From an uncultured virus (IMG/VR IMGVR_UViG_3300028903_000203) (lineage: Duplodnaviria; Heunggongvirae; Uroviricota; Caudoviricetes), in IMG/VR virus record IMGVR_UViG_3300028903_000203: a DNA stretch of 64,000 nucleotides; one strand, given 5' to 3'. The notes beneath the pieces are model-generated. The model had not been told where the DNA came from and made no database searches. It worked only from the letters and a program-made list of their open reading frames with translations. This document shows, one piece after another, positions 1-64,000 of the stretch. Numbering within the stretch: the stretch's first letter is position 1; each line of letters begins with the position of its first letter. The position numbers and the translations under genes were made by a program.

Positions 1-1
1 C

Positions 2-1471
2 CCCGACTGGTTTGTGTGGTGGGCGGCCCATCCCCGTCCGTCCACGGTCCTTCGTCAGCGCCGCCACGGTGCGGATGGTGTTATTCTCGGACTTGATCTT
101 CCCGCTGCGGAAGCGCTGGAGCGAACTCCCGCCACCGAGCTGTTAGCGCAAATGGATGGGCCGGCCGCTGCGCAGTACGAGGCGCTCTGCCGGGCCCTGG
201 CGACTGAACTGGACACGCCCCCGGCGCGGGCCGTGCGCGAGGCGCTGCGGCAAGGCCAGCCCCTCTACATCTGGGTCGAGGAGCCGGCCCGCTATCCGGC
301 ATCGGTGTTGGCCCCCTACTTGCAACGGCTGGGCGAGGGGCAGTACCAAGTAGGAACGCTGGAACAAGCGCAGCAATTCACTGCTGCTTCTGACGAGGAG
401 GCTTTCCGGCACGCCTATGGCCTGGTAATCGACGCCTGCCAGAACTACATTTATCAACGGCTCCTGCCGGCGGTCAGTTTCGAGTTCGCCTACCCCATTC
501 ATCCGCTCCACCTCGCGGTGCTGGAGCAGCTCCTGGCGGTCAATGGCGAGCTGTGTTCGCGGGAAGGCACGGTCATCCTCCGGCACCGGGGGGGGCTGTA
601 CTATACCTGGAGAGGCGGGGTGTTCAATCTCCCGTGGGTGCCGCTCTCCGCCCGGCTGACAGTGTGGGCCTACTTGTACGCTGTAGCAGAGCTAAACGAG
701 ACACCGGACCTGCCCGATCCGGCCACCTGTCTGCAATTGGTCGCGCTACCAGGGTGGCATCAGACCGCCACGGGCTATGCCTGGCAGGAAGGGAAGGTCG
801 AGAATGGGGAAGTACACTATGCCGGCCGACGTATCCCGGTAGTCTTTGGTGACCGCTGCGGGGTGCGCTTTGGGGATTCGTTGCCGTGGTTCTATCCCTC
901 TCCTGCACCGGATGGCCGGTGGGAGGAGCAGACCGATCTGCCCCCATTGGCCTACTATCTCACCGGAAGCGCCCCCTATCGGCAGCGGGGCGCGGGGGCT
1001 CATTTCGGCGACAACGAGCGGCCCCCAACCGAGATCGAACTGGCGTGGGCGGCGCGCCGTGTCGTCGCGCTCCACGCCGAGCGCCTGCGAACGCAACAGG
1101 GGCCGGAGGGCGGAGCCGAGGGCTTTCCTACCCCGGTGCGCTATGACGTGTGGCTGCCTCCGGAGCACGCTGCCGAGTTGGTCCGCGCCGCGCGCCGGCT
1201 GGGACAAGGGCGGGCCACTTTCCTGCGGGCGCTGTTGATTGCGCGGCTGGACCGCCAACAGCAGGAGCCTTTGCCGCGTGCGCCTACGGCATTAATCAAA
1301 GTCCCGCTGGAGATTCCGCCGGACGGCGCGGGGGCTCTGCGCGCCGCGCGGAGCGAACACCATTGGCCTTCGGTGTCGGAGCTGGTGCGGGCGCTGGTGG
1401 CGGAGTGGTACGCGAATCTTGGGGCGGTGACCGAGGAGAAACTACAACAGGACGACCCACAGAATGGTTAG
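2..1471 (+). CDS. Hypothetical protein (5'-truncated by window edge) with two C-terminal ribbon-helix-helix-like DNA-binding repeats
   Basis: Frame is open from the window start. C-terminal VRYDVWLPPEHAAELVRAARRLGQGRATFLRALL and IKVPLEIPPDGAGALRAARSEHHWPSVSELVRALV both fit the strand-helix-helix RHH pattern. Confidence 0.65.
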   Translation, partial: PDWFVWWAAHPRPSTVLRQRRHGADGVILGLDLPAAEALERTPATELLAQMDGPAAAQYEALCRALATELDTPPARAVREALRQGQPLYIWVEEPARYPASVLAPYLQRLGEGQYQVGTLEQAQQFTAASDEEAFRHAYGLVIDACQNYIYQRLLPAVSFEFAYPIHPLHLAVLEQLLAVNGELCSREGTVILRHRGGLYYTWRGGVFNLPWVPLSARLTVWAYLYAVAELNETPDLPDPATCLQLVALPGWHQTATGYAWQEGKVENGEVHYAGRRIPVVFGDRCGVRFGDSLPWFYPSPAPDGRWEEQTDLPPLAYYLTGSAPYRQRGAGAHFGDNERPPTEIELAWAARRVVALHAERLRTQQGPEGGAEGFPTPVRYDVWLPPEHAAELVRAARRLGQGRATFLRALLIARLDRQQQEPLPRAPTALIKVPLEIPPDGAGALRAARSEHHWPSVSELVRALVAEWYANLGAVTEEKLQQDDPQNG

Positions 1472-1532
1472 CGGGGGGCAGTCTCCGCCACACCGGGTCG
1501 CCCTGTTGTGCACAGGAAGAGGGTTCTTCCAC
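1440..1532 (-). ncRNA. Candidate structured small/antisense RNA
   Basis: Lies directly downstream of a perfect minus-strand promoter. It has a 5' hairpin GGAAGA-ACCC-UCUUCC, then a 15-bp stem (1444-1458/1495-1509) that pairs fully only on the minus strand through a G-U pair, with an inner stem UGGCGG/CCGCUA. Confidence 0.45.
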
Positions 1533-1537
1533 TAGCC

Positions 1538-1566
1538 ATTATAGTGGATAGGGCCGGAAGTGTCAA
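1538..1566 (-). promoter_or_regulatory. Consensus sigma70 promoter TTGACA-N17-TATAAT (leftward)
   Basis: + strand reads attata (1538-1543) and tgtcaa (1561-1566) with a 17-bp spacer. Confidence 0.75.
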
Positions 1567-1568
1567 GA

Positions 1569-1596
1569 TGGTTTAGTTGGATTTCGCAGTAAAGCA
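1569..1596 (-). repeat. 28-bp dif-like site, copy A
   Basis: Reverse complement is TGCTTTACTGC-GAAATC-CAACTAAACCA, 27/28 identical to copy B at 24832. Confidence 0.75.
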
Positions 1597-1671
1597 TTCA
1601 TTCTGGTACACATCGCAGCATCATCGGGACAACCACGAGGCGGAACAAGGGCTACCAGTACGAGGTGGACA

Positions 1672-3408
1672 ATGGCTACAAACGCATATAATAGAGGACA
1701 ACAGGCCGCACCGGGCGAGCGGTGGAACCTGTGGACGACCTACCAGCTTGCGGCCGAGGTGGGAGGAGCGGGGCGGGCTCCCGAAGAAGCATTCGCCGCC
1801 GCCGTGCGGGTCGTTGTCGAGTGGTTGGACAGTAAGTTTCCCCGGCATTTGCCCTCATGCGCCTACAACCTGGCGGGTTTTGAGCTGGACCACCTCGGTC
1901 TTCAGCACGTCCTGGGTGTGTCGCTGCCCTCGCACGGGGTATGGAGCGTGAGGTTGGTCCACCCGGACGCTCCATTCCAGGGCCACCCCGCCGTCGCGGG
2001 GCGCACCTGGACCACGGAGATCGCCCTGCGGGGCGGACCCAACGGCGTGCGCTTGGCGTTGCGCGTGCTGTGCGCGTCGGCTCCCTATGCGCAGGACCCG
2101 GTAGTGTTGAGCCGGCCACGAGTGATACGCGCTCTCGCCCAGCAGGTTGGTTTATGCGACCTCCGCCGCTTGGACGGGATGCCGTGGATGCTTCAGACGG
2201 AAGACGATCTGACACTACTCTATGAGCTGCTGACCTCACCCCAGCGCACGCTGCCGGTAGTGCTGTTGACTCAGCCAGCGCCGGGGGCCTTGTGGGGCAA
2301 GGTGGCCCCCTATCTACTCGATCACGAGGCTCTGGCCCGAGACTGCCTGGGGCTCGCGCACGTCGCCTGTATGCCCGCCGATCTAGGCTATGACTGGACG
2401 GCGCGGGTGGGCAAAACCTGGTCGGCATTCGCCGGCACGGTGCGCACGTATCAGCCGGGGCTGAACTTTGAGAACGGTGTGCCCTTGGCCCATCCATTGG
2501 TACTCGCGGAGCGCGTCATGTTTTGGGCTCATGAGGATTTAGAGGGAGAGCCCGCCTTTGCCGCCTTTCTAATCAACAAGTTGCAGCGCCAGTCCAACAC
2601 CCGGCCGCTGAATCGCGGGGGGTGTCTATTCATAGCCGATGCCCGCTCGCTGCAAACGACCCTGGAACGGGAACGCATCGAGCGCGAGCTGGGGCAGCGG
2701 GCCAATCTCGATGCCGCTGCCACCCTGCACAGCCAGCTCGAAGCGTTGCAGCGTGCGCATGTGGCCGAGATAGCCGCGCTCAGCGAGCAGATGCGCGAGA
2801 TAGAGGAAGCGCGGGACGTGGCGCTCGAACTCGCGGATGAAGCCGAGGGCGAGCGGGACTTGGCCCAACGGGAGAACCACAACCTCCGTATGCAGAACAC
2901 CGCCCTCCGGCTGGCTCTGGAAGGGAAACAGGGCACCAGCGCCGATGCCGGCATCGCCATTCCCGCAACACTGGCCGAGTTGCCGGAGTGGGTGGAGGAG
3001 CATCTCCCCGGGCGGTTAGTCCTGCATCCCCGGGCGTTGCAGGGGCTAAAGAAATCCACGTATGAGGACGTCGGGCTGGTGTACCAGGCCCTGCTGTTAT
3101 TGGCCCGGGAGTATCGTAACATGCGCCTGGGGGTGGATAGTGAGGCTACCTGGACGGCCCGCCGGAATGAGCTGGGCTTGCAGTTCAGTCGTTCCATTTC
3201 CGATAGCCGCGCAGGCGAGCAAGGTGATACTTACTTCGTAAACTGGCCCCTGGGCAGCAAGCGCCGGGTCTTCGTCGAGCACCACCTGCGTCAAGGGTCG
3301 TCGAAAGAGGAACGGCTCTGCCTGCGCATCTACTTCTTCTGGGATGAGGAGAGCGAGGCGGTGATCGTCGCTTGGTTGCCCAGCCATCTGGAAACGAGGG
3401 CTACCTAG
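1672..3408 (+). CDS. Coiled-coil protein with C-terminal RelE/ParE-like domain (possible defence/toxin protein)
   Basis: 578 aa with a GAGG RBS. Central heptad-rich E/Q/R region; C-terminal HLRQGSSKEERLCLRIYFFWD...VIVAWLPSHL resembles RelE-fold toxin tails. Confidence 0.6.
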   Translation: MATNAYNRGQQAAPGERWNLWTTYQLAAEVGGAGRAPEEAFAAAVRVVVEWLDSKFPRHLPSCAYNLAGFELDHLGLQHVLGVSLPSHGVWSVRLVHPDAPFQGHPAVAGRTWTTEIALRGGPNGVRLALRVLCASAPYAQDPVVLSRPRVIRALAQQVGLCDLRRLDGMPWMLQTEDDLTLLYELLTSPQRTLPVVLLTQPAPGALWGKVAPYLLDHEALARDCLGLAHVACMPADLGYDWTARVGKTWSAFAGTVRTYQPGLNFENGVPLAHPLVLAERVMFWAHEDLEGEPAFAAFLINKLQRQSNTRPLNRGGCLFIADARSLQTTLERERIERELGQRANLDAAATLHSQLEALQRAHVAEIAALSEQMREIEEARDVALELADEAEGERDLAQRENHNLRMQNTALRLALEGKQGTSADAGIAIPATLAELPEWVEEHLPGRLVLHPRALQGLKKSTYEDVGLVYQALLLLAREYRNMRLGVDSEATWTARRNELGLQFSRSISDSRAGEQGDTYFVNWPLGSKRRVFVEHHLRQGSSKEERLCLRIYFFWDEESEAVIVAWLPSHLETRAT

Positions 3409-3528
3409 TTGCGGCAAAGGTAACGCGGCCCGGCACACGTGGGTCGGGAACCGATTCCCGGTGGATTCGTATTACATAGGATAACGCAAGATTGCGTGGG
3501 CGGTCGGCCTGATAGGAGAAGCAAGCCA

Positions 3529-3729
3529 ATGCGGTCACATCGGCTCGAACTGGTAATCTGGTGGGCCTGGGTTGCGCTCGCGGCTGTTGCGGGATTGGTG
3601 TGCTGGCTCCTCTGGCCGGCTGTGGCGTGGCCGGCTGTGCCCCTGGGTGTGATCGTCACGCTCGCCGTCACCGCGCCGGTCGCCATCATCCTGCACCGAC
3701 GGCTCTTGCTGCGCGCTCAGCAACCCTAG
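3529..3729 (+). CDS. Small two-TM membrane protein
   Basis: AGGAGA RBS before ATG 3529; two hydrophobic segments and a basic C-terminus. Confidence 0.5.
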   Translation: MRSHRLELVIWWAWVALAAVAGLVCWLLWPAVAWPAVPLGVIVTLAVTAPVAIILHRRLLLRAQQP

Positions 3730-3926
3730 CCCTTCACCACGGTTCCGCGTCCGCAACATCTTCCGCGTCGTGCGGCAGCCGCTGGCTGGGGCTCTTCATT
3801 ACTTTTCCAGGTACGGGTTCCACCGCACACACGGGCCACATGATGGGCTCGGGCGGCGGAGGCGGAACTTGGATACATGGCATTGAAAAGCGGGCCACTC
3901 GGCCCAGCATGATAAGGAGGACAGAC

Positions 3927-4178
3927 ATGGCCGACACGTTTCTGGACTTTATCCGCAGACTACTTCAGCGCGTGCGGGACGCTCTGAAAGGCGGGCCGCT
4001 GACACCGGAGAGGGCAGCGGCCGAGCGAGCCCGCCTGGTTGCCGAGAACCCCGAATGGCAGGAGATATTTGACTTTGCCCAGCAGCATCCCGAGGAAATG
4101 GAGGCGGTGCTGCGTTATGCTCGCTACATCGTAAGTGGGCAACCGGGGGAGCAAGCCCCCCCCCAGCCACAAGGATAG
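3927..4178 (+). CDS. Small hypothetical protein (MADTFLDFIRR...)
   Basis: Strong AAGGAGG RBS before ATG 3927; helical 83-aa product. Confidence 0.65.
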   Translation: MADTFLDFIRRLLQRVRDALKGGPLTPERAAAERARLVAENPEWQEIFDFAQQHPEEMEAVLRYARYIVSGQPGEQAPPQPQG

Positions 4179-4255
4179 GCCAAGTTACACTATAGGGTGG
4201 CCAGGAAACTCAGCAGGAGGCCAAACCGAACTCCTCACGGGGAGTCGTGTCTACC

Positions 4256-4300
4256 AAACCCCCAACTTCAAAATCTTTGAAGTTGGGTGTTTCTTTGTCT
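4256..4300 (+). terminator. Rho-independent terminator
   Basis: Perfect stem CCCAACTTCAAA-atc-TTTGAAGTTGGG followed by a T-rich tail. Confidence 0.7.
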
Positions 4301-4302
4301 GG

Positions 4303-4352
4303 TAGGGGGCCAACCGGCCCCCTATTGCACCTGGGCGGGAGAAGTGTACAAT
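4303..4352 (+). promoter_or_regulatory. Array promoter copy 1: palindrome + -35/-10
   Basis: TAGGGGGCC-aacc-GGCCCCCTA, then TTGCAC-N16-TACAAT, upstream of the first array gene. Confidence 0.7.
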
Positions 4353-4393
4353 GAAGCAGACGTGGAAACTAGCAACTGCGGCGGAGAAAAGGC

Positions 4394-6685
4394 ATGAGCT
4401 GCAAAGACGAAGCTGAGAAAGAAGCTGCGAACTTGGCCCCCGCCACGGGCGTAGCGCCCGGCCAGGTAGACGGCGGCGAGCGATGCGTGCGCGAGGGTTG
4501 TTCTGCCCTGGTGAACCTGGCAACAGGGTTGTGCGTCGAGGGCCATGCCCAGCATAGCGGCGGCCCAGACCTGGCGGTGGTGTGGAAAGGGAGCCATCCC
4601 GAGCAGTGGCAGTTTCTCCAGGATGCCCTGGCCGCCGACCCCGACAATGAGTTCTTCCGCAACCTGGTGGCGCAGATTGCCCGGCGTGGCAACCTGTCCG
4701 CCCGGCAGATGGCGGCACTGGAGCAGGCCCGCGGCGAAGGGCTCGACCAGGTGCGCGAGCGGCAGATGCTGCGGGCTAACAATGGCCCCTGGGCCGCCGC
4801 CGCGCGGTTGCTCGCACAGCTCCGACCGCTGGCCGACCGTAACCACCAGTCGTTGAACTATGAGGCGGCGGTGGAGATCGCTGCGCGACTGAATCAGCCC
4901 GGTGGGGAACAGTTGGTCCTGTCGCCGAAGCAGCGGCTGCTGATACGCGATGTGCTGCTGGGAGCCAGGACAGTGCTGGAAACCAGATTAGCCCAAGGCG
5001 TGCCGTGGCACGATGACATTGACTGGGGCGCAGCGCCCGCAGCGGTCGCGGTGGGCGCGCTTGATAGAGACGTGAGCTGCCAGCCGGAGGCGGCAGCAGT
5101 AGCGCGGCTTCAGGAGTTGGGCCAGGCAGTGGGAACGGTGACCCAAGCAATCCGGGCCGCCCTGCGGGCGGTGCGCCTGGTAGCAGGGGCGGAAGGGGAG
5201 CGCCCGTCCATGGGCATGCCCAAACGGGTGGTGTATGACCGCCAGAAAGGCTGGCGGGTCGTCTTAGAGACAACAGAGGGCACCCAAGAGCTACCGTTGG
5301 AGAACGTCACGGTACGGGCCTTGGACCTGGCCCCTACAGGCCGCTGCCTGCATCCAGGCTGCAATGCCCCGCTGGTGATTGGCGAGAATGTCTGCGCCCA
5401 TGGGCATGTCCAGGGGGCTGAAGGCGAGCGGGTGGGAGAAACCACGGCCGGCAAGGCCGGCCTAACCGCCCGCTCCTGGAGCCTGGTGCGCCGCTATAAA
5501 TGGATGGCTCCCGAAGACGCGGCCTTTGTGTCTTCGGCCAGCCTGGTGCAGCCTATGCCGGAGGCAGGCGTGCGTTGCCAGGTCTGCGGCCGGCCGTGTA
5601 CCGCCGAAGCTTATGAGGTTGAGGATGCGCGGGGCTTGGGCAAGGTAATGGTGGGCTCCGAGTGCGCCAAGAACCTACTGGGCAACATCAACTTCCGGGC
5701 GTTGCAGGAGCGCAAGCAAGAGGAAGAAGACGCGGGCGTGGCGGCAGCCCGCGCGGCCCAGGATCAGGAAGAGGCCGACCGCATCGCGGCGCTGCTGGCG
5801 ACATGGCAAGAGGAAAACCAAGGGCTGTGGCAGTTTCTACAGGAAGCCCATGCGGAGGACCCCGGCAACGAGTTCTTCCGCTCCCTGGATCAGCGGCTGC
5901 GCCGGCTGGGCGGTCTGTCCGAGGGGCAGATGAGCGCCCTGGAACGGGCGGCGGGATCGGGGCTTGACGAAGTGCGGCGACGGCGTGACCTGCGGGAGTC
6001 TGATGATGTTTGGGGGCGGGCGGTAGAGTTTGTCTTAGGGCGCATGAGTGTGAGCCGGCAGGACCCGGCGATTGCCATCCTGCGGGACATCAAAGGGCGG
6101 CGTTGGCAGGAGGCCGTGTCTCCGGTGAAGCGCGGCGGGCTGGCCCCTTTGACGGACAAGCAGCGCGGGGTGGTCCAGCGGGCGGCCCGCCGCTACGCCA
6201 AGAACCAGTTCTCCCCACACGTGCGGCGCAAAGACCGCCCCGATGACGATCTTTCCCCTGACTTCTGGTGGGAAGCGGTGTTCTTCCACGCGGCGCTGCA
6301 ATCCCAGGACTTGGCGCATGAGCCAGGGGACAGTGCTACCAGCACGCTGTACCGGGTGGCTAGCGTGCTGCGCGACGCGGCGGGTTCCCAGCACCTCTCC
6401 AGCACACGGGCGGCGGATGACATCGCTATCGTGGATGCCACTACGGGTGAGCCGGTTGTCATTGCCGGCCAGCCTATCACCCAAGTGGTGGTGCAGCAGG
6501 TCTACCTGGGGGATGACAACCAGTGGTATGTCGAGTGCGGGCTGCGGGCCCAGGAGACCCTCAGCGACTTGGGTATGTATGAGCGGCCCGTGGTTGCAGT
6601 GCCTATAGATGAATCAATGCAAGTCAGCGTGTTGACCGACCGCGGCCAGCCGTACTGGTGGTTGATGCCCAAAGAGGCGCAATGA
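4394..6685 (+). CDS. MSC-leader protein; duplicated F..L..Q...G.LS..Q helical module, internal second copy of the leader Zn finger, CxxC...GSEC Zn finger
   Basis: 763-aa ORF starting MSCKDEAEKE...GQVDGGERC...C...C..GHAQ. Confidence 0.85.
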   Translation: MSCKDEAEKEAANLAPATGVAPGQVDGGERCVREGCSALVNLATGLCVEGHAQHSGGPDLAVVWKGSHPEQWQFLQDALAADPDNEFFRNLVAQIARRGNLSARQMAALEQARGEGLDQVRERQMLRANNGPWAAAARLLAQLRPLADRNHQSLNYEAAVEIAARLNQPGGEQLVLSPKQRLLIRDVLLGARTVLETRLAQGVPWHDDIDWGAAPAAVAVGALDRDVSCQPEAAAVARLQELGQAVGTVTQAIRAALRAVRLVAGAEGERPSMGMPKRVVYDRQKGWRVVLETTEGTQELPLENVTVRALDLAPTGRCLHPGCNAPLVIGENVCAHGHVQGAEGERVGETTAGKAGLTARSWSLVRRYKWMAPEDAAFVSSASLVQPMPEAGVRCQVCGRPCTAEAYEVEDARGLGKVMVGSECAKNLLGNINFRALQERKQEEEDAGVAAARAAQDQEEADRIAALLATWQEENQGLWQFLQEAHAEDPGNEFFRSLDQRLRRLGGLSEGQMSALERAAGSGLDEVRRRRDLRESDDVWGRAVEFVLGRMSVSRQDPAIAILRDIKGRRWQEAVSPVKRGGLAPLTDKQRGVVQRAARRYAKNQFSPHVRRKDRPDDDLSPDFWWEAVFFHAALQSQDLAHEPGDSATSTLYRVASVLRDAAGSQHLSSTRAADDIAIVDATTGEPVVIAGQPITQVVVQQVYLGDDNQWYVECGLRAQETLSDLGMYERPVVAVPIDESMQVSVLTDRGQPYWWLMPKEAQ

Positions 6686-8271
6686 GCTGCAAAGGTGAGG
6701 CGGAAAAGGAAGCCGGCCAGCTCGAAAACGCCACGCGGATAGCCTTGGGCCAGGCCGACGCGGCGGCGCACTGCATCCACCCCGACTGTGAGGCGCACAT
6801 CAACCAGGCTACGGGACTCTGCACTCGGGGCCACGCCCAGCAGATTCCCGCGCAGGTCGAGCGGGACCCACAGACCTATACGCAGGCCCGCGACTGGGGC
6901 CAAGCCTTTGCCACGTTTCTAAGCACCTATGAGTATGCCTGGGGGCTGCGGAAAGAGGGCGTGCCCTGTGGGTGGAGTACCGGCGGTTGCCAGGTCTTGG
7001 CGGACGCGCTCCAGCTCTGGTTGGGCGAAGAAAACGTTATCCGGAGCATGTTCGCACAGGTGGGGGGCAATCTACCGGAGGGCCCACGAGCCGACCATGT
7101 GGTAACGCGCTGTGGCGTATGGTGTCTTGACGGCCTGGGGATACAGACGGAAGAGGCCCTCGTAGATTTATTTTTGCAGGATAAGGCAGAAGAGTGGGAC
7201 GAGCTGGAGGGTGGGGATGATGTGGGTGATGACTGGGAAGATGGGGAGCATAATCCCGAAAACTACGACTTGGTGCCTTATGACCCAGCAATCTTGGGCA
7301 CTATTCAACGCCAGCCGGAGATTTCCCAACGGCTGGCCGGGCTCTTGGCGCAGCGTTGGGACCGCGACGAGGTGCTGAGGCTACTCGGGACCCGGAGCAG
7401 CTCACGCCAGTTGCCCCTAGCGGTGCGGGACATCCCTCCTGGCCCCGGATTCGCGCGGGTCAACAACGCTGACGCCAACGGCCTACCCAACATCCACACG
7501 GGCGGCGTGTGGCGGAGCCCTGATGGGCGGGAGTACTGGAAGCCGCTCGACGGCCGGCCCTATAGCAACGCCGACTTCCACTTGCCGACGCAGGAAGCGG
7601 AGGCGTTGGAACTCATGGCCGATGTGCCAGGCTTTCCCCGCAACTGGCGGGTCGAGGAAATCCCGGTTGTGGTGGACGGCCAGACCTATACCCGGCGCTG
7701 GCTGGTGCGGGAACAGGTGTGGCCGGTGCCGGCGGAGTATCCCGCTGACCGCTTGCGCCTGGACGACGTGCGGGCTATCGAGGACGGGCTGCGGCGGCTC
7801 AACCAGCGCGGCTGGGGCATCGGCGATCACCTTTCCGTGGCTATAGACCGCCAGCGCCGGCCGCTTATCCTGGACCTCTCGGCGGCCGGCCCCGAGGAAA
7901 ACCCGGCGGCGGACGACACCGACCGCTTCCTGCGCTGGGCCGAGAGCATGGGCTATGGTCGCCTGGTGCAGTTACGGCGGGCCGGCCGGGACCTGACCGA
8001 TATGGCGAGCGCCTATGGTGACCCCCAGTGGCCGCGGGGGGAAGATGGCCGGCCCGACCTGGGCTACGTGCATGTGTATGCTTCACGTAACCGGCCGGCA
8101 GCGGCCACTTGGGTGGATGTGCCGGGCGCGCACTTCCGGGCCGGGGATGTGGCCCAAGAGGGGGTGCATACCTGGGTGGTAACAAAGGAGCCCTTGAGTG
8201 CGGAGCAAATCCAGCGGTTCGATCTCACCTGGGCCTGGAGCCCGGTGCGTTACAGCGGAGGTAGCGAATGA
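6682..8271 (+). CDS. MSC-leader protein; putative Cys-His-Asp (papain-like) domain and kinase-like domain
   Basis: ATGA overlap with the upstream gene; leader motif; GGCQVLADAL...HVV...CLDGLG; YWKP...E.EALE...LRRLNQRGW.IGD...LILDLS. Confidence 0.8.
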   Translation: MSCKGEAEKEAGQLENATRIALGQADAAAHCIHPDCEAHINQATGLCTRGHAQQIPAQVERDPQTYTQARDWGQAFATFLSTYEYAWGLRKEGVPCGWSTGGCQVLADALQLWLGEENVIRSMFAQVGGNLPEGPRADHVVTRCGVWCLDGLGIQTEEALVDLFLQDKAEEWDELEGGDDVGDDWEDGEHNPENYDLVPYDPAILGTIQRQPEISQRLAGLLAQRWDRDEVLRLLGTRSSSRQLPLAVRDIPPGPGFARVNNADANGLPNIHTGGVWRSPDGREYWKPLDGRPYSNADFHLPTQEAEALELMADVPGFPRNWRVEEIPVVVDGQTYTRRWLVREQVWPVPAEYPADRLRLDDVRAIEDGLRRLNQRGWGIGDHLSVAIDRQRRPLILDLSAAGPEENPAADDTDRFLRWAESMGYGRLVQLRRAGRDLTDMASAYGDPQWPRGEDGRPDLGYVHVYASRNRPAAATWVDVPGAHFRAGDVAQEGVHTWVVTKEPLSAEQIQRFDLTWAWSPVRYSGGSE

Positions 8272-9668
8272 GCTGCACAGGAGAGCGCAACAGACAGTCA
8301 AGGTTACTGGAGCGCGCCGCGCGGGTGGCCTCGGGCGGTGTGGCAGGGGCAGCCACTTGTCTTTATCCTGGTTGCGGCCAACCCCTGACCACCCAGCAGG
8401 AGTGTCCCCGCGGCCACAGCCAGTGTCCGGGCGATGTGGGCCGCGCCTTGTTGAACGCTACCCAGGAGTGGCGTACCCGCGAGCAGGCACGCCCTCAGCG
8501 TGATTGGGGCCAGGGAGCGACTCTGCATGGCTGGGACGCTGCCACTGCCCGCGCCAAGGCGGCCCTGGCCTGGGGCGTGGGCCACGAGGTGGGGGATGCC
8601 GAGCTGGAGAAACGGGCCGAGGATGCTGTCCAGGCGCTGGATCGCCTGGACAGCATCCAGGCGCTGGCCGGGGCCGAGCAGCTCTTGCAGCGGTTTGCAG
8701 CAGGACCCCTCTGGGATGAGCCGGACCAGGGGGTGCTGATCCAACTGGGGACGTATCTAATTCGGGCAGAACCGCCCGTTGATCTTCAGCCGATCCTGGC
8801 GCGGGTCCATGCCCGTGTTTCGCGCTTCCGGAGCGAGGGGTATGACGTGCCCGCGGAAGGCCGGGGCGAATATCAGCAGCTCGTGGCCCGCCTGGCGGAA
8901 CTGGAAACCTATGACGAGACCCTGGGCCGGCTGCAACGGCGCTATCCCGAACAGTTCCTGACCGAGGACCATGCGCTGCGGGCGCTGTTCTTCACCGGGT
9001 GCGGGTTCGATTGGGTGGGGGGGCAACTGGTGGATAGCTGGCCGACATTGGACGAGGAAATCACCGCGCGGGAGGCCGCCCACGCGGCCCGGATGCGCGA
9101 GCTGGATGAGCAGGATGCGGCGTTCGATGCCCAGTTGCGGGCGGCGGGCCGTGAACCCCCGCCACGGGAGCCGGTGCAACCCTACGTGCCGCCGCCGGTG
9201 ACCGCGGCTGATTTGGAGCTCGATGCATGGTCAGATTTGCAGCGCGTGCCGGAGAATGTGACCCCCAGTTGGCGCGGCGCGGCCCTGCGGGCCATCGCCC
9301 TGGCCCGCCGCCTGGGTTGGGATGACGGTCAGGACACCCTGGACACCCTGGAGTGGCGGCTCTGGCATCTGGGAGCTGAAAAGAAGCCGGAGCGGGAGCT
9401 GCCCACGAGCGGCGTCTGGGCCGACGAGACGGAGCGGGACAGCCAGGTCGGTGGAACCGCCCGTGATTGGCAGCGGGAACTGCAACTCAAGCATGAGCTG
9501 AGTAATGAGTGCTGGGACAGCGAAGGGGACACTTTTGGGCAGGTACGGGTGCGCATAGTCCGCGGGCAGTACGGGACCATGTTTGAGGGGTATTGCTCCC
9601 GCTGCGGCTGCATCAGCGAGGCGGACTATGAACCGGACCCGGACTTCGAGGCCCGTATCCGGTACTAG
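8268..9668 (+). CDS. MSC-leader protein with C-terminal Cys motif (paralog of 9677)
   Basis: ATGA overlap; leader MSCTGERNRQ; shares RLAELETYDET, WRGAALRAI.LARR.GW and CWDSE.DT.GQV.VR...C.RCG with the next gene. Confidence 0.85.
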   Translation: MSCTGERNRQSRLLERAARVASGGVAGAATCLYPGCGQPLTTQQECPRGHSQCPGDVGRALLNATQEWRTREQARPQRDWGQGATLHGWDAATARAKAALAWGVGHEVGDAELEKRAEDAVQALDRLDSIQALAGAEQLLQRFAAGPLWDEPDQGVLIQLGTYLIRAEPPVDLQPILARVHARVSRFRSEGYDVPAEGRGEYQQLVARLAELETYDETLGRLQRRYPEQFLTEDHALRALFFTGCGFDWVGGQLVDSWPTLDEEITAREAAHAARMRELDEQDAAFDAQLRAAGREPPPREPVQPYVPPPVTAADLELDAWSDLQRVPENVTPSWRGAALRAIALARRLGWDDGQDTLDTLEWRLWHLGAEKKPERELPTSGVWADETERDSQVGGTARDWQRELQLKHELSNECWDSEGDTFGQVRVRIVRGQYGTMFEGYCSRCGCISEADYEPDPDFEARIRY

Positions 9669-9676
9669 GAGGCGCT

Positions 9677-10999
9677 ATGAGCTGTACCGGGGAGAAGAAA
9701 GAGCAATCAGAGGTCTTGGCGCAGGCATCCCGGATCGCCGGCAGCCAGGTGGATGGGGCAGCCCATTGTTTGCATCCGGGCTGCAACCAACCGCTCAATG
9801 CTGCCCAGGAGTGCTCTCGGGGGCATAGCCAGCACCCTGCTGATGTGGTGCAGGCGCTAATCGCTGGCTGCCAGAAGTGGCGGTCTGAGGAACTACAGCG
9901 GTTGTATGCCAGGGAATGGGGCCAGGGTGATACAGCGTATGGCTGGAGTATCGCGGAGGCGCGAGTCAAAGCAGCGCTAGCCTGGAGCGCAGCGCAGGAA
10001 CTGGACGGGAACGGCGACTTGGCCGCACAGGCCCAGAACGAGGTCGCGTGCCTGGAGCGCATGGACCGCATGCAGGCCGTCCACGCGGCGCATGCCCTGC
10101 TGGACGAGTGCCAAGCTAGCCCCCAGTTCGACGCAGTGGATCGCTTGGTGTTGGGGCAACTGGCGCGCTACTACACGGACGCCCCGCCTGCTGACCCCGC
10201 GCCCATTCTACGCCGGGCCCACACGCGGTTGCAGGGTTTCCGTGACAGTCCGGAGGGGCCGGCCCCGCACCCGGTGGCCTGTGAGCTATTGCGCCAACGG
10301 CTGGCGGAACTGGAAACCTACGATGAAACGCGGGCGCGTCTGACGCGGCAGTATCCACACCAGTTCCCGAGCGAAGACCGTATACTCGCTCACCTCTTCT
10401 TCCAGCCCACTGGCGGTGGCATGGATTGGGAAAACGGGCAGCTCGTGATGAGTTGGCCGACGCCAGACGATGAACTAGAGGAGCGCCGTCAGCACCATGG
10501 TATCTGGCATCCGGGGCAGCTACCTACGGACCCGCGATTGACTGATCTCCCGGCTTACGACCCGGCGGCTCCGCCCCCACTGCTGCGCGCCCCCGTTGAT
10601 GTGACCTCGGATTGGCGAGGGGCGGCCCTGCGTGCTATCGAGCTGGCCCGCAGATTCGGCTGGGCCAACGAGGAGACTCTGGCGGCGGCCGAGTGGCGGC
10701 TCTGGCATCAGGGGCAGGAAAAGCCGCAGAGTGCGATACCCCAAAGAGGTGTCTGGGCGGACGAGGACGACAGCAAGCCGGGGAAGGTAGCACAGGACTG
10801 GCAAAGACTACTACAACGTGAACATGAGCAAAGCGGCGACTGTTGGGACAGCGAATGCGACACCTACGGGCAAGTTCAGGTGCGCGTGGTACGGGGCCAG
10901 GACGGGATCACCTTTGAGGGGCATTGCACGCGCTGTGGTTTCATCGAAGAATGTGACTATGATCCTGACCCCGACCGCGAGGCGCGTGTGCGCTACTAG
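9677..10999 (+). CDS. MSC-leader protein (paralog of 8268)
   Basis: AGGAGG RBS; leader MSCTGEKKEQ; similar to the upstream gene over its full length. Confidence 0.85.
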   Translation: MSCTGEKKEQSEVLAQASRIAGSQVDGAAHCLHPGCNQPLNAAQECSRGHSQHPADVVQALIAGCQKWRSEELQRLYAREWGQGDTAYGWSIAEARVKAALAWSAAQELDGNGDLAAQAQNEVACLERMDRMQAVHAAHALLDECQASPQFDAVDRLVLGQLARYYTDAPPADPAPILRRAHTRLQGFRDSPEGPAPHPVACELLRQRLAELETYDETRARLTRQYPHQFPSEDRILAHLFFQPTGGGMDWENGQLVMSWPTPDDELEERRQHHGIWHPGQLPTDPRLTDLPAYDPAAPPPLLRAPVDVTSDWRGAALRAIELARRFGWANEETLAAAEWRLWHQGQEKPQSAIPQRGVWADEDDSKPGKVAQDWQRLLQREHEQSGDCWDSECDTYGQVQVRVVRGQDGITFEGHCTRCGFIEECDYDPDPDREARVRY

Positions 11000-11009
11000 G
11001 CGCGGCAGT

Positions 11010-11060
11010 TGGGGGGCAGGTCGGCCCCCTATAGACGCCAGCGCAGCCGGCGTGTACAAT
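11010..11060 (+). promoter_or_regulatory. Array promoter copy 2
   Basis: TGGGGGGC-aggtcg-GCCCCCTA, then TAGACG-N17-TACAAT. Confidence 0.7.
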
Positions 11061-11107
11061 GATACTTGTGCGCAGACCACCAGGCACAGGTTATAAGGAG
11101 AACCGTG

Positions 11108-12934
11108 ATGAGCTGCAAGGAATACTGGGAACAACAGTTGGCCGGGCCGCTGGCTACCGCCACGCGAGTTGCGCCAGGGCAAGTTGATGGGGCGGAGCGG
11201 TGTGCCCATGAAGGCTGCAACTTGCCCATCAGCCGCGCCACGGGCAAGTGCCCACGGGGACATGCGCCGGCCGGCCAGTCTACACAGGGGGCCCCCACCA
11301 TCACGGCGAGCCTGCTTTGCGTACTGGAGGAAGCCGGCGCTTTCTCTCCGGCCTTCCAGGTCGAGCGGGCGGTGGCGCGCCGCCTGGCCGTAGGTGACGA
11401 GTACGAAGACAGCACCCCCGAAATGCAAGCGGCGGCACAGGTGCTGCTGGATAGAGTCGAGGAACTGGTGGCGTGGGGGGGTATTCTCCGCACGCGCCTC
11501 GACCGCGGGCATTATGATGAAGCGCTCGCCGCCCTGTCCCGGGCCTACGGGGATGAAGAGATGGAGGAGACTGATGTCGTAGCCGCCACCCAGGAGGGCT
11601 TTCTCTCCGACGACGGTACGGTGCGGGCCGCGGCTGGGCCGCTGTGCTATGCGTTGGAGAACCTGCTCGTGCGGCAAATGCTGGAGGATGAAGCGGACAA
11701 GGCCAGCGTCAGCCGGGCATTGGCCCAGGCGTATGGCGCTCCGGAGTTGACTGACGCCCAGGTACTCAGCATAGCCGTGCGGGCCCAATCTGCGGAAGCG
11801 GAGCGGTCGGAGGAACTTGCTACCCAGCGCGCGGACGCGCGCACGTTGCAGGTGGTAATGGCGGGGGGAGCACAGTCGCCGGCCCTCCCCCTGCCCGAGG
11901 AAGACCCGGTGCGCCGGCTTCTATATGAGGTCGATGAGCTGCGTGATGCCGGGACAAACCTGGAGGGTGACCCCCGCGTGCGGGCGGCCCGCGCGTACTT
12001 AGAGGCGCAGGACCGCACCTGGTGGGAGGCCCCCTCGCTGGAAGCGGCGCTGAAAGCATGGCCGGCCGCCCCCAACCAGCTCTTCGAGGAAGCCTTCTAC
12101 CAGGTGACCGGCCGCAGCATCGTCGTGGAATATGACGGGCCGCCGGATGACCCCGCGGCGGAGGACGGTCCCCTGGTGGTAAGCTGGTCCCAGCAGCAGG
12201 GGATAACGGACGCCTCGCTGGAGTTACTGCGGGTGGTGTTCCCCGGCGTGCCGGAGCGGGCCTGGGTGCGGGAAGAGGGCCCCAACGACACCCAAATCTT
12301 TGGCCCCGACGGGCAGCGGGCGCGGGTGCGGGTGGTCACTCCTGATGGGACCCCGGCCGTAACGGCGCTGTTGCCCCATCCCGCCGCGTGCTGGCAAGCG
12401 CTGCAAGCGACCCACCGGCGCAGCGGTATAGTGCGGCCCCCAGACTATACTCAGGTCAGCACGGTGACCAGGTGGCGAGGGGAAGCCTTCACCCAGCTAA
12501 AGCAAGCCGCCTGGGGAACCGTGAAAAAGCGCTACGGGCTGCACCGGCTGCCGCCGCGGAGCGGGCGCGTTGGGGAAAGCGCCTTCCGGGTGCCGGGCCT
12601 CTGGCGCAGCAACAGCGGCATCGAGGCATCGGCGGCCGAGTGGGCGTTGCGTTACGTGTTGGTGGCCGGCGAGGACCCCCCTTTGGCCGGCACCAGCCCC
12701 GCCGATCAGGCCGCCTGGGGCGAGCAGATGTATGCGCGCCTGCGGGAGGTTGATTGGGGGGACGTGCGGGCCTACTTTGGGGTGGACACCCGCCTGCGCT
12801 CCGGACATCGGCCCCTTGGGGAAAGCGCCTTCCGTGTGGAGGGGCTGTGGCAGGACGCGGCGGGCCACACGGGTTCGGCCGCGGAATGGGTCTTGCGCTC
12901 GGTGTTGGTAGATGGGCCAGCCGGTCAGTCATAG
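11108..12934 (+). CDS. MSC-leader protein with duplicated C-terminal GESAFRV.GLW...SAAEW.LR.VLV module
   Basis: AAGGAG RBS; ATG 11108 begins MSCKEYWEQQ. Confidence 0.85.
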   Translation: MSCKEYWEQQLAGPLATATRVAPGQVDGAERCAHEGCNLPISRATGKCPRGHAPAGQSTQGAPTITASLLCVLEEAGAFSPAFQVERAVARRLAVGDEYEDSTPEMQAAAQVLLDRVEELVAWGGILRTRLDRGHYDEALAALSRAYGDEEMEETDVVAATQEGFLSDDGTVRAAAGPLCYALENLLVRQMLEDEADKASVSRALAQAYGAPELTDAQVLSIAVRAQSAEAERSEELATQRADARTLQVVMAGGAQSPALPLPEEDPVRRLLYEVDELRDAGTNLEGDPRVRAARAYLEAQDRTWWEAPSLEAALKAWPAAPNQLFEEAFYQVTGRSIVVEYDGPPDDPAAEDGPLVVSWSQQQGITDASLELLRVVFPGVPERAWVREEGPNDTQIFGPDGQRARVRVVTPDGTPAVTALLPHPAACWQALQATHRRSGIVRPPDYTQVSTVTRWRGEAFTQLKQAAWGTVKKRYGLHRLPPRSGRVGESAFRVPGLWRSNSGIEASAAEWALRYVLVAGEDPPLAGTSPADQAAWGEQMYARLREVDWGDVRAYFGVDTRLRSGHRPLGESAFRVEGLWQDAAGHTGSAAEWVLRSVLVDGPAGQS

Positions 12935-12955
12935 CGCAATCGGAGGAGAGTAGTC

Positions 12956-14236
12956 ATGAGCTGCAAGGATTACTGGGAGAAAGAGATGGCGGGGTGGCTG
13001 GGAGCGGCCAGCCGGGTGGCTCCGGGCCAGGTGAACGGGGCGGAGAAGTGCTCCCATGCCGGTTGTAACCTGCCCATCAACCGGGCCACGGGGAAATGTC
13101 CCCGTGGGCATGTGGTGCAACCGGCCTACCCATCTGAGATCGAGGCCGTTGCTTGTGCGTTGCGAGACGTGGAGTGGACGGCGGACACGCTGCCCCTATT
13201 GCGCTGCCAGGCAGCCTTGGCCGCCCGGCAGGGCGACCCCGGCCGTTGGCAGCGGGACGGCACGCCCGAGCTGGCCGCTGCGAACGCGCTGTTCGACGCG
13301 GTGGCGGCGCTGGTGCGCGAGGGCGGGTATCCCCCGGCGGCCATCCGGGCACTGGCGACAGCCTATGGTCATCCCAGTATGAGCGAGGCGGACGTCGGAG
13401 ATGCGGTAGCGCTCAGCGAGCTACCCCAGGCGGTAGGCTTGGGGGCGGCAGTAGGACCGCTCCGGGCAGTCCTAGAAGAAGTCGTGGGGCAGGGGCTGGG
13501 CTATTGGCCCCGGGCGGAGGTGCAGGCGCAGGGCGAGCAGGCGTTGGCGGCGGTCTATGGCGATCCCGAGTTGCGGCCGGCTGACGTGACCAGTATCGCC
13601 CGCGTGGCTTGCGCCAGCACGACGGCTACCGACCGGGAGCTGGTGTACGCCCGTCTGGGCCGCGACCTGCTGGGGTTGGTGCCCCGCACGATGGAGGCCG
13701 ATCCCCGCGTGCGGGTGGCGGCGGTCCGCTTCGCCGCTACTGGGTTGCCCCCGGTAATCGGGGTCGGGCAGGACTCGGAAGGCTGGCAGATAGGCATTGA
13801 TACGACCCGCTGGACCGTGACCCGCAGCCAAAGCGGGGCGTTCTCCGAGGAGCCATTGGCCGCGTATCTGGTTTCGCCCCGCTTCCACCTCCCACGGGGA
13901 GACTTGGTGGCCGCAGGCGAGCCCTATCTGCCCGGCGAGCGGGGCGCGGTGGCGCGGGCGCTCCTGGCCCACGTACCGGAGAGCCAGTGGCCGGTGGAGG
14001 TGCGGCGGGTGTTGGTGGAGTTCCTGGCGGCCGACCTCACGGATGCGGAAATCCGGGCCCGCGGAGAGGACCTGGGCTACGGCGGCGAGTTCGGCTTGTG
14101 GTCGGGCGGCGATGACAAGGACGAAGCCGGCATGGTGCGGGATTACATGCAGGAGAATAACGCCCCTTTGGACGAGGCCATCCACGAAACTGTGCGCACC
14201 CGGCAGTACCGCGAGGTCGCGGCCGATGAAGAATGA
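12956..14236 (+). CDS. MSC-leader protein, unknown cargo (N-terminal half related to 11108)
   Basis: GGAGG RBS; MSCKDYWEKEM leader; shares AYG...M.E.DV and GPL...LE with 11108. Confidence 0.85.
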   Translation: MSCKDYWEKEMAGWLGAASRVAPGQVNGAEKCSHAGCNLPINRATGKCPRGHVVQPAYPSEIEAVACALRDVEWTADTLPLLRCQAALAARQGDPGRWQRDGTPELAAANALFDAVAALVREGGYPPAAIRALATAYGHPSMSEADVGDAVALSELPQAVGLGAAVGPLRAVLEEVVGQGLGYWPRAEVQAQGEQALAAVYGDPELRPADVTSIARVACASTTATDRELVYARLGRDLLGLVPRTMEADPRVRVAAVRFAATGLPPVIGVGQDSEGWQIGIDTTRWTVTRSQSGAFSEEPLAAYLVSPRFHLPRGDLVAAGEPYLPGERGAVARALLAHVPESQWPVEVRRVLVEFLAADLTDAEIRARGEDLGYGGEFGLWSGGDDKDEAGMVRDYMQENNAPLDEAIHETVRTRQYREVAADEE

Positions 14237-14266
14237 ATCGGTGTAGCTGGCCGCAAGGAGCAACTG

Positions 14267-15571
14267 ATGAGCTGCAAGGATGCCTGGGAAAAAGAGGTGG
14301 CGCAGTGGCTGGCGGGGCCGGCGAAAGTGGCCCCCAGTCAGGCCGACGGCGGCCAGCGCTGCACGCACGCTGGTTGTGACGCTCTGGTGAATCAAGCCAC
14401 AGGGGTGTGCGTCAAGGGGCACCGCCAGGGCACGGCGGTGAGCGTGCCCGCCGACGAACAGATGGTGGAGGCCGCGCAGACCGCGTATGATGGCAGCGAG
14501 ATACAGGTGGACGCCGAGGCTACTGTGTCCCGCTCGGACGAGAACGAAGACAAGGGGGCCTATGTAGAGGCGTGGATCAGGTTGGATGCGGAGGAGGTGG
14601 GCGACGCCGACGATGCGGCGCTCATTGCTCTGGCCCAAGAGCAGTATCAGGAGGGGGGCACCCTGGAGATAGATGACGGGGCCGTGGTCACCCGCGACGG
14701 GGAGACGGTTCTGGTGCAAGGCTGGGTCTGGGTTTATGACGATGCGGTCCAGCCGGCGAAGGGAGAAGCGGCCGAGCCGGGGGCGAAGGGCGTGTGTGAC
14801 GGGCTCCTGTGTCTGCTAGGTGAACTCCAAGCGCAGGGGCTGATCGAGCCCGGAGATCGCCCTATCGGGTTAGACGAGCCCGACCGAGCCATCCGCCAGA
14901 TGCTGGATAGCATCGACTGCCGAGTGGGAATAATGGGGAACTATGAGCTGGGCAGGGCCTTGCCCCAGGAGCAGGCAGTAGCGATTTTCGACGACCCGCG
15001 CGTGCTGGCGGCACGCCGTTATCTGGCCGTCCAGTCGGGCTATGCTCCTGCCGAGGCCCCCGCCGCGCTGGCTCGGGAAATCACGGCCATGGTAGACACC
15101 CTGCGGGGGGATGATCCTCGGGAGGGTATCGTATACCGACTGAGTGAGCTATACGATGCGCTGGCTGAGCATGGCTATGGGGATTGGCAGAGCGCCGTGG
15201 GTTACTTGGAGGAAGCGCTCGCCATGGTGGGGCTGCGCGGAGTAGCGGCAGGTCTGTCGTCGGAACCGGCGGAAACGCGCACCCGCGAAACACCCGAACT
15301 GCTGGCTGCTAGCCTTTACCAGGCGCTGCGGGCCGACCGCGACGGCGAGTTCGTGCCGGAGATGCTGGATGGTGCGGCAGCAGTGCTGAGGAATCTGGGG
15401 GAGGAGGAAAGCGACTGGCTGGAGGAAGATGAGGAGACTGGGGCGCGGTTGTGGCGGGCGGTCGGGAACGCCCGGGAGGTAGCGGTCGAGCTGCGTTCCA
15501 TGTATCGGCGGCTGGGCGACCTGGCGGGGGTATCAAATGCACCGGATGAGGCCCGCCGGAGGTCGAGATGA
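14267..15571 (+). CDS. MSC-leader protein with duplicated acidic I.VD..A.V.R...V..W module
   Basis: AAGGAG RBS; MSCKDAWEKEV leader. Confidence 0.85.
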   Translation: MSCKDAWEKEVAQWLAGPAKVAPSQADGGQRCTHAGCDALVNQATGVCVKGHRQGTAVSVPADEQMVEAAQTAYDGSEIQVDAEATVSRSDENEDKGAYVEAWIRLDAEEVGDADDAALIALAQEQYQEGGTLEIDDGAVVTRDGETVLVQGWVWVYDDAVQPAKGEAAEPGAKGVCDGLLCLLGELQAQGLIEPGDRPIGLDEPDRAIRQMLDSIDCRVGIMGNYELGRALPQEQAVAIFDDPRVLAARRYLAVQSGYAPAEAPAALAREITAMVDTLRGDDPREGIVYRLSELYDALAEHGYGDWQSAVGYLEEALAMVGLRGVAAGLSSEPAETRTRETPELLAASLYQALRADRDGEFVPEMLDGAAAVLRNLGEEESDWLEEDEETGARLWRAVGNAREVAVELRSMYRRLGDLAGVSNAPDEARRRSR

Positions 15572-16173
15572 GTTGTAAGAACGAAGCTGAAGCAGAAGGC
15601 AAGGCGCTAGAACCGGCCACCAGGACCACCCTGGCCCAGGCCGACGCCGGCCCGCGCTGCACTCGTGAGGGCTGTACGGCACGGGTCAACCAGGCCACGG
15701 GGCGCTGCACGGCGGGCCATGCCCAGGAGCCAGAGGGGGACGACCTCTTCACCGGAGCCGACCTGCTGTACGCGACGACGCGGGCCTCTCTCCTGGAAGA
15801 CGGCTACCTGATCGATGTGACGGAGCAAGCTCGGGAACAAGGTTTCCGCTGGCCGGTCGCCGTCTCCCGCGCGGTCTGGGATATGGTCAAGGACATTCCC
15901 CCGCCATTTCAGAGAGAGCAAACCGTCGAGGCCCGCTTGCGCGACGTGCTTTTGGTGGCGGCCATACGGGCGCGTATTGCGGTGGGGGCAAAGCAGGAGC
16001 CGCCTTTCTACTACAAGATGACGCTCTATAACTCGGACAGCACCGATTGGGACACGTGGGTAGAGGGCGAGGATAAAAGCGTAGGCAAGGTGGTGCTGAA
16101 GATAACGATAGACTACGCCGCGCCCGACGACCCGCAGCCCTGTTATACCATCTCCTTGCCTGACGAGGACTGA
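15568..16173 (+). CDS. MSC-leader protein with DUF6573-like cargo
   Basis: ATGA overlap; TRASLLEDGYLIDVT..AREQGFRWPVAVSRAVW...RLRDVL...CYTISLPDED matches the DUF6573 pattern as recalled. Confidence 0.8.
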   Translation: MSCKNEAEAEGKALEPATRTTLAQADAGPRCTREGCTARVNQATGRCTAGHAQEPEGDDLFTGADLLYATTRASLLEDGYLIDVTEQAREQGFRWPVAVSRAVWDMVKDIPPPFQREQTVEARLRDVLLVAAIRARIAVGAKQEPPFYYKMTLYNSDSTDWDTWVEGEDKSVGKVVLKITIDYAAPDDPQPCYTISLPDED

Positions 16174-16195
16174 GTACACAGACCGGAGGTTGGCC

Positions 16196-18136
16196 ATGTC
16201 CTGTAAAAGTGATTGGGAAGCCTACGCGCGGCAACTGGAAGGCATGGCCCGGGTCGCAGCCGGCGGGGTCAATGGCCGGCCTTGCTGCATCCGGGCGGGT
16301 TGCGGGCTGCCTCTGCGTGACGACAATACCTGCGTCCGGGGGCATCCCCAGGTGGAGGGCGAGCAGGTGCCGAGCACGCCGCATGAGATCGAGGCTTTCC
16401 AGGAGCTGATGCGCGATGCGCTCCAGACCTACCCGCAGTTGGTCGACGACCCGCGGTTCAAGGCGTTCCGCGCCTACATGAGCACTGATATGCGGAAGCT
16501 GGACCCCGAGGCCACCCATGCCTTGGGCCTGTCCGTGTTGCATTGGGCCGCCACCATGTTCGACGGTATGCCGGAACTGGCGGGGGACCCCCGGCTGCGG
16601 GTCCTACGGGCCTTGTTCGCGCTGAATCCGGTGCCCGACGTCGTGCGATCCTGGGGTGTGCCGTCGGATGCCGATGCCGGCCAGGAGTACGCGGTGACGC
16701 TGAGCCGCGATGGTCACTTTGCCTGCTCCTGCGCGGACTGGCGCTACCGGCGTGTGTTCACCGGGGAGGACTGCAAGCACATCGGCCGCGTCCGGCGAGG
16801 AATGGCAACCCAGGGGGTGAGGATTGATCACATCGTGTCCCGCCCCGGTGGCTGGGATGTCAACCGGACCACCATGGTGCCAGGGGAAGGACCCGTCACG
16901 GAGTACGGCCTGTGGGTGCCTGCGTCCACGGCGGGACCGGAGGAAGAAACGGCCCTTGTACCCCGGGTGACGCGCCAATGGGTAGTGCCGTCTCGGAGCC
17001 GGCCGGGGTCGGGCTTGACCCACACGGTGAGCCAAGACGACCAGGACAACTTGAGCTGCACCTGCGAATGGTGGACCTTCCGGGGCAGCCAGGGAGAGGG
17101 CAACTGCCACCATATCGACGATGTCCAGTCCGGCCGTGCCCGCCGCTACGAGGTCGAGGTGGAGGAAGAACCGCTGGAAGTCGCCGCCGAGGAAGCTCCC
17201 GCCGAGGAGGAACTGCCGCTCGCCGTGCGCGAGTGGCGGGTGGCTTCCGAAACCCGGCGTGGGGTCGTGCATACGGTAATGCAGGACACCCAGGGTCGCC
17301 TGGTCTGTACCTGTGAGGACTTTACCTATCGGCATAAGGAACAGGGCGGGGACTGCAAGCACACCTGGGACGTGCGGCTGGGACTACGCGGCGAAGGCCA
17401 GCCGGCGGAACCCAGGGGGGAAGAGCGGGTGTGGGTGCGCGCGTGGGCGGCGGCCTCGGACACCCGTGAGGAGGTGGTGCACACCGTGCGCCAAGCAGCG
17501 GATGGCGGCTACTCCTGCACTTGCGAGGACTGGCACTATCGCTGCTCGGGGCTGGAAGGCCCCAAGGTAAAGGAAACCTGTAAACACGTGGACCGCGTGG
17601 TGGATGGGGAACTGGGGCGGGGCCGGATGCTCGCTACGCAGACGTGGAACGTGCCTTCAGATACCCGGCGTGATGTAGTCCACGAAGTGCGGCGGGATGC
17701 GGCGGGCAACTATGAGTGTACCTGCGAAGCGTATCGCTTCGGAAAGGGCAGGCCCTGCAAGCATATTGAGGACGTGGCGGGCGGGGTCTACGGGGCGGTG
17801 GGCCAGCCGGCGATGGCGCTGCCCGCGGTTCGAGTGGGACTCGCCAAAGTTACGCAGGTCACGGTCGTCGAGCGCGACGAGGCGGGCCGGCCGACGCGAG
17901 TCATGGTGCCGCTCCGCCCTATCGGCGACACCCACTTTATGGCGACTCTGGTGTACGACGCGCTGCGCGCGGGGGTGGCTTGGCCCGAGCTCCGCGAACT
18001 GGAGCATATCCCCCGCGATTGGCGCCCGGCGGACATTGTCGCCTACGTGCGGGCGAATGGGCGGCGTATCTACGGTGAGGGCGAGCGGGGGTTCCTGACC
18101 ATCCCCGTTACGGAGCGCGACGGGTTGCCCTATTAG
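16196..18136 (+). CDS. MSC-leader protein with five tandem SWIM-type Zn fingers
   Basis: GGAGG RBS; five C-x-C-x(9-18)-C-x-H motifs, each preceded by a W.V.S...H.V strand. Confidence 0.85.
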   Translation: MSCKSDWEAYARQLEGMARVAAGGVNGRPCCIRAGCGLPLRDDNTCVRGHPQVEGEQVPSTPHEIEAFQELMRDALQTYPQLVDDPRFKAFRAYMSTDMRKLDPEATHALGLSVLHWAATMFDGMPELAGDPRLRVLRALFALNPVPDVVRSWGVPSDADAGQEYAVTLSRDGHFACSCADWRYRRVFTGEDCKHIGRVRRGMATQGVRIDHIVSRPGGWDVNRTTMVPGEGPVTEYGLWVPASTAGPEEETALVPRVTRQWVVPSRSRPGSGLTHTVSQDDQDNLSCTCEWWTFRGSQGEGNCHHIDDVQSGRARRYEVEVEEEPLEVAAEEAPAEEELPLAVREWRVASETRRGVVHTVMQDTQGRLVCTCEDFTYRHKEQGGDCKHTWDVRLGLRGEGQPAEPRGEERVWVRAWAAASDTREEVVHTVRQAADGGYSCTCEDWHYRCSGLEGPKVKETCKHVDRVVDGELGRGRMLATQTWNVPSDTRRDVVHEVRRDAAGNYECTCEAYRFGKGRPCKHIEDVAGGVYGAVGQPAMALPAVRVGLAKVTQVTVVERDEAGRPTRVMVPLRPIGDTHFMATLVYDALRAGVAWPELRELEHIPRDWRPADIVAYVRANGRRIYGEGERGFLTIPVTERDGLPY

Positions 18137-18147
18137 CGAGGTGGAGT

Positions 18148-18702
18148 ATGCCCAGCCACGTCGACCCTTCCCCCCAGGCTAGTAAGGCCGCGGGTGTAGC
18201 GGCGACCGGGGGCACCACCCTAAACTGTACTGCGGCGCTGCGCGAAGATGGCCGCTGCCCGCCGGGGTGTGCCCGCGCGCACCAGGCAGCTTTCTCGACG
18301 GACGACTGCCCCCGCCGCCAGGTCCAGACCGGAGCGGAGGACGTAGCCGCCTTGTTGGGACAGCAGGGGCTCGCGGTAACGGTGCAGCCCTGGGCCGAGC
18401 GGATAGGCTACGACCCTGCGGTTAGGCGTTACGCCCTGTGGGTACAGATGCAGCCGCACTCAGACGAGGCGGCGGACACCCTGCGGGTGCTGGCCGCCGA
18501 GTGGGAGAGGCAGGACGAGTCGCAGGTCCAAGGGGCCATCTACTGGGGGAGGTCGGCACGGGGAGCCTTGTTCTGCGGCCTGCGGCTCGAACATGCCCGG
18601 TCACTGGGCGCGTGGGCCAGCCGATTGGGAGCAGCGGAGGCCGCAGAGCTGGTCGCCCAAGTACGTCAACGGCGGCCGTGGTTGCTCACCGGCTGCCACT
18701 AG
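18148..18702 (+). CDS. Hypothetical protein lacking the canonical leader (Cys-rich N-terminus)
   Basis: GAGG/GGAG RBS; fills the gap between two array genes. Confidence 0.65.
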   Translation: MPSHVDPSPQASKAAGVAATGGTTLNCTAALREDGRCPPGCARAHQAAFSTDDCPRRQVQTGAEDVAALLGQQGLAVTVQPWAERIGYDPAVRRYALWVQMQPHSDEAADTLRVLAAEWERQDESQVQGAIYWGRSARGALFCGLRLEHARSLGAWASRLGAAEAAELVAQVRQRRPWLLTGCH

Positions 18703-18713
18703 GAGGTTGTACC

Positions 18714-19844
18714 GTGTCTTGTAAGGATGAGGCCGAGAACGAGGGAAAGGCCCTTGAAAAGGCCACCAAAACCACGCTGGCCCAGACGGATGCCGCCCGG
18801 CGGTGCATTCTCCCGACGTGCCAGTTGCCGTTGAATGATAAGGGGGGGTGCCCCAAGCATCATCCCCAGGACCCGCAGGAGCTGCGTGCAACGCTTGACT
18901 ATACGTATGCCGACTTGCGACCGGCAGCCGAGGTGTTGCGCTGGGTACGACCGGCGGTTTTCCGGGAAGCCGCCGCGCGGGCGCAGGCGGAAGGTCGGGC
19001 CGAAGATGCCGCGCGCCTCCAGCAACTGGCGGCGCAACGGGAAACTCTGACACCCCAGCAGATCATCGAGCAACGGCCGGACTGGCCGGGATTGGAGGTC
19101 TGGGTCAGTCCCCTGGTACGGGGGCTGCTGGCAGTCCTGCGGCAGCGCGCCGACTCGGAGATCGAAGAAGGCGATGGGCCATGGATGGACATGCGGCCCC
19201 CGGCGCAGCAGGACCGGGAGTTCTACGAGGCGGCCTGGGGCGCTCTCCCCCCGCTCCTGGCCGCGCTGGAGCACGCCGAGCAGGAACAGCGGCGGGTGGT
19301 GGCCGCCCTGCAACGGCTGGCCAAGCCGGCCGCCCCGCCCACGCTCCCACAACTGGGCCGGCGGATGCTGGCGGCGATGACAGACGTGGCCCAGTTTTTA
19401 CAACGGCAAGCTGCGGAAGCCGAGGCTGCCGGCCGGCCCAAAGAGGCGCGGCGGGCCCGGGAACAGGCTGGCTCCGTGCAGAGCGGGGCCCAGAACCTGG
19501 CCCACCAGCTTGCCGGGCCCGAGGAAGAGGAGCAGTGGCTCCGCGCCGCGACCGGCGCGGATGACCCCGGCGCGGATGACCCCGGCGCAGCGGGGCAGTT
19601 GCGAGAACAGGTGGCCACACTCCGCACCGCGCCGGCCCCGGCTCCCGCGCCGGCCCCGGCTCCCGCGCCCGCGCCGATCATCGAGGACCACGGTTTCTTC
19701 CAGCTCGAGGTGGATGAGGCGGCGCGGACGGTGGTGGTCCGGCTCCCGGGCTTTCGTGGACTGAAGTTTATCACCGGCGACATGGATCGCGCTATGGAAC
19801 GGGCACTGGCGGCCTATAAGGAGCGCGGGTTCCGGCAAGTGTAA
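18714..19844 (+). CDS. MSC-leader protein (GTG start), helical cargo with (AP)n linker
   Basis: AGGAGG at 18701; GTG TCT TGT AAG GAT = (M)SCKDEAENEG. Confidence 0.8.
   Translation: MSCKDEAENEGKALEKATKTTLAQTDAARRCILPTCQLPLNDKGGCPKHHPQDPQELRATLDYTYADLRPAAEVLRWVRPAVFREAAARAQAEGRAEDAARLQQLAAQRETLTPQQIIEQRPDWPGLEVWVSPLVRGLLAVLRQRADSEIEEGDGPWMDMRPPAQQDREFYEAAWGALPPLLAALEHAEQEQRRVVAALQRLAKPAAPPTLPQLGRRMLAAMTDVAQFLQRQAAEAEAAGRPKEARRAREQAGSVQSGAQNLAHQLAGPEEEEQWLRAATGADDPGADDPGAAGQLREQVATLRTAPAPAPAPAPAPAPAPIIEDHGFFQLEVDEAARTVVVRLPGFRGLKFITGDMDRAMERALAAYKERGFRQV
19554..19676 (+). repeat. In-frame short tandem repeats (15-bp x2 = GADDP; 18-bp x2 = APAPAP)
   Basis: GGCGCGGATGACCCC x2 at 19554; GCGCCGGCCCCGGCTCCC x2 at 19629. 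Confidence 0.8.
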
Positions 19845-19862
19845 ACGGTATAGGAGAACGCG

Positions 19863-21845
19863 ATGAGTTGCAAAGATGAGGCGCAGAACCAGAGCGGCGC
19901 GCTACAAGCCCAATCGCGGGTGAGTCCCAGCCAGGTGTCGGGGGCCGAGCTATGCCGTTTTCCCCGCTGCGGCCGGCCGTTGAACCGTGCCCACCAGTGT
20001 CCCCGCAACCATCCCCAGACGGACACGGGCATCACACAGCAAGTCAAAGCCGAGGTGGTTGGCGCGCGGCTCGAACTGGAATGGGGGCAGCGCGAAGTGG
20101 GGCGCGCCTTGGCGCGGGGCGAGCAGGAAGGGAAGAAGGCTGACCCGGAACAGTGGGACGCCTTCTGCAAGGACGTGGAGGCGTTTTACAGTCTTGCCCA
20201 GCGGCAGCAGGAGCTGGATACGGCCCAGGCCGATCTCCTGGCTTGGGCCCATGACCTCCTCGCCGCTGATGAGGCGGTGGTAGCGCAGCACGCCGCTCTC
20301 CAGGAAGCGGTGGAGCTGGGCGTCGAGCACCTGGAACCCGCGCAACTGGCTGCGGCCGTGGACCAGGCCCTGGCGCTCGAGACGGCGGTCGGCAAGAAGG
20401 GCGGGGCCGGGAAGCGGCGGGAGCAGCACGGGTACTACGAGGTACATCACCGGGTGCGCAAGTACACCGGCAAGGGCGTACGCATGACCACGCTGGCGCT
20501 GCGCTTCGTGGACGGGCACCTGGACGACCAGAGCAAACGAACCCTGGCCGCATCGGAGGCGACTATCTGGGGCGAGATCAATGGCCGGGTCACCGTGCTC
20601 ACTCCGAAGCGGGACGGGATGCTGGCCACCTGGTTTACATGCTCCGGGCACGGGGGCTTTGTGGTGGTCACGGACCACGAGCAGCCGGCATGGCAGGATA
20701 AACGCTGCCTGTCCCAAGACGACTGGAGCGGGCAATTGGCCCCTAACCAGTTCTACGTATACCGTTTCGAGGAGGATTGTGACTGGGCGATCTTCGAGGC
20801 CCCCCAATTTGAGGGCGTGATGCGGCAGCGCTGGGAAGGCTGGAACGATGCGAATACCAACAACCTCTTGTGGAGTGGGCCGCACAACTTGCACGTCGCG
20901 GCGCTGGCGGCCACCGGCGACCCTACTGGTGAAGGCTACCAGCACTTGCGGCGGCGCGAGTGGGAGAGTATCGTGCGCAGCTTGCTGCGCTACGGCCCCC
21001 AGCATTTGCCCGAGAAGTTTGCCGTGGGCCAGGTAGAGCTTGACCCGGCGGTGCGCCAGGTCTTGGAGCGTGAAGCGAACCAGGATGGCGAGTCGTGGGG
21101 GTCTGGTTATCGGGGGCGGGAAGAAGAGACCACCACCGCAGACATGGTGCTGGCTAGGCTGTTGCGAGCGCACCAGGCAGGCGCATGGGGCAACGTGGAC
21201 AGCAAAATCGCCGCGGACAACGAGCGGCTCCTGGCGGCCGGTGGGGGGGAACTGCGGTCCATGCGCGATCTGCTGCATGCGGACGACGTTGAGATTGTGG
21301 TGACGACTTCCGCAGATCGGCAGACGACCCGCTTGACGCTGGACCGTAACGGGAGTGCCCGCAAGCGCCTGGAACAAGCCTCGCGGGTGCTGCAAGACGT
21401 CAACGTAGTGATGCGAGGGATCACGCCCGCGCAGGGGGCGGCGTGTGAACCCCTCCTGCGAGAAGCGCTGGCCCGTACTACCGACCGGCCCGTGGTCACG
21501 CAGGCCCGTCAGCTCTTGGCCCAGGCATTAGAGGTGCAGGGTAAGTTCGACGAGGCCGAGCCGCTGTACACAGAACTCTTTCAGATGGCCCAAGGTGTGA
21601 CGGCGGCGGGCGGACGGGAGGATGCCGAGTTTGAGTTGGCCGTGGCTCTGGCCCGCACGCTGCATGGGGCCGGAGAGAACTGGCGGGCACGGGGCTATAT
21701 CGAACACGCCCGGGGGATGATCGCCAAGAGCCGGTCGCTGGGCTGGTACTATGGTGGCGATGTAGCCAAGCTCGGTCGGACCATAGAAGAAGCAGTGATG
21801 GAGGACGCGCGAGTGGCCCAACAAGCGGCGTTCGAGGAAGTATGA
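19863..21845 (+). CDS. MSC-leader multidomain protein: DUF7007-like domain, RH..G.WG plasmid-type domain, C-terminal TPR-like repeats
   Basis: TIWG...SGHGGF...FEEDCDWAI; LLRAHQAGAWGNVD...N.R.L..GG.L.S; LAQALEVQGKFDEAEPLY. Confidence 0.8.
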   Translation: MSCKDEAQNQSGALQAQSRVSPSQVSGAELCRFPRCGRPLNRAHQCPRNHPQTDTGITQQVKAEVVGARLELEWGQREVGRALARGEQEGKKADPEQWDAFCKDVEAFYSLAQRQQELDTAQADLLAWAHDLLAADEAVVAQHAALQEAVELGVEHLEPAQLAAAVDQALALETAVGKKGGAGKRREQHGYYEVHHRVRKYTGKGVRMTTLALRFVDGHLDDQSKRTLAASEATIWGEINGRVTVLTPKRDGMLATWFTCSGHGGFVVVTDHEQPAWQDKRCLSQDDWSGQLAPNQFYVYRFEEDCDWAIFEAPQFEGVMRQRWEGWNDANTNNLLWSGPHNLHVAALAATGDPTGEGYQHLRRREWESIVRSLLRYGPQHLPEKFAVGQVELDPAVRQVLEREANQDGESWGSGYRGREEETTTADMVLARLLRAHQAGAWGNVDSKIAADNERLLAAGGGELRSMRDLLHADDVEIVVTTSADRQTTRLTLDRNGSARKRLEQASRVLQDVNVVMRGITPAQGAACEPLLREALARTTDRPVVTQARQLLAQALEVQGKFDEAEPLYTELFQMAQGVTAAGGREDAEFELAVALARTLHGAGENWRARGYIEHARGMIAKSRSLGWYYGGDVAKLGRTIEEAVMEDARVAQQAAFEEV

Positions 21846-21870
21846 GCGGGCAACGACGTGGAGCAAGCCG

Positions 21871-23208
21871 ATGAGCTGCAAAGACGAAGCAGAAGCCCAA
21901 GCCCGGGTCTTAGCGCAGGTGACGCGAGTGGCCTTCGGTCAGGCGGAGGGGCGCGAGCGCTGCAAAAACCCCAAGTGTAATCTGCCCCTGAACAACCAAG
22001 GGAAGTGCCCGCGCGGCTGCGCACAAACGGTGTCGGCGCGCAGCGTACTGGCCCAGGTCGACCAGTGGTACGGTGAACTCTCCGGAAAGGAGTTGGCCGC
22101 CGCCGAGAAAGCCTGTGGGCAGTGGTTCCCTCGGGACGCCTTGAAATCTGATGATGCTGAGCAGGCGCTCACGACAATAGCGCAGTGGTACGAGCGTGTA
22201 GGACTCCATCCCGAGGCTGCCGCCAAGCTGCGCGCTGCTGAGAGACAGGCTACCGATGGGCCGAGTGAGCGGCCTTTTCCCCGCGACGAAATATACCGGG
22301 TGCTAGCTCAGGGCATGCCGGTGGAAGTGGTTATTCCCCAGGGCTTTGTGTTGGTGGGAAGTGAAGGGGAGCTGCTGTCGGCCAAAGCCTTTGCGGACGC
22401 CGCGACCGCCAGCACCGCCGCGCTGCGGGCGATGGACTTGACGGGGAGCGTGGTCATGGTGGTGGGGGCCGAGAAAGTGGGCGGCGCGTCGCCACGGCCT
22501 CCGCAGCTCCCTTTGGACATGCCGCCGGCCCCGGCGAGGCCGCCGCTAAACACAGCGGAGCGGGTCCTACTACGACAGGCGCTGCTGGAATTGGGCACGA
22601 CCCTGCGGCAGAAACCCTTGCCCGCAGCCGGCCCCGCGCTGTACGAGGTGGCGGTGTACCAGGAGGAGCGGGGCGAACCATCCGCCCGCTACCAGGTCGA
22701 TGTCGCGGCCGGCACATGCACCTGCGGTGGCGGTGGCGCTGAAGCGCGCTGCTCCCACCTGTTGGTAGCCACCCACCTCCATGGGCAGAACGTGGGCTGG
22801 GACTTGGCGAGGGTCACAGCTTGGCGGGATGCGGCCCTGGCCGACGGGTGGGCCGCTCGCCCGACGTACACAACGGTAAGTGGAGGGGTGGGGGAGTCGG
22901 CCGAGCGAGCTTGCACCCTTACCCGCGACGGGTTCACAGTGCAGGTTGTCACCCGCCCCGCCGGGAAGGACCGGCAGGGCTACGCCACCCCCGTCGATGC
23001 CAGTATCGCCGCTTGGGGGCCTGACGGCCTGGCTATCGAGCTGGACAGTCCCACCTATTCCATGACCGCCCTCCAACGCAGCCTGACCCGCTGCGGCTAC
23101 TGTGAGGCCGAGGGCCCCACTACCCGGCTGGGCTTTGCCGGCCGGGCCTGTCCGGAGTGCCGGACGGTGCTAGCCCCCAAGATCGAGCACCGGGGTTGGG
23201 CCGACTAA
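21871..23208 (+). CDS. MSC-leader protein with SWIM-like and C-terminal C4 Zn fingers
   Basis: Leader MSCKDEAEAQ; CTC...RCSH; CGYC...GFAGRACPEC. Confidence 0.85.
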   Translation: MSCKDEAEAQARVLAQVTRVAFGQAEGRERCKNPKCNLPLNNQGKCPRGCAQTVSARSVLAQVDQWYGELSGKELAAAEKACGQWFPRDALKSDDAEQALTTIAQWYERVGLHPEAAAKLRAAERQATDGPSERPFPRDEIYRVLAQGMPVEVVIPQGFVLVGSEGELLSAKAFADAATASTAALRAMDLTGSVVMVVGAEKVGGASPRPPQLPLDMPPAPARPPLNTAERVLLRQALLELGTTLRQKPLPAAGPALYEVAVYQEERGEPSARYQVDVAAGTCTCGGGGAEARCSHLLVATHLHGQNVGWDLARVTAWRDAALADGWAARPTYTTVSGGVGESAERACTLTRDGFTVQVVTRPAGKDRQGYATPVDASIAAWGPDGLAIELDSPTYSMTALQRSLTRCGYCEAEGPTTRLGFAGRACPECRTVLAPKIEHRGWAD

Positions 23209-23225
23209 TCCCAGCGAGCTGACGG

Positions 23226-24491
23226 ATGCCCTTGCGTGCGGTGGTAGATGGTCGTAACATAGTCGCCCCCTTCCTTTCCGACGAGGAGTGGCAAGAGCTG
23301 CGGCAGGCTGTCCAGGCCGGCCAGAAAGCCGTGGTCTTGCCCTGCTGCCAGGTCCCCGGCTTCCTGCGGGTCAGCCACCGGGGCACCCGGCACTTTGTCC
23401 ACAAACGGCGGGGCACGTGTTCTTGGGGGCCAGAGTCAGAGGACCATCTCCGGTTGAAGGAGGTCGTCGCACAAGCCGCGCGGGCGGCCGGCTGGGAGGT
23501 AACGACCGAGGCGGCCGGAGATGGCTGGGAAGCCGACGTGCTGGCCGAGCGCCCCGGCGGGCAATCTTCCCTGCGGGTAGCGTTTGAGGTCCAGTTGAGT
23601 CGTCAGACGCTGGAGACTACTTTGGCCCGGCAGGAGCGTTACCGCCGCAGTGGAGTGCGCGGGTGCTGGTTCTTTGCGCACCTGCCCCCACAACTGGACG
23701 GAACGGCGCGGCAAGACCTGCCGGCCTTTCGGATCAATCGCCAAGACCCCCTGTTGGTATTTCCCCACAGCGATAGTACCTACGCCCGGGTCGGCGGAAC
23801 ATGGAGCCCGCCTCCCGGACAGCCCTTGGCGCAATTCGTAGGCCGGTTGCTGGATCGGCAGGTGCAGTTCTGCACCGAAGCGGTGCGCCAACAGGAACTG
23901 GTGCTGGTTCTCCGGGGAACGGAGATACCGTGCCCGCACTGTGGGCAGATGACCACCGTGGGGCAAGTGCACCTCGAGCTGCGCCAGCAGTCGTGCTGTG
24001 GGCTGCCTCCCAGTAGATTGGCGATCCATTGTGGGTATCGGTGGGAACTCATGCGGCGGCCGGAGCTGGCTCAGGAGTTACCGCCGACGTTCATAAGCGC
24101 CTGCGGTGGCGGGATCGGTGACCACCCGTGCACCAGCGCACCAGACATTCCGTGCTGCTCGTTTGCCTGTCGGGCGTGCGGGCAAACCATTTGCTGGAGT
24201 GTGGTGGAACAGGTGCTGCGGTCCCGCATTGCCAGCTACCCCAGTGGCAGCTCGATTAGGACCGAGGAACGCGCGGAATACGTAGTGGCGCGCGAGTGGG
24301 TGCGGGAGAAGAAGCCCCATTGGTGTGGGCCGCTGACGGGGCTACCGTGTAATGCGGAGCGGCCGGCCCCGCAGGAGCTGCTGCCGCGGCTGCGACAGGC
24401 TATCGGGGACTATCTGCGCCCCGCCGTTCCGGCGTGCCCCCACATCGGCCGGCTACAAGCCCTCCGGCGGCAAGGGCGGCCCTCCTTCTAG
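23226..24491 (+). CDS. Competence CoiA-like PD-(D/E)xK nuclease family protein
   Basis: LPCC...HFVH...C...PESEDHLRLK...GWEV..E...ADVLA...VAFEVQLS.Q...RQERY...GVRGCWF. Confidence 0.8.
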   Translation: MPLRAVVDGRNIVAPFLSDEEWQELRQAVQAGQKAVVLPCCQVPGFLRVSHRGTRHFVHKRRGTCSWGPESEDHLRLKEVVAQAARAAGWEVTTEAAGDGWEADVLAERPGGQSSLRVAFEVQLSRQTLETTLARQERYRRSGVRGCWFFAHLPPQLDGTARQDLPAFRINRQDPLLVFPHSDSTYARVGGTWSPPPGQPLAQFVGRLLDRQVQFCTEAVRQQELVLVLRGTEIPCPHCGQMTTVGQVHLELRQQSCCGLPPSRLAIHCGYRWELMRRPELAQELPPTFISACGGGIGDHPCTSAPDIPCCSFACRACGQTICWSVVEQVLRSRIASYPSGSSIRTEERAEYVVAREWVREKKPHWCGPLTGLPCNAERPAPQELLPRLRQAIGDYLRPAVPACPHIGRLQALRRQGRPSF

Positions 24492-24817
24492 CCAGCGGCG
24501 ACTTGCTTCCAGGAGGCCAGCGTCGCTACACCCATGCCTAAACAGGGCACCCCCAAGAGCACGGCGAGGTAAGAACTGGGGGAGAAATAGAGGGCCAGGG
24601 CGATGGGCAGCCCACCAAAAGAGACGGCCAGTGTCCACCACCGCCGCGGTTCCCGCTCCGCCGGTCCCCAGCGTTGGCAGAAAGGCCCACTGCTCTCGCC
24701 CAGCAGCAGCAAGGTGACAAACAGCACGAGCAGAGTGTACCACACGGCGGTGTAGCTGAGGAGCAGGTACGCCAGGAGGGGGGACAAGACGGCAGTGGGG
24801 GTAAGCATCAGCACCAC
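24488..24817 (-). CDS. Small multi-pass membrane protein
   Basis: About four hydrophobic segments; lies downstream of the recombinase; exact start uncertain. Confidence 0.5.
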   Translation of the reverse strand: MVLMLTPTAVLSPLLAYLLLSYTAVWYTLLVLFVTLLLLGESSGPFCQRWGPAEREPRRWWTLAVSFGGLPIALALYFSPSSYLAVLLGVPCLGMGVATLASWKQVAAG

Positions 24818-24831
24818 GCTCCAGTCACGGT

Positions 24832-24859
24832 TGCTTTACTGCGAAATCCAACTAAAGCA
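24832..24859 (+). repeat. 28-bp dif-like site, copy B (overlaps recombinase stop codon)
   Basis: TGCTTTACTGC-GAAATC-CAACTAAAGCA with terminal 7-bp inverted repeats. Confidence 0.75.
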
Positions 24860-25994
24860 TTTCAGCGGCGTCCTCATCATCCGCCTCCTCCGGCCAAGAG
24901 TCTCCGGGAAGCGCGCCCGCCTGTTCGTGAAAAGCGGCGGGCGTGGCGGGGGGGACGGGTTCCGCCCCATCAAAGATGCGCGCGTGCTCGCGCTGCAAAT
25001 CCTCTAGGGCCACCTGGGCATAACGCCGGGTCGTATCCGCGCTCTGGTGCCCCAGGGCATCTTGGACCAGCGCCAGATTGCCGGAGAGCCGCAAGAGCAC
25101 TGTGGCATAGTAGTGGCGAAGCTGGTGCGGGGTGAGGCGGGCCAGTCCTGCTTGCGCGGCTAGGTCACGAAAAGTGCGTTGGATGGAGCGGGAAGTGATG
25201 GGCTGCACGCCGGGCTCTTTCTGCTGGGGGTTGTGACGGGCAAAGACCGGCGTCTCGGGTTGGTTCCGACCGTGGTCGCGTACTTGGAGATACTCTTGCA
25301 GTGAATCCCAGGCCCGGAGAGAAAAGAGAACTACCCGGTGTTTCTTGCCCTTGCCCTGGATTTCCGCGCCATGCTGTTCCGCCAGTAAATCGGCATAGCG
25401 CAGCGCGGTCAGCTCGGCCACTCGCAGGCCGGAGGTCATCAGGCATTCGACGATGGCCCGGTCCCGCAGCCAGACCAGGTGCCGGCGCTGTTCTGTTTCC
25501 GGCGTGACGGCGCTCCCCGCAGGCAGCGGTGGTAGCGGCGTGCGCACAACGACCAGTAGCCGCTCTACCGCGTCCTCGGAAGGCAGCCGTTTCAAGAGGA
25601 TATGGTCTTCGGCCTTGGCGGCTGCGTACATGCGCTTGCGTACCCGGTAGTAGTTGTCCATGGTGACATTGGGCACCCACCCTCCTTCCCCGACCACATA
25701 GGCGTACCAACTGAGGACGCCGGTGAGATAGGTGCGCAAGGTGGCGGGGTTCACCTCCCGGGCCGGGTTCTTGCTGCGCTTCTGGATCGTGCGCTGGAGC
25801 CAGGCGGGAAAGGGCAGCAACCAGTCGGTGAGGACCTCGCTGACCGGGGTAGCGCCGGTGACATGGTGGCGATTCTCCAGGTAGGTGACAAAGTAGCGCA
25901 GCCCGACCCGGTAGGTTGCGGCAGTTTGGGGACTGGCCACGTGCATCAGATCGAGAAACTCCGTCATCGTCACGTCAATCGTTGGTGTAGCCAT
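24852..25994 (-). CDS. Tyrosine recombinase/integrase (XerC/D-like)
   Basis: GAGGT RBS before MATPTIDV; RDRAI...SGLRVAEL (R), GKGKKHR (K), TPHQLRH (HxxR), LGH, TTRRY (Y); N-terminal core-binding domain. Confidence 0.93.
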   Translation of the reverse strand: MATPTIDVTMTEFLDLMHVASPQTAATYRVGLRYFVTYLENRHHVTGATPVSEVLTDWLLPFPAWLQRTIQKRSKNPAREVNPATLRTYLTGVLSWYAYVVGEGGWVPNVTMDNYYRVRKRMYAAAKAEDHILLKRLPSEDAVERLLVVVRTPLPPLPAGSAVTPETEQRRHLVWLRDRAIVECLMTSGLRVAELTALRYADLLAEQHGAEIQGKGKKHRVVLFSLRAWDSLQEYLQVRDHGRNQPETPVFARHNPQQKEPGVQPITSRSIQRTFRDLAAQAGLARLTPHQLRHYYATVLLRLSGNLALVQDALGHQSADTTRRYAQVALEDLQREHARIFDGAEPVPPATPAAFHEQAGALPGDSWPEEADDEDAAEML

Positions 25995-26085
25995 AGATAC
26001 CTCACGGCAGGGCACGTAAGCGGCGGTCGATAACTGTTCCCACCTATTATAATACACGAATGCCCCGGCCTGGTAGTGCCGGCGC

Positions 26086-26138
26086 TGCGCCATAATTGCG
26101 CCATAATTGCGCTATAACTATTATAGCGCAATTATGGC
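26086..26138. promoter_or_regulatory. Perfect 18-bp inverted repeat plus 11-bp direct repeats upstream of the recombinase (putative recombinase binding/res site)
   Basis: GCCATAATTGCGCTATAA-cta-TTATAGCGCAATTATGGC (26100-26138), preceded by tandem TGCGCCATAAT. Confidence 0.65.
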
Positions 26139-26157
26139 ACTATTTTGTCATCTCGAC

Positions 26158-26186
26158 TTGACAAAAGCACTACAATGTAGTATACT
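26158..26186 (+). promoter_or_regulatory. Sigma70 promoter TTGACA-N17-TATACT
   Basis: Near-consensus hexamers; the -35 is overlapped by the palindrome TTTTGTCA-N8-TGACAAAA (26143-26166). Confidence 0.75.
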
Positions 26187-26304
26187 TGTCAGTGCCAGGA
26201 TAAAGATAGTATCTTCAAGCTGGCAATAGACGGATGCGGGCAGCCGGGTGGAGAAACTTGTTGGCCGGGCTGCGTTTCCTTCGAGATAAACGAGGAGGCT
26301 TTCT

Positions 26305-26586
26305 GTGAAGGTAGTAACGACCATCATCGTCATCATCGCCGGCTTAGTGCTCGTAGCTCTGACCATCGACCTGGAAGGCGTGTTCGTGCGCCTCGACCGG
26401 GGCGATACGGGCCATATCTGCGGCCCCATCGGGCTCATCTGCGTGGATCAGGCCGAGCCGTGGCGGCAGCAGAACGTGCTCCCCGCTCGCAATGGTGGTG
26501 CCGCCCTGTTTCCGGCGAGCAACGGGCTGTTCCCGCTCCTGCGGGGGGCGGGGGAAGTCGGCGGGGTGGAGTCCTGCGGGGGGTAA
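26305..26586 (+). CDS. Small protein with N-terminal signal/TM segment
   Basis: GAGGAGG RBS, GTG start, hydrophobic N-terminus. Confidence 0.55.
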   Translation: MKVVTTIIVIIAGLVLVALTIDLEGVFVRLDRGDTGHICGPIGLICVDQAEPWRQQNVLPARNGGAALFPASNGLFPLLRGAGEVGGVESCGG

Positions 26587-26590
26587 CCCG

Positions 26591-27205
26591 ATGAGTGTGC
26601 TGTTGGTGCTCGTCACCCTGCTTGGACTGGTGCTGCCTGCGCCTACGGCGGTCCCGACCGTGCAGGGCGATATGAGTTGGTACGACCCGCCTAACTCGGT
26701 GTACGATGTGACGTGGCAGCACGTCATTGACCGGCACACGGAATGGGGCAACCTGCATGGACTGTCCGGCAACCTGCCGGGGAACCCCTACTGCGCGATG
26801 ACCGACCTGCCCATGGGCGCGTTGGTGGAAATCGAGTGGCACGGTATCAAGACCCGGTGCTACGTGGCTGACTACGGCCCGGAGAAGGCCGTTTTTCCGA
26901 ACCGCGTGGTTGACGCCAGCGTGGAAGTCTTTGAGCATTTCGCCGCCCGAGACGCGGGTGTGCTGTCCAACGTCACGGTGCGCTTGATTGACGCCACCTA
27001 CTGCGGGCCGGCCCCGCGGGTAGTAACCCCAGCTACAGTGGCACGATCCACGCCCGATCCTGCATTGGAGCGGCTGCGGCTGCTGGACAGCAGGGAGGAA
27101 GGGGCGGTGGTCGCGCGGCGACCCGTACACCGCGTAGCGGCACCTGCGCCACCGGCCTACTGGCCGGGGCCCGGCATGGGTCGCTGCCTTTGCTGGCCCA
27201 TCTAG
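26591..27205 (+). CDS. Secreted RlpA-like double-psi beta-barrel (lytic transglycosylase-like) protein
   Basis: Signal peptide; G..SWY...CAM..LPMG..VEI...V.DYGP...R.VD.S...F pattern. Confidence 0.7.
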   Translation: MSVLLVLVTLLGLVLPAPTAVPTVQGDMSWYDPPNSVYDVTWQHVIDRHTEWGNLHGLSGNLPGNPYCAMTDLPMGALVEIEWHGIKTRCYVADYGPEKAVFPNRVVDASVEVFEHFAARDAGVLSNVTVRLIDATYCGPAPRVVTPATVARSTPDPALERLRLLDSREEGAVVARRPVHRVAAPAPPAYWPGPGMGRCLCWPI

Positions 27206-27224
27206 CCCGGCCAGGTAGAATAAC

Positions 27225-27266
27225 AGCCAGGGGAGTCCTGTAACGGGCTCCCCTGGCTTTGTGTTT
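27225..27266 (+). terminator. Rho-independent terminator
   Basis: AGCCAGGGGAG...CTCCCCTGGCT stem followed by TTGTGTTT. Confidence 0.75.
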
Positions 27267-27317
27267 GGGGGGCAGACTGGCCCCCTATAGACAAAGCGCC
27301 CTCCTTGCCAGTACAAT
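27266..27317 (+). promoter_or_regulatory. Array promoter copy 3
   Basis: TGGGGGGC-agactg-GCCCCCTA, then TAGACA-N18-TACAAT, ahead of the second array. Confidence 0.7.
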
Positions 27318-27366
27318 GGGTAACACAGAACTTGGCGTGTCCGCCTGGGTGCCCGGGAGGGCCTTG

Positions 27367-28845
27367 ATGAGCTGTTCTGAGTTTTGGAAACAAGAGCTGG
27401 CCGGCCGCTTGCAGGGCGCGACCTTTATCGCGCCGGGCCAGGTGGATGGCGCAGTGCGCTGCAACCGGGAAGGTTGCAGCGAGCTGGTGCGTCGAGATAC
27501 CCAATGCTGCTTACGAGGCCACTCCCAAGCAGGTGGTGACGCCGGCAGGGGGGTGCAGACCGAGTTCCAGGCGCTGGGGTGCGTGATCGGCACGTTGCCG
27601 CCCATCGTTCAAGCCCTGGCTCCCTTGCGGCAGGTCCTGGCCGACCAGGAGGAGCCGGCTGCGGACTGGCCCGTGCGTATGGAGCAAGCCCTGGCAGTAG
27701 TGGCGGGCGAACCCCTTTTGGATGGCGACCCCCGCGTGCAGGCCGCGCGGGCCTTCGTTACGGACTGGCGGCGGGCGCGGGGCGAGGAGCCGCGCCCGGA
27801 ACACGATGTGCTGGAGAGATGGAAGATTATCCCCTACCTCACCCGCGATGAACAATCCTACCTCACCCGCGTTACGCGAGACGACGAGCGCAGGCGGAAG
27901 CGGAGAAAGGTTCCTCCGCCCCCAGAGCAGATCGAGCAACTGGCGGGGGAAGGCAAGTTCCGCGTGGGCGAGCACACCGTTGACCTAAATGCCCATACCT
28001 GCACCTGCTGCCAGCACGTCGCGCCAGGGCCGCAGGCGCAGGGTCATCGCTGTATCCACATGTTGAAAGTGAGCGACCACATGCGGAGGGGCGGCCCGGG
28101 GCCGGTAGCGAGCAGCCGGCTTGACGAGTGGCTGCACTTTGCCTGGCCCCTGCCGGCGGCGGCAGCCAAGGTAAAAGAGGACCTGGATAGTCTGGCGCAA
28201 CACGTTTCTGCCGAGGACTATGCCGCGCACCCCGAGTGGGTACGCGCCGCCGCTGTGCGGCTGGCCTTGTTGGTCGCCGAAATGCAAGGCCAGCCAGAAC
28301 AGGCGGGGGCGCGGTCGCAGGCGCTGCATGTATTGGAAACCTGTTTGCGCGGTGTCGGAGAAACAGAGGCCGCCGACCGCGCGGCGGCCGAGCGCACGGC
28401 GCTGGACTTGCAGACACGCCATGAGCGGGTGCGGGCCTTTGCAACGGCCCCCTTTGGCGGTAAGTACCCGTCGGGGCAGGTGCCGCCCTGGCCGCGGCCC
28501 GATTCCTGGATGGAGGGGCCTTACAAGGTGCACATCTACCCGAACCGGCATTATGAGGATGCCGGCCACACAGTGGTGTGTGAGGGGGCCGTGGTCGAGG
28601 TTTACGATACGTTTCGCGGCAAGGGGTGGAATAGGGCCGGGATAGGCGTGAGCAGCGCCGCGGAGATCACGGACGAGGCCATTGTGGCGCTGGAACAGGA
28701 GGTCGGGGCGATGTGCCCCCATACCCACATGGATGAAGTAACGCCTACCGCAGAGCTTTTGGAAGGCCGGCGGCTCTATGCGATGGAGCATCTGTGGCGT
28801 TGCCCCGACTGTGGGCTGGTGCGCATCGTGGATTCCAGCGACTGA
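27367..28845 (+). CDS. MSC-leader protein with SWIM-like finger and C-terminal CPH...CxxC (paralog of 28901)
   Basis: GGAGG RBS; MSCSEFWKQEL leader. Confidence 0.85.
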   Translation: MSCSEFWKQELAGRLQGATFIAPGQVDGAVRCNREGCSELVRRDTQCCLRGHSQAGGDAGRGVQTEFQALGCVIGTLPPIVQALAPLRQVLADQEEPAADWPVRMEQALAVVAGEPLLDGDPRVQAARAFVTDWRRARGEEPRPEHDVLERWKIIPYLTRDEQSYLTRVTRDDERRRKRRKVPPPPEQIEQLAGEGKFRVGEHTVDLNAHTCTCCQHVAPGPQAQGHRCIHMLKVSDHMRRGGPGPVASSRLDEWLHFAWPLPAAAAKVKEDLDSLAQHVSAEDYAAHPEWVRAAAVRLALLVAEMQGQPEQAGARSQALHVLETCLRGVGETEAADRAAAERTALDLQTRHERVRAFATAPFGGKYPSGQVPPWPRPDSWMEGPYKVHIYPNRHYEDAGHTVVCEGAVVEVYDTFRGKGWNRAGIGVSSAAEITDEAIVALEQEVGAMCPHTHMDEVTPTAELLEGRRLYAMEHLWRCPDCGLVRIVDSSD

Positions 28846-28900
28846 CGTGACTCAGGTAGGGCCGGCGGGCGAGGCTCTGCGGTTATGAGGAGGCTCTCTG

Positions 28901-30388
28901 ATGAGCTGTGCAGACTTCTGGCGACAAGAACTGGCGGCCCGCTTGCAGGGCGCAACCTTCATCGCCCCCGGGCAGGTGGATGGTGCAACCCGCTGCAACC
29001 GCGAAGGATGCGGGGAGCTGGTACGGCGGGATACCCAGTGCTGCTTGCGCGGACACCACCAGTCTGGCGGGGCTGATGTCCTGGGCCGGGCTGCTCCCGA
29101 GTTCCAGGCGCTCGATTGTGTGGTGCGCACCTTGCCGTCACCCATCCGGGCCCTGGCGTCCATGCGGGCTTTGATGCAGGGAGACGTCGGAGAGAATTGG
29201 CCCGCTCGCATGGAGCAGGCCCTGGCTGCGCTCGCAGGCGAGCCGGACCTGGACAGTGACCCGCGCATCCAGGCGGCCCGCGCTTTCGTGACGGATTGGC
29301 GGCGGGCGCGGGGTGAAGAGCCGCGCCCGGGCCGCGACGCGCTGCGGCGCTGGCGCAATCTGCCGCCGTCAAACCTGGCCGAAGTGCAGGCCGAAAACCG
29401 GGCCGAGGCCCGCTGGGAAAAGCAGCGCCGAGAGCGCCCCGATTCTCCGGCGATTGTGGAGGAGCTGCCGGAGGAAGGCTGCTTCCGGGTGGGACGCTAC
29501 CAGGTAGACCTGAAAGCGCGCACCTGCACCTGCCGGCGCGGCGGCCCCCAGGATGAGCGCCCCCGTTGCGTGCACCTCTTGGCGGCCAAGCATCACAGTT
29601 TCTCCGGGGACCCCGCCGACTACGAGCATGCGACGGCGCTGCACTACCTGGAGGACTACCTGCACCTGGACAAGCCCCCAGCGGATGCAGCGGCCACTCT
29701 GACAGACGGCGATTTGCACTGGCTGGGGCGGCACACGTTCTCCGCGCGGGTATGTCGGGAGCATCCCGAGGCGGTACGGGCCGGCGCGGTACGCCTGGCC
29801 TTAGTCTTGGAAGCGTTGAAGGCTGACCCCGAACAGAACTCCGTGCGCTCCCTGGGCTTGTATGTACTGACGACCTGGCTGCGGCAGATCGGGGAATCAG
29901 ACGCAGCGGACCAAGCAGCGGCTGAACGGCTGGCATTGGACCGCCAGACACGCCAGCGCTATGTCCAGGCGGCAACCCGTGTCGCTGTGACGGGGACGTT
30001 TCGGCGCAAAGATGAACCGGAGTGGCTAGAGAACGACGATTGGAGAGAGGGGCGCTGGAGCATATCGCTCGACCGTAACTACCACTGTGAGGGCCACTAT
30101 GGTCCCGAACAGACAGTGCACCTGGGGGGGATCAATGTGTCTGTGGACGATCACCTCGGCGGTATGATCGAAAACCAGGCCCATGCCACGGTAGCCGGAG
30201 CGGGCGACCTGGACGCGACGATCACGGGGTTGATCCAGAAAGTTGAGCAGATGTGCCCGCACGAACACGTCGCCGAGCTCGGCGGCGAGGAGCGCCGGCA
30301 AGCCGTGGGCCGGCAGTTGTTTCCAATGGAGCATGTGTGGCGCTGCCGGGACTGTGGGCGAGTGACCATCGTGGACACTAGCGACTAG
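28901..30388 (+). CDS. MSC-leader protein (paralog of 27367)
   Basis: MSCADFWRQEL; first ~140 aa highly similar to 27367, and the same C-terminus MEH.WRC.DCG.V.IVD.SD. Confidence 0.85.
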   Translation: MSCADFWRQELAARLQGATFIAPGQVDGATRCNREGCGELVRRDTQCCLRGHHQSGGADVLGRAAPEFQALDCVVRTLPSPIRALASMRALMQGDVGENWPARMEQALAALAGEPDLDSDPRIQAARAFVTDWRRARGEEPRPGRDALRRWRNLPPSNLAEVQAENRAEARWEKQRRERPDSPAIVEELPEEGCFRVGRYQVDLKARTCTCRRGGPQDERPRCVHLLAAKHHSFSGDPADYEHATALHYLEDYLHLDKPPADAAATLTDGDLHWLGRHTFSARVCREHPEAVRAGAVRLALVLEALKADPEQNSVRSLGLYVLTTWLRQIGESDAADQAAAERLALDRQTRQRYVQAATRVAVTGTFRRKDEPEWLENDDWREGRWSISLDRNYHCEGHYGPEQTVHLGGINVSVDDHLGGMIENQAHATVAGAGDLDATITGLIQKVEQMCPHEHVAELGGEERRQAVGRQLFPMEHVWRCRDCGRVTIVDTSD

Positions 30389-30404
30389 CAGACGGAGGTA
30401 GCCG

Positions 30405-32051
30405 ATGAGTTGCTCTGGAGAACGGAACCGCCAAGCCGGGTCATTACAGGGGCCAGCGCGGGTGTCCACCGGCCAGGTGGACGGGGCGCAGCGCTGCCAG
30501 CACCCGCGCTGCACCCTGCCCATCAACAAGGCCACCGGGCGCTGCCCACGGGGCCACACGCAGGACCGGGCCACGGCATTGCGCGAGGTGTTGGGCCAAG
30601 CGCAGCGCTTTGAAATCTGGCTCCGCGAGGAGGGGGTGAAGCGAGAGTGGGAGCTCAGCAGCGCCAAGGGCTGGCCGCTACCCACGGTGGATTATCCCCT
30701 GCCCGAGGTGGCGGGTACTGACCTCACGCCGGAAGAGATCGAACAGCAGATAGCGGCGGCGGCAGCCTGGTTTCAGTCCATCCCGGAGGGAACCCGCGCG
30801 CGGCTGGACAAGAGGCTGCCGAAGCCTTGGACGATTCCCAGTGTATTCCGTGACGCCGAGCGGCGCTCAGACATGTCTCCCAGCCAGATCGTGATGCAGA
30901 ACATTGCTGACGCGCAGGCTACCGGCAGCGCGAACAAGACGGTGGTTCCCTGCCCCCTCCAGGACAGCCTGCATGGGCTGACCAGCTTTGCCTACGACGT
31001 GGAACACACAACGGGACCGCAAGGAGGGCAGTTTGTGGTGCGTCCGCGAAGTGGCTGGTCTTCCGAGGAGGAGGCATTGCGCCGCGCGGCCGGGGTGGCG
31101 TTGACCGCAACGGAGAAGGGGCCGGCCTGGATTATCCCCGCCGCGCAGGTGGAGCGGGAGATCGGCCGCCTGGAAGCCATGCTCGCGGCCCAGGGAGGGG
31201 CCCGGGGACCATCTGACCTGCGAATCCGCAGCGAGGTGCCTCCGGATCAACGGGACGAGGCCGAAGCCTTCTTGCGGAACGGCATCTGTCAGGTACGCGC
31301 CCTCTTGGTAGACACGCTTGGTTTTGGTGAAACGAGTATCCAGGTGGAAACGGGCCGCGGAAACGTGGCGACCGGCCGCTTTGTCTTGCCGCCGGATGTG
31401 TTGGTGGAAATGGCCCGCCAGTTCGTGGCCGGCGAGGGTTGGACCGGCTTGCGGGGCGAGTGGGGCGTGATTGAGGTCCCCGTGCCGCCCGAGGACCGCG
31501 AGAACGCCTGGGCCTTTCTGCGCAACGGGGAAACCAAGCGGGGCACCGCTTTTGAGTTGAACCTGGCCCCAGGTCGGGCTACCCTCTATATCCACAACAG
31601 CAGGGGCAATGTCAGCAGTGGCTACATTCGGGCCCCGTTGGGCGTGTGGCGGGCCGCGTTTGAGCAGGTCTTGGCCGGCACGCAGGGGACGCGGGAAGAA
31701 GCTGGGTTGCAGGAGCGGCTGAAGCAGGCAGCGGAGGAGTTCATGTCCACCGCCGCCCCCGTTCCCGCAGCTCCGGCCGAGGCCGCCGGAAAGGCCGGCA
31801 AGCCGCGCACCAGCCGCGTGCGGGCGCTGTGCAACCAGGCCATCGAGATGCTCCACAAATGGCAGGATGAGGAAACCGAGGCGCTTGTGGACCAGTTAGC
31901 CCAGGCCACACAGCGAGGCTCGGGCATGGGGGCGGCGCTCGCTGAGTTGGCGGTGTACATCGACCGGAACAACCTGGATGCGGCCGATGAGCCGGCGGAG
32001 CTGGCCCGGCAGATCAGTATCGCCTTGGGCTGGCGGGACGAGAACGATTAG
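30405..32051 (+). CDS. MSC-leader protein with duplicated VPP..R..A.AFLRNG domain
   Basis: GGAGG RBS; MSCSGERNRQ leader. Confidence 0.85.
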   Translation: MSCSGERNRQAGSLQGPARVSTGQVDGAQRCQHPRCTLPINKATGRCPRGHTQDRATALREVLGQAQRFEIWLREEGVKREWELSSAKGWPLPTVDYPLPEVAGTDLTPEEIEQQIAAAAAWFQSIPEGTRARLDKRLPKPWTIPSVFRDAERRSDMSPSQIVMQNIADAQATGSANKTVVPCPLQDSLHGLTSFAYDVEHTTGPQGGQFVVRPRSGWSSEEEALRRAAGVALTATEKGPAWIIPAAQVEREIGRLEAMLAAQGGARGPSDLRIRSEVPPDQRDEAEAFLRNGICQVRALLVDTLGFGETSIQVETGRGNVATGRFVLPPDVLVEMARQFVAGEGWTGLRGEWGVIEVPVPPEDRENAWAFLRNGETKRGTAFELNLAPGRATLYIHNSRGNVSSGYIRAPLGVWRAAFEQVLAGTQGTREEAGLQERLKQAAEEFMSTAAPVPAAPAEAAGKAGKPRTSRVRALCNQAIEMLHKWQDEETEALVDQLAQATQRGSGMGAALAELAVYIDRNNLDAADEPAELARQISIALGWRDEND

Positions 32052-32092
32052 GGTAGGACCCGCCCCGCAGCAAGGGCGGCAGGAGGGCCTCG

Positions 32093-33520
32093 ATGAGCTG
32101 TACTTACGAGTACCAGCAAGAAGTCGGTGTGCTGACGGGGCTGACGTTTGTGGCCGAGGGGCAAATGGATGCGGCGGAGCGCTGCCGTAACCCCCGCTGC
32201 GAGCTGCCGTTGAATCGTCAGGGCAAGTGCCCACGCGGTCATGCCCAGGAAGGATGGGAGGAGGACTGGGAAGCAGTGGGGGAGATGGACGCGCTTCTCG
32301 ACCGGAGCCGGCGGGGATACTATCGGGATAACGACCCCTCGGCCTGGAGCTTGGCAGTGGAAACCTTGCGGCTGGCGCAGATGCTGGAAGTGCCATGTCT
32401 GACGCGGCGAGTGCAGGACTGGGTAACAGAGCTGGGCACGAAGCTGAACCCCCAGGAGCGAGAAGACAGCGTGACCCGTGGGCCGGGTGTCAGCACCGCG
32501 CTCTTGGAGCGGAAGATACACTGGCTGGCTGAAGACGGCCGGACGTTGGCCGGCATGCCGCCGGTACTCGCTGTCCCGCCCCCCTCACGTGAAGCAGCGC
32601 TCGCCGCAGCGGCGCAGATGGTCCTCGACGACGTGAACAGTGAGCCGGAAACTCCGACGCCCTTTGTAACCTGGACGGCAATCAACGACCTGAAACGGGC
32701 GCTGGCGGAGCCGCCCGCAGAGTCCCGGGCTGCACCTGCCGTTGACGCTGCCGCCGCGTTTCGGGCCGCCGCAGGCATGGTACTGGACGACGTGGATGAC
32801 TACGTGCACCGGAACGAACCCGCTCCCTTTGTGACGTGGGCGGCCATCAATGCGCTGCGGCGGGCCGCGCAAGCCGAGCCGGACGTGTTGGCGGAGGAGT
32901 GGGCCCAGCCAGAGGCGTTGGGGCAGTACGTCGCCGAGCACAAAGTCAGAGGCTCTATGCCGCCGGAGTATTACGCCGGGCAGGCTGCCAAGTTGCTGGC
33001 GGAACATGGTCGACTGCCGGCGGCAGTCCAAGAACCACCGGAGCTGGTGCGATTGAAAGCGCACACAGCCGTCGCTCAAATCCTAACCGGCGGAAAGCGG
33101 GTCTATCCCCAGCAACAGCAACAGGCCGGGGCGGCGGTACGGGCGGTGCTGCAAGTCTTGCAGCAGGAACACCCGGAGGTGCGGGCCCTGGGCGAGCGGA
33201 TCGCTGCGGCGGCACGCCAGGCCCAAGAGTCCGGTGCGGTCGTACCTCCGTCGCGCGCGGCGCGGGCCAGCCGAGCCCGCGAACTGTGCCAGGCGGCCCA
33301 AACGCTGCTTCGTACCACCCCAGAGCTTGATGCTATTACCGTGGAACTACTCGCCGACAAGCTGACGCGGGCTATCGAGTGGGGAGAGGGGGTGGACGCG
33401 ACCCTGGACGATGTTTCTCATTTTCTGGAGGATGTGCCCACAGACGAGGCTGCCGCGCTCGTGGATCAGATGTTTGCGTTTTGGACCGAGATGGGCGTGA
33501 GCGAGGACAGCAGGGGTTGA
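32093..33520 (+). CDS. MSC-leader protein with duplicated MVLDDV...PFVTW.AIN.L.RA motif
   Basis: AGGAGG RBS; MSCTYEYQQE leader; C-terminal SR.R.LC..A helix bundle shared with 30405. Confidence 0.85.
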   Translation: MSCTYEYQQEVGVLTGLTFVAEGQMDAAERCRNPRCELPLNRQGKCPRGHAQEGWEEDWEAVGEMDALLDRSRRGYYRDNDPSAWSLAVETLRLAQMLEVPCLTRRVQDWVTELGTKLNPQEREDSVTRGPGVSTALLERKIHWLAEDGRTLAGMPPVLAVPPPSREAALAAAAQMVLDDVNSEPETPTPFVTWTAINDLKRALAEPPAESRAAPAVDAAAAFRAAAGMVLDDVDDYVHRNEPAPFVTWAAINALRRAAQAEPDVLAEEWAQPEALGQYVAEHKVRGSMPPEYYAGQAAKLLAEHGRLPAAVQEPPELVRLKAHTAVAQILTGGKRVYPQQQQQAGAAVRAVLQVLQQEHPEVRALGERIAAAARQAQESGAVVPPSRAARASRARELCQAAQTLLRTTPELDAITVELLADKLTRAIEWGEGVDATLDDVSHFLEDVPTDEAAALVDQMFAFWTEMGVSEDSRG

Positions 33521-33522
33521 GG

Positions 33523-33978
33523 ATGAGCTGTAAGGGCGAGGCGGAAGAACAAGCGCGGGCGTTGGCCCCGGTGACGAGAATAGCCCCGGCCCAGGTGGAT
33601 GGGGCGGGGCATGGCCCACCTGCGGCAGCCCCTAGTGCGTCCAGCGACGTGCCGGTGCAGAGCTTCGACGAGTTCTGCGTGGCGCGGGGGGTGCCGAGTA
33701 GTCCCCCCAGTGATGAGTCCCTCCACCGGGGCAGCCACCACGTGTCGGGGGTGCAGCAAAAGCGGGCCTGGGCGCGGGCAGACCGGGATGGGCGAGAGTG
33801 GGCGGCCCGCCGGGCGGCGCTCTACCAGGAGTGGCAACATCTTGCCGCCCGGGGCCAGGTGCGCGAGCCCACCTATGAGGAGCGCCTCATCCGGACGGCC
33901 CAGGGGCACGAGGACAATGAATCTACTCAGGCGGCCCGGCGGGTACTTGCCAAGCGGGGCATCACATGGAACTGCTAA
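33523..33978 (+). CDS. MSC-leader protein lacking the leader Zn finger
   Basis: MSCKGEAEEQ...AQVDGA is followed directly by a low-complexity linker and cargo. Confidence 0.8.
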   Translation: MSCKGEAEEQARALAPVTRIAPAQVDGAGHGPPAAAPSASSDVPVQSFDEFCVARGVPSSPPSDESLHRGSHHVSGVQQKRAWARADRDGREWAARRAALYQEWQHLAARGQVREPTYEERLIRTAQGHEDNESTQAARRVLAKRGITWNC

Positions 33979-33987
33979 GGAGGACCA

Positions 33988-34749
33988 ATGAGCTGTAAGG
34001 GCAGATGGGCCCAGATTGCCAACGGCCTGGGGGCGGCACGGGTCGCCAATGGGCAAGTGGATGCGGCAGACCGCTGCAAGGACCGGCGCTGCCACCGGCC
34101 CTTGCGGCGTGACGGAACCTGCGTGGAAGGCCATCCCCAGGTGCGCGAGGCCGCCATTCGTGCCGCCGTGGGGCAGGTGGGACGTTGGTGGGATAAGTTC
34201 AACGATATGGGGGGGTGGGGAAAGCGCCTTGCTCAACTCAACAGCATTGCCCAGCGCGTGGGGGGCTTTCCACTTGCCCCGACAAGCTGGCTGTCCGTTG
34301 ACACGGCCCCCCTGGAGGCCCAGGAACAGTGGCTGCGTGACATCCAGGCATGGGTAGACCGTGCACCTGCTGATGACCTGGCGGTGATAGAGGGCAGTAT
34401 CGAAGCGGAGTTTGGCGGCGGCGTGTTTCCCTACGGCGACATTGCCGCCGCACTGGAGATGCCGACGGTGGAAGAAGCGGCCGGGGTCTTTGCGCCGGAG
34501 GACCTCAACGCGGCCTTGCTGTGCATCGTCGCCGAGGTGCAGGAGGGGGCGGGCGACATCTGGGAGGACGACCCCCGGGTACGGGCGGCGCGGCAGGCCC
34601 AGGGTAAACCCGCGCAGGCCCGGGACGCTATCGCCGGTCTGGTCGAGGTGTTCGACGAGTGGGAGGAGCAGGGGCTGCGCGACTGGGTGGCCGATCCCCG
34701 TGTGCAAGTGGCGCGGCTATACATGGCGCAGCCCGCCCCAGCGGAGTAG
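33988..34749 (+). CDS. MSC-leader protein with two DPRV motifs
   Basis: AAGGAGG RBS; MSCKGRWAQI leader. Confidence 0.85.
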   Translation: MSCKGRWAQIANGLGAARVANGQVDAADRCKDRRCHRPLRRDGTCVEGHPQVREAAIRAAVGQVGRWWDKFNDMGGWGKRLAQLNSIAQRVGGFPLAPTSWLSVDTAPLEAQEQWLRDIQAWVDRAPADDLAVIEGSIEAEFGGGVFPYGDIAAALEMPTVEEAAGVFAPEDLNAALLCIVAEVQEGAGDIWEDDPRVRAARQAQGKPAQARDAIAGLVEVFDEWEEQGLRDWVADPRVQVARLYMAQPAPAE

Positions 34750-34764
34750 TTGGACGAGGTACGG

Positions 34765-36036
34765 ATGAGCTGCAAAGGCGAGGCGGAAGAACAAGCCCGA
34801 GCGTTGGAGCAGGCGACGCGCACAGCCTTGAGCCAGGCGGACGCGGTAGCGCGCTGCGTCCAGGAGGGCTGCCATCTGCCGCTCATCAATGGCCGCGATT
34901 GCCCGCGCGGCCATTCGCAGGTCCCGGCCTGGCCTTCAATGCAGGAGCAGACCGTGCGCGCGGCGCGCACTCTACTCGGCCAGCCAGCGGTGCAGCAGGT
35001 TCTGGCGGCCAGCGATGAGGCGGCGCTGGTGAGCCTGGGATCGGGCCCGGCGGCGGTGTTTGTGATCGTCAGCCGGCAGAAGCAACGGCTCACGTACTGG
35101 CATGCCACGCTGTCCGGGGTTGTGCTGGCCAGCGACATCGTACCGCCGTTGGCGGTCGAGGAGGACGAGGACGGCACCCCGCAGTTTGCGGACGCCTTGG
35201 AGTGGCTGCAAACCGTGAACTGCGGGCAGGCCCACTGCCCGCGCTGCGGGCACCTGCTGCCGCCCGACGCCAGGCATGCGTGTCCCGCCGGGACCGGTGG
35301 AGCTGCCCCTGGTGTGCGCCGCACGGAGGACGAAGAGTGGGCCCTTATCAACCGGCTGGTGCCCCAGGTGAAAGAGCTGGACAAGGTGATGCGCCAGCGG
35401 CGGTGGGGGGCCGAGACTCGGCTGGGAGCGTGGCCCTTTATCAAGGCGGTGATGCAGGCGGTCGAGCAAATCGAGCGGCCGGCCTTCGACCGGCATTACG
35501 AGTGTCCTCAGTGTGGCGCAGTGGTGCAGCCCACCTACGCTGGGGAACGGCAGCACTTTGCCTGTCCCTGTGGGTGGGGCGGAGTGGCCCGCTCCCGGGG
35601 GGATGGTGCTTGCGAGACGAACGGCCAGCCGAAACCAAGATGGATCGAGCGGCCCAACCTGGCCCAGCGCTTCATCAGCTCATTCCAGAAGCCGTACCTT
35701 TGGCGCTTTCTCCGCATCCCCCACTTTCCCGACCTGCACCTGGATACGGTGGCGTCTTCGGATAGCCTGACTGACTTACAGATGTGTGGCATCAACCTGG
35801 CGGATTACCTGGAGTGGTACGAGCAGCGGGCCCAGGAGTACCTGGCCTACCTGGGCCGGCTGCGCGGCAACTGGCCGCCGATCCCGAAATGCACCACGGT
35901 CAAAGAGCTGGTCCAATGGGCCACGAAGGTCCTCCGCGCCAATGCCCTGCCGCCGTCGCCGTGGGTGACCACCCCCTTTCGGACGGCTGACGGGGCGCGG
36001 CCCCAACTGCCGCTGCTATTGGAGGTTGAAAGATGA
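34765..36036 (+). CDS. MSC-leader protein with HCxxCG...HxCP and CxxC...CxC Zn fingers
   Basis: GAGGT RBS; MSCKGEAEEQ leader. Confidence 0.85.
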   Translation: MSCKGEAEEQARALEQATRTALSQADAVARCVQEGCHLPLINGRDCPRGHSQVPAWPSMQEQTVRAARTLLGQPAVQQVLAASDEAALVSLGSGPAAVFVIVSRQKQRLTYWHATLSGVVLASDIVPPLAVEEDEDGTPQFADALEWLQTVNCGQAHCPRCGHLLPPDARHACPAGTGGAAPGVRRTEDEEWALINRLVPQVKELDKVMRQRRWGAETRLGAWPFIKAVMQAVEQIERPAFDRHYECPQCGAVVQPTYAGERQHFACPCGWGGVARSRGDGACETNGQPKPRWIERPNLAQRFISSFQKPYLWRFLRIPHFPDLHLDTVASSDSLTDLQMCGINLADYLEWYEQRAQEYLAYLGRLRGNWPPIPKCTTVKELVQWATKVLRANALPPSPWVTTPFRTADGARPQLPLLLEVER

Positions 36037-37802
36037 GTTGTAAAGACTTCTGGGAAAAAGAGATGGCCGGTCGGTTGGCCGGGGCAAGCCGGGTGGCGGC
36101 GGGTCAAGTAGACGGTGGGCAGCATTGTGATCGCGCCGGCTGTACTGCCCTGGTCAACCTGGCTACCTCCACCTGTCTGCGGGGCCACCTCCAGGGGGCC
36201 GCGCGCCCGGCGTTAGTGGAGCAGGCTGTGGCCTTGACCGATGCGCTGTTCTGCCTGCTCGACGAGGTGCGGGCGGCGGACCCGGCAGCCACAGCGCGGC
36301 TGGCCGATGATAACCGCTTGTTGTATGCGCAGGTAGCCCAGGTGGTAGCACAGGACGGCAACCTGGATCGTGCCTGGGAGCTCCGGGTGCGGGACGCCCA
36401 GCGCGGCGGGCTCGTGCGGCAGGAAGTCCTCCGCAACATGGATGCGGCCCAAGCGGAAGCTGCCGCCAGCGAGTGCCGCGCGCAGGGCTACCTTGCCCTG
36501 GCCCAGCCGTTGCGCGAGTTGGCCGCCGCCCAGTTCCCTTTGACCGAGTGGTGGGACGGGCGTGAATTGACCACCCCGGTGCAGCGGCTGCTTTCCATCA
36601 TCACCGGCTTGCGGGCGTATGATGGGCAGGATCGGGAAGGCGACCCGCGCGTGCGGGCGGCGCGGGAGTTTATCCTCACCTGTGGGGTGGAAGGCGAGAT
36701 TACCCCCGCGCGCAGAGCGGTGGACATGGTGCGCGGGCAGGCCGAGTGGCTGGGCGTGGACATGGGCAAGGTCGGCACGGTGGCTGTGCCGCTGGAACAA
36801 CTAACGCACTATGCCCTGCTGCTGTGGCAAGAGTGCGACACCCTGGAGCGCAACTTTGGCCGGGAACTGACCGGCGAGGACCGCCGCACTGTAGGGCAGG
36901 CGCGGGATACTGCGCTCCATGTGCTGGAGCGGCACGCCCATCCCCAGCAGGCCGTGGCTGAGTTTTATGGCTGGGGGGAGCAAGATGCGCGCCTGTTGTT
37001 GGAGGTCGGGGGGGCCCAGGCTGGGGCGCTGCTAGGACAGGCCAGTATCCTGGCCCCGCGGGTAGCGGCGGGCCGGCAAGCCCGCACGATGCTCGACGCG
37101 CTGGAAGCGCAGTATCGTGACGACCAGGCGGGGAATAGCACGGAGCGTTTGGGCCCACCGCAAGTGGAAACGCTCCTGGATGCCGACCGGCTGCGGGCGG
37201 TAGTGGGGCAGACGGTAGACGACACCCCGGCGAACAGGTTTGTGGTCCGGACCGTGGACCGCCTGACGGACTACCGCGAACTCCGCTATGAGGTGGGGGC
37301 CCAGCCCAATCGGGTGCGCCACATGGTGCTCCAGAGCCTGCGGCTGTGGGATGGGGTCAATTCTGCGACGCAGGCGACGCCGACCAGGTGGCTCCGCGCG
37401 AAAGCGCGCGAACTAGGTCTGCCCCCCGTGTTGGCGGCGAATACATCCCGGCGCGGCTTGGTGGATTGGCTCAAGGAGTCGGCCACCGCCGCCGGACGCG
37501 AGGATATGACCACGGTTCTGACGCAGCACCTCTGGACCCCCCGGAAGGCGGTGGTGGCGGAGGACCGCGGCGGGCGCGAGCGGCGCTTCCGGGCGGGGGA
37601 CGTGGTGGAAGTGGAGGGTCCGGCAGGGCCGGTGCGGCGCGTAGTGGCGAGTTGCCTGGTTCAAGCGCAGGCGGCCAGTGAAGGACCACAGGCGCTGCTG
37701 GTCATGCAGCCGGTGGAAAGCACGATGGGCCGGCCCGACCGTTTCCCCGCTGCGGCTGCGCGTTACATCGGTCGACCAGAGGAGGCAGTCCATGAGCTGT
37801 AA
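36033..37802 (+). CDS. MSC-leader protein with C-terminal SH3/KOW-like domain (paralog of 37792)
   Basis: ATGA overlap; CD.LERNFGRE.T..DR, ATPT.WLR.KA..LGL.PVLAAN and GRERRFRAGDVVEV. Confidence 0.85.
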   Translation: MSCKDFWEKEMAGRLAGASRVAAGQVDGGQHCDRAGCTALVNLATSTCLRGHLQGAARPALVEQAVALTDALFCLLDEVRAADPAATARLADDNRLLYAQVAQVVAQDGNLDRAWELRVRDAQRGGLVRQEVLRNMDAAQAEAAASECRAQGYLALAQPLRELAAAQFPLTEWWDGRELTTPVQRLLSIITGLRAYDGQDREGDPRVRAAREFILTCGVEGEITPARRAVDMVRGQAEWLGVDMGKVGTVAVPLEQLTHYALLLWQECDTLERNFGRELTGEDRRTVGQARDTALHVLERHAHPQQAVAEFYGWGEQDARLLLEVGGAQAGALLGQASILAPRVAAGRQARTMLDALEAQYRDDQAGNSTERLGPPQVETLLDADRLRAVVGQTVDDTPANRFVVRTVDRLTDYRELRYEVGAQPNRVRHMVLQSLRLWDGVNSATQATPTRWLRAKARELGLPPVLAANTSRRGLVDWLKESATAAGREDMTTVLTQHLWTPRKAVVAEDRGGRERRFRAGDVVEVEGPAGPVRRVVASCLVQAQAASEGPQALLVMQPVESTMGRPDRFPAAAARYIGRPEEAVHEL

Positions 37803-39588
37803 GGAGTATTGGGAACAGCAGTTGGCCGGGCCGCTGGCCTCCGCCACGCGGGTTGCACCGGCCCAGGTGGACGGGGCCCAGTACTGCGACCACGCAGGCT
37901 GTAAGGCGCTGGTCATCCGGTCTACCAATACCTGTGTGGCGGGCCATCGCCAGGGAGATGCCGCTATCGAGGCGTTGGCCCCGCGCCTGGTGGATGGTCT
38001 TGTATGCCTGTGCAACGAGATGGACGAGGATGGGGCGGGGCTGGAAACAGACGACCGCGTGATCTTCGCCCGCTACATGCAGGCCCGCCAGCAGGGGATA
38101 GCGCCAGACCAGTGCTGGGTAGCGCGGTTCTCCGGCCCGGGCCGCCCTGAATCGCGGCGCAACTATGTTGGCATGCCCAGAGGTGAGGCCGAGGCCATGG
38201 CCTACTCTCACTGGCGCGGTTACTTTGACGAGGGCGAGGCCGCCTGGGATGTCGAGCCGATGGCACCCTATCTGCAAGGGGCGTTAGGCATAGATGCCCT
38301 GGAAGGAACGGACCAGGAGCTGGCCGACCGCGCCGTGCGCGGGCTAGTCGAAGCCCTGGGGGACGCGGATCGGCACTGGGGCGAGACAGAGGACCCCCGG
38401 TTCAAAGTGGGCCAGGCGTATGCGACGGGCCAGGCTGCGGTATCCCCCTCCTACGTCCAGAAGGCGTTGGCTGGAATCACCAACCAAGGGAGCTGGTTAC
38501 GGAAGGACTTGGACGCCCATGCCCAACAGACTGGGTGGCGGGAGAAGCTGGCGCGACAGGCGTTGGGACTGTGGGGTGACTGTGACTCCCTGGAGCGTAA
38601 CTTTGGGCGGGAGATGACCGCGGCGGACCGCGCGGAACTCCAACTGACGCGCGAAACCGCACTCGCGGCCCTGGAGCCGTACTCGCGGCCCCAACTGGCG
38701 GCGACGTTGGCCGATTTCTACGATTGGGGTGAAGAAGGGGCTCGCGCGCTACAACGAATCCCGGGCTGGGCGGCGCAGACGCCAGTGCAGATACTGGCGC
38801 AGGCCACAACCTTGGCCGACCGCGTTAGCGCGGGGCTGTTCGCCCGCCGCGAGCTCGACTGGATGGAAGAACGGTGCAGCCCCAACCTGCCGGGCGACTA
38901 TGCGGATCGGCTGAACCCCCAGGCAGTGGAGCGATTACTCGATGTGGGGCGAAGTCTGGAACTGGCGTGGAGCGGTACGGGGGCTACCGAGGAAGACGGA
39001 TTTGTACTGCGGGCGGTAGACGATCTCACAGAGTATCGGCGGAAGGCGCGGGGACCAGGTACTTTCACGGCCTCCAATCGCCTCTTACACATGCGGCAGC
39101 AAAGACTCGACGCATGGAAGATGGTGCAATACTCGACGAGCGCCACTCCTACTAAGTGGCTCCGCGAAAAGGCGGCGGCGTTGGGCTTAGCTCCAGTGCT
39201 GGCGGCTAATGCCTCCCGCGCCGAGCTGTCGGATTGGCTCCTGGGTTCAGCGACAGAGGAAGGTTGCGAGAATGACGCCGCGATCATCGCCCATCGCCTG
39301 TGGGACCGGCGGCGAGCAGTGGTCGCCCCCGACCGCACGGGGCGCGAGCGCCGCTTCCGGGCCGGTGATGTCGTGGAGGTCAGCACCCCGCGGGGCCCGG
39401 TGCGGTACGTGGTCGCGGGGGCGTTCATTGAGCATCCGGAGGCGGAGGCGGAAGGCGCGGAGCCCACGTACCGCGCAGTTTTGGTGATGCAAGTAGGCGA
39501 TACGCCAGCGGGCCAGCCGACCCTATTCCCGGCGTCTGAGGTCAAGTTCCTCAGTCACCCCAAGAAGGAGGAAACCCATGAGCTGTAA
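37792..39588 (+). CDS. MSC-leader protein (paralog of 36033)
   Basis: GAGGAGG RBS; MSCKEYWEQQ leader; 11-bp overlap with the upstream gene. Confidence 0.85.
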   Translation: MSCKEYWEQQLAGPLASATRVAPAQVDGAQYCDHAGCKALVIRSTNTCVAGHRQGDAAIEALAPRLVDGLVCLCNEMDEDGAGLETDDRVIFARYMQARQQGIAPDQCWVARFSGPGRPESRRNYVGMPRGEAEAMAYSHWRGYFDEGEAAWDVEPMAPYLQGALGIDALEGTDQELADRAVRGLVEALGDADRHWGETEDPRFKVGQAYATGQAAVSPSYVQKALAGITNQGSWLRKDLDAHAQQTGWREKLARQALGLWGDCDSLERNFGREMTAADRAELQLTRETALAALEPYSRPQLAATLADFYDWGEEGARALQRIPGWAAQTPVQILAQATTLADRVSAGLFARRELDWMEERCSPNLPGDYADRLNPQAVERLLDVGRSLELAWSGTGATEEDGFVLRAVDDLTEYRRKARGPGTFTASNRLLHMRQQRLDAWKMVQYSTSATPTKWLREKAAALGLAPVLAANASRAELSDWLLGSATEEGCENDAAIIAHRLWDRRRAVVAPDRTGRERRFRAGDVVEVSTPRGPVRYVVAGAFIEHPEAEAEGAEPTYRAVLVMQVGDTPAGQPTLFPASEVKFLSHPKKEETHEL

Positions 39589-40744
39589 AGATGAAGCGGA
39601 AAAGGAATCTGGGGCGCTCGAGGAATCATCTCGGGTTGCCCTCGGCCAGGCCAACGGGGCGCAACTCTGCACCTACCCCAACTGCGGCAAGCCCCTAGAC
39701 AAGGCCGGCGAGTGTCCCGACCACCATCCCCAGGGGGGTGTCGCCCCCGTGGTGGCGGTGAGCCCGGAGGAGGAGATCGGGATTCCGCCAGCGCAGCGGT
39801 TGACGGTCATCGGGGAGGGGGCCAAGCCCACCGGCCCGGAGCTGTACCAGCGGGTCCAGGAGCGCTTGCAAACGTTAGCGGCAATGGTGGATGAAGCGGC
39901 TATCAGCGAGGAGATGCAGCGGTATCTGCAAGCGATGGGCCAGTTTCATGGCTATTCCTTCAACAACCAGTTTCTCATCCTCTTTGGGTGCTTGGCCCGG
40001 GGTATACCACCGGGGCGCGCCGCGTCCTTCGACGACTGGAAGCGCAAGTTCAAACGCCATGTCAAGAAGGGCGAGCACGGCCTGCCCATCATCTGGGGAC
40101 ACCCGCATCACCGCAAGGTCAAGGTGCGCCAGTTCAACCCCGCCACCGGCCAGACCGAGGAAAAGGAGGAGGAGCGCACCGGCATAACCTTTGGCCTGGG
40201 CCACGTCTTTGTCGAGTGCCAGACCGAGGGGGAGCCTCTGCCGCAGCCCCCGCAGTGGACAGTAGCCGGGGCCGAGGGGGGCGAGATATACGAGCAAGTG
40301 CGGGCCCTCGCGGACGCGGCGGGCGTGCCGGTGGCGGAAACGATGGAACACATGGACGGGGAGACGCAAGGGTGGAGCGACGCCCACAAAGGGGAACACG
40401 GTGAGATTGGTATCCGGGAAGGACTGACCCCGCGGGGCAAGATGGCAACGCTCTTGCACGAGTGGGCCCATAATCGCATGCATCCGGCCGACAGCCCCCT
40501 GCCACGGCGGCAGAAGGAGTTGGAGGCCGAAGCCTGTGCCTGGGTTGTGGCGGAACACTTTGGCTACCCCTTGGAAAGCGCCCCCAACTACATCGCGCTC
40601 CACCATGCCAGTGGCGCAGAGGTTGGACAGTGCATGGCCCGGATCGCTAAGACCGCCAGCGAGATCATCAGCGCCATTGAGGAAGGAACAGCGAGTGCGC
40701 AGGCAGCAGCGCCCGAGCCGGCGATGCAGGCCGCAGCAGCATAG
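39578..40744 (+). CDS. MSC-leader protein with ArdC-like ssDNA-binding domain and HExxH (ImmA/IrrE-like) metallopeptidase
   Basis: FHGYSFNNQFLI...ASFDDWK...RHVKKGEHG..I; TLLHEWAH...ELEAEACAWVV...G...YI. Confidence 0.88.
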   Translation: MSCKDEAEKESGALEESSRVALGQANGAQLCTYPNCGKPLDKAGECPDHHPQGGVAPVVAVSPEEEIGIPPAQRLTVIGEGAKPTGPELYQRVQERLQTLAAMVDEAAISEEMQRYLQAMGQFHGYSFNNQFLILFGCLARGIPPGRAASFDDWKRKFKRHVKKGEHGLPIIWGHPHHRKVKVRQFNPATGQTEEKEEERTGITFGLGHVFVECQTEGEPLPQPPQWTVAGAEGGEIYEQVRALADAAGVPVAETMEHMDGETQGWSDAHKGEHGEIGIREGLTPRGKMATLLHEWAHNRMHPADSPLPRRQKELEAEACAWVVAEHFGYPLESAPNYIALHHASGAEVGQCMARIAKTASEIISAIEEGTASAQAAAPEPAMQAAAA

Positions 40745-40755
40745 GAGGAGGAACG

Positions 40756-41286
40756 ATGGCTACAGCAACAATGGTTACCACCAGGCCGGCACTGGTAGCG
40801 GGCACCATGGACGACGTGGTAGACGACTGGGTGGCGGTGGCGCGGGGGCCTTTTGGGGAGCTGTTGCCGCCTTCGCTCGTGGAGGGATTGCTCGACGCGG
40901 AGGTGCAAGCGCTGCTCGATCAGTACCACGTAACGGCTCCGACTGGCCTGGAACGGGCTTATTTGCAGCAGCTCCTCCTGCGCGAGGCCGTGGCCGGGAG
41001 GCCGGAGAGCGACAACCTGGCCCAAGACATTCACGAGGCGGTAGTGGAGCGGCATATTCCGTTGTCCCTGCGGCCCCTGGGCCAGGAGGACCTGGACTTG
41101 CCCTTTGCTCCCGTGCTGACGTGCCTGGGCGGAGTGGCCTGGCGGGTAGGGCTGCCGTACCAGCGGCGGGTCGAGTTTCTCGTCGCGGACGACCCGGCTG
41201 CCGCTGTCGCGCAGGCCCAGACACTCTACGTGCGCTGGTGCGCAGAAGCGGAAGCCGGTAGCGTCAACGGAGATGGACACCAATGA
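40756..41286 (+). CDS. Hypothetical protein without leader
   Basis: AGGAGG RBS; ATGA-coupled to the next gene. Confidence 0.75.
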   Translation: MATATMVTTRPALVAGTMDDVVDDWVAVARGPFGELLPPSLVEGLLDAEVQALLDQYHVTAPTGLERAYLQQLLLREAVAGRPESDNLAQDIHEAVVERHIPLSLRPLGQEDLDLPFAPVLTCLGGVAWRVGLPYQRRVEFLVADDPAAAVAQAQTLYVRWCAEAEAGSVNGDGHQ

Positions 41287-43415
41287 GCTGTAAAGACCAG
41301 TGGGAGGAATACCTTGCCAGCCTGGAATCGGCCACGAAGGTGGCCGGGGGCCAAGCAGACGGCGCGCGGCGGTGTGTCCGGTCCGGCTGCAACAAGTTGG
41401 TGCGGTTGGACACTGGGCTCTGTTTGGCCGGACACCGCCAGACCTCACCGTTGCCACAATATGACGAGCCCCAGCCCAAACTGCCCGTAGAGTTGCAGGC
41501 TATCCTGTGCGTGGCGGGAGAGCTGGCCGCGAGTAATCCTACGTTGACGGCGTTGACGACCCTACAACGAGAGGCCCAATCATGCGCGTGGTCAACGGAG
41601 GCCGGGGGTGGCAGTTGGGCAGAGGCCCAGCAGAGAGAGGGCCTCTACCTGATGCAACGCCTGATGACAGCGGTGGAAGCGGCAGGGGGCACAGACGAGG
41701 ACCCCCGGGTGCGGGCCGCCCGGCGGCTGATCGCCGCGCAGCACTCCGCGACAGGGGTGCTGGCGTCGCTGGAGGGACAGCCGCGCCGGGCCAAGGAGCT
41801 GCGGCGACTTATCCCGCAGGCGGGACCGATGGATGTGCCCGCCCTGGTGGAAGCGCTGCTCGAGGTGCGGAACAATGCGGCCTTGATGACTGAACTAGCC
41901 GACGTTCAACCGGAAGCCACTGCCCGGTATCTAGCGGAGAAAGCCCGGGCCACCTTTGCCCAATGGCCCATAGATGCGGCGGCGCTGCGGCGGCTGGTCC
42001 CGCTGCTGCCGCAGCAGGCGCGGGAAGAGGTGTGGGAGAGCGCCGACGGCGTGGCGGCGCAGATGTTCCAAGTGATAGCTGCGGAGATGGTGTCTACCGA
42101 GACGTGCCCGGACGAGTGCATCGAAAAGCACATCGGGAAGTACTGGTCCCCGTTCGGAGCGGCCGATGCGCGGCAAGGTCGGATGGGAGCGCTGGCGCTG
42201 TTTGCGCCCTACCTGCGGCCGAGCGATATGGATGCGGCCCTGGCGCTGGCCGAGCGAGTGCAGATAGAGGCCACTCAGGATAGCAGCGGAGGAAAAGATG
42301 AGCGCATCGAGCGCACATGGGGATTAGCTAAAGCTGCGACTGAGTTTCTGGCGGGAGTGGTAGATACCATGCCGCCGGAACTGATGTACCGGACCTTCGG
42401 CGTGCTGGGTGGGTGTGGCAATGACCCGCTGGGCGATGCCCAGCGGGTCATTGCCCGCCTCGCCGCCCGCACCGATGCTACAGACGAGCTCTTGTTCGCG
42501 GTGCAGCAGGCTGGGCACTTACCGGAAAGGGCGCGGGTCTTGCTGTTGCGCGGCTTGGCTCCCCATCTCACGGAGGACCGCCAATGGCGGTTGGCACTGA
42601 GAGTCGCGGGAGCCCTAAGCTGGAGTGGCGCGCAGGAAGAAGCGCTGGCGGGCATCTTCCCCCGGTTGCCCGGCAGCTTGTGGGGGATGGCCTTGGAACA
42701 AGCACGCGGCATAACCGGCCCCGTTGAGCGCACAGTGACGTTTGAGGCTGCCGCGCCCTATTGTCCGGTGGAGCAGTGGGGCGCACTGCTGGAGGGAGCA
42801 CGCTCTAATGAGCCTGACGGCTCGCACCGGCTGGCCGTGGACATACTGGCCCATGCCCCGGTCGAAGTGATGTCTACGGTGCTGGACAATATCAGCCAAA
42901 CTGGCAGAAACTACCAGGCGGAAGAGCTGACCGCGGTTGTCGAGCGGGTGCCAGCGGGCCCCTTGGCAGAACGGGCCTTGGGGCAGGTGCTGGAGGCTGG
43001 TGGGTACGAGGGCCATGTGCGCCAGGTGCTAACAGCGCTGGGCCCGAAGCTCTCCCCCGCAGCGGTAACCCAAGCCATCCAGCATACCAACGAGGTCCAT
43101 CAAGCCTACATCGACTCCGGCGACTTCATGTATCACCGGGACTCGGGTACGCCCGGAGACGTATTGCCCCGCACCATTGATGCGCTGGCCCCTTTCGTGC
43201 CAACGGAAGCGATGGGGGAGTTCTGGTCCTATGTGGGGTTCGATGCGGAAACGGTAGCCACGGTAATCCCGCGCATGCCGCGCGAACTGCTGCCCCAGGT
43301 TGAGGAACGGGTCGCCGTACTGCTGAATGAGCAGCGGCCTAGCAGGCCAGGTGTGGCCGTGCAGCGCCGGCTGCGCGCTGCTTTGGCTGCCCGGCGGCGG
43401 GAGCTGGGGCGGTAG
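41283..43415 (+). CDS. MSC-leader protein with alpha-solenoid (HEAT-like) repeats
   Basis: MSCKDQWEEY leader; recurring L..LAP.L...AL..A helix pairs. Confidence 0.85.
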   Translation: MSCKDQWEEYLASLESATKVAGGQADGARRCVRSGCNKLVRLDTGLCLAGHRQTSPLPQYDEPQPKLPVELQAILCVAGELAASNPTLTALTTLQREAQSCAWSTEAGGGSWAEAQQREGLYLMQRLMTAVEAAGGTDEDPRVRAARRLIAAQHSATGVLASLEGQPRRAKELRRLIPQAGPMDVPALVEALLEVRNNAALMTELADVQPEATARYLAEKARATFAQWPIDAAALRRLVPLLPQQAREEVWESADGVAAQMFQVIAAEMVSTETCPDECIEKHIGKYWSPFGAADARQGRMGALALFAPYLRPSDMDAALALAERVQIEATQDSSGGKDERIERTWGLAKAATEFLAGVVDTMPPELMYRTFGVLGGCGNDPLGDAQRVIARLAARTDATDELLFAVQQAGHLPERARVLLLRGLAPHLTEDRQWRLALRVAGALSWSGAQEEALAGIFPRLPGSLWGMALEQARGITGPVERTVTFEAAAPYCPVEQWGALLEGARSNEPDGSHRLAVDILAHAPVEVMSTVLDNISQTGRNYQAEELTAVVERVPAGPLAERALGQVLEAGGYEGHVRQVLTALGPKLSPAAVTQAIQHTNEVHQAYIDSGDFMYHRDSGTPGDVLPRTIDALAPFVPTEAMGEFWSYVGFDAETVATVIPRMPRELLPQVEERVAVLLNEQRPSRPGVAVQRRLRAALAARRRELGR

Positions 43416-43424
43416 GAGGTGGGA

Positions 43425-45080
43425 ATGAGCTGCAAGGATGAGGCCGAGAAAGAGGGTGACGCGCTAGAAGCCGCGACGAAAACCACCCTGGTCCAGGTGG
43501 ATGGCGGCCAACGGTGTACCCACTGGGGTTGCACGGCGGTGGTGAACCAGGCTACAGGCCGCTGCGCCGCGGGTCATTACCAGGATGCCCCCATTGATCC
43601 CGCCCAACGGCGGCGACGGGCAGAGGAGCAGCGGGCGGGCCTGGCCGCCGCGCAGGCCGCCTTGACCAGTTTTTTGGCCCAGCCCTGTGCGCAGTGCCGC
43701 GCGGGGCTGGGCCGACCGCAGGACTTGGTGGAAGCGGCGGAGGCCCTGGCTGCGGCTGTGGGCGCGGAAGAAGCCGAGCGCCGGGCTCCCACTCGGCTGG
43801 CCGGCCACCACCCGCTGCAACTACTCGACCCGCATTATACGCGCGTCAGCGTAATGCTGGACCTGGAGTACTGCCTGACCCGCGGCAATCTGCTGCTGCG
43901 CACGATGCGGGGTCAGGGCATTACCGATGCGGACCTGCTTGCAGAGTGGGGGCTGGCGGTGCAACAGGCATTTGTGCGGTATGAGCGGGCGGTGGCGGCC
44001 CAGGAGGCTATGCTGGCCCGAGTCTATATTCTGCCACTATGGCGCGACGCGCAGGACCTCCTGGTGGAGTATGCCTGGCTGACAGCGCAGCAACAAGAGG
44101 AGCTAGACCCCGAACGGTTCCGCGAGGCGCGCATCTGGTATCGCACCGCCGCTCTACGCCTGCACCATCTGACCGCGCTGGCCGTGCAAGGACACATGGC
44201 CGGCTCCGCTCCTTTCCAGGGAGCCTTTGCCAATGCGGGCTGGGGGGAGGAGGAAGCGGCGCTCTTGGCCAGCGAGTCCGTGCGGGAAATCATCTTCTCC
44301 TTGGAGGAAGGGAGCCAAAAGCATGCGCAGCAAGTGCCCTGGCTGGCCCGGGGCTATGCGGCCGTGCAGCGCGCTCTGGCGGCGTTGGACCAGGTTGCCG
44401 CGCTGGAGAAAAGCGCGGCCGGCCAATGGGCCGAACAGCCGTATGAAACGCGGCGGAAGCTGGTGCAGCATCTGCTCACCGCTGCCACACAGCTTGGGCA
44501 ACTGCCGCCGGAGTATACGGAGGACAACAACGCGGCACGCAGGTTGTTCACCCGCGTCCTCGCTGCTGCGCAGGGCAAAGGGCAAGGGCAGTGGGACGAA
44601 GCATACCAGCGGGTGGAGCAGGGCCAATGGCTCCTGTTCATGCAGATAGAGGCATTTCCGGTGGAAATGCTGCGGGAGTGTGCGGAGCAGGCGGGAATGG
44701 AACCCATCCTTGCCCGCCACGCGCAGGCGAAGGAGTTGGACCGGTGGGTATCTGACGTGACCTACCCGCGCCCGCGCTACTTTGCCTGTCGCCAAATTGC
44801 GCAGCGTTTGCTGGGCCAGACCCGGCCCTATCTACGGGCTCCCGACCGGACGGGCACGGACCGCGAGTACCAAGTAGGCGACGAGGCCGCCGTGCAAACG
44901 GATTGGGGCTGGGAGCGGGTGCAGGTGGTGCAGTGTTTCTTTGCTCCCGACCGCAGCTCCCCTACTCCCCGGGACGACGTGGTGGTGCCCGCTGTGCGGG
45001 TGCGCTTCGCCAGTGGCCGGGAAGAAGCAGAGTACAGCATCGCGCAGATTACTCCGCCAACAGAGGGCGACCCGCGCTAA
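43425..45080 (+). CDS. MSC-leader protein with C-terminal SH3/KOW-like domain
   Basis: AGGAGG RBS; LRECAEQAGMEPILARHA...APDRTG..REYQVGD related to 36033/37792. Confidence 0.85.
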   Translation: MSCKDEAEKEGDALEAATKTTLVQVDGGQRCTHWGCTAVVNQATGRCAAGHYQDAPIDPAQRRRRAEEQRAGLAAAQAALTSFLAQPCAQCRAGLGRPQDLVEAAEALAAAVGAEEAERRAPTRLAGHHPLQLLDPHYTRVSVMLDLEYCLTRGNLLLRTMRGQGITDADLLAEWGLAVQQAFVRYERAVAAQEAMLARVYILPLWRDAQDLLVEYAWLTAQQQEELDPERFREARIWYRTAALRLHHLTALAVQGHMAGSAPFQGAFANAGWGEEEAALLASESVREIIFSLEEGSQKHAQQVPWLARGYAAVQRALAALDQVAALEKSAAGQWAEQPYETRRKLVQHLLTAATQLGQLPPEYTEDNNAARRLFTRVLAAAQGKGQGQWDEAYQRVEQGQWLLFMQIEAFPVEMLRECAEQAGMEPILARHAQAKELDRWVSDVTYPRPRYFACRQIAQRLLGQTRPYLRAPDRTGTDREYQVGDEAAVQTDWGWERVQVVQCFFAPDRSSPTPRDDVVVPAVRVRFASGREEAEYSIAQITPPTEGDPR

Positions 45081-45108
45081 TGGATTGGTTGGATTTCGCA
45101 CTAAAGCA
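45081..45108 (-). repeat. 28-bp dif-like site, copy C
   Basis: + strand TGGATTGGTTG-GATTTC-GCACTAAAGCA, 25/28 identical to copy A; starts immediately after a stop codon. Confidence 0.7.
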
Positions 45109-45134
45109 TGGCAGCGAGGTGCAGGAGGTGCAGG

Positions 45135-47018
45135 ATGAGCTGTAAAGATGAAGCGGAAAGAGAAGGGGCCGCGTTGCAGGGACAGACCCGCACGGCGCTG
45201 GCGCAGGCCGATGCGGCGCAGCGCTGCATCCGGCCAGGCTGCGAACAACCCATCGCGCGGGGCGGAACTGTGTGCGGTTGTGGTCACCCCCAGGGACTCG
45301 CCGCGGTTGAACAAGGCCGGGGCCAGCGCGAGCGCGGGAAGTTATTGCTCGCGGCTATCCCCACCTTGGGGGCAGAGGATGTGCCGGCGGCGCTGGACTT
45401 GGCTTTGAGCCTGGGGCAACCGCAGCGGGCACTGCGGGCACTGCGGCGGCGCTTTCCGCATGCTTATGGCGACTATATGCAGGAGCAGGCTTTGCAGCTC
45501 TGTCGGCGGGAAACGGGGGACTATGGGCTACAACGGTTGGCCCCCTATCTGCCCCCGGATGCTTTGCATACGGCGGTGGAGGCTAGCGGCAAGTACAGCG
45601 GCACGCTGTCCCTGCCGAAGGCCCTGAAGATATTGGCTCCGTACCTGGTCGGCGACTTGCAGGACGTCGTGGTAGCTCGGATAGTGACGTATGCGGCTCC
45701 CGCGCGCCAGCCCCAGCCCGAGGAAAGTCCAGCCTACACGGAGTGGGGCGCACAGTTGCGCACGTTCACCGAGCAAACGACGGCGCTCGCGGCTTTAGGG
45801 CCTCATTTGGAAGGACGCCGGATGAGGGCGGCCCTGGCGATCCTGACGCGCCGGCCCCCGGATGTTCCGCGTGGCCTGACGGCAGCCGAGCACACAGTGG
45901 TCTCATCCCAAGGAACGAGCTACTGGGAACATCGCCGGCTATGGGATGCGGGCTCCTTCTTGGCTCGTGCGGGGAGCCAGATGCCCGCAGAGTGGGTGCC
46001 GCGGGCGATACAACTAGCCAGCGAGGTGCTACGCTACAACCGCAATACCGGCATGGGCTACCCGGGGGGTGGGGCGGGGCTGTTTCTGCACACGCTGGCT
46101 CAACGGCCGGAGTTGCACGAAACCATCCTGGCGGTCTTGCCGCAGAGTGATCTCGGAGACGACACTTGCGGCGGGGTATTGAAAGCAATGGCCCCGTGCC
46201 TGGAGAATGATGCTACATGGGTGGCGGCCCATACGGTGGCCCTGGCGCTGACCCCAGCGGCGGCCGCCCAAGCGCGGGTCGCCTTGGCCGAGCATGTGCC
46301 GCCATCTTGTCTGACGGCCGCACTTCAGGAAGTTGCGTCCGTCAATCCGCCGCAGCAAGAAGCGTACCTGGCCGCGCTGGCCCGGCGTACCGACTCCGGG
46401 CTGCAAGGCGAGATGGTCAAGGTCAGTGGGCAGTTGGCCGCGGCACCCCGGGCCACGTTCCTGGCGGAGTTGGCCCGCCTGGGAGTGGAGTCCCGCACTA
46501 GGACCAGGCTCATCCAGGTGGCCCGGCAACTGCCAGCCGGGGGGCAAGTCAAAGTTTATGCTGCGCTCGGTCCCCGCTTGCCGGCGGCGGAATACCCGGC
46601 CGCGCTGGCACAGGTGCAGGAGGCGGGAGCCCGGGGCGACGAGTTGGATGCCGCCAACAGCCTCCTGGAAAGTGTGCTGCCCCAGCTTCCCCCCGCGCAG
46701 TATGAACAGGCCCTGGCCGCGGTCGAGGCGGTTGCCGAGGCTCCCCTCTGGCGCTCCACCCCGGAACAACAGACCCGGGCGGTAGCGGCCTTGCTGCCGC
46801 TAGCCGGCCGCTTGCCGGAGGGGTTGACCGGACGGGCGCTCAACCTGGTGAACCGGCTGCCGCCCCGGCAACAGGGCCAGTTACTCCTGGCGCTGGCCCC
46901 GCGCCTGTCTTCGGCCGCGCGGGCGCAGGCCAGTACCGGGGTGCCCCGGATGGCGCTGGCGGAGCAAGAGCCGGCGCTGTTGGCCGCTGTGCTGGCGGCG
47001 CTCCGCGTCGAGCCGTAG
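45135..47018 (+). CDS. MSC-leader protein with alpha-solenoid repeats (related to 41283)
   Basis: AGGAGG RBS; MSCKDEAERE leader; helical repeats. Confidence 0.85.
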   Translation: MSCKDEAEREGAALQGQTRTALAQADAAQRCIRPGCEQPIARGGTVCGCGHPQGLAAVEQGRGQRERGKLLLAAIPTLGAEDVPAALDLALSLGQPQRALRALRRRFPHAYGDYMQEQALQLCRRETGDYGLQRLAPYLPPDALHTAVEASGKYSGTLSLPKALKILAPYLVGDLQDVVVARIVTYAAPARQPQPEESPAYTEWGAQLRTFTEQTTALAALGPHLEGRRMRAALAILTRRPPDVPRGLTAAEHTVVSSQGTSYWEHRRLWDAGSFLARAGSQMPAEWVPRAIQLASEVLRYNRNTGMGYPGGGAGLFLHTLAQRPELHETILAVLPQSDLGDDTCGGVLKAMAPCLENDATWVAAHTVALALTPAAAAQARVALAEHVPPSCLTAALQEVASVNPPQQEAYLAALARRTDSGLQGEMVKVSGQLAAAPRATFLAELARLGVESRTRTRLIQVARQLPAGGQVKVYAALGPRLPAAEYPAALAQVQEAGARGDELDAANSLLESVLPQLPPAQYEQALAAVEAVAEAPLWRSTPEQQTRAVAALLPLAGRLPEGLTGRALNLVNRLPPRQQGQLLLALAPRLSSAARAQASTGVPRMALAEQEPALLAAVLAALRVEP

Positions 47019-47093
47019 CGAGCAGGGTGGTTTCGGGTATTATAAAGAGTAGAGCCAGGTGGCTCACCGCAGGTAATGTGCAGGAGGGCAACG

Positions 47094-48599
47094 ATGAGCT
47101 GTACGGGCGAGAAGAAAGCGCAAGCTGAAGTACTGGCTCGCGCCTCCCGGATCGCCGGGAGCCAGGTCAACGGGGCGCTGTACTGTTTGTATCCGGGCTG
47201 CGGCCAGTCCCTGATGACAAACCAGGACTGCCCTCGTGGGCATAGCCAACATCCGGGAGACGTGGCGCAATCCCTCGTGGCGGCGGCCCATAACTTACAG
47301 GGGGCCTGGGCCGGCAGCTCCTCCCGCGCCCCGGAGCGACAGACCGACTTGCGGCAGGCTCGCCAGTATGCGGAACTGGCCTGGGCGGTCTACGGCACGC
47401 ATGGGGACGGAGCACAGGCTACGGCAACATCGGCGCTGGTGGCCCGATTGTGGGAGGAGGAAGAACGCGCGGGCGGGGGCCGGATGCTGGTGTCGCTGCC
47501 GGACCGCCGCCGCGCCTTGGAACTGCTCAAAGAACCGCGCCTGCGCCAGCGATTAGCCCGCGCCGACCAGATGTATCTGCAAGGCCATCCCAGCGGGGTA
47601 GAAGTGGTCTACCGCAAAGGGCAGCGGGTCTACAGTCTGAACCTCGCCAAAGTGCCGTCGGGCCGGCTGGGGGGTGGGGAATATACCTGGTTGGTGAGCC
47701 CCTTCCGCCCCGTGGCAATAGGGCGACAGGAGGCGGTCGCATGGATGGACCGCATGACGGAGGTGGTAGCAGAGGGGGGAACACTCCTCTGTCAGAACTG
47801 TGGCGCGGCCCAGGTGGGCTACGACTGCCCGGATTGCGCCCAGCGGCGGCGCGAGATTGGCGTCAAGTTGGACGCCCTGCCCGCAGGCACGGTCATCGAG
47901 GTGCCGGCACAGCTCGTCCGGAACTTGCCCAATTCCAAGTATCTCCGGGGGCGTTGGCAGGCGGTGGACTCCGGGGAGGGGCGGGTCTGGGCCGCCGTGG
48001 GCGACAATGCCGACGACGCACTGCGGGGCACAGGGGTTTTTGGCTATCTCACCGATGAACTAATCGACGCGGAAAGGGCGGTGGCGGTGGTCGGTCAGTC
48101 GGAAGAGCTGCCGGCGCGAGCGGCCCAGCATCTCTACCTGGGCGTGGTCAACCAACAATTGCCGCGCCTCTTGGGTACACGCATCGGTGCGGATCGCGGC
48201 GCGCAGCACTATGCTAACGCGCTGTTCCGGGCTATGTTCGATGGCAAGAAGCCGCGCTACATCCAGACCTTGGCGGCGAGCCTGTCCCGGCGGCTGCGTC
48301 AGGCCCGGCAGACGTTGGAGAACACCCCAGAGTGTCCAAAGTATGCCGCCGAACAGCAGCACCGGCTTACGCTGGTGCGGCAGGCGGAAACGACGATGAC
48401 GGCTGTGATGCAGGCTTGGCAGGCGGGACGGGTGGAGCCCGCCCGGAAGGGGCTGGATGCGGTGTACCAGATGACCCGCTGGGCCAATGCCCGAGGAAGT
48501 AACTTGGCGCAGTGGGCCACCGGGCCAGATGACCTGGCAAAAGCACTGCGGGGCGAAGCGCCATTTCCCGGCGTTCCCGCAGAGGACAATGCGCAATAG
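47094..48599 (+). CDS. MSC-leader protein with C4 Zn finger; partly related to 52797
   Basis: AGGAGG RBS; MSCTGEKKAQ; LP.G.V..V...LRG.W.AV....GRVW shared with 52797. Confidence 0.85.
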   Translation: MSCTGEKKAQAEVLARASRIAGSQVNGALYCLYPGCGQSLMTNQDCPRGHSQHPGDVAQSLVAAAHNLQGAWAGSSSRAPERQTDLRQARQYAELAWAVYGTHGDGAQATATSALVARLWEEEERAGGGRMLVSLPDRRRALELLKEPRLRQRLARADQMYLQGHPSGVEVVYRKGQRVYSLNLAKVPSGRLGGGEYTWLVSPFRPVAIGRQEAVAWMDRMTEVVAEGGTLLCQNCGAAQVGYDCPDCAQRRREIGVKLDALPAGTVIEVPAQLVRNLPNSKYLRGRWQAVDSGEGRVWAAVGDNADDALRGTGVFGYLTDELIDAERAVAVVGQSEELPARAAQHLYLGVVNQQLPRLLGTRIGADRGAQHYANALFRAMFDGKKPRYIQTLAASLSRRLRQARQTLENTPECPKYAAEQQHRLTLVRQAETTMTAVMQAWQAGRVEPARKGLDAVYQMTRWANARGSNLAQWATGPDDLAKALRGEAPFPGVPAEDNAQ

Positions 48600-48613
48600 A
48601 TAGGAGGTTGGCG

Positions 48614-50623
48614 ATGTCGTGTCGGGGTGATTGGGGAAAGTATGCCAGTGATTTGGAAATCGTAGCACGCACGGCGGCTCCGGCGGTAGATGGCCGGCCC
48701 CGCTGCGTTGTGCAGACCTGCAACCTGCCGCTGCTCAATGGGGACAAGTGCGTGCGGGGTCATCCCCAGGGAGCGGGGGAGGAAACGGGGGTAACTGTCC
48801 CCGTCGAGGTCGGGCAGGCCCTGCTGTGCCTACTCAAAGAGTTGCCGCAGGACTCGTTCATGGATATGGTCAATGACCCCCGCTACCTACAGTTGCGCTA
48901 CGCGCTGGCGCAGGCCGAAGGGCGGCTGGGCTCGACCTGGGTGCTCGTCGAGAACGGGGAACCCAAGCGGATTATTGCTGGCAAGTCGGAAGCGCAAGCG
49001 CGGCATGGGGCGCTGGAACAGGTCAGGCTGCCGTTTGAGGTAGTGCCTCTGGAACAGTATGCGCGGGAGACGGTAGCGCCCGAGCTCTTGGGGGAGGATG
49101 CGCCCTTGGCGGCCGTGCGCGGCCTGGTCGAGATGCTCACGGGAAACCATGCCCCGGAGGGCGCGGTGGCCCTACACGGCGACCCCCGCCTGCGGGCCGC
49201 GCAAGCCCTGGTGCGGGCCGCAGGGCGCGGTCCACGTGACCCCGTGGCCCCGGTCGTGGATCGCTTGCGGGACGGCGGCTTTCTCGCCTACGGCCGGCTG
49301 AAGACCCCGGTCGGCCAAGCCGACACCTACCGCTTCTGGGCCGGGGTGCTAGAGGAAACGGCCGAGGCGATGACCATAGCGCCGAGCGATGCCTGGGTGA
49401 CGACGCTGTTGGATGTCCGGCCCGGCGGCACGGCGAACTTTGTGATTATCGCTGGGCAAGGCGATGAACCCGAGGCGGTCCTGGTGCGGGATGATTTGCC
49501 AACGACGGACGGACTCACCCTCCCCGGCACGCTAACGGTGGCCACCGACGTGCGCGAGCGGGCCCAGCGGGCCCTGCACCAGTATCGCGCGGGCCGGGCA
49601 GACCGGGAGGAAAGGCGGGAGTTGGTGACCCGCGCGGCCTCGTTGGAGGAGGCGCTGCGCGATGTTCTGGCGACGCACGACCAGGGGCTGAGCTTAGCGG
49701 TTGACCAAGGGTTCATGCCGGAGGCAGCGTATAAGGCCGCGGTAAAGGCGGCGGAGCGGGCCAAGAGCCTGCTCGGCGACCGCGGCTGGCGCAAGGTGCC
49801 CACACTCAAAGAGCGGCTCGCGGCCCGCCGCTTGGAGGTCACTCCGGCAGAGCTGGCGCAGTTGGAGGTGATGGTGGAGGATTCGGTCGCCCGCTGTCGG
49901 CAGATTGCCGACTTGCATACGCAGTGGAGGTCGCAGGCACAAGACCCGTCTGGATGGGTTGACAAGTTGCTCCAGGTGCCGCCGTCCACCGAAGAACGTG
50001 CCCTGCGGCGCACGGGGCAGGACTGGGAAGAGATGCGGGACATCACCGAGCAGGTCCGGTTGGCGGTGGGGGTAGAAGTGGGGCCGCTCTATCCAGAGGC
50101 CCGCTATGCCAGTTGGGGGGCATCGGCACACCTGGAGGTCCTGTGGGAGGCGGTCCGCCGCGACAGCAAGCGGTTCCCGACCGCGCTCTTGCGTGAGCGG
50201 GCCGTGGTGGCCGGGCTGCGGCCGGAGCTGGCCGAGCATGCCAACCGCAAGGAGCTGGCCGAATGGGGCGCGCGGCGGGATGGAGCCGCCGCGCACATGC
50301 TGGTGCAGGCCATTCTGAACCATCGGCCTCCTACCATGACTGCGGCGGGCCGCGATGGGATCGCCCGCACCTGGCGGGCCAACCAACGAGTGCAGGTGGT
50401 GACCCCAGAGGGCACGTATGTCGGCCGGGTGGAGCACTGTGGCTTGCGGGGGGTGGACTCCGCCGGGCAAACGGTCGATGGTTACCGGATGGACCGGGCG
50501 CAGGCCGCGACGGTGCAGGTGCAGCCGGTCCTTTGGGTGCGCGTGGATAGTTGGCCAGATTCCATGCGCGCGGTGCGCCCCTTCCCCATCGCTGCGGCGG
50601 TCCCGGAGAGCACCATCAAGTAG
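48614..50623 (+). CDS. MSC-leader multidomain protein with C-terminal SH3/KOW-like domain
   Basis: AGGAGG RBS; MSCRGDWGKY leader (closest to 16196); FP..LLRE.A..AGL.P.LA.HA. Confidence 0.85.
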   Translation: MSCRGDWGKYASDLEIVARTAAPAVDGRPRCVVQTCNLPLLNGDKCVRGHPQGAGEETGVTVPVEVGQALLCLLKELPQDSFMDMVNDPRYLQLRYALAQAEGRLGSTWVLVENGEPKRIIAGKSEAQARHGALEQVRLPFEVVPLEQYARETVAPELLGEDAPLAAVRGLVEMLTGNHAPEGAVALHGDPRLRAAQALVRAAGRGPRDPVAPVVDRLRDGGFLAYGRLKTPVGQADTYRFWAGVLEETAEAMTIAPSDAWVTTLLDVRPGGTANFVIIAGQGDEPEAVLVRDDLPTTDGLTLPGTLTVATDVRERAQRALHQYRAGRADREERRELVTRAASLEEALRDVLATHDQGLSLAVDQGFMPEAAYKAAVKAAERAKSLLGDRGWRKVPTLKERLAARRLEVTPAELAQLEVMVEDSVARCRQIADLHTQWRSQAQDPSGWVDKLLQVPPSTEERALRRTGQDWEEMRDITEQVRLAVGVEVGPLYPEARYASWGASAHLEVLWEAVRRDSKRFPTALLRERAVVAGLRPELAEHANRKELAEWGARRDGAAAHMLVQAILNHRPPTMTAAGRDGIARTWRANQRVQVVTPEGTYVGRVEHCGLRGVDSAGQTVDGYRMDRAQAATVQVQPVLWVRVDSWPDSMRAVRPFPIAAAVPESTIK

Positions 50624-50632
50624 GCGACTATC

Positions 50633-51580
50633 ATGACGTGCCGGGGGGAACATGCCAAACAAGCAGAGCTGCTGGCCCGCGCCTCGCGGATCGCCGGTGG
50701 GCAGGTCAATGGGGCGACGTTTTGTGCCCAGGAAGGCTGTGGCGCACCGTTGAATCGGGAGGGGGCCTGTGTGCGTCCCCATGCCCCAGCACCGCCGGCC
50801 CCCAACAGTAGCTCATCCGGCAGCGGCACCCCCGACTTTGCCACCATTGTGCGCACGAGCGCGACCGGCCCGGTGCAACGCTTGGACCAAGGAAAGGCCA
50901 GCGCGGAGGTCGTGTCCTACGTGGGTGATGGGCGCGGGGTGCGCAAGCCGCTACAATCCGCGCAGGATGAGGTGACGGGCAGGTATCACCATGACGGTAA
51001 CAGTGAGGTGGCAGCGTATCGTCTGGGACGACTACTGGGAGTTGAGATTGTCCCGGACACGGTATTTGACGGCGATGGCAGCCGCACCACGCAGCGTTTT
51101 ATAGAGAATGGTGTTCTAGGATCGCGGGCGTCTCCGCGCAGCCAGCGGCAGGTGCTCCACAAACAGGAGGAGCGGCTGTACGCGCTGTTGGCGTTGGATA
51201 TTATTCTAGGTAACCCTGACCGTCACCTGGGCAACTACATCTATGATGAGCGGGGCCATGTTTGGGCCATTGACCACGGCCATAGCACTTGGCTCCCGTT
51301 TGGCGAACCGCCCTTGGGCGTGCTTCCCTTGGCGCATAGCTATCCGTTGCTACACTTCCTGGGTTTAGCTCCGCCGCCGGAAGACTCTGGCGGCCAAGCC
51401 CTGGTGCCGCATGGCGCGCTGCGCTTTCCACCGGACCTGGTGGCCCGCTGGTCCTGCATTACGCATGACCAGTTCACGGCGGCGTTTCAAGGGATAGCCC
51501 AAACCGGGCGAGTGCGGTTGGAGAACGGCTGGCGCAACCTGCGCTATATCGTAGAACATCGCGGGATTATCACCTGGTGA
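50633..51580 (+). CDS. Leader (MTC) protein with PI3/PI4-kinase/HipA-like kinase domain
   Basis: VRKP...SEVAAYRLGRLLG...VPDTV...Q.F...LDIILGNPDRHLGN...VWAIDHG. Confidence 0.85.
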   Translation: MTCRGEHAKQAELLARASRIAGGQVNGATFCAQEGCGAPLNREGACVRPHAPAPPAPNSSSSGSGTPDFATIVRTSATGPVQRLDQGKASAEVVSYVGDGRGVRKPLQSAQDEVTGRYHHDGNSEVAAYRLGRLLGVEIVPDTVFDGDGSRTTQRFIENGVLGSRASPRSQRQVLHKQEERLYALLALDIILGNPDRHLGNYIYDERGHVWAIDHGHSTWLPFGEPPLGVLPLAHSYPLLHFLGLAPPPEDSGGQALVPHGALRFPPDLVARWSCITHDQFTAAFQGIAQTGRVRLENGWRNLRYIVEHRGIITW

Positions 51581-51590
51581 GGTTATACCG

Positions 51591-52547
51591 ATGAGCTGCA
51601 CGGGGGAACGCAATCGCCAAGCCCGGTGCTTGGCAAGCGAGGCCAAAGTGGCTCCCGGGCAGATCGACGCCGGTGAGCGTTGCCCGGCCTGCTCCACCGT
51701 GCTGACGCTGGGGCATCTCTGTCCCCAGTGCACCGGCGGGGCGGGCGTATTCCGCTTTCCACCCCCCGCCGGGGAAACCGCCGGAGAAACCCAGGAGTTT
51801 GCCCAAGCTGTGCGGCGGGGCCCGGCGGGGCCCCCAACACCGCTCGCCGCCGGCATGACCGGGGCGCAGATCGTCGCCTACATAGATGATGGACGGGGAG
51901 TACGGAAACCCCGGCGCGCGGCCTATTGTGACCCGGACGACCCCAACCGTTACCTGCACGACGGCGACAGCGAAGTGGTGGCGTGCCACCTGGCTGGCTT
52001 ACTGGGCTTGCAGGTTGTGCCAGAGACAGTGTACGAAGGGGCGGGCGAAACCACCACCCAGCGTTTCGTGGAAGATGGACAAGTGTTGGCAGTCGCGGTG
52101 GGGAAGCGGGGGGCGGCGGCTATCCAGGCGTTGCTGGCCCAGCAGGAAGAGAGGGTCTGGACCTTACTGGCCTTAGACCTTATCACGGGCAACAACGACC
52201 GCAATCCGGCTAATGTGGTGTTCGACCCCCAGGGCCAGGTCTGGGCCGTAGACCATGGCAACTGCACCTGGCAACGCTTTGGACCGGGGGATGCGGCGCG
52301 GCCCCTGGCGTGGAATTACCTGCTGATGTACTTTCAGGGGCGGTCGCCGGACCCCCGCCAGTTTGTCGAGGTGCCCCATGGCCGGGTCGTATTTCCCCCG
52401 GCTATGGTGGAACGTTGGCGACAGGTGACAGCCGCGCAATTTCAGGCGGCGTTTGCGGGGGTGGCCGCTGACAGCCATGTGCGGCCCGCTGCCGCGTGGC
52501 AGAATCTCCAAGACATCGTAGCACGGAACGGGGTTGTGCAGTGGTAG
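51591..52547 (+). CDS. MSC-leader protein with PI3/PI4-kinase/HipA-like kinase domain (paralog of 50633)
   Basis: SEVVACHLAGLLG...VPETV...LDLITGNNDRNPAN...VWAVDHG. Confidence 0.85.
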   Translation: MSCTGERNRQARCLASEAKVAPGQIDAGERCPACSTVLTLGHLCPQCTGGAGVFRFPPPAGETAGETQEFAQAVRRGPAGPPTPLAAGMTGAQIVAYIDDGRGVRKPRRAAYCDPDDPNRYLHDGDSEVVACHLAGLLGLQVVPETVYEGAGETTTQRFVEDGQVLAVAVGKRGAAAIQALLAQQEERVWTLLALDLITGNNDRNPANVVFDPQGQVWAVDHGNCTWQRFGPGDAARPLAWNYLLMYFQGRSPDPRQFVEVPHGRVVFPPAMVERWRQVTAAQFQAAFAGVAADSHVRPAAAWQNLQDIVARNGVVQW

Positions 52548-52556
52548 GAGGTGGCG

Positions 52557-52793
52557 ATGCAAGTGCGTTTCTATGTGACCAGAACGCAGCGCGACAATCC
52601 GGGTCAGGACCTGGCGGCGACGATTATCCTAGCCCCTGACGGGCAGCTTACGATGACTGGCGAGGGGGACTATCTCGACCTGCTCTTTGACCATGGCGAG
52701 CGGGCGGCCGGCCGAGAAGCGGTGGAAAAGGCCATGCGGGACGCGCCCTACCGTTTTTCCGGTGGCTACCTGCGGGCCGCCTTCGAGGAGTAG
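52557..52793 (+). CDS. Small leaderless hypothetical protein (candidate kinase immunity/partner)
   Basis: AGGAGG RBS; 78 aa directly after the two kinases. Confidence 0.7.
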   Translation: MQVRFYVTRTQRDNPGQDLAATIILAPDGQLTMTGEGDYLDLLFDHGERAAGREAVEKAMRDAPYRFSGGYLRAAFEE

Positions 52794-52796
52794 CCC

Positions 52797-54248
52797 ATGA
52801 GCTGTACCGGCGAGAAGAAGGCGCAATCGCAAGCGTTGGCCGCGGCAGCCCGCGTGGCGGGGGACCAGGTGGATGGGGCGCAGCGCTGTATCTACCCGCG
52901 CTGCAACCGGCCCTTGAACACGCAGCAGGAGTGTCCCTGCGGCCACAGCCAGTGTCCCACCGACGTGGCGCGGTCGCTGCTTCTGGAGAGCAGGTCGTGG
53001 CTGAGCAACCGGGGTCAGTCTCTGCTGACTCGGGAACTAGCTGAGGAAGATGCGGCGCTGGCGCGGGCGGTAGCCGCGGAACAGCACGATCTCCTGCTTT
53101 TGGAAGAAGCCGAGAGTGTGCTGGCGCGATTAGCTCTGGACCGGCGGCAGGGGCGGGCGCGGGCTGGGTTGGAGGCCGAATTGGAGCGGGCGCACCCCGA
53201 CTCGCGCTGGTTCTGCCGCATTGTCGGTGCGCACGCGCTCGAGGTGTGGCGCAATGAACAGGTGGCCGGAATGGCCAGTCTGCTCGACGCGGAGGCGGTT
53301 ATCCAGCACCGGCTGGATGTGGACAGGCTGCTGGAGAATCTAGCGTTGGACCCGGCGATGGCTGCGGCCCAGAAACAAGCGCGGCTGGCCGCACCTGCCA
53401 ACCAACGCCGGGTAACGCTGCGGGCCGAGCGGCGCGCGTGGTCGCTGGCCGATCCCCACCGCCCAGTCATCGACTATCTGGAACGGCTGCCGACCGGCAG
53501 CACCATGACTGTGGTGGAAGCAGCCGTGGCGGGGTGGCCGGAGGCCGAAGCCTTGCGGGGCCAGTGGACGGCGGTAGAAACGCCGGACCTCGGGCGGGTC
53601 TGGGTGCCCCTGGGCGAGCCCCCCGGCCGGCCGGACTACCGGCTCACCCGGGACTTTGGCTTGTTGGGCGAGGTGACCAACCGGGTTAGCGATGCCCTGG
53701 AGGTGGGACCCGACCTCGACCCCACGGACGTACGGGAGCGAGTGCGGCGCGCTGATTACAATGCTGTGCTGCTGGAAGTGCGCCGAGAGATAGAGCATGA
53801 CCAGGCCGACGAGCGGGAGATTGACATAATACTAACGGGCATGCGAAGGAGCCCGGTCGCCACAACCGAGGAGATGCTGCAACGCCTGCATGATGAGCAG
53901 GGGGCTCCGCCACCGCCCGAGGTGTGGGCGGCCCTGGGCCGGCTCGAGACGCTGGTGCAAGCGCTGCGCGAGCGGCTGGAACAGGGCACCCCGCCAGTGG
54001 AGTGCCGGCTGGCGTGGCAGCGGCGGCTGGCCTGGGTGCGGTCCATCCAGCGCCACAACCTACCGGACGTGCGGCGGGAACTGGAAGAACGCGGGCTGGC
54101 CGCAGACCGCTGGAGCTGGCGCAGCAACCTGACGGGGATCGAGGGCATGCTTCGCTGGGTGCTGGCACGGGATGCCGATTTGCGACTGGGGGACGCGGAG
54201 ATGCACCCGCCGGTGGAGGACGCTGCCAGGGCTAGCCCAAGGGAGTAA
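52797..54248 (+). CDS. MSC-leader protein, unknown cargo
   Basis: GAGGAG RBS; MSCTGEKKAQ leader. Confidence 0.85.
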   Translation: MSCTGEKKAQSQALAAAARVAGDQVDGAQRCIYPRCNRPLNTQQECPCGHSQCPTDVARSLLLESRSWLSNRGQSLLTRELAEEDAALARAVAAEQHDLLLLEEAESVLARLALDRRQGRARAGLEAELERAHPDSRWFCRIVGAHALEVWRNEQVAGMASLLDAEAVIQHRLDVDRLLENLALDPAMAAAQKQARLAAPANQRRVTLRAERRAWSLADPHRPVIDYLERLPTGSTMTVVEAAVAGWPEAEALRGQWTAVETPDLGRVWVPLGEPPGRPDYRLTRDFGLLGEVTNRVSDALEVGPDLDPTDVRERVRRADYNAVLLEVRREIEHDQADEREIDIILTGMRRSPVATTEEMLQRLHDEQGAPPPPEVWAALGRLETLVQALRERLEQGTPPVECRLAWQRRLAWVRSIQRHNLPDVRRELEERGLAADRWSWRSNLTGIEGMLRWVLARDADLRLGDAEMHPPVEDAARASPRE

Positions 54249-54253
54249 ACCAT

Positions 54254-54304
54254 TAGGGGGCCGGTTGGCCCCCTATAGACAACGCTGGCCGGGGCCGATA
54301 CAAT
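54254..54304 (+). promoter_or_regulatory. Array promoter copy 4
   Basis: TAGGGGGCC-ggtt-GGCCCCCTA, then TAGACA-N17-TACAAT. Confidence 0.75.
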
Positions 54305-54333
54305 GAGAAGCAGCAATTTGGAGGAGAACGGTC

Positions 54334-56496
54334 ATGAGCTGTAAGAACTTCTGGGCCCAGGAAATTGCCGGCCGTCTGCAAGGTACTGCGCGGGTGGCGG
54401 CCGGCCAGGTGGATGGCGCAGCGCGCTGCACCCATGAGGGTTGCGACGCCCTCGTGAACCTGGCGACCAACTGCTGCGTGCGCGGCCATGCCCAGGGACC
54501 GATGCATGGGGTTGCCTATGCTACTGCCCTGGCCGGCGCGCTGGCCTGCGCAGCGCGCGAGGCAGTGCAGCGGGGGCAGGTGGAAGTCACACCAGCGGTG
54601 GAGCAACTACTACGCACCGACACCGAGCACCGGGTACGTGAGCTGCTTGGGCAGGAGCGGGTTGCCGCCGAGCTGCGCACCGCCGACCGCGTGACGGTGC
54701 TTAGCCTGCGGGACCGGGTCCAGGTCGTGACCCGTTCCGATACGGTTCAGACCAACTTCATGCAGGAACGGGCCGGCGCATTGCACGTCGAGGAAGAGCA
54801 TTTCGGGAACTATGACCTCTCCAGGCGGTCAGCCGACATCGTGGACGACTACGTGGCCGCCCGCCTCCGGCGGGGCTGGCGGGAGCACTGCCGGCTGTGT
54901 GGCCAGTTCCTGCCGGACGAGGGGGAGCATACCTGCCCAGAGGGGCGGGACGAAGCTGCCGAGGCCGCACAGACTATCCAGACGGCCATGCATGTCTTGG
55001 GTGACCTCGATGCTCGGGCGAAGCGACACGACCCACGGGTGCAGGCCGGCCGGGCCTATCTTGCCGCGAGGGCGGTGAGTGCCACCCCGACAGATGCGCC
55101 CGCCCCCGCGCTGCCGGCGGCGGAACACCTGGCGTTTCTGCAAAGGGAGATCATGACGGCAGGCGACAGCGACGTGTTCGAGGACTATGAGCTTGACGAG
55201 GCCATGATGGCCCAGGTGGAGCAGGACGTGAACCAGGCGATCTCCGGCGTCACAACTCCTACCCTGGCTGGCTCCCTCCGTTACTTCTTGGACGAGGTGC
55301 TGGAGCCTTTCCAGGAGAGCGGCTTATTTGAATCCTACGCGAGCGAAGACCCCGATTATAGCGACAAATGGGTGACGGCCCTGGACGAGGTGCGCCGGTA
55401 TCTGGGGGACGCAGTGCCCATTTCCCGGCCCCTGCCCCGCGCGGGGGTACTCGACGCGCTGGGGCAGGCTGTCAAGCAAGCAAAGACGGACCTGGGGCGC
55501 ATTATGCCCCAGGTTGAGCCCAGCGGCGACCGCGAGCAGCCCGGTTGGCAGACTATCAAGGAACTCCAACGGGCGCTCCGGGCGTATGAGCGGAAGCCGC
55601 AGTCCATGGCGGCGCAGACAGCGCTGCTGGCCGCGGCCCGTTGTGCGGACGCCGACCTCCAGGGCATCATGCCGGAGTTCGAGCCCAGCGGTGACAAAGA
55701 AGACGAGGGCTGGCGCACGCTGCGCGACCTGGGCCGGGCCATCCGGGATGCAGAGCTGAGTCCGCCCATCGTCGAGCAAGAGTATGACGGCGACCTGGGG
55801 AATGCCCCTATCGCGGAGATGGCAGCGCAGCAAACACCCGATGCTCCGCCCGTGCTGCTCCAGGAGAAGGAGGGCAGCCAGAGCATGCTGCTCGTCAACA
55901 TCAACGGACAGGGTGTAGCGGCCCACATCCTGGATGATGGCGTCATCCTGGACTTGGCCGGCTACGACACCAAGACGGCGGCTGAGGGGTACGGCGGTGG
56001 TCTGGTCTACCTGGCCCTGGAGGAGGACGGTACTCCGTTTCTGTACGTCTGGGCGGATCGCGGTGAGGAGGACCCCACGCACATTATCGGTCTGGGAGGG
56101 GCCGCAGAGCGTTACCGCGTCTTGGAAGAGGACGAGCCGGCAGGGGAGGTTACCCGCGGGCGGCCTTGGCACGAGGCTGATCCGGCTGCGCCGGGGCGCG
56201 GGCAGGTGGTAGCGTTAACGGGGCGGGATGAGCCCCCCGCCGTAGCCACGCGCTGGGACAACGAGCAAGCCGGGGCCGTGAGTATTGAGCCCAACGGCGT
56301 GTCCCTGGATGTGCGCGGGTACGGCACCGCCGCGATGGCTCCTGGTTATGGCGGCGGCATTGTTCACCTGGACTTGTTCCATCCGAAGGCCCCCGTTCTG
56401 CTGGTGTGGGCGGACGTCAACTATGAGGAACCCACCCACCGCATTCCCTTAGCTGGCGCGCGGGAACCGCGCGCGAAAAGTAGGAGGCGCCAATGA
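54334..56496 (+). CDS. MSC-leader mosaic protein with duplicated C-terminal LD..GY...GGG.V.L...VWAD...PTH.I.L domain
   Basis: GGAGGAG RBS; MSCKNFWAQE; also a duplicated DL..IMP..EPSGD.E..GW.T motif. Confidence 0.85.
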   Translation: MSCKNFWAQEIAGRLQGTARVAAGQVDGAARCTHEGCDALVNLATNCCVRGHAQGPMHGVAYATALAGALACAAREAVQRGQVEVTPAVEQLLRTDTEHRVRELLGQERVAAELRTADRVTVLSLRDRVQVVTRSDTVQTNFMQERAGALHVEEEHFGNYDLSRRSADIVDDYVAARLRRGWREHCRLCGQFLPDEGEHTCPEGRDEAAEAAQTIQTAMHVLGDLDARAKRHDPRVQAGRAYLAARAVSATPTDAPAPALPAAEHLAFLQREIMTAGDSDVFEDYELDEAMMAQVEQDVNQAISGVTTPTLAGSLRYFLDEVLEPFQESGLFESYASEDPDYSDKWVTALDEVRRYLGDAVPISRPLPRAGVLDALGQAVKQAKTDLGRIMPQVEPSGDREQPGWQTIKELQRALRAYERKPQSMAAQTALLAAARCADADLQGIMPEFEPSGDKEDEGWRTLRDLGRAIRDAELSPPIVEQEYDGDLGNAPIAEMAAQQTPDAPPVLLQEKEGSQSMLLVNINGQGVAAHILDDGVILDLAGYDTKTAAEGYGGGLVYLALEEDGTPFLYVWADRGEEDPTHIIGLGGAAERYRVLEEDEPAGEVTRGRPWHEADPAAPGRGQVVALTGRDEPPAVATRWDNEQAGAVSIEPNGVSLDVRGYGTAAMAPGYGGGIVHLDLFHPKAPVLLVWADVNYEEPTHRIPLAGAREPRAKSRRRQ

Positions 56497-57716
56497 GCTG
56501 CAAAGACTCTTGGGAAAAGGAAATGGCGGGCCGGCTGCAAAACGCCAGCCGCATCGCGGCCGGCCAGGTGGACGGCGGGCAGCGCTGTACCCGGCCAGGC
56601 TGCGACGCCCTGGTGAATCGGGCGACCGGGCTGTGCGTCAAGGGGCACCGCCAGGACGTGACCGCCGCAGGCTATCCCCGTGAGTTGGATGCCCTGCTGT
56701 GTGTGGCAGAGGAGCTCCAGGCGCAGGGCCGGTTGTCGGAGGAAGACGAGGGCACCGTAGCGGTTGTCCAGGACTTCCGTAGTATGGCTCAAGATGGTGA
56801 CGCTGGAACCGGCGACGATGTGGCCGAACAAGGGTCCGCTTCCGTGCTTGATCTCCTGAATCTGGTGGAGCGGATGGAACACGAACTTGACCCGGCCGCG
56901 AGCGCCGCTCTGCATGACGATGCCCGCACGCGGGCCGGGCGGGACTTTCTACAAGCCGCGGTACTGGCAGAACTGAAAAGGGCGCTGGGGGAAGGCCGGG
57001 AGCCCCCTGCCGCAGAGCTACCCCGCGATCAGCACGGCCATCTGGTGGACGCGGCGGGCAAGCCCGTCACCGATCCCTACGGGCATTTGACCTGGTGCCT
57101 GGGCACCAGCGATGATTTTGTCTGCCTGGATTATCACGTAGACCCCGAGCATGATGTCGTGGTCCTGCACGCGGCGGTCAATAGCGAGACCGGCGGCTTT
57201 GTGGACGACTTCTCCTATATCGAGGTGCCTCGGGCGGAGGCCGCCGAAACAGCGCAAGGACTCGTCGACCAGGCTATGCAGTGGGCCTGGGACAACGAGC
57301 TGCGCCGCCCGGCCTTGAAGGAACCCGCGCGCCGCTTCCTGGCATCATTACGGCGTGAGTTGCGGACCGTGCAGCCCGCTGCTCCGGCCCGCGCTACCCA
57401 GCCTGCGGGGGAAGTGCCGCCGGCCGCCAGCGGCATTATTCACCGCGACTGGAACCCGACCGGCGATAGCATGGAGGACTTGCTGGCCGAAGGCGGAGGC
57501 ACCTTGCCTTACGACCGGGCCGGCTATCCGGTCATCTACCTGACCGCAGACGGCACCGAGCTATGCGCGAGCTGCGCGATGGATGATTTGCGATTGCCAC
57601 CAGGCGAAGACCAGGGGGTGCAAGGTTATCGGCTGCTGGACGAGCCGGGACTCACTTCTGAGTGCGCTGAATGCGGCTACGAGTTCGCATACGAAGGCGA
57701 AGAAGATGAGGAATAG
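56493..57716 (+). CDS. MSC-leader protein with C-terminal GYP..Y...DG..LCxxC...CxxC Zn finger
   Basis: ATGA overlap; MSCKDSWEKEM leader. Confidence 0.85.
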   Translation: MSCKDSWEKEMAGRLQNASRIAAGQVDGGQRCTRPGCDALVNRATGLCVKGHRQDVTAAGYPRELDALLCVAEELQAQGRLSEEDEGTVAVVQDFRSMAQDGDAGTGDDVAEQGSASVLDLLNLVERMEHELDPAASAALHDDARTRAGRDFLQAAVLAELKRALGEGREPPAAELPRDQHGHLVDAAGKPVTDPYGHLTWCLGTSDDFVCLDYHVDPEHDVVVLHAAVNSETGGFVDDFSYIEVPRAEAAETAQGLVDQAMQWAWDNELRRPALKEPARRFLASLRRELRTVQPAAPARATQPAGEVPPAASGIIHRDWNPTGDSMEDLLAEGGGTLPYDRAGYPVIYLTADGTELCASCAMDDLRLPPGEDQGVQGYRLLDEPGLTSECAECGYEFAYEGEEDEE

Positions 57717-57778
57717 GCACTGAACTGTAAAGACCAGTGGGCAAAGGCCCGCCAAGTAGCAGGCATTGGAGGCAAACC

Positions 57779-58825
57779 ATGTCATGCAAGGACTTCTGGG
57801 CTCAGGAAATGGCGGGCCGGCTGCAAAACGCCAGCCGGATCGCGGCCGGGCAGGTGGATGGCGCGCAGCGCTGTACCCGTGAGGGCTGTGATGCTTTGAT
57901 AAACCGGGCCACCGGGCGCTGCGTGCGCGGTCACGCGCAGCAGGGGCGCGGCCTGACGCAGCCCTTGGCTATGCCTATCGTCGAGGCGCTGGCCTGCTAC
58001 AACCGGGAACAACGAGCCGCGCAAGGTCTGCCCGTAGGTGTAGGTCCGGGCCACTATGAGGACACCCGAGTGCTCCTGGCCCAGTACGCCTTAGCCCGTT
58101 CCTTGGGCGATACCGCCGACCAGATGTGGGTGGGCCGCGCCTGGGATGGGGCCAACAACACGCTGACTAAGTGGTTCTTGCGGGGTGTATCCCGTGAAGC
58201 GGCGGAGACGCTGCTCAGGGAGCAGGGGCAGAACATCGGGGCAGCCGGACATCTGCTGGAACCAGCCCCCGAGTTTCTGGCCCGCGCCGTGCCGGGCTAT
58301 GGCTTGGCCGTGCCAAGAGGGGATGCTGCCGTCGTGGAGTGGGAACAGGCGGCGGTGCAGGCGATGCTGCACCTGGCCGAGGAGGAAACGGCCCCCGAAA
58401 CGGACGAGGCGGCCGACCCCCGCATCCAAGCGGGGCGGGCCTATTTGGCTGCCACGACCGGGCCGGCGGGCGACCAGTTTGAGGGGGACAACGCGCTGGT
58501 CCGTGGCGGGGTGCGGGTGGCATGGGAGGACCTCGGCGAAGGGCTGGATGGAGAGTACAACGAGGACGACCCCAACGACGTCCCCCTCCTGCGCTTCAAC
58601 GTCTATCGCCGGGACTCCGCCACAGCAGCTTGGGAAGAAGTCGAGCACGCCTCCTACTGCACGCGCATGCCGGCGGAGGCGGGTTCGGTGGCGAAGCGGC
58701 GCGGGCTGGAAATCTTGATGAACCGCTTCTATGATGCAGTGGTGGCTGACGATGGGGAAGCGGAGAACATCGCGGAGGAGCTGTCCTGGATTGGGCCAGA
58801 TGACGTGCTGGAACAGCAGCGGTAG
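57779..58825 (+). CDS. MSC-leader protein with acidic GEG.DGEY..DDP.D.PLLRF...SYCT domain
   Basis: GGAGG RBS; MSCKDFWAQEM leader. Confidence 0.85.
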   Translation: MSCKDFWAQEMAGRLQNASRIAAGQVDGAQRCTREGCDALINRATGRCVRGHAQQGRGLTQPLAMPIVEALACYNREQRAAQGLPVGVGPGHYEDTRVLLAQYALARSLGDTADQMWVGRAWDGANNTLTKWFLRGVSREAAETLLREQGQNIGAAGHLLEPAPEFLARAVPGYGLAVPRGDAAVVEWEQAAVQAMLHLAEEETAPETDEAADPRIQAGRAYLAATTGPAGDQFEGDNALVRGGVRVAWEDLGEGLDGEYNEDDPNDVPLLRFNVYRRDSATAAWEEVEHASYCTRMPAEAGSVAKRRGLEILMNRFYDAVVADDGEAENIAEELSWIGPDDVLEQQR

Positions 58826-58961
58826 GGCACCAATCTACAACCGGCGGAGCCACGTTCACCGTTATCCCATCCTAACCGCAGAAGGTCTGCGCTTGGCTAG
58901 GGAATTGGAGGAGTCGGGCGAGGGGGTGGACCTTGTGAATCACCGTCGACAGGAGAAGTGA

Positions 58962-60974
58962 ATGAGCTGCAAAGACTTCTGGGAAAAAGAGATGGCGGGC
59001 CGGCTGGAAGGCCCGAGCCGGGTAGCTCCGGGCCAGGTAGATGGCGGCCAGCGCTGTGACCATGCAGGCTGCCCCGCCCTGGTGAACTTGGCTACCAATG
59101 CCTGCGTGCGGGGGCATGTCCAGGGTGGGACCGGGATGCGCCCCTACCCCGCGGAAGTTGATGCCTTGTTCTGCGCGGTCGAGGAACTGCAAGCGCAGGG
59201 ACGGCTGGCGGCGGACGACCCAGCGTGGCAACGACTACAAGAGTTCCGCCGCCAGGCCGAAACAACGGCTCCCGGCGCACGGGAAACGCAGGAGACGCTG
59301 GGTGATCTCCTCGACTTGATAGAGCAAGAGGAGCTGGCCCTGGGCGACGACCCGGCGGCGCAAGACCTGCACGACGACCCGCGTGTGCGGGCCGGCCGCG
59401 CAGCGTACTATGAGGACGTGCAGGCAGAGCTGGGGGGACGCCCCTGCATCCAGCCGGGCTGCGGCCAGCGGGTCAATCCGGTGACGGCGAAATGCGGCCG
59501 GGGGCACGTGCAGTTCTATGCCGACCGCGAGGGGTGGGACGACGCGCCCACCGCGGGCGGAGGTATCCGGACGGAAGTGGACTTCATGCGCTTCCAGATG
59601 CTCACCACAGGCGTTGACGACGACCAGGTGAGACACAACGACCGGCAGGCGATCAGCACTTACTTGCGGCAGTGCCTGGGCGATGCGGAGGCCGATCCAC
59701 TGGCCTTGTCCCGCGCCAAAGAGCTGGTGGACCTCCTGCGCCAGCGTGTCCCCAACCCGGAGCGCAACATTCCCCGCCACTTGCGGCGGCTAATGGCCCG
59801 GGTAGACGCGCAGGGGCAGGCCGCGGGGGTCGCTAGCGCGGCGGAAGCACCCGCCGTGCAGTATGTGCGGGAACTACTGGCCGAAGACGGCTTGCTGCAA
59901 GCGGACGGGAGTGTGGTACTCGGCGACGCTGAGCGCCGCAGGCAGTTCTGGACTGACATGCTAAGCGCCCCAAATCTGGTGGACCGGGCCGGGCTCCAGG
60001 GCTTTGCGGAATACGACTACTCCAAAGATGCGGCGGGAAACACCGAGTTGAAGGTGTGGATCATCCATGAGCGCGGGCCGGGCCTGACGACAAACCAGCG
60101 GCGGTGGCTGGCCTATGAAGGGCACCTGCCCCCCCAGGACCACTGGAGCGCGGCAGAGATAGCGGACCGGGTGACAACCATCCAGCAGCAAGTCCAGGCC
60201 CAAGTCGATGCCCTGCGGGCGGGGACCATTGTGCCCTTGCCGGTGGTCGAGCGGAACGTAGAATCCGACTTGGGCTATGCCCCGGTGTGCCGGCTAGCCG
60301 CCGGGTTGGCTCCGGGGGACTCGCCGGTGCTCTTGCACGAGACCGAAGGAGGGTATAGCGTCCTGCTGGCTAACGTCAACGACCAGCCGGTGGGGGTGGC
60401 TTTTGTCGAGGACGGGCTGATCATCGATCTGGCCGGGTATGCCCATGCGGGGGTAGCGGCCGACTTCGGCGGGGGGGTGGTCGCTATTGGAGTGCAAGAC
60501 AGTGAGAACGAGGACGCTGAACCTAGCGTAGGCGTGTGGGCGGACCGCACCCAGAAGAAGGCAACCCACGAAATCACGTTGGCGGACGCAAGTGAGGGTT
60601 TGCGCCGGCAGCAGGAGGAGGGGGTCGCCAGCGCCACACCGCCCTGGGGCCGGGCCGACCGCCTGGCTCCGCGCTGGGTGCAACCCGTGCCCGGAGCTAG
60701 CGTGGGTGATCCTCCCGCCGTGGTAGCACGGTATGAGCAGCGCGTAGCGGCGGTAACCATTGGTCCAACCGGGATGGCCTTCGACATCCAGGGCTATGGT
60801 ACAGCAGCCGCGCGGGCCGGCGGGGAAGGCGGGATAGTCTACCTTGATTTGGCAAACCAGGCAGAGGGCCCCGTGCTGCTGGTGCGGAGTAAGATCAATC
60901 AGCAGGACGCGACGCACCGTATCCCGCTCGCGGGGGCGCGTATTCCGCCCCCGCGCACCAGGAGGCGTAGATGA
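58962..60974 (+). CDS. MSC-leader mosaic protein: internal second leader Zn finger; C-terminal duplicated domain shared with 54334
   Basis: AGGAG RBS; MSCKDFWEKEM; both proteins end THRIPLAGAR.P...RRR. Confidence 0.85.
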   Translation: MSCKDFWEKEMAGRLEGPSRVAPGQVDGGQRCDHAGCPALVNLATNACVRGHVQGGTGMRPYPAEVDALFCAVEELQAQGRLAADDPAWQRLQEFRRQAETTAPGARETQETLGDLLDLIEQEELALGDDPAAQDLHDDPRVRAGRAAYYEDVQAELGGRPCIQPGCGQRVNPVTAKCGRGHVQFYADREGWDDAPTAGGGIRTEVDFMRFQMLTTGVDDDQVRHNDRQAISTYLRQCLGDAEADPLALSRAKELVDLLRQRVPNPERNIPRHLRRLMARVDAQGQAAGVASAAEAPAVQYVRELLAEDGLLQADGSVVLGDAERRRQFWTDMLSAPNLVDRAGLQGFAEYDYSKDAAGNTELKVWIIHERGPGLTTNQRRWLAYEGHLPPQDHWSAAEIADRVTTIQQQVQAQVDALRAGTIVPLPVVERNVESDLGYAPVCRLAAGLAPGDSPVLLHETEGGYSVLLANVNDQPVGVAFVEDGLIIDLAGYAHAGVAADFGGGVVAIGVQDSENEDAEPSVGVWADRTQKKATHEITLADASEGLRRQQEEGVASATPPWGRADRLAPRWVQPVPGASVGDPPAVVARYEQRVAAVTIGPTGMAFDIQGYGTAAARAGGEGGIVYLDLANQAEGPVLLVRSKINQQDATHRIPLAGARIPPPRTRRRR

Positions 60975-62605
60975 GCTGCAAAGACTTCTGGGAAAAAGAA
61001 ATGGCCGGCCGGCTACAAGATGCCAGCAAGGTAGCTCCCGGCCAGGTGGATGGCGCGCAACGCTGTGTTGTGCCGGGCTGCAACGAGCTGGTGCAGCAGA
61101 ACACCCAACGTTGTGTGAAAGGCCATGTGCAGGGCCGGCGGCCAGCGCCAGACCGGGCGAGAATGCTGGTAGACGCGCTGCGCTGCTATGTTGAGGAGCG
61201 GCTACGAGCCCAAGCAGGGGGCATTGCCGCCGTCAGCAGCCCGATGTCGCTGACAGCCGCAGGCATCGCCTTCGCCTGCTATGCGCGGGACCATGAGCAG
61301 CCCGGTTGGAAAAGGACTGGTGTGCAGACCATGCTGCGCATAGCGGAGCGAGAAGCAGCCCAGAGCCCGCCGGGCACCCCGCCCGACCCGCGCGTGCAGG
61401 CTGCGCAGCAGTATCTCGCGGATACGGCGGAGCCTACGGGCGCTGCCGCTACGGCGGGCCCGGATATAGCCGCGTGGCAGATGGAGCGGGCTGCGGCGGC
61501 CATGCGCGACCCCACCTACCAACGGCTGATAGCGGGAGCCGAGCAGGCCCATTTGTACTGGGCCGCCCGCGCCAATTACACGCCGCCCCTGGGATTGTAT
61601 CTCTGGGTGCGCCGCGGCAACCGCCTGGGAAGTGCGCGCTATGACGAGGCCCATGGTTGGTGGGTGGGCGATGAGGTGGAGCCTGGCGCAGGTGCCACCA
61701 TAGCGATGGCCGCGCAAGTCGCTGCCGCCCGCGAAAGGGGTGTCCTGGTAGCCGAGCATTGTCCTGTGTGCGGGCGGATTGTGGCCGCCGCGGGGGGGCA
61801 TGTTTGTCCGGGCCAGATCACCGACGACTTGCATGGGCCGCTGTCCGATATGCTGATCGCCCTACTGCGACCATTCGAGGAAGATGGCGGGGCCGAGGGC
61901 TTTGTTGACGATGAAGATCGCTGGCACGCGGCGGTCCAGGACCTGGAGCGGGCGCTGGCGGGGGAGCCGCGTCCTGGTTTGGCCGCCTCACTCCGCTGGC
62001 TGCGGGACGAGGTGCTGGCGCTGGCGGGGGAGAGCGATATGCTGCGGGAGCGTCTGCTGCGCAATGCCGATGAGGAAGACTTCATCCACTATGAGGGGAA
62101 CCACGAGCAGGCGCTGTGGGCGGTGCGTAGGTATCTGGAGGGGGTGGAGAAAGAGCTGGCCGCGCCCGTAGTAGTAGAGGCCGCCGCGCCCGTAGAGCCG
62201 CCTCCCGCATACCGCAGCGTGACGCCGGAAACCACGGCCCGCGAGATCGCGCTGGCCGGCGGAGTAATCTCTTGGCCTGCGCCGTCACGCCAACGGCGAG
62301 GCAAGGGCAAATTGGCACAAGCCGCTGCCGTCGCGCCGGCCGTCACGGCGGAGCAATCCCTGGCGGACGTGCTGCGGGCCGGAGGGCGGGTGACCTTTCC
62401 GGACGGCTCGTGGATCGAGGGCCGTCCCAGCAACCAACCCCCGCGTCTCAATTATCGGGAACCGACCCACCCCCAACCGGATGACTACTCCACGTCATTT
62501 GTGTGGTGGGAGTTGGGGCCAGAGACCGTCATTACCGCTTTGCAGCGACTGGAAGGGGACCGCTTGCTCGCAGACAGGTGGGCGGCCCGCAAGAGCAAGC
62601 CGTAA
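60971..62605 (+). CDS. MSC-leader mosaic protein with HCxxCG...HxCP finger
   Basis: ATGA overlap; shares LA.SLR...DEVL...AL..VRRYL with 54334. Confidence 0.85.
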   Translation: MSCKDFWEKEMAGRLQDASKVAPGQVDGAQRCVVPGCNELVQQNTQRCVKGHVQGRRPAPDRARMLVDALRCYVEERLRAQAGGIAAVSSPMSLTAAGIAFACYARDHEQPGWKRTGVQTMLRIAEREAAQSPPGTPPDPRVQAAQQYLADTAEPTGAAATAGPDIAAWQMERAAAAMRDPTYQRLIAGAEQAHLYWAARANYTPPLGLYLWVRRGNRLGSARYDEAHGWWVGDEVEPGAGATIAMAAQVAAARERGVLVAEHCPVCGRIVAAAGGHVCPGQITDDLHGPLSDMLIALLRPFEEDGGAEGFVDDEDRWHAAVQDLERALAGEPRPGLAASLRWLRDEVLALAGESDMLRERLLRNADEEDFIHYEGNHEQALWAVRRYLEGVEKELAAPVVVEAAAPVEPPPAYRSVTPETTAREIALAGGVISWPAPSRQRRGKGKLAQAAAVAPAVTAEQSLADVLRAGGRVTFPDGSWIEGRPSNQPPRLNYREPTHPQPDDYSTSFVWWELGPETVITALQRLEGDRLLADRWAARKSKP

Positions 62606-62606
62606 A

Positions 62607-62634
62607 TGCTGTACTGCGAAATCTAAGTAAAGCA
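62607..62634 (+). repeat. 28-bp dif-like site, copy D
   Basis: TGCTGTACTGC-GAAATC-TAAGTAAAGCA, 25/28 identical to copy B; 1 bp after a stop codon. Confidence 0.7.
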
Positions 62635-62664
62635 TCGTTGTAGGTAGGCTGTGCAGGATACACC

Positions 62665-63762
62665 ATGTCGTGCAAGAACATCTGGGAACAAGAGCTAGCT
62701 GGCCGGCTGGAATGGACCACCCGCGTGGCTGCCGCGCAGGTCGATGGCGGGTGGCGGTGTGACCACGCTGGCTGCACCGCCCTGGTCAACCGGGCTACCA
62801 ATGCCTGCGTGCGGGGCCATGCGCAAGGCAGCAGTGCGCCGACCTACCAAGCGGAAGTTGGAGCGCTACTGTGTCTGACGGAAGAACTGGAGCAACGCGA
62901 CTTGCTGCGCCGGGGCTTTACGAAAAAGCGACGGCGGCTGATCCGGGACTACCCCGCTGGGATCACCGGGGAAGTCGGACCTCTGGGCGAGGATGGTCTG
63001 GGCGACGTCCTCACGGTGGTGGGGCGGGTCATCCGGACGTTGCGGGCTGAACCCGCCGCCGCTCTGGACGGCGACCCCCGGCTACAGGTCGCCCGAGCGG
63101 CGTATCGGCTGGGCGTATGGACCAAACTGGAGGCCCTGTGGCGGGCCCGCGCGACTGATCTGCCCCTCCCGGCCATGTCGGAGGAGCTGCCCTCCGACCC
63201 GACAGCAGCAGCCCCGGTGGCACAAGCGGCGGTGCGAGCAGCGACCGGGGTGGACAGCTTCACGGTGACAGTGCGCGACGGTGAACTGTGCCTGGGCATC
63301 GGCACAGAACAGGACTGGGGGCTAGGGGCGCGGGCCCACACCGCGGTCGAGCAAGCCGGGTACGACCGCTTAGGATTACGGCCGGCCGCTGGCGAGAACC
63401 GGATCGGCCCCGGTTGTGCCATCAACCCGGGGGAATGGGGCACCACTTGGGGGCCCCGCTTACGAGCAGCAGCGCGACAGCGCTTGGCGTACCAAGCCGA
63501 CCCGCTGGCGACCGCCCCGCCATACCTGTGCGTGGTGTTGCAACAGGCCCTGGGGGTCTATCGGCGCACGGGGGACATCATCCTGGCTACCCGCGACAGC
63601 CTGGGGTTTGGTATCGGGGCCCGGCGCGCGGTGGAGATGGAGCGGTGGCTGGACGCCATCTCCCATCCCCTGGCTTGGCGCACGGGTTGGACCAGGGATG
63701 AAGCCCGCTTCAAGCTGCTGGTGCGCGAACTGGCGGGGGAGAGAGTGGACTACGACTCGTAG
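62665..63762 (+). CDS. MSC-leader protein, unknown cargo
   Basis: MSCKNIWEQEL leader; ALLC..EEL...DPR module. Confidence 0.85.
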   Translation: MSCKNIWEQELAGRLEWTTRVAAAQVDGGWRCDHAGCTALVNRATNACVRGHAQGSSAPTYQAEVGALLCLTEELEQRDLLRRGFTKKRRRLIRDYPAGITGEVGPLGEDGLGDVLTVVGRVIRTLRAEPAAALDGDPRLQVARAAYRLGVWTKLEALWRARATDLPLPAMSEELPSDPTAAAPVAQAAVRAATGVDSFTVTVRDGELCLGIGTEQDWGLGARAHTAVEQAGYDRLGLRPAAGENRIGPGCAINPGEWGTTWGPRLRAAARQRLAYQADPLATAPPYLCVVLQQALGVYRRTGDIILATRDSLGFGIGARRAVEMERWLDAISHPLAWRTGWTRDEARFKLLVRELAGERVDYDS

Positions 63763-63775
63763 CCGGAGGCGTGCG

Positions 63776-64000
63776 ATGTCCTGTAAGGACTTCTGGGAAA
63801 AAGAGATGGCGGGCCGGTTGGCGGGGCCGGCGCGGGTCGCGGCCGGCCAGGTGGATGGGGCGGAGCACTGTGTTGTACCTGGCTGCCCCCAACTTGTAAA
63901 TCGGGCCACCGGGCGCTGTGTCGGTGGCCATGTCCAATATCGTCGCCAGACCCCTGACCAGGCCCGGGCGTTGGTCGAGGCCCTGGCGTGCTGCACCCGC
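63776..64000 (+). CDS. MSC-leader protein (3'-truncated by window edge)
   Basis: GGAGG RBS; MSCKDFWEKEMAGRLAGPARVAAGQVDGAEHCVVPGC...CVGGHVQ is open to the end of the window. Confidence 0.85.
   Translation, partial: MSCKDFWEKEMAGRLAGPARVAAGQVDGAEHCVVPGCPQLVNRATGRCVGGHVQYRRQTPDQARALVEALACCTR

Follow-up and report, generated by a model that had tools for sequence, protein, structure and literature searches.

Four 28-bp near-palindromic sites in a viral array of zinc-ribbon genes as candidate core sites of a divergent Xer-like tyrosine recombinase

Results

Gene content of the locus

The DNA analysed here (the window; 64 kb from an uncultured virus) carries an array of at least 36 genes with one common N-terminal zinc-ribbon module. 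Among 1.84 billion protein clusters, just 111 representatives of this gene family are found, and the array is a more unusual feature than the sites reported below. It has four hairpin-plus-promoter modules of its own, none of which adjoins a 28-bp site. Four copies of a 28-bp near-palindrome, sites A to D (Table 1), split the array into roughly 20-kb blocks, each with around a dozen genes: the distances from start to start are 23,263 bp (A-B), 20,249 bp (B-C) and 17,526 bp (C-D). Site A lies inside a 200-nt gap between the gene of an orphan protein and that of a HEC-07-like protein. The profile match of the latter spans positions 25-553 of 553, and the family is described in the available text of bioRxiv 10.1101/2024.01.29.577857. 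The orphan has no homologue but itself in 5.8e9 proteins; its RHH_1 match reaches 20.0 bits, under the cutoff of 20.5, and the second of its two motifs was read by eye. A promoter-like site in this region is positioned 2 bp from A and is directed away from it, into the 3' end of the orphan gene.

Table 1. Positions of the sites and of the features around them
Feature	Position	Strand	Remarks
Orphan protein, C-terminus resembling two ribbon-helix-helix motifs	2-1471	+	RHH_1, E 6.4e-4
Perfect sigma-70-type promoter-like site, TTGACA-17-TATAAT	1538-1566	-	12/12 matches, best in window
Site A	1569-1596	-	TGCTTTACTGCGAAATCCAACTAAACCA
HEC-07-family candidate defence protein	1672-3408	+	PADLOC PDLC04161, 3.4e-117; first gene of A-B block
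Small ORF, 106-109 aa, four hydrophobic segments	24488-24817	-	Downstream of B, on the recombinase strand
Site B	24832-24859	+	TGCTTTACTGCGAAATCCAACTAAAGCA; reference copy
Xer-like tyrosine recombinase, 380 aa	24852-25994 (longest ORF to 26093)	-	Pfam Phage_integrase, 2.5e-30
AT-rich 39-nt palindrome with two CATAATTGCGC direct repeats	26100-26138		Recombinase control region
Site C	45081-45108	-	TGCTTTAGTGCGAAATCCAACCAATCCA
Site D	62607-62634	+	TGCTGTACTGCGAAATCTAAGTAAAGCA

Sequence of the 28-bp sites

Compared pairwise, the copies are identical at 27 (A/B), 25 (A/C and B/D), 24 (A/D and B/C) or 21 (C/D) of the 28 positions. None of 100 dinucleotide-preserving shuffles of the window contained even one site match at three or fewer mismatches; the window itself has no fifth copy at up to nine mismatches, and a half-site search of it with a variable spacer recovered no extra one. 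The site sequence is also absent from the three collections scanned. Each copy consists of two 11-bp imperfectly inverted arms, in which 6-8 of 11 positions match, around an AT-rich 6-bp centre, GAAATC, whose asymmetry is confined to the middle AA: this is the geometry of an Xer-type core site. The centre is the same in all four copies and the invariant stretch extends to 9 bp, TGCGAAATC. All eight substitutions between the copies fall outside it, and by our own arithmetic the chance that eight substitutions would spare a given nine of 28 positions is about 0.045.

Site B is distinguished by a perfect outer 7-bp inverted repeat, TGCTTTA/TAAAGCA. When all sites are read on the + strand, the last seven nucleotides are invariably TAAAGCA (4/4) and the first seven account for five substitutions; this invariance tracks gene direction rather than core orientation, and hints at another constraint. 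The likeness between copies ends at 28-37 bp, with unrelated flanks, as expected of a site recognised by a protein but not of a segmental duplication. When folded as RNA, the sites give weak hairpins (z of -1.92 to +0.55 over eight folds, seven of which lie within +/-0.7 versus shuffles), and the differences between copies do not keep pairing. An RNA-element reading was rejected; the predicted folds are no better than those of shuffles.

Placement and polarity

All four sites lie in intergenic DNA, which makes up about 2.8 kb of the 64 kb (about 4% of the window). Site C directly follows the stop codon (TAA) of gene 43425-45080, and 26 nt separate its end from the next start codon, an ATG at 45135. 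Gene 60971-62605 likewise stops with TAA; D begins 1 nt past that codon, and 30 nt lead from the end of D to an ATG at 62665. Site B holds the TAG stop of the recombinase gene, overlapping its last 8 nt, and is placed 15-24 nt before the next - strand ORF, a small putative membrane-protein gene whose GC content by codon position (0.63/0.51/0.80) is like that of the real genes of the window. A preliminary description of this DNA had given the positions and strands of the sites, their closest identities (A/B, A/C and B/D), the imperfect symmetry of the arms, the location of every copy at a gene boundary, with two of them after stops, and a spacing of about 17-23 kb; all of these are borne out. 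It was mistaken in assigning every array gene to the + strand: the genes either side of B are nearly all so oriented, but the recombinase and the small ORF are on the - strand, and B therefore sits between two - strand genes. All three blocks between the sites have the same gene orientation.

The alternating orientation described earlier is correct in absolute terms (- + - +, a strict alternation expected by chance in 1 of 8 cases) and does not hold relative to local transcription: A, B and C then share one polarity and D alone is reversed (3:1). No change of GC-skew sign was found at B: every one of the 32 bins (2 kb each) has a positive skew, so that B is not a classical terminus dif. More generally, the sites depart from a chromosomal dif in that their sequence differs, four copies occur in 64 kb, and neither the skew nor the gene orientation switches.

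A divergent recombinase adjoining site B

The recombinase gene adjoining B is the only one of the 64-kb window. Its product matches the NCBIfam models XerA_Arch (1.1e-39), XerC (3.2e-39) and XerD (2.3e-33), each below its cutoff, and its best PDB matches are to the XerA-like 4a8e and to XerD. The closest relatives among the 5.8e9 proteins searched are 33-37% identical. All six catalytic residues (R191, K215, H290, R293, H316 and Y325) are invariant in the alignment (A3): the enzyme is very divergent and, judged by these residues, catalytically intact. Its C-terminus is extended by an acidic tail of about 40 aa that is private to this protein and terminates inside site B. We estimate the chance of a site-recombinase adjacency, given about 46 gaps and four sites, at about 0.1-0.2. 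Both the enzyme (at most 37% identity) and the site (absent from the three collections) are private, which fits a co-evolved pair. The palindrome in the control region of the gene has a sequence unrelated to that of the 28-bp sites.

Arrangement of the sites in metagenome contigs

We looked for rearrangement in the assembled contigs of four public metagenome runs, of which X1 and X2 possibly represent the source sample. The contigs across B, C and D all have the window arrangement; none shows an inversion, excision or import at the sites, and they lend no support to the earlier proposal that blocks can be rearranged in these ways. Site C is crossed in two of the four runs (X1 and X2), in both of which one 45,341-nt contig covers 43500-52871; this contig also crosses B, as its paralogue anchor lies exactly where colinearity with 12956-13032 predicts. 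Site D is bridged in three of the four (X1, X2 and X4). None of the 11 joints and 23 loose ends listed falls at C or D; contigs break instead at the repeated 5' ends of genes, away from the sites. Since contigs lose rare variants, this evidence speaks against frequent switching only, and the site system looks quiescent or rare in the sampled populations.

A fifth copy, outside the window, was recovered in both X1 and X2, where a loose end at 54273 carries it. Its arms are like the reverse of B, yet its centre reads GAAATC, which means that the central AA/TT is flipped and that the centre is not strictly coupled to the arms. The 6-bp core, said earlier to be invariant, is indeed so in the window, but this copy departs from it. 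No related element or replicon was found for a comparison of synteny.

Discussion

Proposed core sites of the local recombinase

The reading we favour, and to which we give about even weight, is that the Xer-like recombinase encoded beside B uses the four 28-bp elements as its core sites. In each site, the two arms would then bind the recombinase, and the 6 bp between them would be the crossover region. Site B and the recombinase gene would form a single-recombinase Xer-type module, and the other three sites (A, C and D), with at least one more copy beyond the window, would be further compatible sites of the same centre, lodged in short gaps within operons. One pair of recombinase monomers would occupy each site, and strand exchange between paired sites would proceed across GAAATC: the pairs A/B, B/C and C/D would invert the intervening DNA, and A/C and B/D would delete or excise it. 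As A, B and C have one polarity relative to local transcription, any exchange among them would couple an upstream operon to another downstream block and leave the genes co-directional. The sites, their geometry and placement, the intact recombinase gene and its linkage to B are observed, whereas binding, the positions of cleavage and any rearrangement at the sites are inferred. The earlier suggestion that the local recombinase can invert, excise or import blocks draws support from the Xer geometry and from the junction of B to an intact gene; no such event was seen in the contigs.

A further step is decidedly doubtful, namely that a private recombinase and at least five sites of identical centre swap operon tails of about 20 kb in the zinc-ribbon array, re-assigning the pairing of blocks with promoters. 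It builds on the shared polarity of A, B and C relative to transcription, by which every exchange would keep co-directionality. Several observations are counted against a recombinase-site reading: the lack of recombinant junctions in the contigs, the proximity of A to a perfect promoter (regulators typically bind at such positions), the fifth copy, the uniform gene orientation in the blocks, the TAAAGCA bias, a sequence unlike dif or pdif and the lack of comparative support.

Other explanations

The sites might instead be operators or roadblocks for a DNA-binding protein other than a recombinase, such as the ribbon-helix-helix-like orphan, that tune transcription in long operons. We regard this as unlikely, although the perfect outer repeat of B, the location of A 2 bp upstream of a -35 element and only 98 nt from the gene of the candidate regulator, the occurrence of TAAAGCA on the + strand whatever the core orientation, and the tolerance of a flipped centre in the fifth copy all favour it. 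A promoter-like site is found near only one of the four copies, however, and C and D leave only 26-30 nt to a start codon; the four promoter modules of the array bear a different conserved hairpin and are separate from the 28-bp sites, which weakens the operator alternative, and the match of the orphan is under the Pfam cutoff. Moreover, in palindromic operators the symmetric part is usually conserved better than the centre, whereas here the least symmetric part is the best conserved; and the centre-to-centre spacing of the half-sites is 21 bp, which is long for a dimeric regulator. It is very unlikely, in our estimate, that the sites are REP-like or miniature palindromic intergenic repeats scattered over the replicon, with one next to a recombinase gene by chance. 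Short imperfect palindromes right after stops within operons, in both orientations, with at least one more copy beyond the window, would suit such repeats, as would about one site per 16 kb, which is a REP-like density. The hairpins are weak, though, with pairing lost between copies; no gene of the HUH/RAYT type turned up in the window; and an AT-rich sequence around a conserved asymmetric centre is not usual for REPs.

That only B works, in multimer resolution or integration of the replicon, and that the other copies (A, C, D and the fifth) are secondary sites, cryptic or in decay, left over from past events and with no present role, we consider quite unlikely. Perfect outer symmetry and contact with the recombinase gene are unique to B, identity to it drops from 27 (A) through 25 (D) to 24 (C) of 28, the contigs of four runs show no rearrangement, and a single site is the rule in the known single-recombinase Xer modules covered by the available text of PMC5357621. 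This leaves unaccounted for the identical 9-bp centre kept in four copies amid unrelated intergenic DNA and the precisely intergenic position of every site; simple integration would be expected to give direct repeats and not interleaved inverted ones, and B lacks a skew switch. Least probable of all, to a degree that we would call remote, are true pdif-type sites used by host chromosomal XerC/XerD, as in Acinetobacter plasmids. The 11-6-11 layout, the alternating absolute orientation and the identical spacers do match the pdif description in the accessible part of PMC13141974, but in our comparison with the Acinetobacter site given there, ATTTCGTATAA-CGTGTA-TTATGTTAATT, the arms match at only 2/11 + 2/11 positions and the ATAA/TTAT inner dyad is missing. 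These unlike arms and the constant skew sign at B make host XerCD, which the preliminary description had allowed, an unlikely enzyme, and a dedicated recombinase gene overlaps B; the sites are dif-like in geometry, not in sequence or skew context.

Comparison with known systems

The arrangement of the sites recalls several known systems. In the R64 shufflon, the gene of the Rci tyrosine recombinase edges a set of inverted short sfx sites, one arm of which is well conserved and the other variable, and the genes have a constant N-terminus and variable C-termini. The likeness to the window lies in a recombinase beside inverted sites, in the unequal conservation of the two arms and in genes of that same build. 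Shufflon sites are nevertheless located within coding sequence and swap the C-terminal exons of one gene, whereas all four window sites are intergenic; and because each array gene has its own N-terminal module, no new fusions would arise. As in integrons, an Xer-related tyrosine recombinase is found beside a promoter-poor gene array with sites just past stops. The attC sites of integrons are folded structures of 57-141 nt in a single orientation, one per cassette; those of the window, in contrast, are 28 bp long, of mixed orientation and without significant folding. The site adjoins the 3' and not the 5' end of the recombinase gene, and the integron-integrase model TIGR02249 gives the enzyme 55.6 bits against a cutoff of 265.

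Linkage of gene and site is known for XerS/difSL, XerH/difH and some XerA/dif pairs, and the available text of PMC5357621 treats it as probably characteristic of Xer modules with a single recombinase. The window conforms to these in that an Xer-family gene adjoins an imperfect palindrome with arms of about 11 bp and a short centre (PMC5357621), although the site is unrelated in sequence to the arms of difSL and difH shown there. XerS, XerH and XerA differ in having one terminus-region site per replicon; here there are five copies or more, without a skew switch, and the present enzyme is under every NCBIfam Xer cutoff. In the pdif modules of Acinetobacter Rep_3 plasmids, as in the window, multiple alternating 28-bp sites (11-6-11) bound gene modules; according to the accessible part of PMC13141974, their recombination needs identical or near-identical spacers and yields inversions and deletions. 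Those sites are served by host XerC/XerD and are dif-like in sequence, neither of which applies, as far as testable, to the window sites. Spacers differ between the sites of the one plasmid tabulated in that part of PMC13141974 and are identical in all four of ours. Of the two examples there, one is a backbone module of 3.27 kbp and the other a plasmid that carries six modules on 10,025 bp, compared with blocks of 17-23 kb. Movement of pdif modules is documented, and none was seen for the blocks of the window.

Were the sites inactive or regulatory, the locus would amount to an ordinary module of recombinase and site, accompanied by a few similar-looking sites. If they are active, it would represent pdif-type module shuffling with its own recombinase, moving blocks of about a dozen genes, and Xer-based gene mobility would then reach further than Acinetobacter plasmids and host XerCD. 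Co-directional block-swapping, if true, would apply a pdif- or shufflon-like logic to whole multigene blocks with a dedicated enzyme. Active sites would also offer a handle on an otherwise opaque array of at least 36 genes with a common N-terminal module.

Copy number, sequence and placement of the 28-bp sites

The four 28-bp near-palindromes (A-D), each with a 6-bp centre (GAAATC) between 11-bp arms, exist as described and are almost certainly functional DNA elements. A search of the window with the consensus of the preliminary description recovers B exactly, A with one mismatch and D with three, while a script verified that C departs from it at four positions; 100 dinucleotide-preserving shuffles of the window yielded no consensus match. 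The coordinates and strands were found again, as were the identities of 27/28 for A/B and 25/28 for A/C and B/D; the other pairs agree at 24/28 (A/D and B/C) and 21/28 (C/D). There are no further copies in the window at up to nine mismatches, and no pair of outer half-sites with a 10-18-nt spacer beyond the four sites. The heptamer TAAAGCA, invariant on the + strand of the sites, occurs (itself or as its complement) only once in the window outside them, at 12498. Treated as inverted repeats, the two arms of a site agree at 6-8 of their 11 positions, all eight substitutions among the copies fall outside a 9-bp block, TGCGAAATC, and similarity between copies stops after 28-37 bp.

The centre had been described as invariant, and this holds among the four window copies but does not extend to a fifth copy lying outside the window. 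The latter is found in a contig of two public metagenome runs (X1 and X2), which shares the GC hairpin at 54251-54273 and then continues with ATTGGTGATGCTTTAGTTGGAAATCGCAGT. It is identical to the reverse of B at 20/22 positions, and its two differences convert the centre GATTTC to GAAATC; hence, centre and arms are not coupled in polarity.

Once the gene starts were re-set to a common Met-Ser-Cys start, intergenic DNA amounted to about 2.8 kb of the 64-kb window, and this small fraction holds all four sites, bearing out their earlier assignment to gene boundaries. To the left of B, a stretch of 340 nt holds an ORF whose GC content by codon position resembles that of real genes in the window, so that B too separates two closely spaced genes that run in the same direction. 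The reported alternation of the sites is correct in absolute coordinates (- + - +), but it arises partly because B sits in a - strand operon: along local transcription the sites A-C share one polarity (..TTGGATTTCGCA..), and D alone is reversed. With four sites, neither the alternation nor the common polarity is statistically meaningful.

Positions of the sites and of associated features in the window
Feature	Position	Strand	Remarks
Site A	1569-1596	-	within a 200-nt gap
Site B	24832-24859	+	recombinase TAG stop codon inside the site
Site C	45081-45108	-	starts directly after a TAA stop codon; 26 nt from its end to the next ATG
Site D	62607-62634	+	starts 1 nt after a TAA stop codon; 30 nt from its end to the next ATG
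Recombinase gene	24852-25994	-	380 aa; longest ORF up to 26093
ORF beside B	24488-24817	-	106-109 codons; four hydrophobic stretches
Perfect TTGACA-17-TATAAT	1538-1566	-	12/12 matches; 2 bp from A
Hairpin and promoter module, four copies	~4303-4380, 11020-11060, 27270-27317, 54251-54304
GDPRVRAAR motif, examples	11961-11996, 27719-27754, 36634-36669

The recombinase and its locus

The gene ending in site B encodes a Xer-like tyrosine recombinase that matches the Pfam Phage_integrase model (2.5e-30). Its nearest NCBIfam models are archaeal XerA (1.1e-39), XerC (3.2e-39) and XerD (2.3e-33), all three scoring well under the curated cutoffs, and among solved structures it is closest to a XerA-like protein, XerD, XerA and XerH. 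None of the eight relatives aligned with it differs at the six catalytic residues (R191, K215, H290, R293, H316 and Y325); hence, judging by sequence, the enzyme looks active. It is nonetheless an outlier: the best of 98 matches in 5.8 billion proteins are 33-37% identical, the best plasmid match is 28.9% identical, and an acidic tail of about 40 aa, which runs into site B, is private to it. A Xer review (PMC5357621) describes xerS as immediately adjoining difSL 'as a single module', and B together with the recombinase gene displays the same architecture. On the best-supported reading, to which we give even odds, the local recombinase acts on the 28-mers as its core sites, and B together with its gene would constitute a comparable single-recombinase module.

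The locus has further features of its own. The divergent control region between the recombinase gene and the gene at 26492-27205 contains, at 26091-26147, an AT-rich palindrome of 39 nt and a pair of CATAATTGCGC direct repeats; promoter-like sites on both strands there suggest that an operator is likely. The gene pair framing the locus (23226-24491 and 26492-27205) gave sub-threshold matches only: one to a CoiA nuclease-like domain (E 0.0033) and the other, after a hydrophobic N-terminus, to a DPBB lytic-transglycosylase fold (E 0.11).

Comparison with known classes of sites and elements

The designation 'dif-like' is apt with respect to geometry and kind of enzyme, but not with respect to sequence or a chromosomal role. 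In our own comparison with a published Acinetobacter pdif site (PMC13141974), the arms agree at 2/11 and 2/11 positions, setting the sites apart from pdif/dif in sequence; that they are true pdif sites of a host XerCD system is accordingly very improbable. Nor do the sites lie at a replication terminus: GC skew is positive in 32/32 two-kb bins and does not change at B. An RNA element was likewise rejected: an Rfam search of the sites gave no matches and 7/8 of their RNA folds have |z| below 0.7, no better than shuffles. Nor are the sites the array promoters, since the operon starts carry a different module and none adjoins a 28-bp site.

Among mobile-element explanations, A/B or C/D as the terminal inverted repeats of transposons were dismissed because each site is itself a palindrome; on reading the site flanks no target duplication was seen, and Pfam and PHROGs detected no transposase in the window. 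Tandem integration of the IMEX-like type, likewise rejected, would leave direct repeats, but the direct pairs A/C and B/D interleave. Duplication of whole blocks (the ~20-kb stretches between sites) was rejected too: paralogue subtypes are mixed in all of them, and thus gene subfamilies are not partitioned by the sites.

A strict site pattern with 21 fixed bases was absent from 185,579 species genomes and from IMG/VR viral contigs, and a pattern demanding the outer palindrome likewise found nothing in the latter. A looser pattern with 18 fixed bases retrieved six metagenome-contig loci, all of them chance matches: their GC content is 34-55%, they are 19-21/28 identical to B when 18 of these positions are imposed by the pattern, a number of them fall within ORFs, and by eye no recombinase-like ORF was seen among the ORFs listed for them.

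The gene array

Genes of the blocks share a near-universal N-terminal module of about 55 aa (MSCK..GQVDG..RC..GC..C.RGH.Q) followed by unrelated C-termini; 36 module starts are listed in 4394-64000, plus one more at 33523. In the AF2 model a helix leads into a Cys/His zinc-ribbon-like fold (pLDDT ~90 at residues 30-50); the module may serve as a shared tag for targeting or packaging. Only four C-termini have a Pfam match at E <=0.001: ArdC-N, DUF6573 and SWIM score above the Pfam cutoffs, and a kinase-like match falls 0.1 bit under its cutoff. Many array genes contain a further motif 600-900 nt from their start (..GACCCCCGCGTGCGGGCGGC.., encoding GDPRVRAAR), which suggests a second shared domain. 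The array operons probably start at the four hairpin and promoter modules: a GC-rich hairpin (GGGGG..CCCCCTA) is directly followed by TAGAC(A/G)-17-TACAAT, such that it overlaps the -35 position; in the 4303 copy TTGCAC replaces TAGACA. The gene after A (1672-3408) is a full-length match to PADLOC HEC-07 (3.4e-117), a protein with a RelE-like RNase domain that is described as a candidate for anti-phage defence (bioRxiv 10.1101/2024.01.29.577857).

Relatives of the array are rare. A module profile search returned 111 representatives among 1.84 billion protein clusters, and for one array member 9/10 homologues are encoded on the 449,756-bp contig to which the window belongs. One alignment profile of the module (A2) found no relatives in species genomes and two loci in viral contigs, one of which (L008), a 13-residue match, is regarded as spurious; a second profile (A4) found none, the recombinase-based locus search no related elements, and tblastn of one array protein no match in phages and plasmids. 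These profile and recombinase searches together thus left one real relative locus, L007: a 7.5-kb viral contig devoid of the 28-bp site that carries tail genes, including one for a tape-measure protein (1223-3445, 1.5e-91), and, divergent from this tail module, a gene start with the array N-terminal module (7434-7565; 70% identical over 44 aa). This proximity to a tail module hints that the array gene family travels with tailed phages.

Arrangement of the blocks in metagenome contigs

Parts of the window are present in six public runs, and contigs of four (X1-X4), of which X1 and X2 possibly represent its source sample, were aligned to 43500-63499, which includes C and D. In X1/X2 a 45,341-nt contig spans 43500-52871 without a difference, and hence crosses C. 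A secondary piece of this contig (record positions 39840-39916) falls where colinearity places 12956-13032, and its differences fit the paralogue there (65/77 identical); the contig therefore extends to ~7,500, so that B too is crossed. Contigs of 2,841 nt span D in both X1 and X2, as does one of 400 nt in X4. The contigs break at repeated array-gene 5' ends (52844-52871, 56522-56547, 57808-57833 and 60964-60990) rather than at the sites, and none of the 11 joints and 23 loose ends listed lies inside C or D. Thus, the inversion or excision of blocks proposed in the preliminary description is not seen in the contigs, in which B, C and D are crossed in the window arrangement. This arrangement dominates at 32-72x depth; as contigs drop rare variants, the result pertains to the dominant arrangement, and recombination may still occur.

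Three irregularities were also observed. A joint in X4 (43661 to 45195) skips C with 21 letters on one side and an end that is not at the site, and an X3 contig of depth 3.1 is listed as ending 9 nt beyond D; neither was given weight. Another piece of the 45-kb X1/X2 contig falls exactly at the expected 9677-9750, yet is given as identical to 47094-47167, the two window stretches being 61/74 identical: possible causes are gene conversion among paralogues in that sample, a chimeric assembly and a quirk of the reporting.

Possible roles of the sites

The foremost alternative to core sites of the recombinase, although still unlikely, is that the sites act as an operator or roadblock. In favour of an operator are the perfect promoter-like sequence 2 bp from A, the + strand heptamer TAAAGCA, which does not vary among the sites, the flip of the centre in the fifth copy, and an orphan protein adjoining A that is without a homologue and has an RHH-like C-terminus (RHH_1 20.0 bits, cutoff 20.5). 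The promoter-like sequence is directed away from A, antisense into the 3' end of the gene at 2-1471, with no notable ORF following it. We think it rather doubtful that B alone is functional and the other copies are relics, and more doubtful still that the sites are a REP-like repeat.

If the local recombinase does use the 28-mers as core sites, the inverted pairs A/B, B/C and C/D would allow inversion of 17-23 kb, and the direct pairs A/C and B/D deletion or excision of 38-44 kb. These expectations follow from the established behaviour of tyrosine recombinases and from outcomes documented for pdif sites with identical spacers (PMC13141974). That the sites actively shuffle blocks strikes us as improbable. 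Exchange at D would not keep genes co-directional. Exchange among A, B and C would join an upstream operon to another downstream block with the genes remaining co-directional because, by coordinates alone, these three sites have one polarity relative to transcription; inversion between A and B, in particular, would place the HEC-07-like gene and the first block behind the recombinase gene.

Follow-up and report, generated by a model that had tools for sequence, protein, structure and literature searches.

The window (the whole stretch of DNA analysed, 64,000 nucleotides from an uncultured virus record) carries on its + strand 37 co-directional genes of a wastewater microbe that open with a common leader, 12 in 4394–23208 and 25 that start at 27367 and reach the window edge. 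An open-frame scan returned 35 M[ST]C-headed frames of at least 100 aa, to which a GTG-start gene at 18714 and a cut-off last gene at 63776 were added, bearing out the count and the 12 + 25 layout given in the first-pass annotation. A stricter regular expression (start, 22–34 aa, then the Cys/His spacing) gave 36 matches on the + strand, none on the − strand and none in 20 trinucleotide shuffles; the sole member that it missed was g17 (33523–33978), in which the leader head is present and the finger is absent. Most members (35 of the 37) have a GGAG/GAGG/AGGA core 4–18 nt 5' of the start, and the genes are tightly packed (median intergenic spacing about 13 nt, with 9 overlapping pairs). The motif GGCCCCCTAT(A/T)G(A/C) occurs in four exact copies, each after a stable hairpin and before TACAAT, and, judged by sequence, these hairpin-plus-promoter elements probably split the array into co-regulated units. 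A degenerate 38th member without the MSC head lies at 18148–18702. Coordinates, strand and content of each feature are as follows:

4300–4360, +: hairpin (GGGGGCC-N4-GGCCCCC) plus −35/−10-like element, copy 1, 5' of g01
4394–6685, +: g01, 763 aa; leader plus cargo of no assigned type; a second, internal CCCH-Q finger at aa 318
6682–8271, +: g02, 529 aa; leader plus C-terminal kinase-like module, aa 240–529
8268–9668, +: g03, 466 aa; leader of MSCTGE type; paralogue of g04
9677–10999, +: g04, 440 aa; paralogue of g03 (47.6% over 412 aa)
11007–11060, +: hairpin plus TAGAC-17-TACAAT, copy 2, 5' of g05
11108–12934, +: g05, 608 aa; leader plus unassigned cargo related to P0026 and g06
12956–14236, +: g06, 426 aa
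14267–15571, +: g07, 434 aa; singleton cargo
15568–16173, +: g08, 201 aa; leader plus DUF6573 (40.7 bits, cut-off 27)
16196–18136, +: g09, 646 aa; leader plus SWIM zinc finger
18148–18702, +: degenerate member, 184-aa ORF; finger-like remnant, MSC head missing
18714–19844, +: g10, 376 aa; GTG start, read as M-S-C
19863–21845, +: g11, 660 aa; weak TPR match
21871–23208, +: g12, 445 aa; Cys in place of the finger His
27263–27317, +: hairpin plus TAGACA-18-TACAAT, copy 3, 5' of g13
27367–28845, +: g13, 492 aa; paralogue of g14
28901–30388, +: g14, 495 aa; identity to g13 85.7% in the leader, 47.2% in the rest
30405–32051, +: g15, 548 aa
32093–33520, +: g16, 475 aa
33523–33978, +: g17, 151 aa; leader head without finger; C-terminal part resembles P0089
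33988–34749, +: g18, 253 aa
34765–36036, +: g19, 423 aa
36033–37802, +: g20, 589 aa; C-terminal helical plus SH3/Tudor-like shared module
37792–39588, +: g21, 598 aa; paralogue of g20, same C-terminal module
39578–40744, +: g22, 388 aa; leader followed by ArdC-N (ssDNA-binding) and, at aa 294, a metallopeptidase motif (HEWAH)
40756–41286, +: leaderless ORF within the array, 176 aa
41283–43415, +: g23, 710 aa; full-length relative P0080 has the other leader type
43425–45080, +: g24, 551 aa; shared C-terminal module
45135–47018, +: g25, 627 aa
47094–48599, +: g26, 501 aa
48614–50623, +: g27, 669 aa; shared C-terminal module, used as fold-model query
50633–51580, +: g28, 315 aa; MTC start; PI3/PI4-kinase-like (Pfam borderline; partial TIGR03843)
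51591–52547, +: g29, 318 aa; paralogue of g28; CxxC...CxxC finger
52551–52793, +: leaderless ORF, 80 aa, in the array's longest internal gap
52797–54248, +: g30, 483 aa
54251–54304, +: hairpin plus TAGACA-17-TACAAT, copy 4, 5' of g31
54334–56496, +: g31, 720 aa; C-terminal 235-aa module also in g34 and P0072
56493–57716, +: g32, 407 aa
57779–58825, +: g33, 348 aa
58962–60974, +: g34, 670 aa; second finger inside, at aa 162; aa 160–282 73% identical to P0074
60971–62605, +: g35, 544 aa
62665–63762, +: g36, 365 aa
63776–64000, +: g37, passes the window edge; identical to residues 1–75 of P0012 (730 aa)

The gap between the two blocks holds a secreted RlpA-like protein and an integrase, a tyrosine recombinase (24852–26093, − strand) divergent from the 25 downstream genes. 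Relatives of g22 occur in 1,613 plasmid records (834 conjugative, 368 mobilizable) and DUF6573 relatives in 166 (129 conjugative), which, with the integrase and the RlpA-like protein, would give the array a mobile-element flavour. The delivery route proposed in the first-pass annotation found no counterpart here: searches with Pfam, NCBIfam, PHROGs and PADLOC revealed no T4SS, capsid, contractile-system (eCIS) or scaffold gene within the 64 kb, nor was any candidate partner, receptor, secretion or packaging gene found in the window. The sole phage neighbourhood found, a phage-tail neighbourhood around P0030 (locus L001), is a truncated prophage with a G+C content of 57% versus 66%, and its link to the leader looks incidental.

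The leader module and its family

The leader runs from M-[S/T]-C through a helix and an RVAxGQVDG turn to a C-x4-C-x10/11-C-x3-H-x-Q finger, the order described in the first-pass annotation, whose 'usually' present Cys/His finger is canonical in 35 of the 37 genes. M1, C3, L14 and C47 are invariant across the 37-member alignment; among the 35 canonical-finger members, C31 and C36 are invariant as well (with M1, C3, L14 and C47), and S2, Q24, H51 and Q53 are conserved at 90% or more. Finger deviants include g29, with CxxC...CxxC replacing Cx4C...Cx3H, and g12, with Cys at the His site, and in a family alignment of 94 sequences C32, C37 and C48 are invariant while position 52 is His in 88, Cys in 6 and nothing else. 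Because the Cys residues do not vary, His52 is exchanged for Cys only and g29 swaps the whole finger, the finger behaves as a metal site, from which we infer metal binding. AlphaFold2 modelled the leader (pLDDT 87.9) as a helix (residues 3–19), a small beta finger and a second helix (64–79); many members keep this second helix, with an L-x-C motif at approximately 65–80, such that the divergence reported after about 55 aa does not always hold. Finger copies also lie internally in at least 8 members (g01, g34, P0002, P0003, P0009, P0074, P0075 and P0098), so the strictly N-terminal part is residues 1–28 only. No signal peptides were noticed when reading the N-termini of the array proteins and a borderline hydrophobic segment was present in 2 of the 36 complete proteins, consistent with array proteins that would be soluble and cytoplasmic.

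Conservation of the leader lies in the protein. Codons at identical leader residues agreed in 0.473 of 15,288 comparisons (versus 0.438 expected from codon usage), Ser2 is encoded by both AGY (30) and TCN (6), and Cys codons are mixed too; synonymous sites are therefore near saturation, and protein-level selection, which the first-pass annotation took as essential to its reading, is present.

A leader profile searched against 1.84 billion representatives recovered 96 N-terminal family members, 95 of which begin exactly at M-x-C, without extension (residue 2: S 69, T 15, N 8, V 3). As had been supposed, this short module is undescribed: none of 35 leaders matched Pfam below E 0.03, zinc-finger models included, and no match was obtained in NCBIfam, PHROGs, PADLOC (whole proteins searched), PDB sequences or fold libraries. 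The profile also retrieved proteins built of repeats of a leader-type finger, two of which (P0085 and P0087) carry Pfam Zf_WRKY19 (PF24906). The CCCH fingers of that family have Cys/His spacing identical to that of the leader, but 0 of 35 leaders reach the model, and the leader differs further in its N-terminal element of 28 residues and its conserved GH-x-Q. At least 49 family members lie on a 449,756-bp metagenomic contig that includes the array. To the earlier question of whether leader matches come in arrays, further contigs give a positive answer (at least 4 members on 34,010 bp, 3 on 11,082 bp, 2 on 11,998 bp and 2 on 4,574 bp): array arrangement is a trait of the family.

Cargo modules and lineage

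Past residue 58, BLAST (E ≤ 1e-3) links 23 of the 36 complete proteins to at least one other protein of the window and leaves 13 as singletons, so that calling the cargo 'unrelated' was an overstatement. Modules are shuffled among members into a mosaic: the g02 kinase-like module (aa 240–529) is also found as stand-alone proteins of about 300 aa, and a helical plus SH3/Tudor-like module ends g20, g21, g24 and g27. Among the cargo labels first assigned, ArdC-N (39.5 bits, Pfam cut-off 22.6) and SWIM (34.8 bits, cut-off 19.6) were confirmed, PI3_PI4_kinase was borderline (27.0 bits, cut-off 27.1), and matches of window proteins to Peptidase_M78 and TPR fell under their cut-offs. Overall, the cargo ranges over an ArdC-like protein with HExxH, DUF6573, three kinase-like kinds, SWIM, HEAT/TPR solenoids and SH3/Tudor-like barrels, joined elsewhere in the family by DNA ligase, GNAT and a ComM-like AAA+ ATPase (P0065 and P0094, of Mg-chelatase/ComM type).

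Leaders follow lineage, whereas cargo follows type. Mean leader identity was 46.1% within the window (595 pairs) and 57.7% within the MTC/MNC type (171 pairs, possibly from few organisms only), but only 32.6% between the two (665 pairs); cargo orthologues of the two types keep 46–59% identity. In 8 of 9 cross-type cargo pairs, leader identity (30–44%) was below that of the cargo (39–59% over 136–445 aligned aa), the ninth, g23/P0080, being opposite (35.8% and 31.7%). Conversely, in 5 of 6 within-window paralogue pairs leaders (61–86%) were more alike than cargo (43–53%); the exception, g28/g29 (29.6% and 46.9%), is a pair in which the finger type itself changed. This is the pattern expected of a tag that fits one lineage-specific receptor, and it appears to fit co-evolution of the leader with such a partner, although it could also stem from ancient gene conversion acting on the leaders or from cargo modules swapped by different lineages.

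Possible roles of the leader

We tentatively prefer the explanation that the leader (approximately the first 55 residues) is a protein-level addressing or docking module read by one lineage-specific partner. The address tag proposed in the first-pass annotation thereby keeps the points in its favour (a new family, N-terminal position, selection, arrays and the lineage pattern), and the 64 kb hold no delivery or scaffold gene to go with it. Cellulosome dockerins, which are extracellular, mostly C-terminal and calcium-binding, likewise equip dozens of proteins with a single small docking module that binds metal and fits its scaffold in a species-specific way. The leader resembles them as a single small, putatively metal-binding module on dozens of different proteins; it differs in being N-terminal on proteins without a noticed signal peptide, and the dockerin Pfam family matched no window protein or leader. 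In PVC contractile injection systems (PMC10097599 and PMC11495950), otherwise unrelated payloads begin with a leader some tens of residues long; the array shares the common leader on varied, co-directionally encoded proteins, but the window has no sheath, tube, baseplate or Pvc15-like gene, the leader is Cys-rich and predicted to be folded, unlike PVC payload signals, and gene number is far above that of a payload region. Polyvalent proteins of conjugative elements and phages, in which the ArdC-N 'header' at the N-terminus has been suggested to link the remaining domains with DNA delivery (Iyer et al. 2017, PMC5512222), resemble the array in joining ArdC-N with metallopeptidase, kinases, GNAT and nucleic-acid binders by modular shuffling. 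However, polyvalent domains are, in the sections of that paper that bear on them, strung in one giant polypeptide, whereas here dozens of separate proteins each carry a new tag, which in g22 precedes ArdC-N. Against addressing, the finger's presence inside at least 8 members suggests a general-purpose module rather than a pure address, and a folded metal-binding domain would be an odd signal where systems thread unfolded substrates. To our knowledge, at least 49 genes also far exceeds any known payload set.

It is unlikely, though credible, that the leader is instead a generic nucleic-acid-binding zinc finger that tethers every enzyme or binding module to DNA or RNA and involves neither a receptor nor addressing. 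Retrieval of finger-repeat proteins, two of them with Zf_WRKY19, the internal finger copies and a nucleic-acid theme in the cargo (ArdC-N, SWIM, DNA ligase, ComM-like AAA+ and Tudor/KOW-like barrels) point that way. However, the leader is near neutral (mean net charge +0.7 over residues 1–55 and +1.5 for the finger), Pfam zinc-finger models capture none of the 35 leaders, and tethering leaves unexplained the exact M-x-C start (95 representatives), the invariant Cys3 and the faster divergence of leaders than of cargo between lineages.

We consider it quite unlikely that leaders act as homotypic adaptors, binding each other so that members gather in mixed assemblies on a core protein which has this module too. 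The architecture rule is that described for EAD1–10 of NTP-dependent conflict systems, small non-enzymatic terminal domains on many effector or signalling domains, whose closest relatives are lineage-specific paralogues (19 each in two cyanobacteria) and which, with Death-like domains, are proposed to couple proteins to a common core by homotypic binding (Kaur et al. 2020; PMC7159879, in the parts that treat these domains). The leader is similarly a small terminal module with varied partners and many paralogues per genome, and the AAA+ members P0065 and P0094 could serve as a core. By contrast, it is a Cys3-His finger with a fixed M-x-C, and no core (STAND, vWA-MoxR or GAP1) was seen in the window; PMC7159879 nowhere uses the term 'Zn-ribbon', and those parts of it describe EADs as helical or mixed alpha+beta, and as scattered or paired genes without dozens-long arrays, whereas at least 49 leader genes share one contig in tight tandem operons.

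A cleavable or regulatory propeptide is very unlikely: residues 1–27 would be removed after (Q/E)-V-D|G, or Cys3 together with the finger would form a metal or redox switch, or else a degron, so that the whole repertoire is controlled at once. We take (Q/E)VDG to resemble Asp-specific cleavage sites; it is conserved (of 94 sequences, 73 have the D and 81 the G), as are the invariant Met1 and Cys3, and the string GQVDG occurs in two papers on Taspase1. Yet 21 of the 94 have N, A, S, E or G at position 27, for which a structural D/N-G beta-turn is a better fit than an obligate Asp-specific site, and no protease gene was seen adjoining the array. Barely credible is an integron-like cassette or polymorphic toxin/immunity array with 5' ends conserved for recombination, since, for all the divergent tyrosine recombinase and its weak integron-integrase match (55.6 bits, cut-off 265), the spacing is too tight for attC sites or immunity genes and the codon data place conservation above the DNA level, which largely refutes it, and moreover the array runs on upstream of the integrase in the same direction and no toxin family was found among window proteins.

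On the preferred reading, that of an addressing or docking module, residues 1–28 (Met1-x-Cys3, the helix and the RVAxGQVDG turn) would be the part specific to the N-terminus and residues 29–55 a small Cys3-His metal-binding knuckle, with one partner, common to all members of a genome and different between lineages, reading the leader. The proteins would be expressed from at least four co-regulated operons, each behind a hairpin-plus-promoter element, and the leader would gather a large, old and modular repertoire at a single place, for which our best guess is a large mobile element's apparatus for DNA transfer or establishment, or else the DNA of that element.

Organization of the leader gene array

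The array is real and strongly non-random, as is the leader, the first ~55 residues common to its proteins. A plus-strand scan of the window (64–68% G+C, with constantly positive GC skew) recovered 35 open frames of at least 100 aa starting with M-[ST]-C, and reading of the remaining frames added two members, one with a GTG start at 18714 and a last gene at 63776, cut by the window edge; the first-pass count of 37 leader genes (g01–g37), with a 4-kb gap between the first 12 and the remaining 25, is therefore exact. A stricter pattern (start, 22–34 residues, Cys/His spacing) matched 36 times on the plus strand and had no match on the minus strand or in 20 trinucleotide shuffles. Intergenic spacing is short (median ~13 nt; 33 of the 39 gaps no longer than 62 nt; nine overlapping pairs) and 35 of the 37 genes have a Shine–Dalgarno core 4–18 nt 5′ of the start, a layout that differs from attC sites between promoterless cassettes. 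Four longer gaps carry one common element, a stable hairpin (GGGGGCC-N4-GGCCCCC) followed directly by TATAGAC(A) and, 17–18 nt on, by TACAAT. Because copies of this promoter-like element head four gene groups (5′ of g01, g05, g13 and g31), the array appears to comprise at least four putative co-regulated units.

Genes beside and between the canonical array members
1672–3408, plus strand: homologue of a candidate defence protein, 578 aa, upstream of the array (PADLOC HEC-07, E = 3 × 10−117)
18148–18702: degenerate array member without the MSC head, from ORF reading
23226–24491, plus strand: 421-aa protein without a leader, right after the first array block, with a weakly CoiA-nuclease-like N-terminal part and several Cys clusters
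24852–26093, minus strand: tyrosine recombinase
26492–27205, plus strand: RlpA-like product with a hydrophobic N-terminal stretch (likeness to RlpA/3D double-psi barrels seen by eye)

HEC-07 is described as a candidate RelE-domain anti-phage defence protein (bioRxiv 10.1101/2024.01.29.577857). The frame at 2–1471, 5′ of the HEC-07 homologue, has two ribbon-helix-helix-like stretches at its end and is a possible partner gene.

The gap in the array (23226–27367) holds the CoiA-like nuclease gene, the divergent tyrosine recombinase and the RlpA-like protein. RlpA/3D double-psi barrels are a type of cell-wall enzyme that mobile elements often carry; the product here had no Pfam match at E 0.01, and its hydrophobic N terminus could be a signal sequence, making it a putatively secreted protein. 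Directly at the start of the recombinase gene (26091–26186) is a 27-nt AT-rich palindrome (CATAATTGCGCCATAATTGCGCTATAA and its complement), beside which a near-consensus TTGACA-17-TATACT promoter faces the opposite way. The best plasmid-borne relative of the recombinase, from Thermomicrobium roseum, shares 28.9% identity, too weak to name a phylum. Against the integron integrase model TIGR02249 the recombinase scored 55.6 bits (cut-off 265), and its best match, an XerA/XerC-like recombinase, was also below cut-off.

The leader as a protein domain

M1, C3, L14 and C47 are invariant in an alignment of all 37 leaders; among the 35 canonical ones C31 and C36 are invariant too, and S2, Q24, H51 and Q53 reach 90%. 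The Cys/His finger proposed for the leader is lost in g17, takes the form CxxC...CxxC in g29 and has Cys for His in g12. Where two leaders shared a residue, their codons agreed in 0.473 of 15,288 comparisons, against 0.438 predicted from codon usage, and codons are mixed even at the most conserved positions (Ser2, AGY in 30 and TCN in six leaders; invariant cysteines, TGC and TGT about equally). With codon use near expectation and these codons mixed, conservation of the leader does not stem from a DNA repeat or recent gene conversion, and selection at the protein level is upheld.

The leader matches no described family, as first supposed. None of 35 leaders had a Pfam match below E 0.03, searches of NCBIfam, PHROGs, PADLOC and Pfam gave nothing over the first 55 residues of 36 window proteins, and no solved chain matched the leader by sequence. 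A literature search, narrow and directed at DUF6573 and the motif GQVDG, retrieved no published description of the family; the domain and its array are apparently undescribed. An AlphaFold2 model built from a 94-sequence alignment was confident (pLDDT 87.9): helices at residues 3–19 and 64–79 flank a short turn, a small beta finger (~31–52) and a linker predicted with less confidence. Foldseek retrieved nothing significant for this model from the PDB (best E 3.7) and a best E of 2.2 from BFVD; VIA-align, a wide, Foldseek-independent scan of 48,161 chains, gave no Z of 2 or more; and the rows that the fold searches did return were weak and for small zinc fingers only. Across the 94 leaders M1, C3, C32, C37 and C48 are invariant, position 52 is His in 88 and Cys in six, position 27 is Asp in 73 and Asn in ten, and position 28 is Gly in 81. 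From this pattern C32/C37/C48/H52 are predicted to form a metal knuckle and the D/N-G pair at 27–28 a tight turn.

Distribution, divergence and cargo

A profile of 35 leaders, searched against 1.84 billion cluster representatives, gave 102 matches at E ≤ 0.001. Six of these are proteins built of finger repeats alone; in the other 96 the leader module is N-terminal, and all but one begin exactly M-x-C. Window proteins or their fragments account for 30 matches (one, P0012, is g37), and six window genes are absent, so that family counts are lower bounds. Other members carry a second leader type (MTCGDKFNKNCPTGG... or MNCSDKFR..., with EEVDG) that is clearly the same module. Genomic placement, by exact look-ups of 30 proteins and two tables, located at least 12 further members on the window's own 449,756-bp metagenomic contig, which therefore holds at least 49, and placed at least four on a contig of 34,010 bp, three on 11,082 bp, and two each on 11,998 and 4,574 bp; members do, then, come in arrays. 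No leader was found in one genome per GTDB species (two leader patterns) or in the JGI metagenome collection, and one leader, searched by tblastn, had no counterpart among INPHARED phages or PLSDB plasmids. One plasmid match (H33) had seemed to reach into the leader; in translation that stretch is interrupted by a stop codon and encodes no leader. Array DNA is present in activated-sludge and anaerobic-digester metagenomes of several studies. Short identical contigs from three metatranscriptome libraries (17, 10 and 9 pieces) are compatible with, but no proof of, transcription of the array, as such libraries can also contain DNA; uncovered parts are uninformative.

Profile scans of IMG/VR with five leader sub-alignments yielded one true leader contig, L001; the match to L002 is confined to leader residues 17–29, and L003–L005 proved to be C termini of unrelated radical-SAM-like proteins. 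Another three scans of IMG/VR retrieved nothing. On L001 the leader gene (P0030) adjoins a tape-measure and tail module of 57% G+C. In L007, a relative 70% identical to this module and devoid of a leader gene, capsid and other genes occupy the place at which L001 (7084–7491, minus strand) retains only the final ~55 residues of a Cys-rich phage gene; L007 has this 530-aa gene in full (2520–4112, plus strand). With its upstream phage genes cut off, the L001 tail module is treated as a prophage remnant, and the adjacency was dropped as evidence on the system. The suggestion of virion packaging accordingly finds no leader gene inside a phage structural module, the sole phage neighbourhood being this truncated one.

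Leader and cargo, the rest of each protein, diverge differently within and between lineages. In five of six in-window paralogue pairs the leader (61–86% identity) is more conserved than the cargo (43–53%), the exception being g28/g29 (leader 29.6%, cargo 46.9%), which differ in finger type. Between the two leader types the relation reverses in eight of nine pairs, with cargo at 39–59% (136–445 aligned residues) and leader at 30–44%; the ninth, g23 and its relative P0080, has 35.8% for the leader and 31.7% for the cargo. Leaders average 46.1% identity to one another in the window and 57.7% in the second type, as against 32.6% across the two. This reversal indicates that leaders follow lineage and cargo follows type, a pattern that would be expected of a tag fitting one partner that drifts between lineages. 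The same pattern could also stem from old gene conversion or from lineages exchanging cargo modules.

Leader proteins span 151–763 aa (median 487) and are soluble, with a borderline hydrophobic stretch in two of 36.

Cargo assignments of window members
g08: DUF6573 (Pfam)
g09: SWIM (Pfam)
g11: TPR, weak match
g22: ArdC-N (PF08401, 39.5 bits, cut-off 22.6), with HEWAH at aa 294 and a Peptidase_M78 match below its cut-off
g28: PI3/PI4-kinase-like, borderline Pfam match
g29: TIGR03843 only, partial match

Among the cargo labels of the first-pass annotation, ssDNA-binding (as ArdC-N) and SWIM held; kinase is borderline (g28), protease comes down to HEWAH with the sub-cut-off peptidase match, and the solenoid is a weak TPR. 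The product of g22 has the ArdC anti-restriction layout, ArdC-N followed by an HExxH metallopeptidase motif. A 90-aa database protein, P0047, shares the first ~49 residues of g22 (start 39578) but not the remainder, which suggests that another assembly has the ArdC-like gene in frameshifted or variant form. Members outside the window add HEAT repeats, GNAT, a Mg-chelatase/ComM-like AAA+ ATPase, a HAD-like domain and an ATP-dependent DNA ligase. The cargo domains are diverse, as proposed, but they are mosaic rather than unrelated: beyond residue 58, 23 of the 36 window proteins have an in-window relative, and 44 of 102 compared sequences (36 from the window, 66 from the search) are linked by common modules in different orders. 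One C-terminal module recurs in at least 11 proteins and was modelled (pLDDT 85.3) as a helical part followed by an SH3-like barrel, whose likeness to Tudor, PWWP, BAH and KOW domains (Z up to 8.6) concerns a common small fold and is not decisive. The C-terminal 290 residues of g02 also occur as stand-alone proteins of ~300 aa (P0104–P0117) with no Pfam domain; this family keeps an invariant Lys, Glu and three Asp and looks kinase-like (ESM Atlas kinase-like feature score 0.96; TM ~0.5 to Pkinase models). Searches with the C-terminal module of g31 and with a leaderless 176-aa ORF found one relative each. Relatives of DUF6573 lie on conjugative plasmids in 129 of 166 plasmid records, and ArdC-like relatives on conjugative or mobilizable ones in 1,202 of 1,613; the cargo has the flavour of mobile-element establishment.

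Possible roles of the leader

We tentatively read the leader as a docking or addressing module recognized by one lineage-specific partner. In a fuller and more doubtful version, an undescribed addressing system, the 55-residue tag would be read at its free Met-x-Cys N terminus, held by the predicted zinc knuckle, and would route 50 or more modular proteins of one genome (anti-restriction, kinase-like, ligase, AAA+ and solenoid types among them) to a single receptor co-evolving with the tags. That receptor could belong to a very large mobile element, as the loading port of its machinery for DNA transfer, particle packaging or intracellular assembly. Of the delivery routes first suggested, a contractile system found no backing: no eCIS/PVC sheath, tube, baseplate or loading-ATPase gene occurs among the 44 proteins scanned in the 64 kb. 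Dockerins are among the known modules nearest in logic to such a tag. So are EADs (PMC7159879), PVC payload signals and the 'header' formed by ArdC-N in polyvalent proteins (PMC5512222).

An unlikely alternative is a plain nucleic-acid-binding finger. The CCCH-Q finger is also internal in g01, g34 and six other members, and the leader profile retrieves two of the finger-repeat proteins, P0085 (38.2 bits) and P0087 (28.6 bits), that match the 24-residue CCCH model Zf_WRKY19 (PF24906); the leaders themselves fall below that model, and their mean charge is nearly neutral (+0.7). We give a rather poor chance to a homotypic adaptor of the EAD kind (concept from PMC7159879), which shares with EAD-coupled conflict systems a small terminal non-enzymatic domain on diverse effector and signalling proteins. 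That source quotes 19 paralogues per genome for such adaptor domains, fewer than the leader paralogues per contig (at least 49), and no EAD-type core (VMAP, iSTAND, GAP1, vWA-MoxR) with a leader copy lies within the window. A cleavable or regulatory propeptide seems improbable. An integron or toxin array is very improbable and largely refuted by gene spacing and leader codon data; the proposed likeness to polymorphic toxins fell away with it, as 36 window and 71 other proteins include no known N-terminal trafficking or C-terminal toxin Pfam family, and no small immunity ORF follows each gene (three leaderless small ORFs among the 37 genes).

The leader family comes so far from wastewater-type metagenomes only. 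On the plainest reading, a shared zinc finger, the leader would still be an undescribed domain family. If it is a true address, bacteria or their mobile elements would have a novel means of loading or assembling dozens of different proteins, the array would be a ready catalogue of cargo, mostly without a known family, and protein delivery or scaffolding would gain a portable handle of 55 residues.

Follow-up and report, generated by a model that had tools for sequence, protein, structure and literature searches.

A putative zinc-knuckle leader begins dozens of otherwise very different proteins encoded in a tight metagenomic gene array

At least 50 genes on one 449,756-bp metagenomic contig from an uncultivated wastewater microbe encode proteins that begin with the same leader of about 55 residues and continue into cargoes very different from one another. 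We describe this array from a 64-kb window of that contig, the whole stretch of DNA that was analyzed. Tentatively, we propose that the leader is a docking tag on a split arsenal resembling polyvalent proteins; if so, it looks like a new way to label a large protein arsenal for one common fate.

Leader genes and conservation of the leader

When the leaders of the window were made into a profile, it matched 37 protein N-termini (E 1e-12 to 4e-29), in every case on the plus strand, from 4394 to 63776. These copies correspond to 35 complete genes, one gene running past the window end and one truncated fragment (Table 1). The original prediction had placed the same leader on each cargo of an array at 15568..52547. 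The shared leader is borne out far beyond chance, that range holds 21 intact leader genes and the fragment, and the array reaches further, from 4394 to the window end. Every leader gene is preceded at 6-9 nt by a GGAGG-type ribosome-binding site, and the arrangement is operon-like: stop and start codons overlap, and a single terminator precedes the first gene. The islet that breaks the array encodes a 421-aa protein (plus strand, weak CoiA-nuclease match), a 237-aa protein (plus strand) and an Xer-like tyrosine recombinase (24852-26093, minus strand; Phage_integrase 2.5e-30), with an AT-rich inverted repeat (26091-26147) at the start of the integrase.

Table 1. Leader genes and neighboring features in the 64-kb window.
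Feature	Position	Strand	Remark
Flanking leader-free gene, HEC-07 homologue	1672..3408	+	PADLOC PDLC04161 3.4e-117
Intrinsic-terminator-like hairpin, 12-bp stem and T run	4261..4287	+	closes upstream unit, ~100 nt before first leader gene
Leader gene 1, 763 aa	4394..6685	+	leader E 5e-26
Leader gene, 529 aa	6682..8271	+	C-terminal half (~residues 245-529) kinase-like, lead only
Leader gene, 466 aa	8268..9668	+	tandem paralogue of 9677, cargo 47% identity
Leader gene, 440 aa	9677..10999	+	tandem paralogue of 8268
Leader gene, 608 aa	11108..12934	+	leader profile
Leader gene, 426 aa	12956..14236	+	leader profile
Leader gene, 434 aa	14267..15571	+	very acidic cargo, net -43, 20% D+E
Leader gene, 201 aa	15568..16173	+	DUF6573 cargo, Pfam 3e-10
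Leader gene, 646 aa	16196..18136	+	five SWIM-type zinc fingers
Leader gene, 376 aa, GTG start	18714..19844	+	leader profile
Leader gene, 660 aa	19863..21845	+	weak TPR; DUF7007 below significance
Leader gene, 445 aa	21871..23208	+	one SWIM-like motif
Leader-free islet breaking array	23226..27205		three genes, one tyrosine recombinase
Leader gene, 492 aa	27367..28845	+	tandem paralogue of 28901; one SWIM-like motif
Leader gene, 495 aa	28901..30388	+	tandem paralogue of 27367; one SWIM-like motif
Leader gene, 548 aa	30405..32051	+	leader profile
Leader gene, 475 aa	32093..33520	+	leader profile
Truncated leader gene	33523..33978	+	first 29 leader positions only; knuckle lost
Leader gene, 253 aa	33988..34749	+	leader profile
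Leader gene, 423 aa	34765..36036	+	leader profile
Leader gene, 589 aa	36033..37802	+	paralogue of 37792; domain X 37290-37727
Leader gene, 598 aa	37792..39588	+	paralogue of 36033; domain X 39079-39471
Leader gene, 388 aa	39578..40744	+	ArdC-N ssDNA-binding domain and HExxH metallopeptidase
Leader-free gene within array, 176 aa	40756..41286	+	no family match
Leader gene, 710 aa	41283..43415	+	alpha-solenoid (HEAT/TPR-like) cargo, lead only
Leader gene, 551 aa	43425..45080	+	domain X 44607-45044
Leader gene, 627 aa	45135..47018	+	distant likeness to 41283
Leader gene, 501 aa	47094..48599	+	leader profile
Leader gene, 669 aa	48614..50623	+	domain X 50096-50551, copy used for structure model
Leader gene, 315 aa	50633..51580	+	PI3/4-kinase-like cargo, DRHLGN loop
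Leader gene, 318 aa	51591..52547	+	paralogue of 50633
Leader gene, 483 aa	52797..54248	+	leader profile
Leader gene, 720 aa	54334..56496	+	C-terminal module common to 58962 and P0073
Leader gene, 407 aa	56493..57716	+	post-leader module; very acidic cargo, net -44
Leader gene, 348 aa	57779..58825	+	leader profile
Leader gene, 670 aa	58962..60974	+	post-leader module; extra knuckle 59433-59513
Leader gene, 544 aa	60971..62605	+	leader profile
Leader gene, 365 aa	62665..63762	+	leader profile
Leader gene past window end, P0012 (730 aa)	63776..64000	+	array goes on outside window

The leader consists of an invariant Cys3, a helix and a C-x4-C-x10/11-C-x3-H knuckle. Among the window leaders M1, C3, L15, C32, C37 and C48 are invariant, H52 is nearly so, and the start is always M-S/T-C. 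Synonymous sites are saturated (pS 0.69), which excludes that cassettes were swapped at the leader DNA through homologous recombination. Together with the mixed codons at invariant residues (Cys3 is TGC in 18 and TGT in 18, Ser2 uses AGY and TCN, Leu15 six codons), this saturation indicates that selection acts on the leader protein, and on these codon patterns the leader is kept as a protein and not as DNA. The knuckle is modeled confidently (pLDDT ~89) and the helix is not (54-65); a second, knuckle-only copy lies within leader gene 1 (5342-5416, E 6e-5).

The operon-like layout, the strictly N-terminal position and the invariant start would also suit a regulatory or turnover tag through which one factor holds, activates or degrades all members, for example clearing them after early expression from a leading region. 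We consider this improbable, as there is no sign of a cognate protease or chaperone, and a folded zinc module would be more elaborate than known degrons.

In a search of 1.84 billion representative proteins, 99 of the 107 matches carry the leader, which starts at residue 1 or 2 in 97 of the 99; two leader clades have the Cys/His pattern in common. The leader has no match in Pfam, PHROG, NCBIfam, PADLOC or PDB, or by structural search, and was not found in 72,556 plasmids (tblastn), in GTDB species genomes (pattern scans) or, one junction contig excepted, in IMG/VR. The only matches of its profile beyond the family are repeated CCCH knuckles, with Pfam Zf_WRKY19 in five of eight such proteins. 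This is compatible with a knuckle that binds DNA or RNA and directs members to transcripts, to the nucleoid or to DNA entering or leaving the cell. DNA-handling cargoes (ArdC-N, an ATP-dependent ligase, a ComM-like module) and weak SAP-like (Z 5.3) and Tudor-like matches of domain X, a recurrent cargo domain, point the same way, and such binding could coexist with delivery if members hitch-hiked on transferred DNA. We nevertheless judge it unlikely that the leader is a nucleic-acid address: none of 36 leaders matches Zf_WRKY19 even at E 10, their net charge is not consistently basic (mean +0.8, range -5 to +7), structural matches are lacking, and a lone small knuckle rarely binds nucleic acids specifically.

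Cargo identities and modules

Among the 35 complete leader proteins of the window, 28 match no Pfam family at E<=0.01, just three score above a curated cut-off, and PHROG matches four. HMM searches, set beforehand as a refutation test of the domain calls made by eye, upheld some of them and failed others. ArdC-N with a zincin at 39578 was recovered (ArdcN 7.4e-10, 39.5 bits against a cut-off of 22.6; HEWAH motif at residue 294; weak Peptidase_M78 match, 0.004), as was the DUF6573-like cargo at 15568. Relatives of the former occur in 1466 plasmid records (782 conjugative) and nine phage records, and those of the latter in 166 plasmid records, 129 of them conjugative. The protein at 39578 resembles ArdC anti-restriction proteins in its N-terminal ssDNA-binding and C-terminal metallopeptidase domains; it differs from them by the additional leader and by an identity of 25-33% to plasmid ArdC-like proteins, and its activity is a prediction.

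Two of three proposed kinase-like domains stood, at 50633 (TIGR03843 1.9e-10; PI3_PI4_kinase 5.3e-6, 27.0 bits against a cut-off of 27.1) and 51591 (TIGR03843 1.1e-9), both with a DRHxxN/DRNxxN loop. The third, at 6682, is a lead: Pfam gives no match even at E 5, and only the protein Atlas finds it kinase-like (feature score 0.90; structural TM 0.47-0.63 by row to Pkinase clusters), its nearest clusters being ~174-aa 'protein kinase' clusters of Bacteroidota and a 97% viral cluster. This cargo is 55% identical to P0065 and P0105, and the papain-like triad suggested for it had no match. SWIM fingers had been called in four cargoes; Pfam supports those of 16196 (SWIM 1.1e-8, five CxCxnCxH motifs; phrog_17897 1e-6), and the others have one motif each with no Pfam SWIM match (21871) or E values of 0.73 (27367) and 0.043 (28901). 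The DUF7007-like call at 19863 fell below significance (E 0.13); this protein has a sub-threshold TPR_12 match (4.4e-4) instead. Leader gene 1 matches phrog_4046 (2e-6), and its cargo has no Pfam, PDB or phage tblastn match. Searches of phages with cargoes 50633 and 6682 and of plasmids with cargo 16196 gave no match. The cargo of 41283 is 28% identical to P0085 over its full length, and its nearest Atlas clusters are from Actinomycetota and Chloroflexota (score 0.87, lead only).

By sequence comparison, the cargoes are mosaics of family-specific modules, most of them without relatives elsewhere. The same modules are found in single-module genes and joined in larger proteins, and are shuffled between members and across both leader clades. 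For instance, P0076 (1004 aa) joins modules seen singly in 54334, 60971, 56493 and 58962, and the module at residues 160-282 of 58962 is 73% identical to its counterpart there. The 68 members outside the window add one GNAT, one ATP-dependent DNA ligase, two Mg-chelatase/ComM-like, three HEAT and one HAD cargo, and 56 of the 68 have no Pfam family; with 28 of 35 in the window, any 'conflict' flavor of the cargoes thus rests on a minority. The cargoes probably act inside a cell, given that their enzymes depend on ATP or acetyl-CoA and that zinc fingers require a reducing cytoplasm.

Polymorphic toxin systems, reportedly described by Zhang in 2012, are likewise laid out as arrays of proteins that vary at the C-terminus behind one common N-terminal domain. 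If the array were such a system, the leader would serve export as a trafficking domain, and the cargoes would be toxins against competitors. This seems very improbable to us: none of the 35 window and 68 outside members matches a toxin family, small immunity genes are missing between the abutting or overlapping genes, the saturated synonymous sites exclude cassette exchange by recombination at the leader DNA, and the window has no signal peptide or secretion-system gene.

Domain X is present in 12 members. In the model of one copy, the helical half aligns best to Death-fold domains (top Z 6.9, NOD1 CARD; among the 50 entries listed, at least 33 are titled as CARD, Pyrin, DED or Death domains), with Z scores below the tool's caution bar of 8. 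A Tudor/SH3-like barrel comes after this half, and Pfam detects no Death-like family in the members with domain X. This possible Death-like fold is consistent with a different role, nearly as likely as the docking tag of a delivered arsenal, in which the leader would work in the producing cell as an analogue of an EAD, F-box or PRANC box, docking variable modules, for recognition or as effectors, onto a single machine of the cell, for instance a signaling complex or protease, for host conflict or immunity, probably in a filamentous multicellular bacterium. F-box and poxvirus PRANC families have a small conserved docking box, variable binding repeats and large tandem families. The leader family may share this logic of a docking box with tandemly expanded variable modules, but the leader has no sequence or fold similarity to these boxes and no ubiquitin-like machinery is in view.

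The many binding-module cargoes (HEAT in three proteins, TPR, SWIM, the alpha-solenoid of 41283), the Actinomycetota and Chloroflexota lead and the position of the array on a large contig, adjoining a candidate defense gene, would fit such a hub. However, no second leader copy on a core NTPase, which defines EADs, was found: none of 104 leader proteins has a Walker A motif, no STAND, vWA or MoxR family occurs in the 35 window and 68 outside members, and in P0067 and P0097 the ComM-like matches start at position 148-152 of the 207 in the profile. EADs usually come with peptidase, nuclease or TIR effectors, families that are likewise unmatched in these 35 and 68 members, and ArdC-N and DUF6573 are plasmid-type functions. 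The rule for EADs and bacterial Death-like domains, as the available texts give it, is one of small non-enzymatic terminal adaptors with many partners and lineage-specific expansions (PMC7159879; Kaur et al., 2021, PMC8195603), for EADs mainly in multicellular bacteria (Kaur, 2020, PMC7159879), and the leader resembles them in this. At least 50 copies in long, tight, operon-like arrays on one contig are, however, unlike the EAD distributions described in the portion available, where EAD1 has 19 paralogues in each of two named cyanobacterial genomes (Kaur, 2020, PMC7159879).

A possible docking tag and its genomic context

In the reading that we tentatively prefer, the N-terminal helix with its invariant cysteine and the CCCH knuckle would form a zinc-stabilized 'address' tag that provides one binding partner common to dozens of otherwise unrelated modular proteins, each module or small set of modules having its own gene instead of being part of one giant polypeptide. 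The domains would come from the pool used in conflicts between mobile DNA and cells: an ArdC-like ssDNA binder with zincin, DUF6573, truncated kinase-like domains, GNAT, DNA ligase, a ComM-like module, SWIM fingers and HEAT/TPR binders. The preferred partner would be the machinery that transfers or packages the DNA of the large replicon bearing the arrays, such that cargoes may enter a new cell alongside the DNA and then act on its defenses and DNA metabolism.

The T4SS signals known so far lie at the C-terminus. Capsid-targeting tags, where known, are short and removed by cleavage; that of T4 is a short cleaved peptide on only a few genes of a phage genome. The leader differs as a 55-residue putative zinc module on at least 50 genes, with no cleavage site evident in it and no phage head genes in the window. 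The likeness lies in a tag giving unrelated cargo one fate, which for T4-type internal proteins, as described in the text available, is encapsidation and injection: these are diverse counter-defense proteins with only an N-terminal capsid targeting sequence in common (PMC3012670).

The original prediction of a split polyvalent, anti-defense arsenal has partial support. In its favor, the two best-identified cargoes have many plasmid relatives, and modules occur both singly and concatenated; against it, the window has no transfer or virion genes, the plasmids searched lack the leader, and four further cargoes had no match in the single collection, plasmids or phages, searched with each. The available text on polyvalent proteins names kinase, GNAT and zincin among their domains, and describes truncated stand-alone kinases and loci where a large polyvalent gene has smaller genes for these domains clustered close by (Iyer, Burroughs, Anand, de Souza, Aravind, 2017, PMC5512222). 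The leader family overlaps with that pool (ArdC-N, zincin-like metallopeptidase, truncated kinase, GNAT) and likewise recombines its modules freely. It differs in that most modules have a gene to themselves, headed by its own leader copy, and are unique to the family; the leader is not described in that text, from which 'zinc ribbon' is absent (Iyer, 2017, PMC5512222).

No relaxase, T4SS, capsid, portal or terminase gene was found in the 64-kb window. The sole phage link is a tail module beside leader gene P0033. We rejected it as evidence for a phage origin of the arrays: its proteins are encoded on other contigs, none longer than 18,166 bp, and its composition is foreign (57.2% GC against 66.4%; tetranucleotide r 0.46 against 0.82-0.91 for window pieces). 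P0067, encoded on the 449,756-bp contig outside the window, also has the source label 'gem', which we take to be a catalogue of metagenome-assembled genomes; should this be right, binning may have grouped the contig with a cellular genome. Finally, the gene flanking the array upstream is a homologue of HEC-07, a candidate defense protein with a RelE-like RNase C-terminus in the available part of its description (bioRxiv 10.1101/2024.01.29.577857), and we count its position against delivery.

Layout of the array and conservation of its leader

The original prediction held that each cargo carries the same leader. A profile built from the window's own leaders bears this out, recovering 37 N-terminal copies (E 1e-12 to 4e-29) in an array that extends from position 4394 to the window end and comprises 36 genes with the common start of about 55 residues, plus one truncated copy. 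The window has 66% GC and a monotonic GC skew, its long ORFs lie nearly all on the plus strand, and the profile finds no leader on the minus strand of the window. A GGAGG-type site lies 6-9 nt 5' of the start of every leader gene, stop and start codons overlap at several neighbouring leader genes, and a strong terminator-like hairpin precedes the first gene. Knuckle-only copies occur inside the cargoes of genes 4394 (E 6e-5) and 58962 (E 2e-5), genes being named by their start coordinates.

Features of the window, with coordinates or gene starts
Feature	Coordinates	Details
Partial ORF	2-1471	489 aa; upstream of array
Sigma-70 consensus	1538-1566	Minus strand, leftward; TTGACA, 17 nt, TATAAT
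HEC-07 homologue	1672-3408	Full-length; directly upstream of array; PADLOC, E 3.4e-117
Small ORFs	3530-3728, 3928-4178	Between HEC-07 homologue and array
Terminator-like hairpin	4261-4287	
Internal knuckle copies	5342-5416, 59433-59513	In cargoes of 4394 and 58962
Acidic cargo genes	14267-15571, 56493-57716	Net -43 and -44
DUF6573 cargo	15568	
SWIM cargo	16196	PF04434, 34.8 bits (cut-off 19.6); five CxCxnCxH motifs
Uncertain ORF	18148-18702	Interrupts array; no leader start
Islet	23226-27205	4 kb, interrupts array, no leaders; Xer-like tyrosine recombinase (-), weak CoiA-nuclease-like protein, 237-aa protein
Inverted repeat	26091-26147	AT-rich, 27 nt; at recombinase start
Decayed leader gene	33523-33978	First 29 leader positions only
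ArdC-like cargo	39578	ArdC-N PF08401, 39.5 bits (cut-off 22.6), residues 92-205 (ArdcN 7.4e-10); HExxH as HEWAH at residue 294; Peptidase_M78 E 0.004, under cut-off
Gene interrupting array	40756-41286	176 aa
PI3/4-kinase-like cargoes	50633, 51591	Also in P0093, a leader protein from the protein search

The uncertain ORF that interrupts the array contains a knuckle-like stretch recognised by eye (C...DGRCPPGC...H); it may be a degenerate member of the leader family, or no gene. Residues 1-14 of the decayed leader gene are identical to those of gene 34765, which suggests that it is a partial duplication. An all-against-all comparison of cargoes revealed four tandem paralogue pairs. We found no tRNA gene or Rfam family in the window, no repeat family in 22800-27500, and neither flanking direct repeats nor a tRNA gene at the islet; an AT-rich inverted repeat lies at the start of its recombinase gene. 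An integron cassette array, or cassette shuffling, was considered and rejected: the recombinase is Xer-like and scores 55.6 bits against the integron model (cut-off 265), it is located within the array, and the overlaps between leader genes leave no space for attC sites.

Alignment of 36 leader copies shows that M1, C3, L15, C32, C37 and C48 are invariant and S2, Q25 and H52 nearly so, giving a pattern of Cys3 followed by a C-x4-C-x10/11-C-x3-H knuckle. Because copies differ to saturation at synonymous sites (mean pS 0.69, pN 0.39) and encode their invariant residues with varied codons, drawn for serine from both codon families, the leader is, judging from its coding sequence, old and maintained by selection on the protein. 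The same two properties exclude a DNA repeat or a recent product of gene conversion. In an AlphaFold model the knuckle is confident (pLDDT ~89) and the helix at residues 3-19 is of low confidence. The leader matches no family among Pfam, PHROG, NCBIfam and PADLOC profiles and no PDB entry by sequence; Foldseek against the PDB returns only generic zinc fingers at E ~7, and VIA-align wide nothing with Z>=2. The only off-family matches of the leader profile are proteins with repeated knuckles, 5 of 8 of which match Zf_WRKY19 (PF24906). These cross-hits are the sole link to that family, which none of the 36 leaders matches at E<=10. We found no description of a comparable tag in the open-access literature. 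Nucleic-acid targeting by the leader is an unlikely role, and a common regulatory tag more unlikely still.

Cargoes and the modules they share

Most cargoes belong to no Pfam family (28 of the 35 window members and 56 of the 68 outside it). This tempers the proposal of a polyvalent arsenal split into individually tagged genes. The predicted ArdC-N plus zincin cargo was recovered at gene 39578, which carries both ArdC features, ArdC-N and a C-terminal HExxH; its relatives on plasmids bear the annotation ArdC-like or ImmA/IrrE. The DUF6573 cargo was likewise identified, with a weak DUF6573 also in the leader protein P0094. Both cargoes have many plasmid relatives, mainly on conjugative plasmids. 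SWIM fingers had been called in four genes: gene 16196 is a clear case, and 21871, 27367 and 28901 contain the CxCxnCxH motif with, respectively, no Pfam SWIM hit, E 0.73 and E 0.043. Two of the three proposed kinase-like cargoes are supported as PI3/4-kinase-like; for the third, gene 6682, there is a protein Atlas lead only, its kinase-like C-terminal half lying nearest to clusters of ~174-aa "kinases" of Bacteroidota and to one cluster that is 97% viral.

The other identified cargoes are HEAT (3 proteins), ComM/Mg-chelatase-like (2), HAD-like (1), ATP-dependent DNA ligase (1), GNAT (one member, P0055) and weak TPR; the 41283 cargo is alpha-solenoid-like as an Atlas lead only. No cargo of 4394, 41283, 6682 or 50633 has a phmmer match in the PDB, and tblastn found no match to cargo 16196 in plasmids or to cargoes 50633, 6682 and 4394 in phages. 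A Walker A motif is present in none of 104 leader proteins. The mean cargo charge is acidic, and the two extremes, genes 56493 and 14267, have about 20% Asp+Glu, which we take to be reminiscent of DNA-mimic anti-restriction proteins.

Beyond the paralogue pairs, all-against-all comparison shows the cargoes to be a mosaic of family-specific modules, in varied order and across both leader clades. In about 27 of 102 members the leader is immediately followed by another conserved module, and a C-terminal module of ~130 residues, domain X, is found in 12. Its model (pLDDT 83) consists of a five-helix bundle and a five-strand barrel. For the helices the best alignments are to Death-fold domains, which reach Z 6.9 and account, by title, for at least 33 of the 50 listed entries; for the barrel there are weak alignments to Tudor domains. 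Since all scores fall below the tool's caution bar, we treat the modelled fold as a lead only, possibly Death-fold-like plus Tudor-like. Foldseek returned nothing at E<=0.001 for domain X in the PDB or the viral library, Pfam gave no match to it in its members, and word-based searches found no homologues of domain X or of the 41283 cargo.

Distribution and replicon

Among 1.84 billion representative proteins, the leader profile gave 107 matches, comprising 99 leader carriers and 8 unrelated repeat proteins. The leader begins at residue 1 or 2 in 97 of the 99, and 30 of these carriers are identical to proteins encoded in the window. In another leader clade the start is MTC or MNC and the Cys/His pattern is the same. 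Lookup of 21 non-window members placed 14 together with window proteins on one 449,756-bp contig, giving it at least 50 leader genes, and 7 on shorter contigs (8 to 34 kb), one of which, of 34,010 bp, carries two of them. Plasmids gave no tblastn match to the leader, and two pattern sets yielded no confirmed match among GTDB species genomes; divergent copies could escape such scans. With the same proviso, scans of IMG/VR with leader and P0033 patterns returned a single contig, L001. The sole contig recovered by a metagenome scan is 2667 bp long and has a leader-like start.

Sequencing runs of activated sludge and anaerobic digesters from 2016 to 2022 contain near-identical DNA (8 runs from 8 studies, two of which are possible sources). 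The stretch 30001-50000 is nearly invariant across samples, as seen from exact-match contigs in sludge and digester DNA runs of different years. In each of two metatranscriptome runs, exact short contigs fall in 16 of 30 bins of that stretch, where DNA carry-over is possible and transcription is not claimed.

The original prediction called for a search for relaxase or phage genes; in the 64-kb window it turned up no hallmark phage or transfer gene and no virion gene, head genes included. On contig L001 (1-7565), the opening 132 nt of leader gene P0033 adjoin a tail module of siphovirus type that includes a tape measure (2.8e-49) and a head-tail joining protein. The tail module has 57% GC and the P0033 start is of the 66% GC type. 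A phage origin of the arrays was dropped as an explanation: the tail proteins occur on contigs of at most 18,166 bp and not on the 449,756-bp contig, and the tetranucleotide profile of L001 is unrelated to the window's. A contig with a distant tape-measure relative has no leader gene. L001 does not speak for the arrays being phage-encoded, and is probably a prophage or an assembly junction beside another array.

Candidate roles for the leader

When many unrelated cargoes have a terminal tag in common, one machine usually handles them all, as in secretion systems, capsid packaging and adaptor hubs, and in known biology such a pattern of tag plus varied cargo means a shared partner. The robust part of our interpretation is that a predicted zinc-stabilised N-terminal module, under strong selection at the protein level, is borne by dozens of unrelated modular proteins. 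None of the libraries searched has a family for the leader, which is also extremely rare, and the set of genes that it marks is unusually large and tight. The logic of a shared tag with variable conflict cargo is already known; what is new is the tag itself, how large and tight its arrays are, and most of the modules.

We tentatively prefer a split, individually tagged arsenal, in which the leader would hand each cargo over to a transfer or packaging machine, because the identified cargoes lean towards the polyvalent-protein repertoire of plasmids and phages, as described in PMC5512222. From the repertoire of polyvalent proteins (Iyer 2017), ArdC-N with a HEWAH zincin-type domain and GNAT are present here, and the kinase-like gene 6682 is a lead only. 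Polyvalent proteins have 2 to 15 such domains per polypeptide (PMC5512222), whereas in most leader proteins a single cargo, or a small number of family-specific modules, can be recognised, each gene with its own start; P0076, with its several modules, comes closest to a polyvalent polypeptide. Polyvalent proteins are also encoded by a phage, prophage or conjugative element, of which the 64-kb window shows no hallmark gene. T4-type capsid-targeted internal proteins similarly bear a conserved N-terminal tag on diverse cargo, a likeness of architecture only. Their tag is cleaved at maturation and their phage genomes have head and prohead-protease genes; the window contains no head genes, and the tail module of L001 is compositionally foreign and lies on other contigs. 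Polymorphic toxins are a highly improbable alternative: these systems pair a C-terminal toxin with a cognate immunity gene, and here we found no toxin family in the 35 window and 68 outside members and, except for 40756-41286, no small genes between abutting or overlapping leader genes.

An intracellular hub-adaptor system of the effector-associated domain (EAD) type, as outlined in PMC7159879, is doubtful too, yet we rank it as nearly as likely as the tagged arsenal. Like EADs, the leader is a small non-enzymatic terminal domain on diverse partners, and the binding-repeat cargoes and the Death-fold lead of domain X favour docking at a hub. EADs, however, are also found on core proteins (VMAP, iSTAND, GAP1 or another NTPase), and no tagged core NTPase was found: every carrier among the 1.84 billion representatives has its leader N-terminal on a cargo protein, and the 35 window and 68 outside members contain no STAND, vWA or MoxR family. 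What probability remains goes to some other explanation.

Spanning both delivery with DNA and F-box/PRANC-like docking at a hub, the Cys3-plus-CCCH leader could conceivably be an undescribed address tag that commits 50 to 80 modular proteins, in arrays of at least 60 kb on one giant replicon, to a single machinery. The host of this replicon is, as a possible part of the same proposal, an uncultivated activated-sludge organism. If so, the arrays would supply dozens of new conflict-protein modules as a self-contained pool, one of them Death-fold-like plus Tudor-like, and the leader would serve as a portable tag, with a new system defined by its partner. That partner would reveal either a new route of protein entry with mobile DNA or a new adaptor-based conflict system, and would make the cargoes a ready list of candidates for counter-defence or defence, the majority of which have no relatives at present. 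Whatever the mechanism, polyvalent-type domains can exist as individually tagged genes as opposed to giant fusions.

The upstream flank also bears on the hub-adaptor alternative, as a defence-gene neighbour there speaks for it. This is the homologue of HEC-07, which its description presents as a candidate defence protein with a RelE-like RNase C-terminus (bioRxiv 10.1101/2024.01.29.577857); in plasmids, tblastn gave partial proteobacterial matches only. Of the two small ORFs that follow, one is hydrophobic and membrane-like and the other, of 83 aa, is helical-looking with its own GGAGG site. Between the partial ORF and the HEC-07 gene lies a perfect 12/12 sigma-70 consensus, which is unexpected for DNA of 66% GC.
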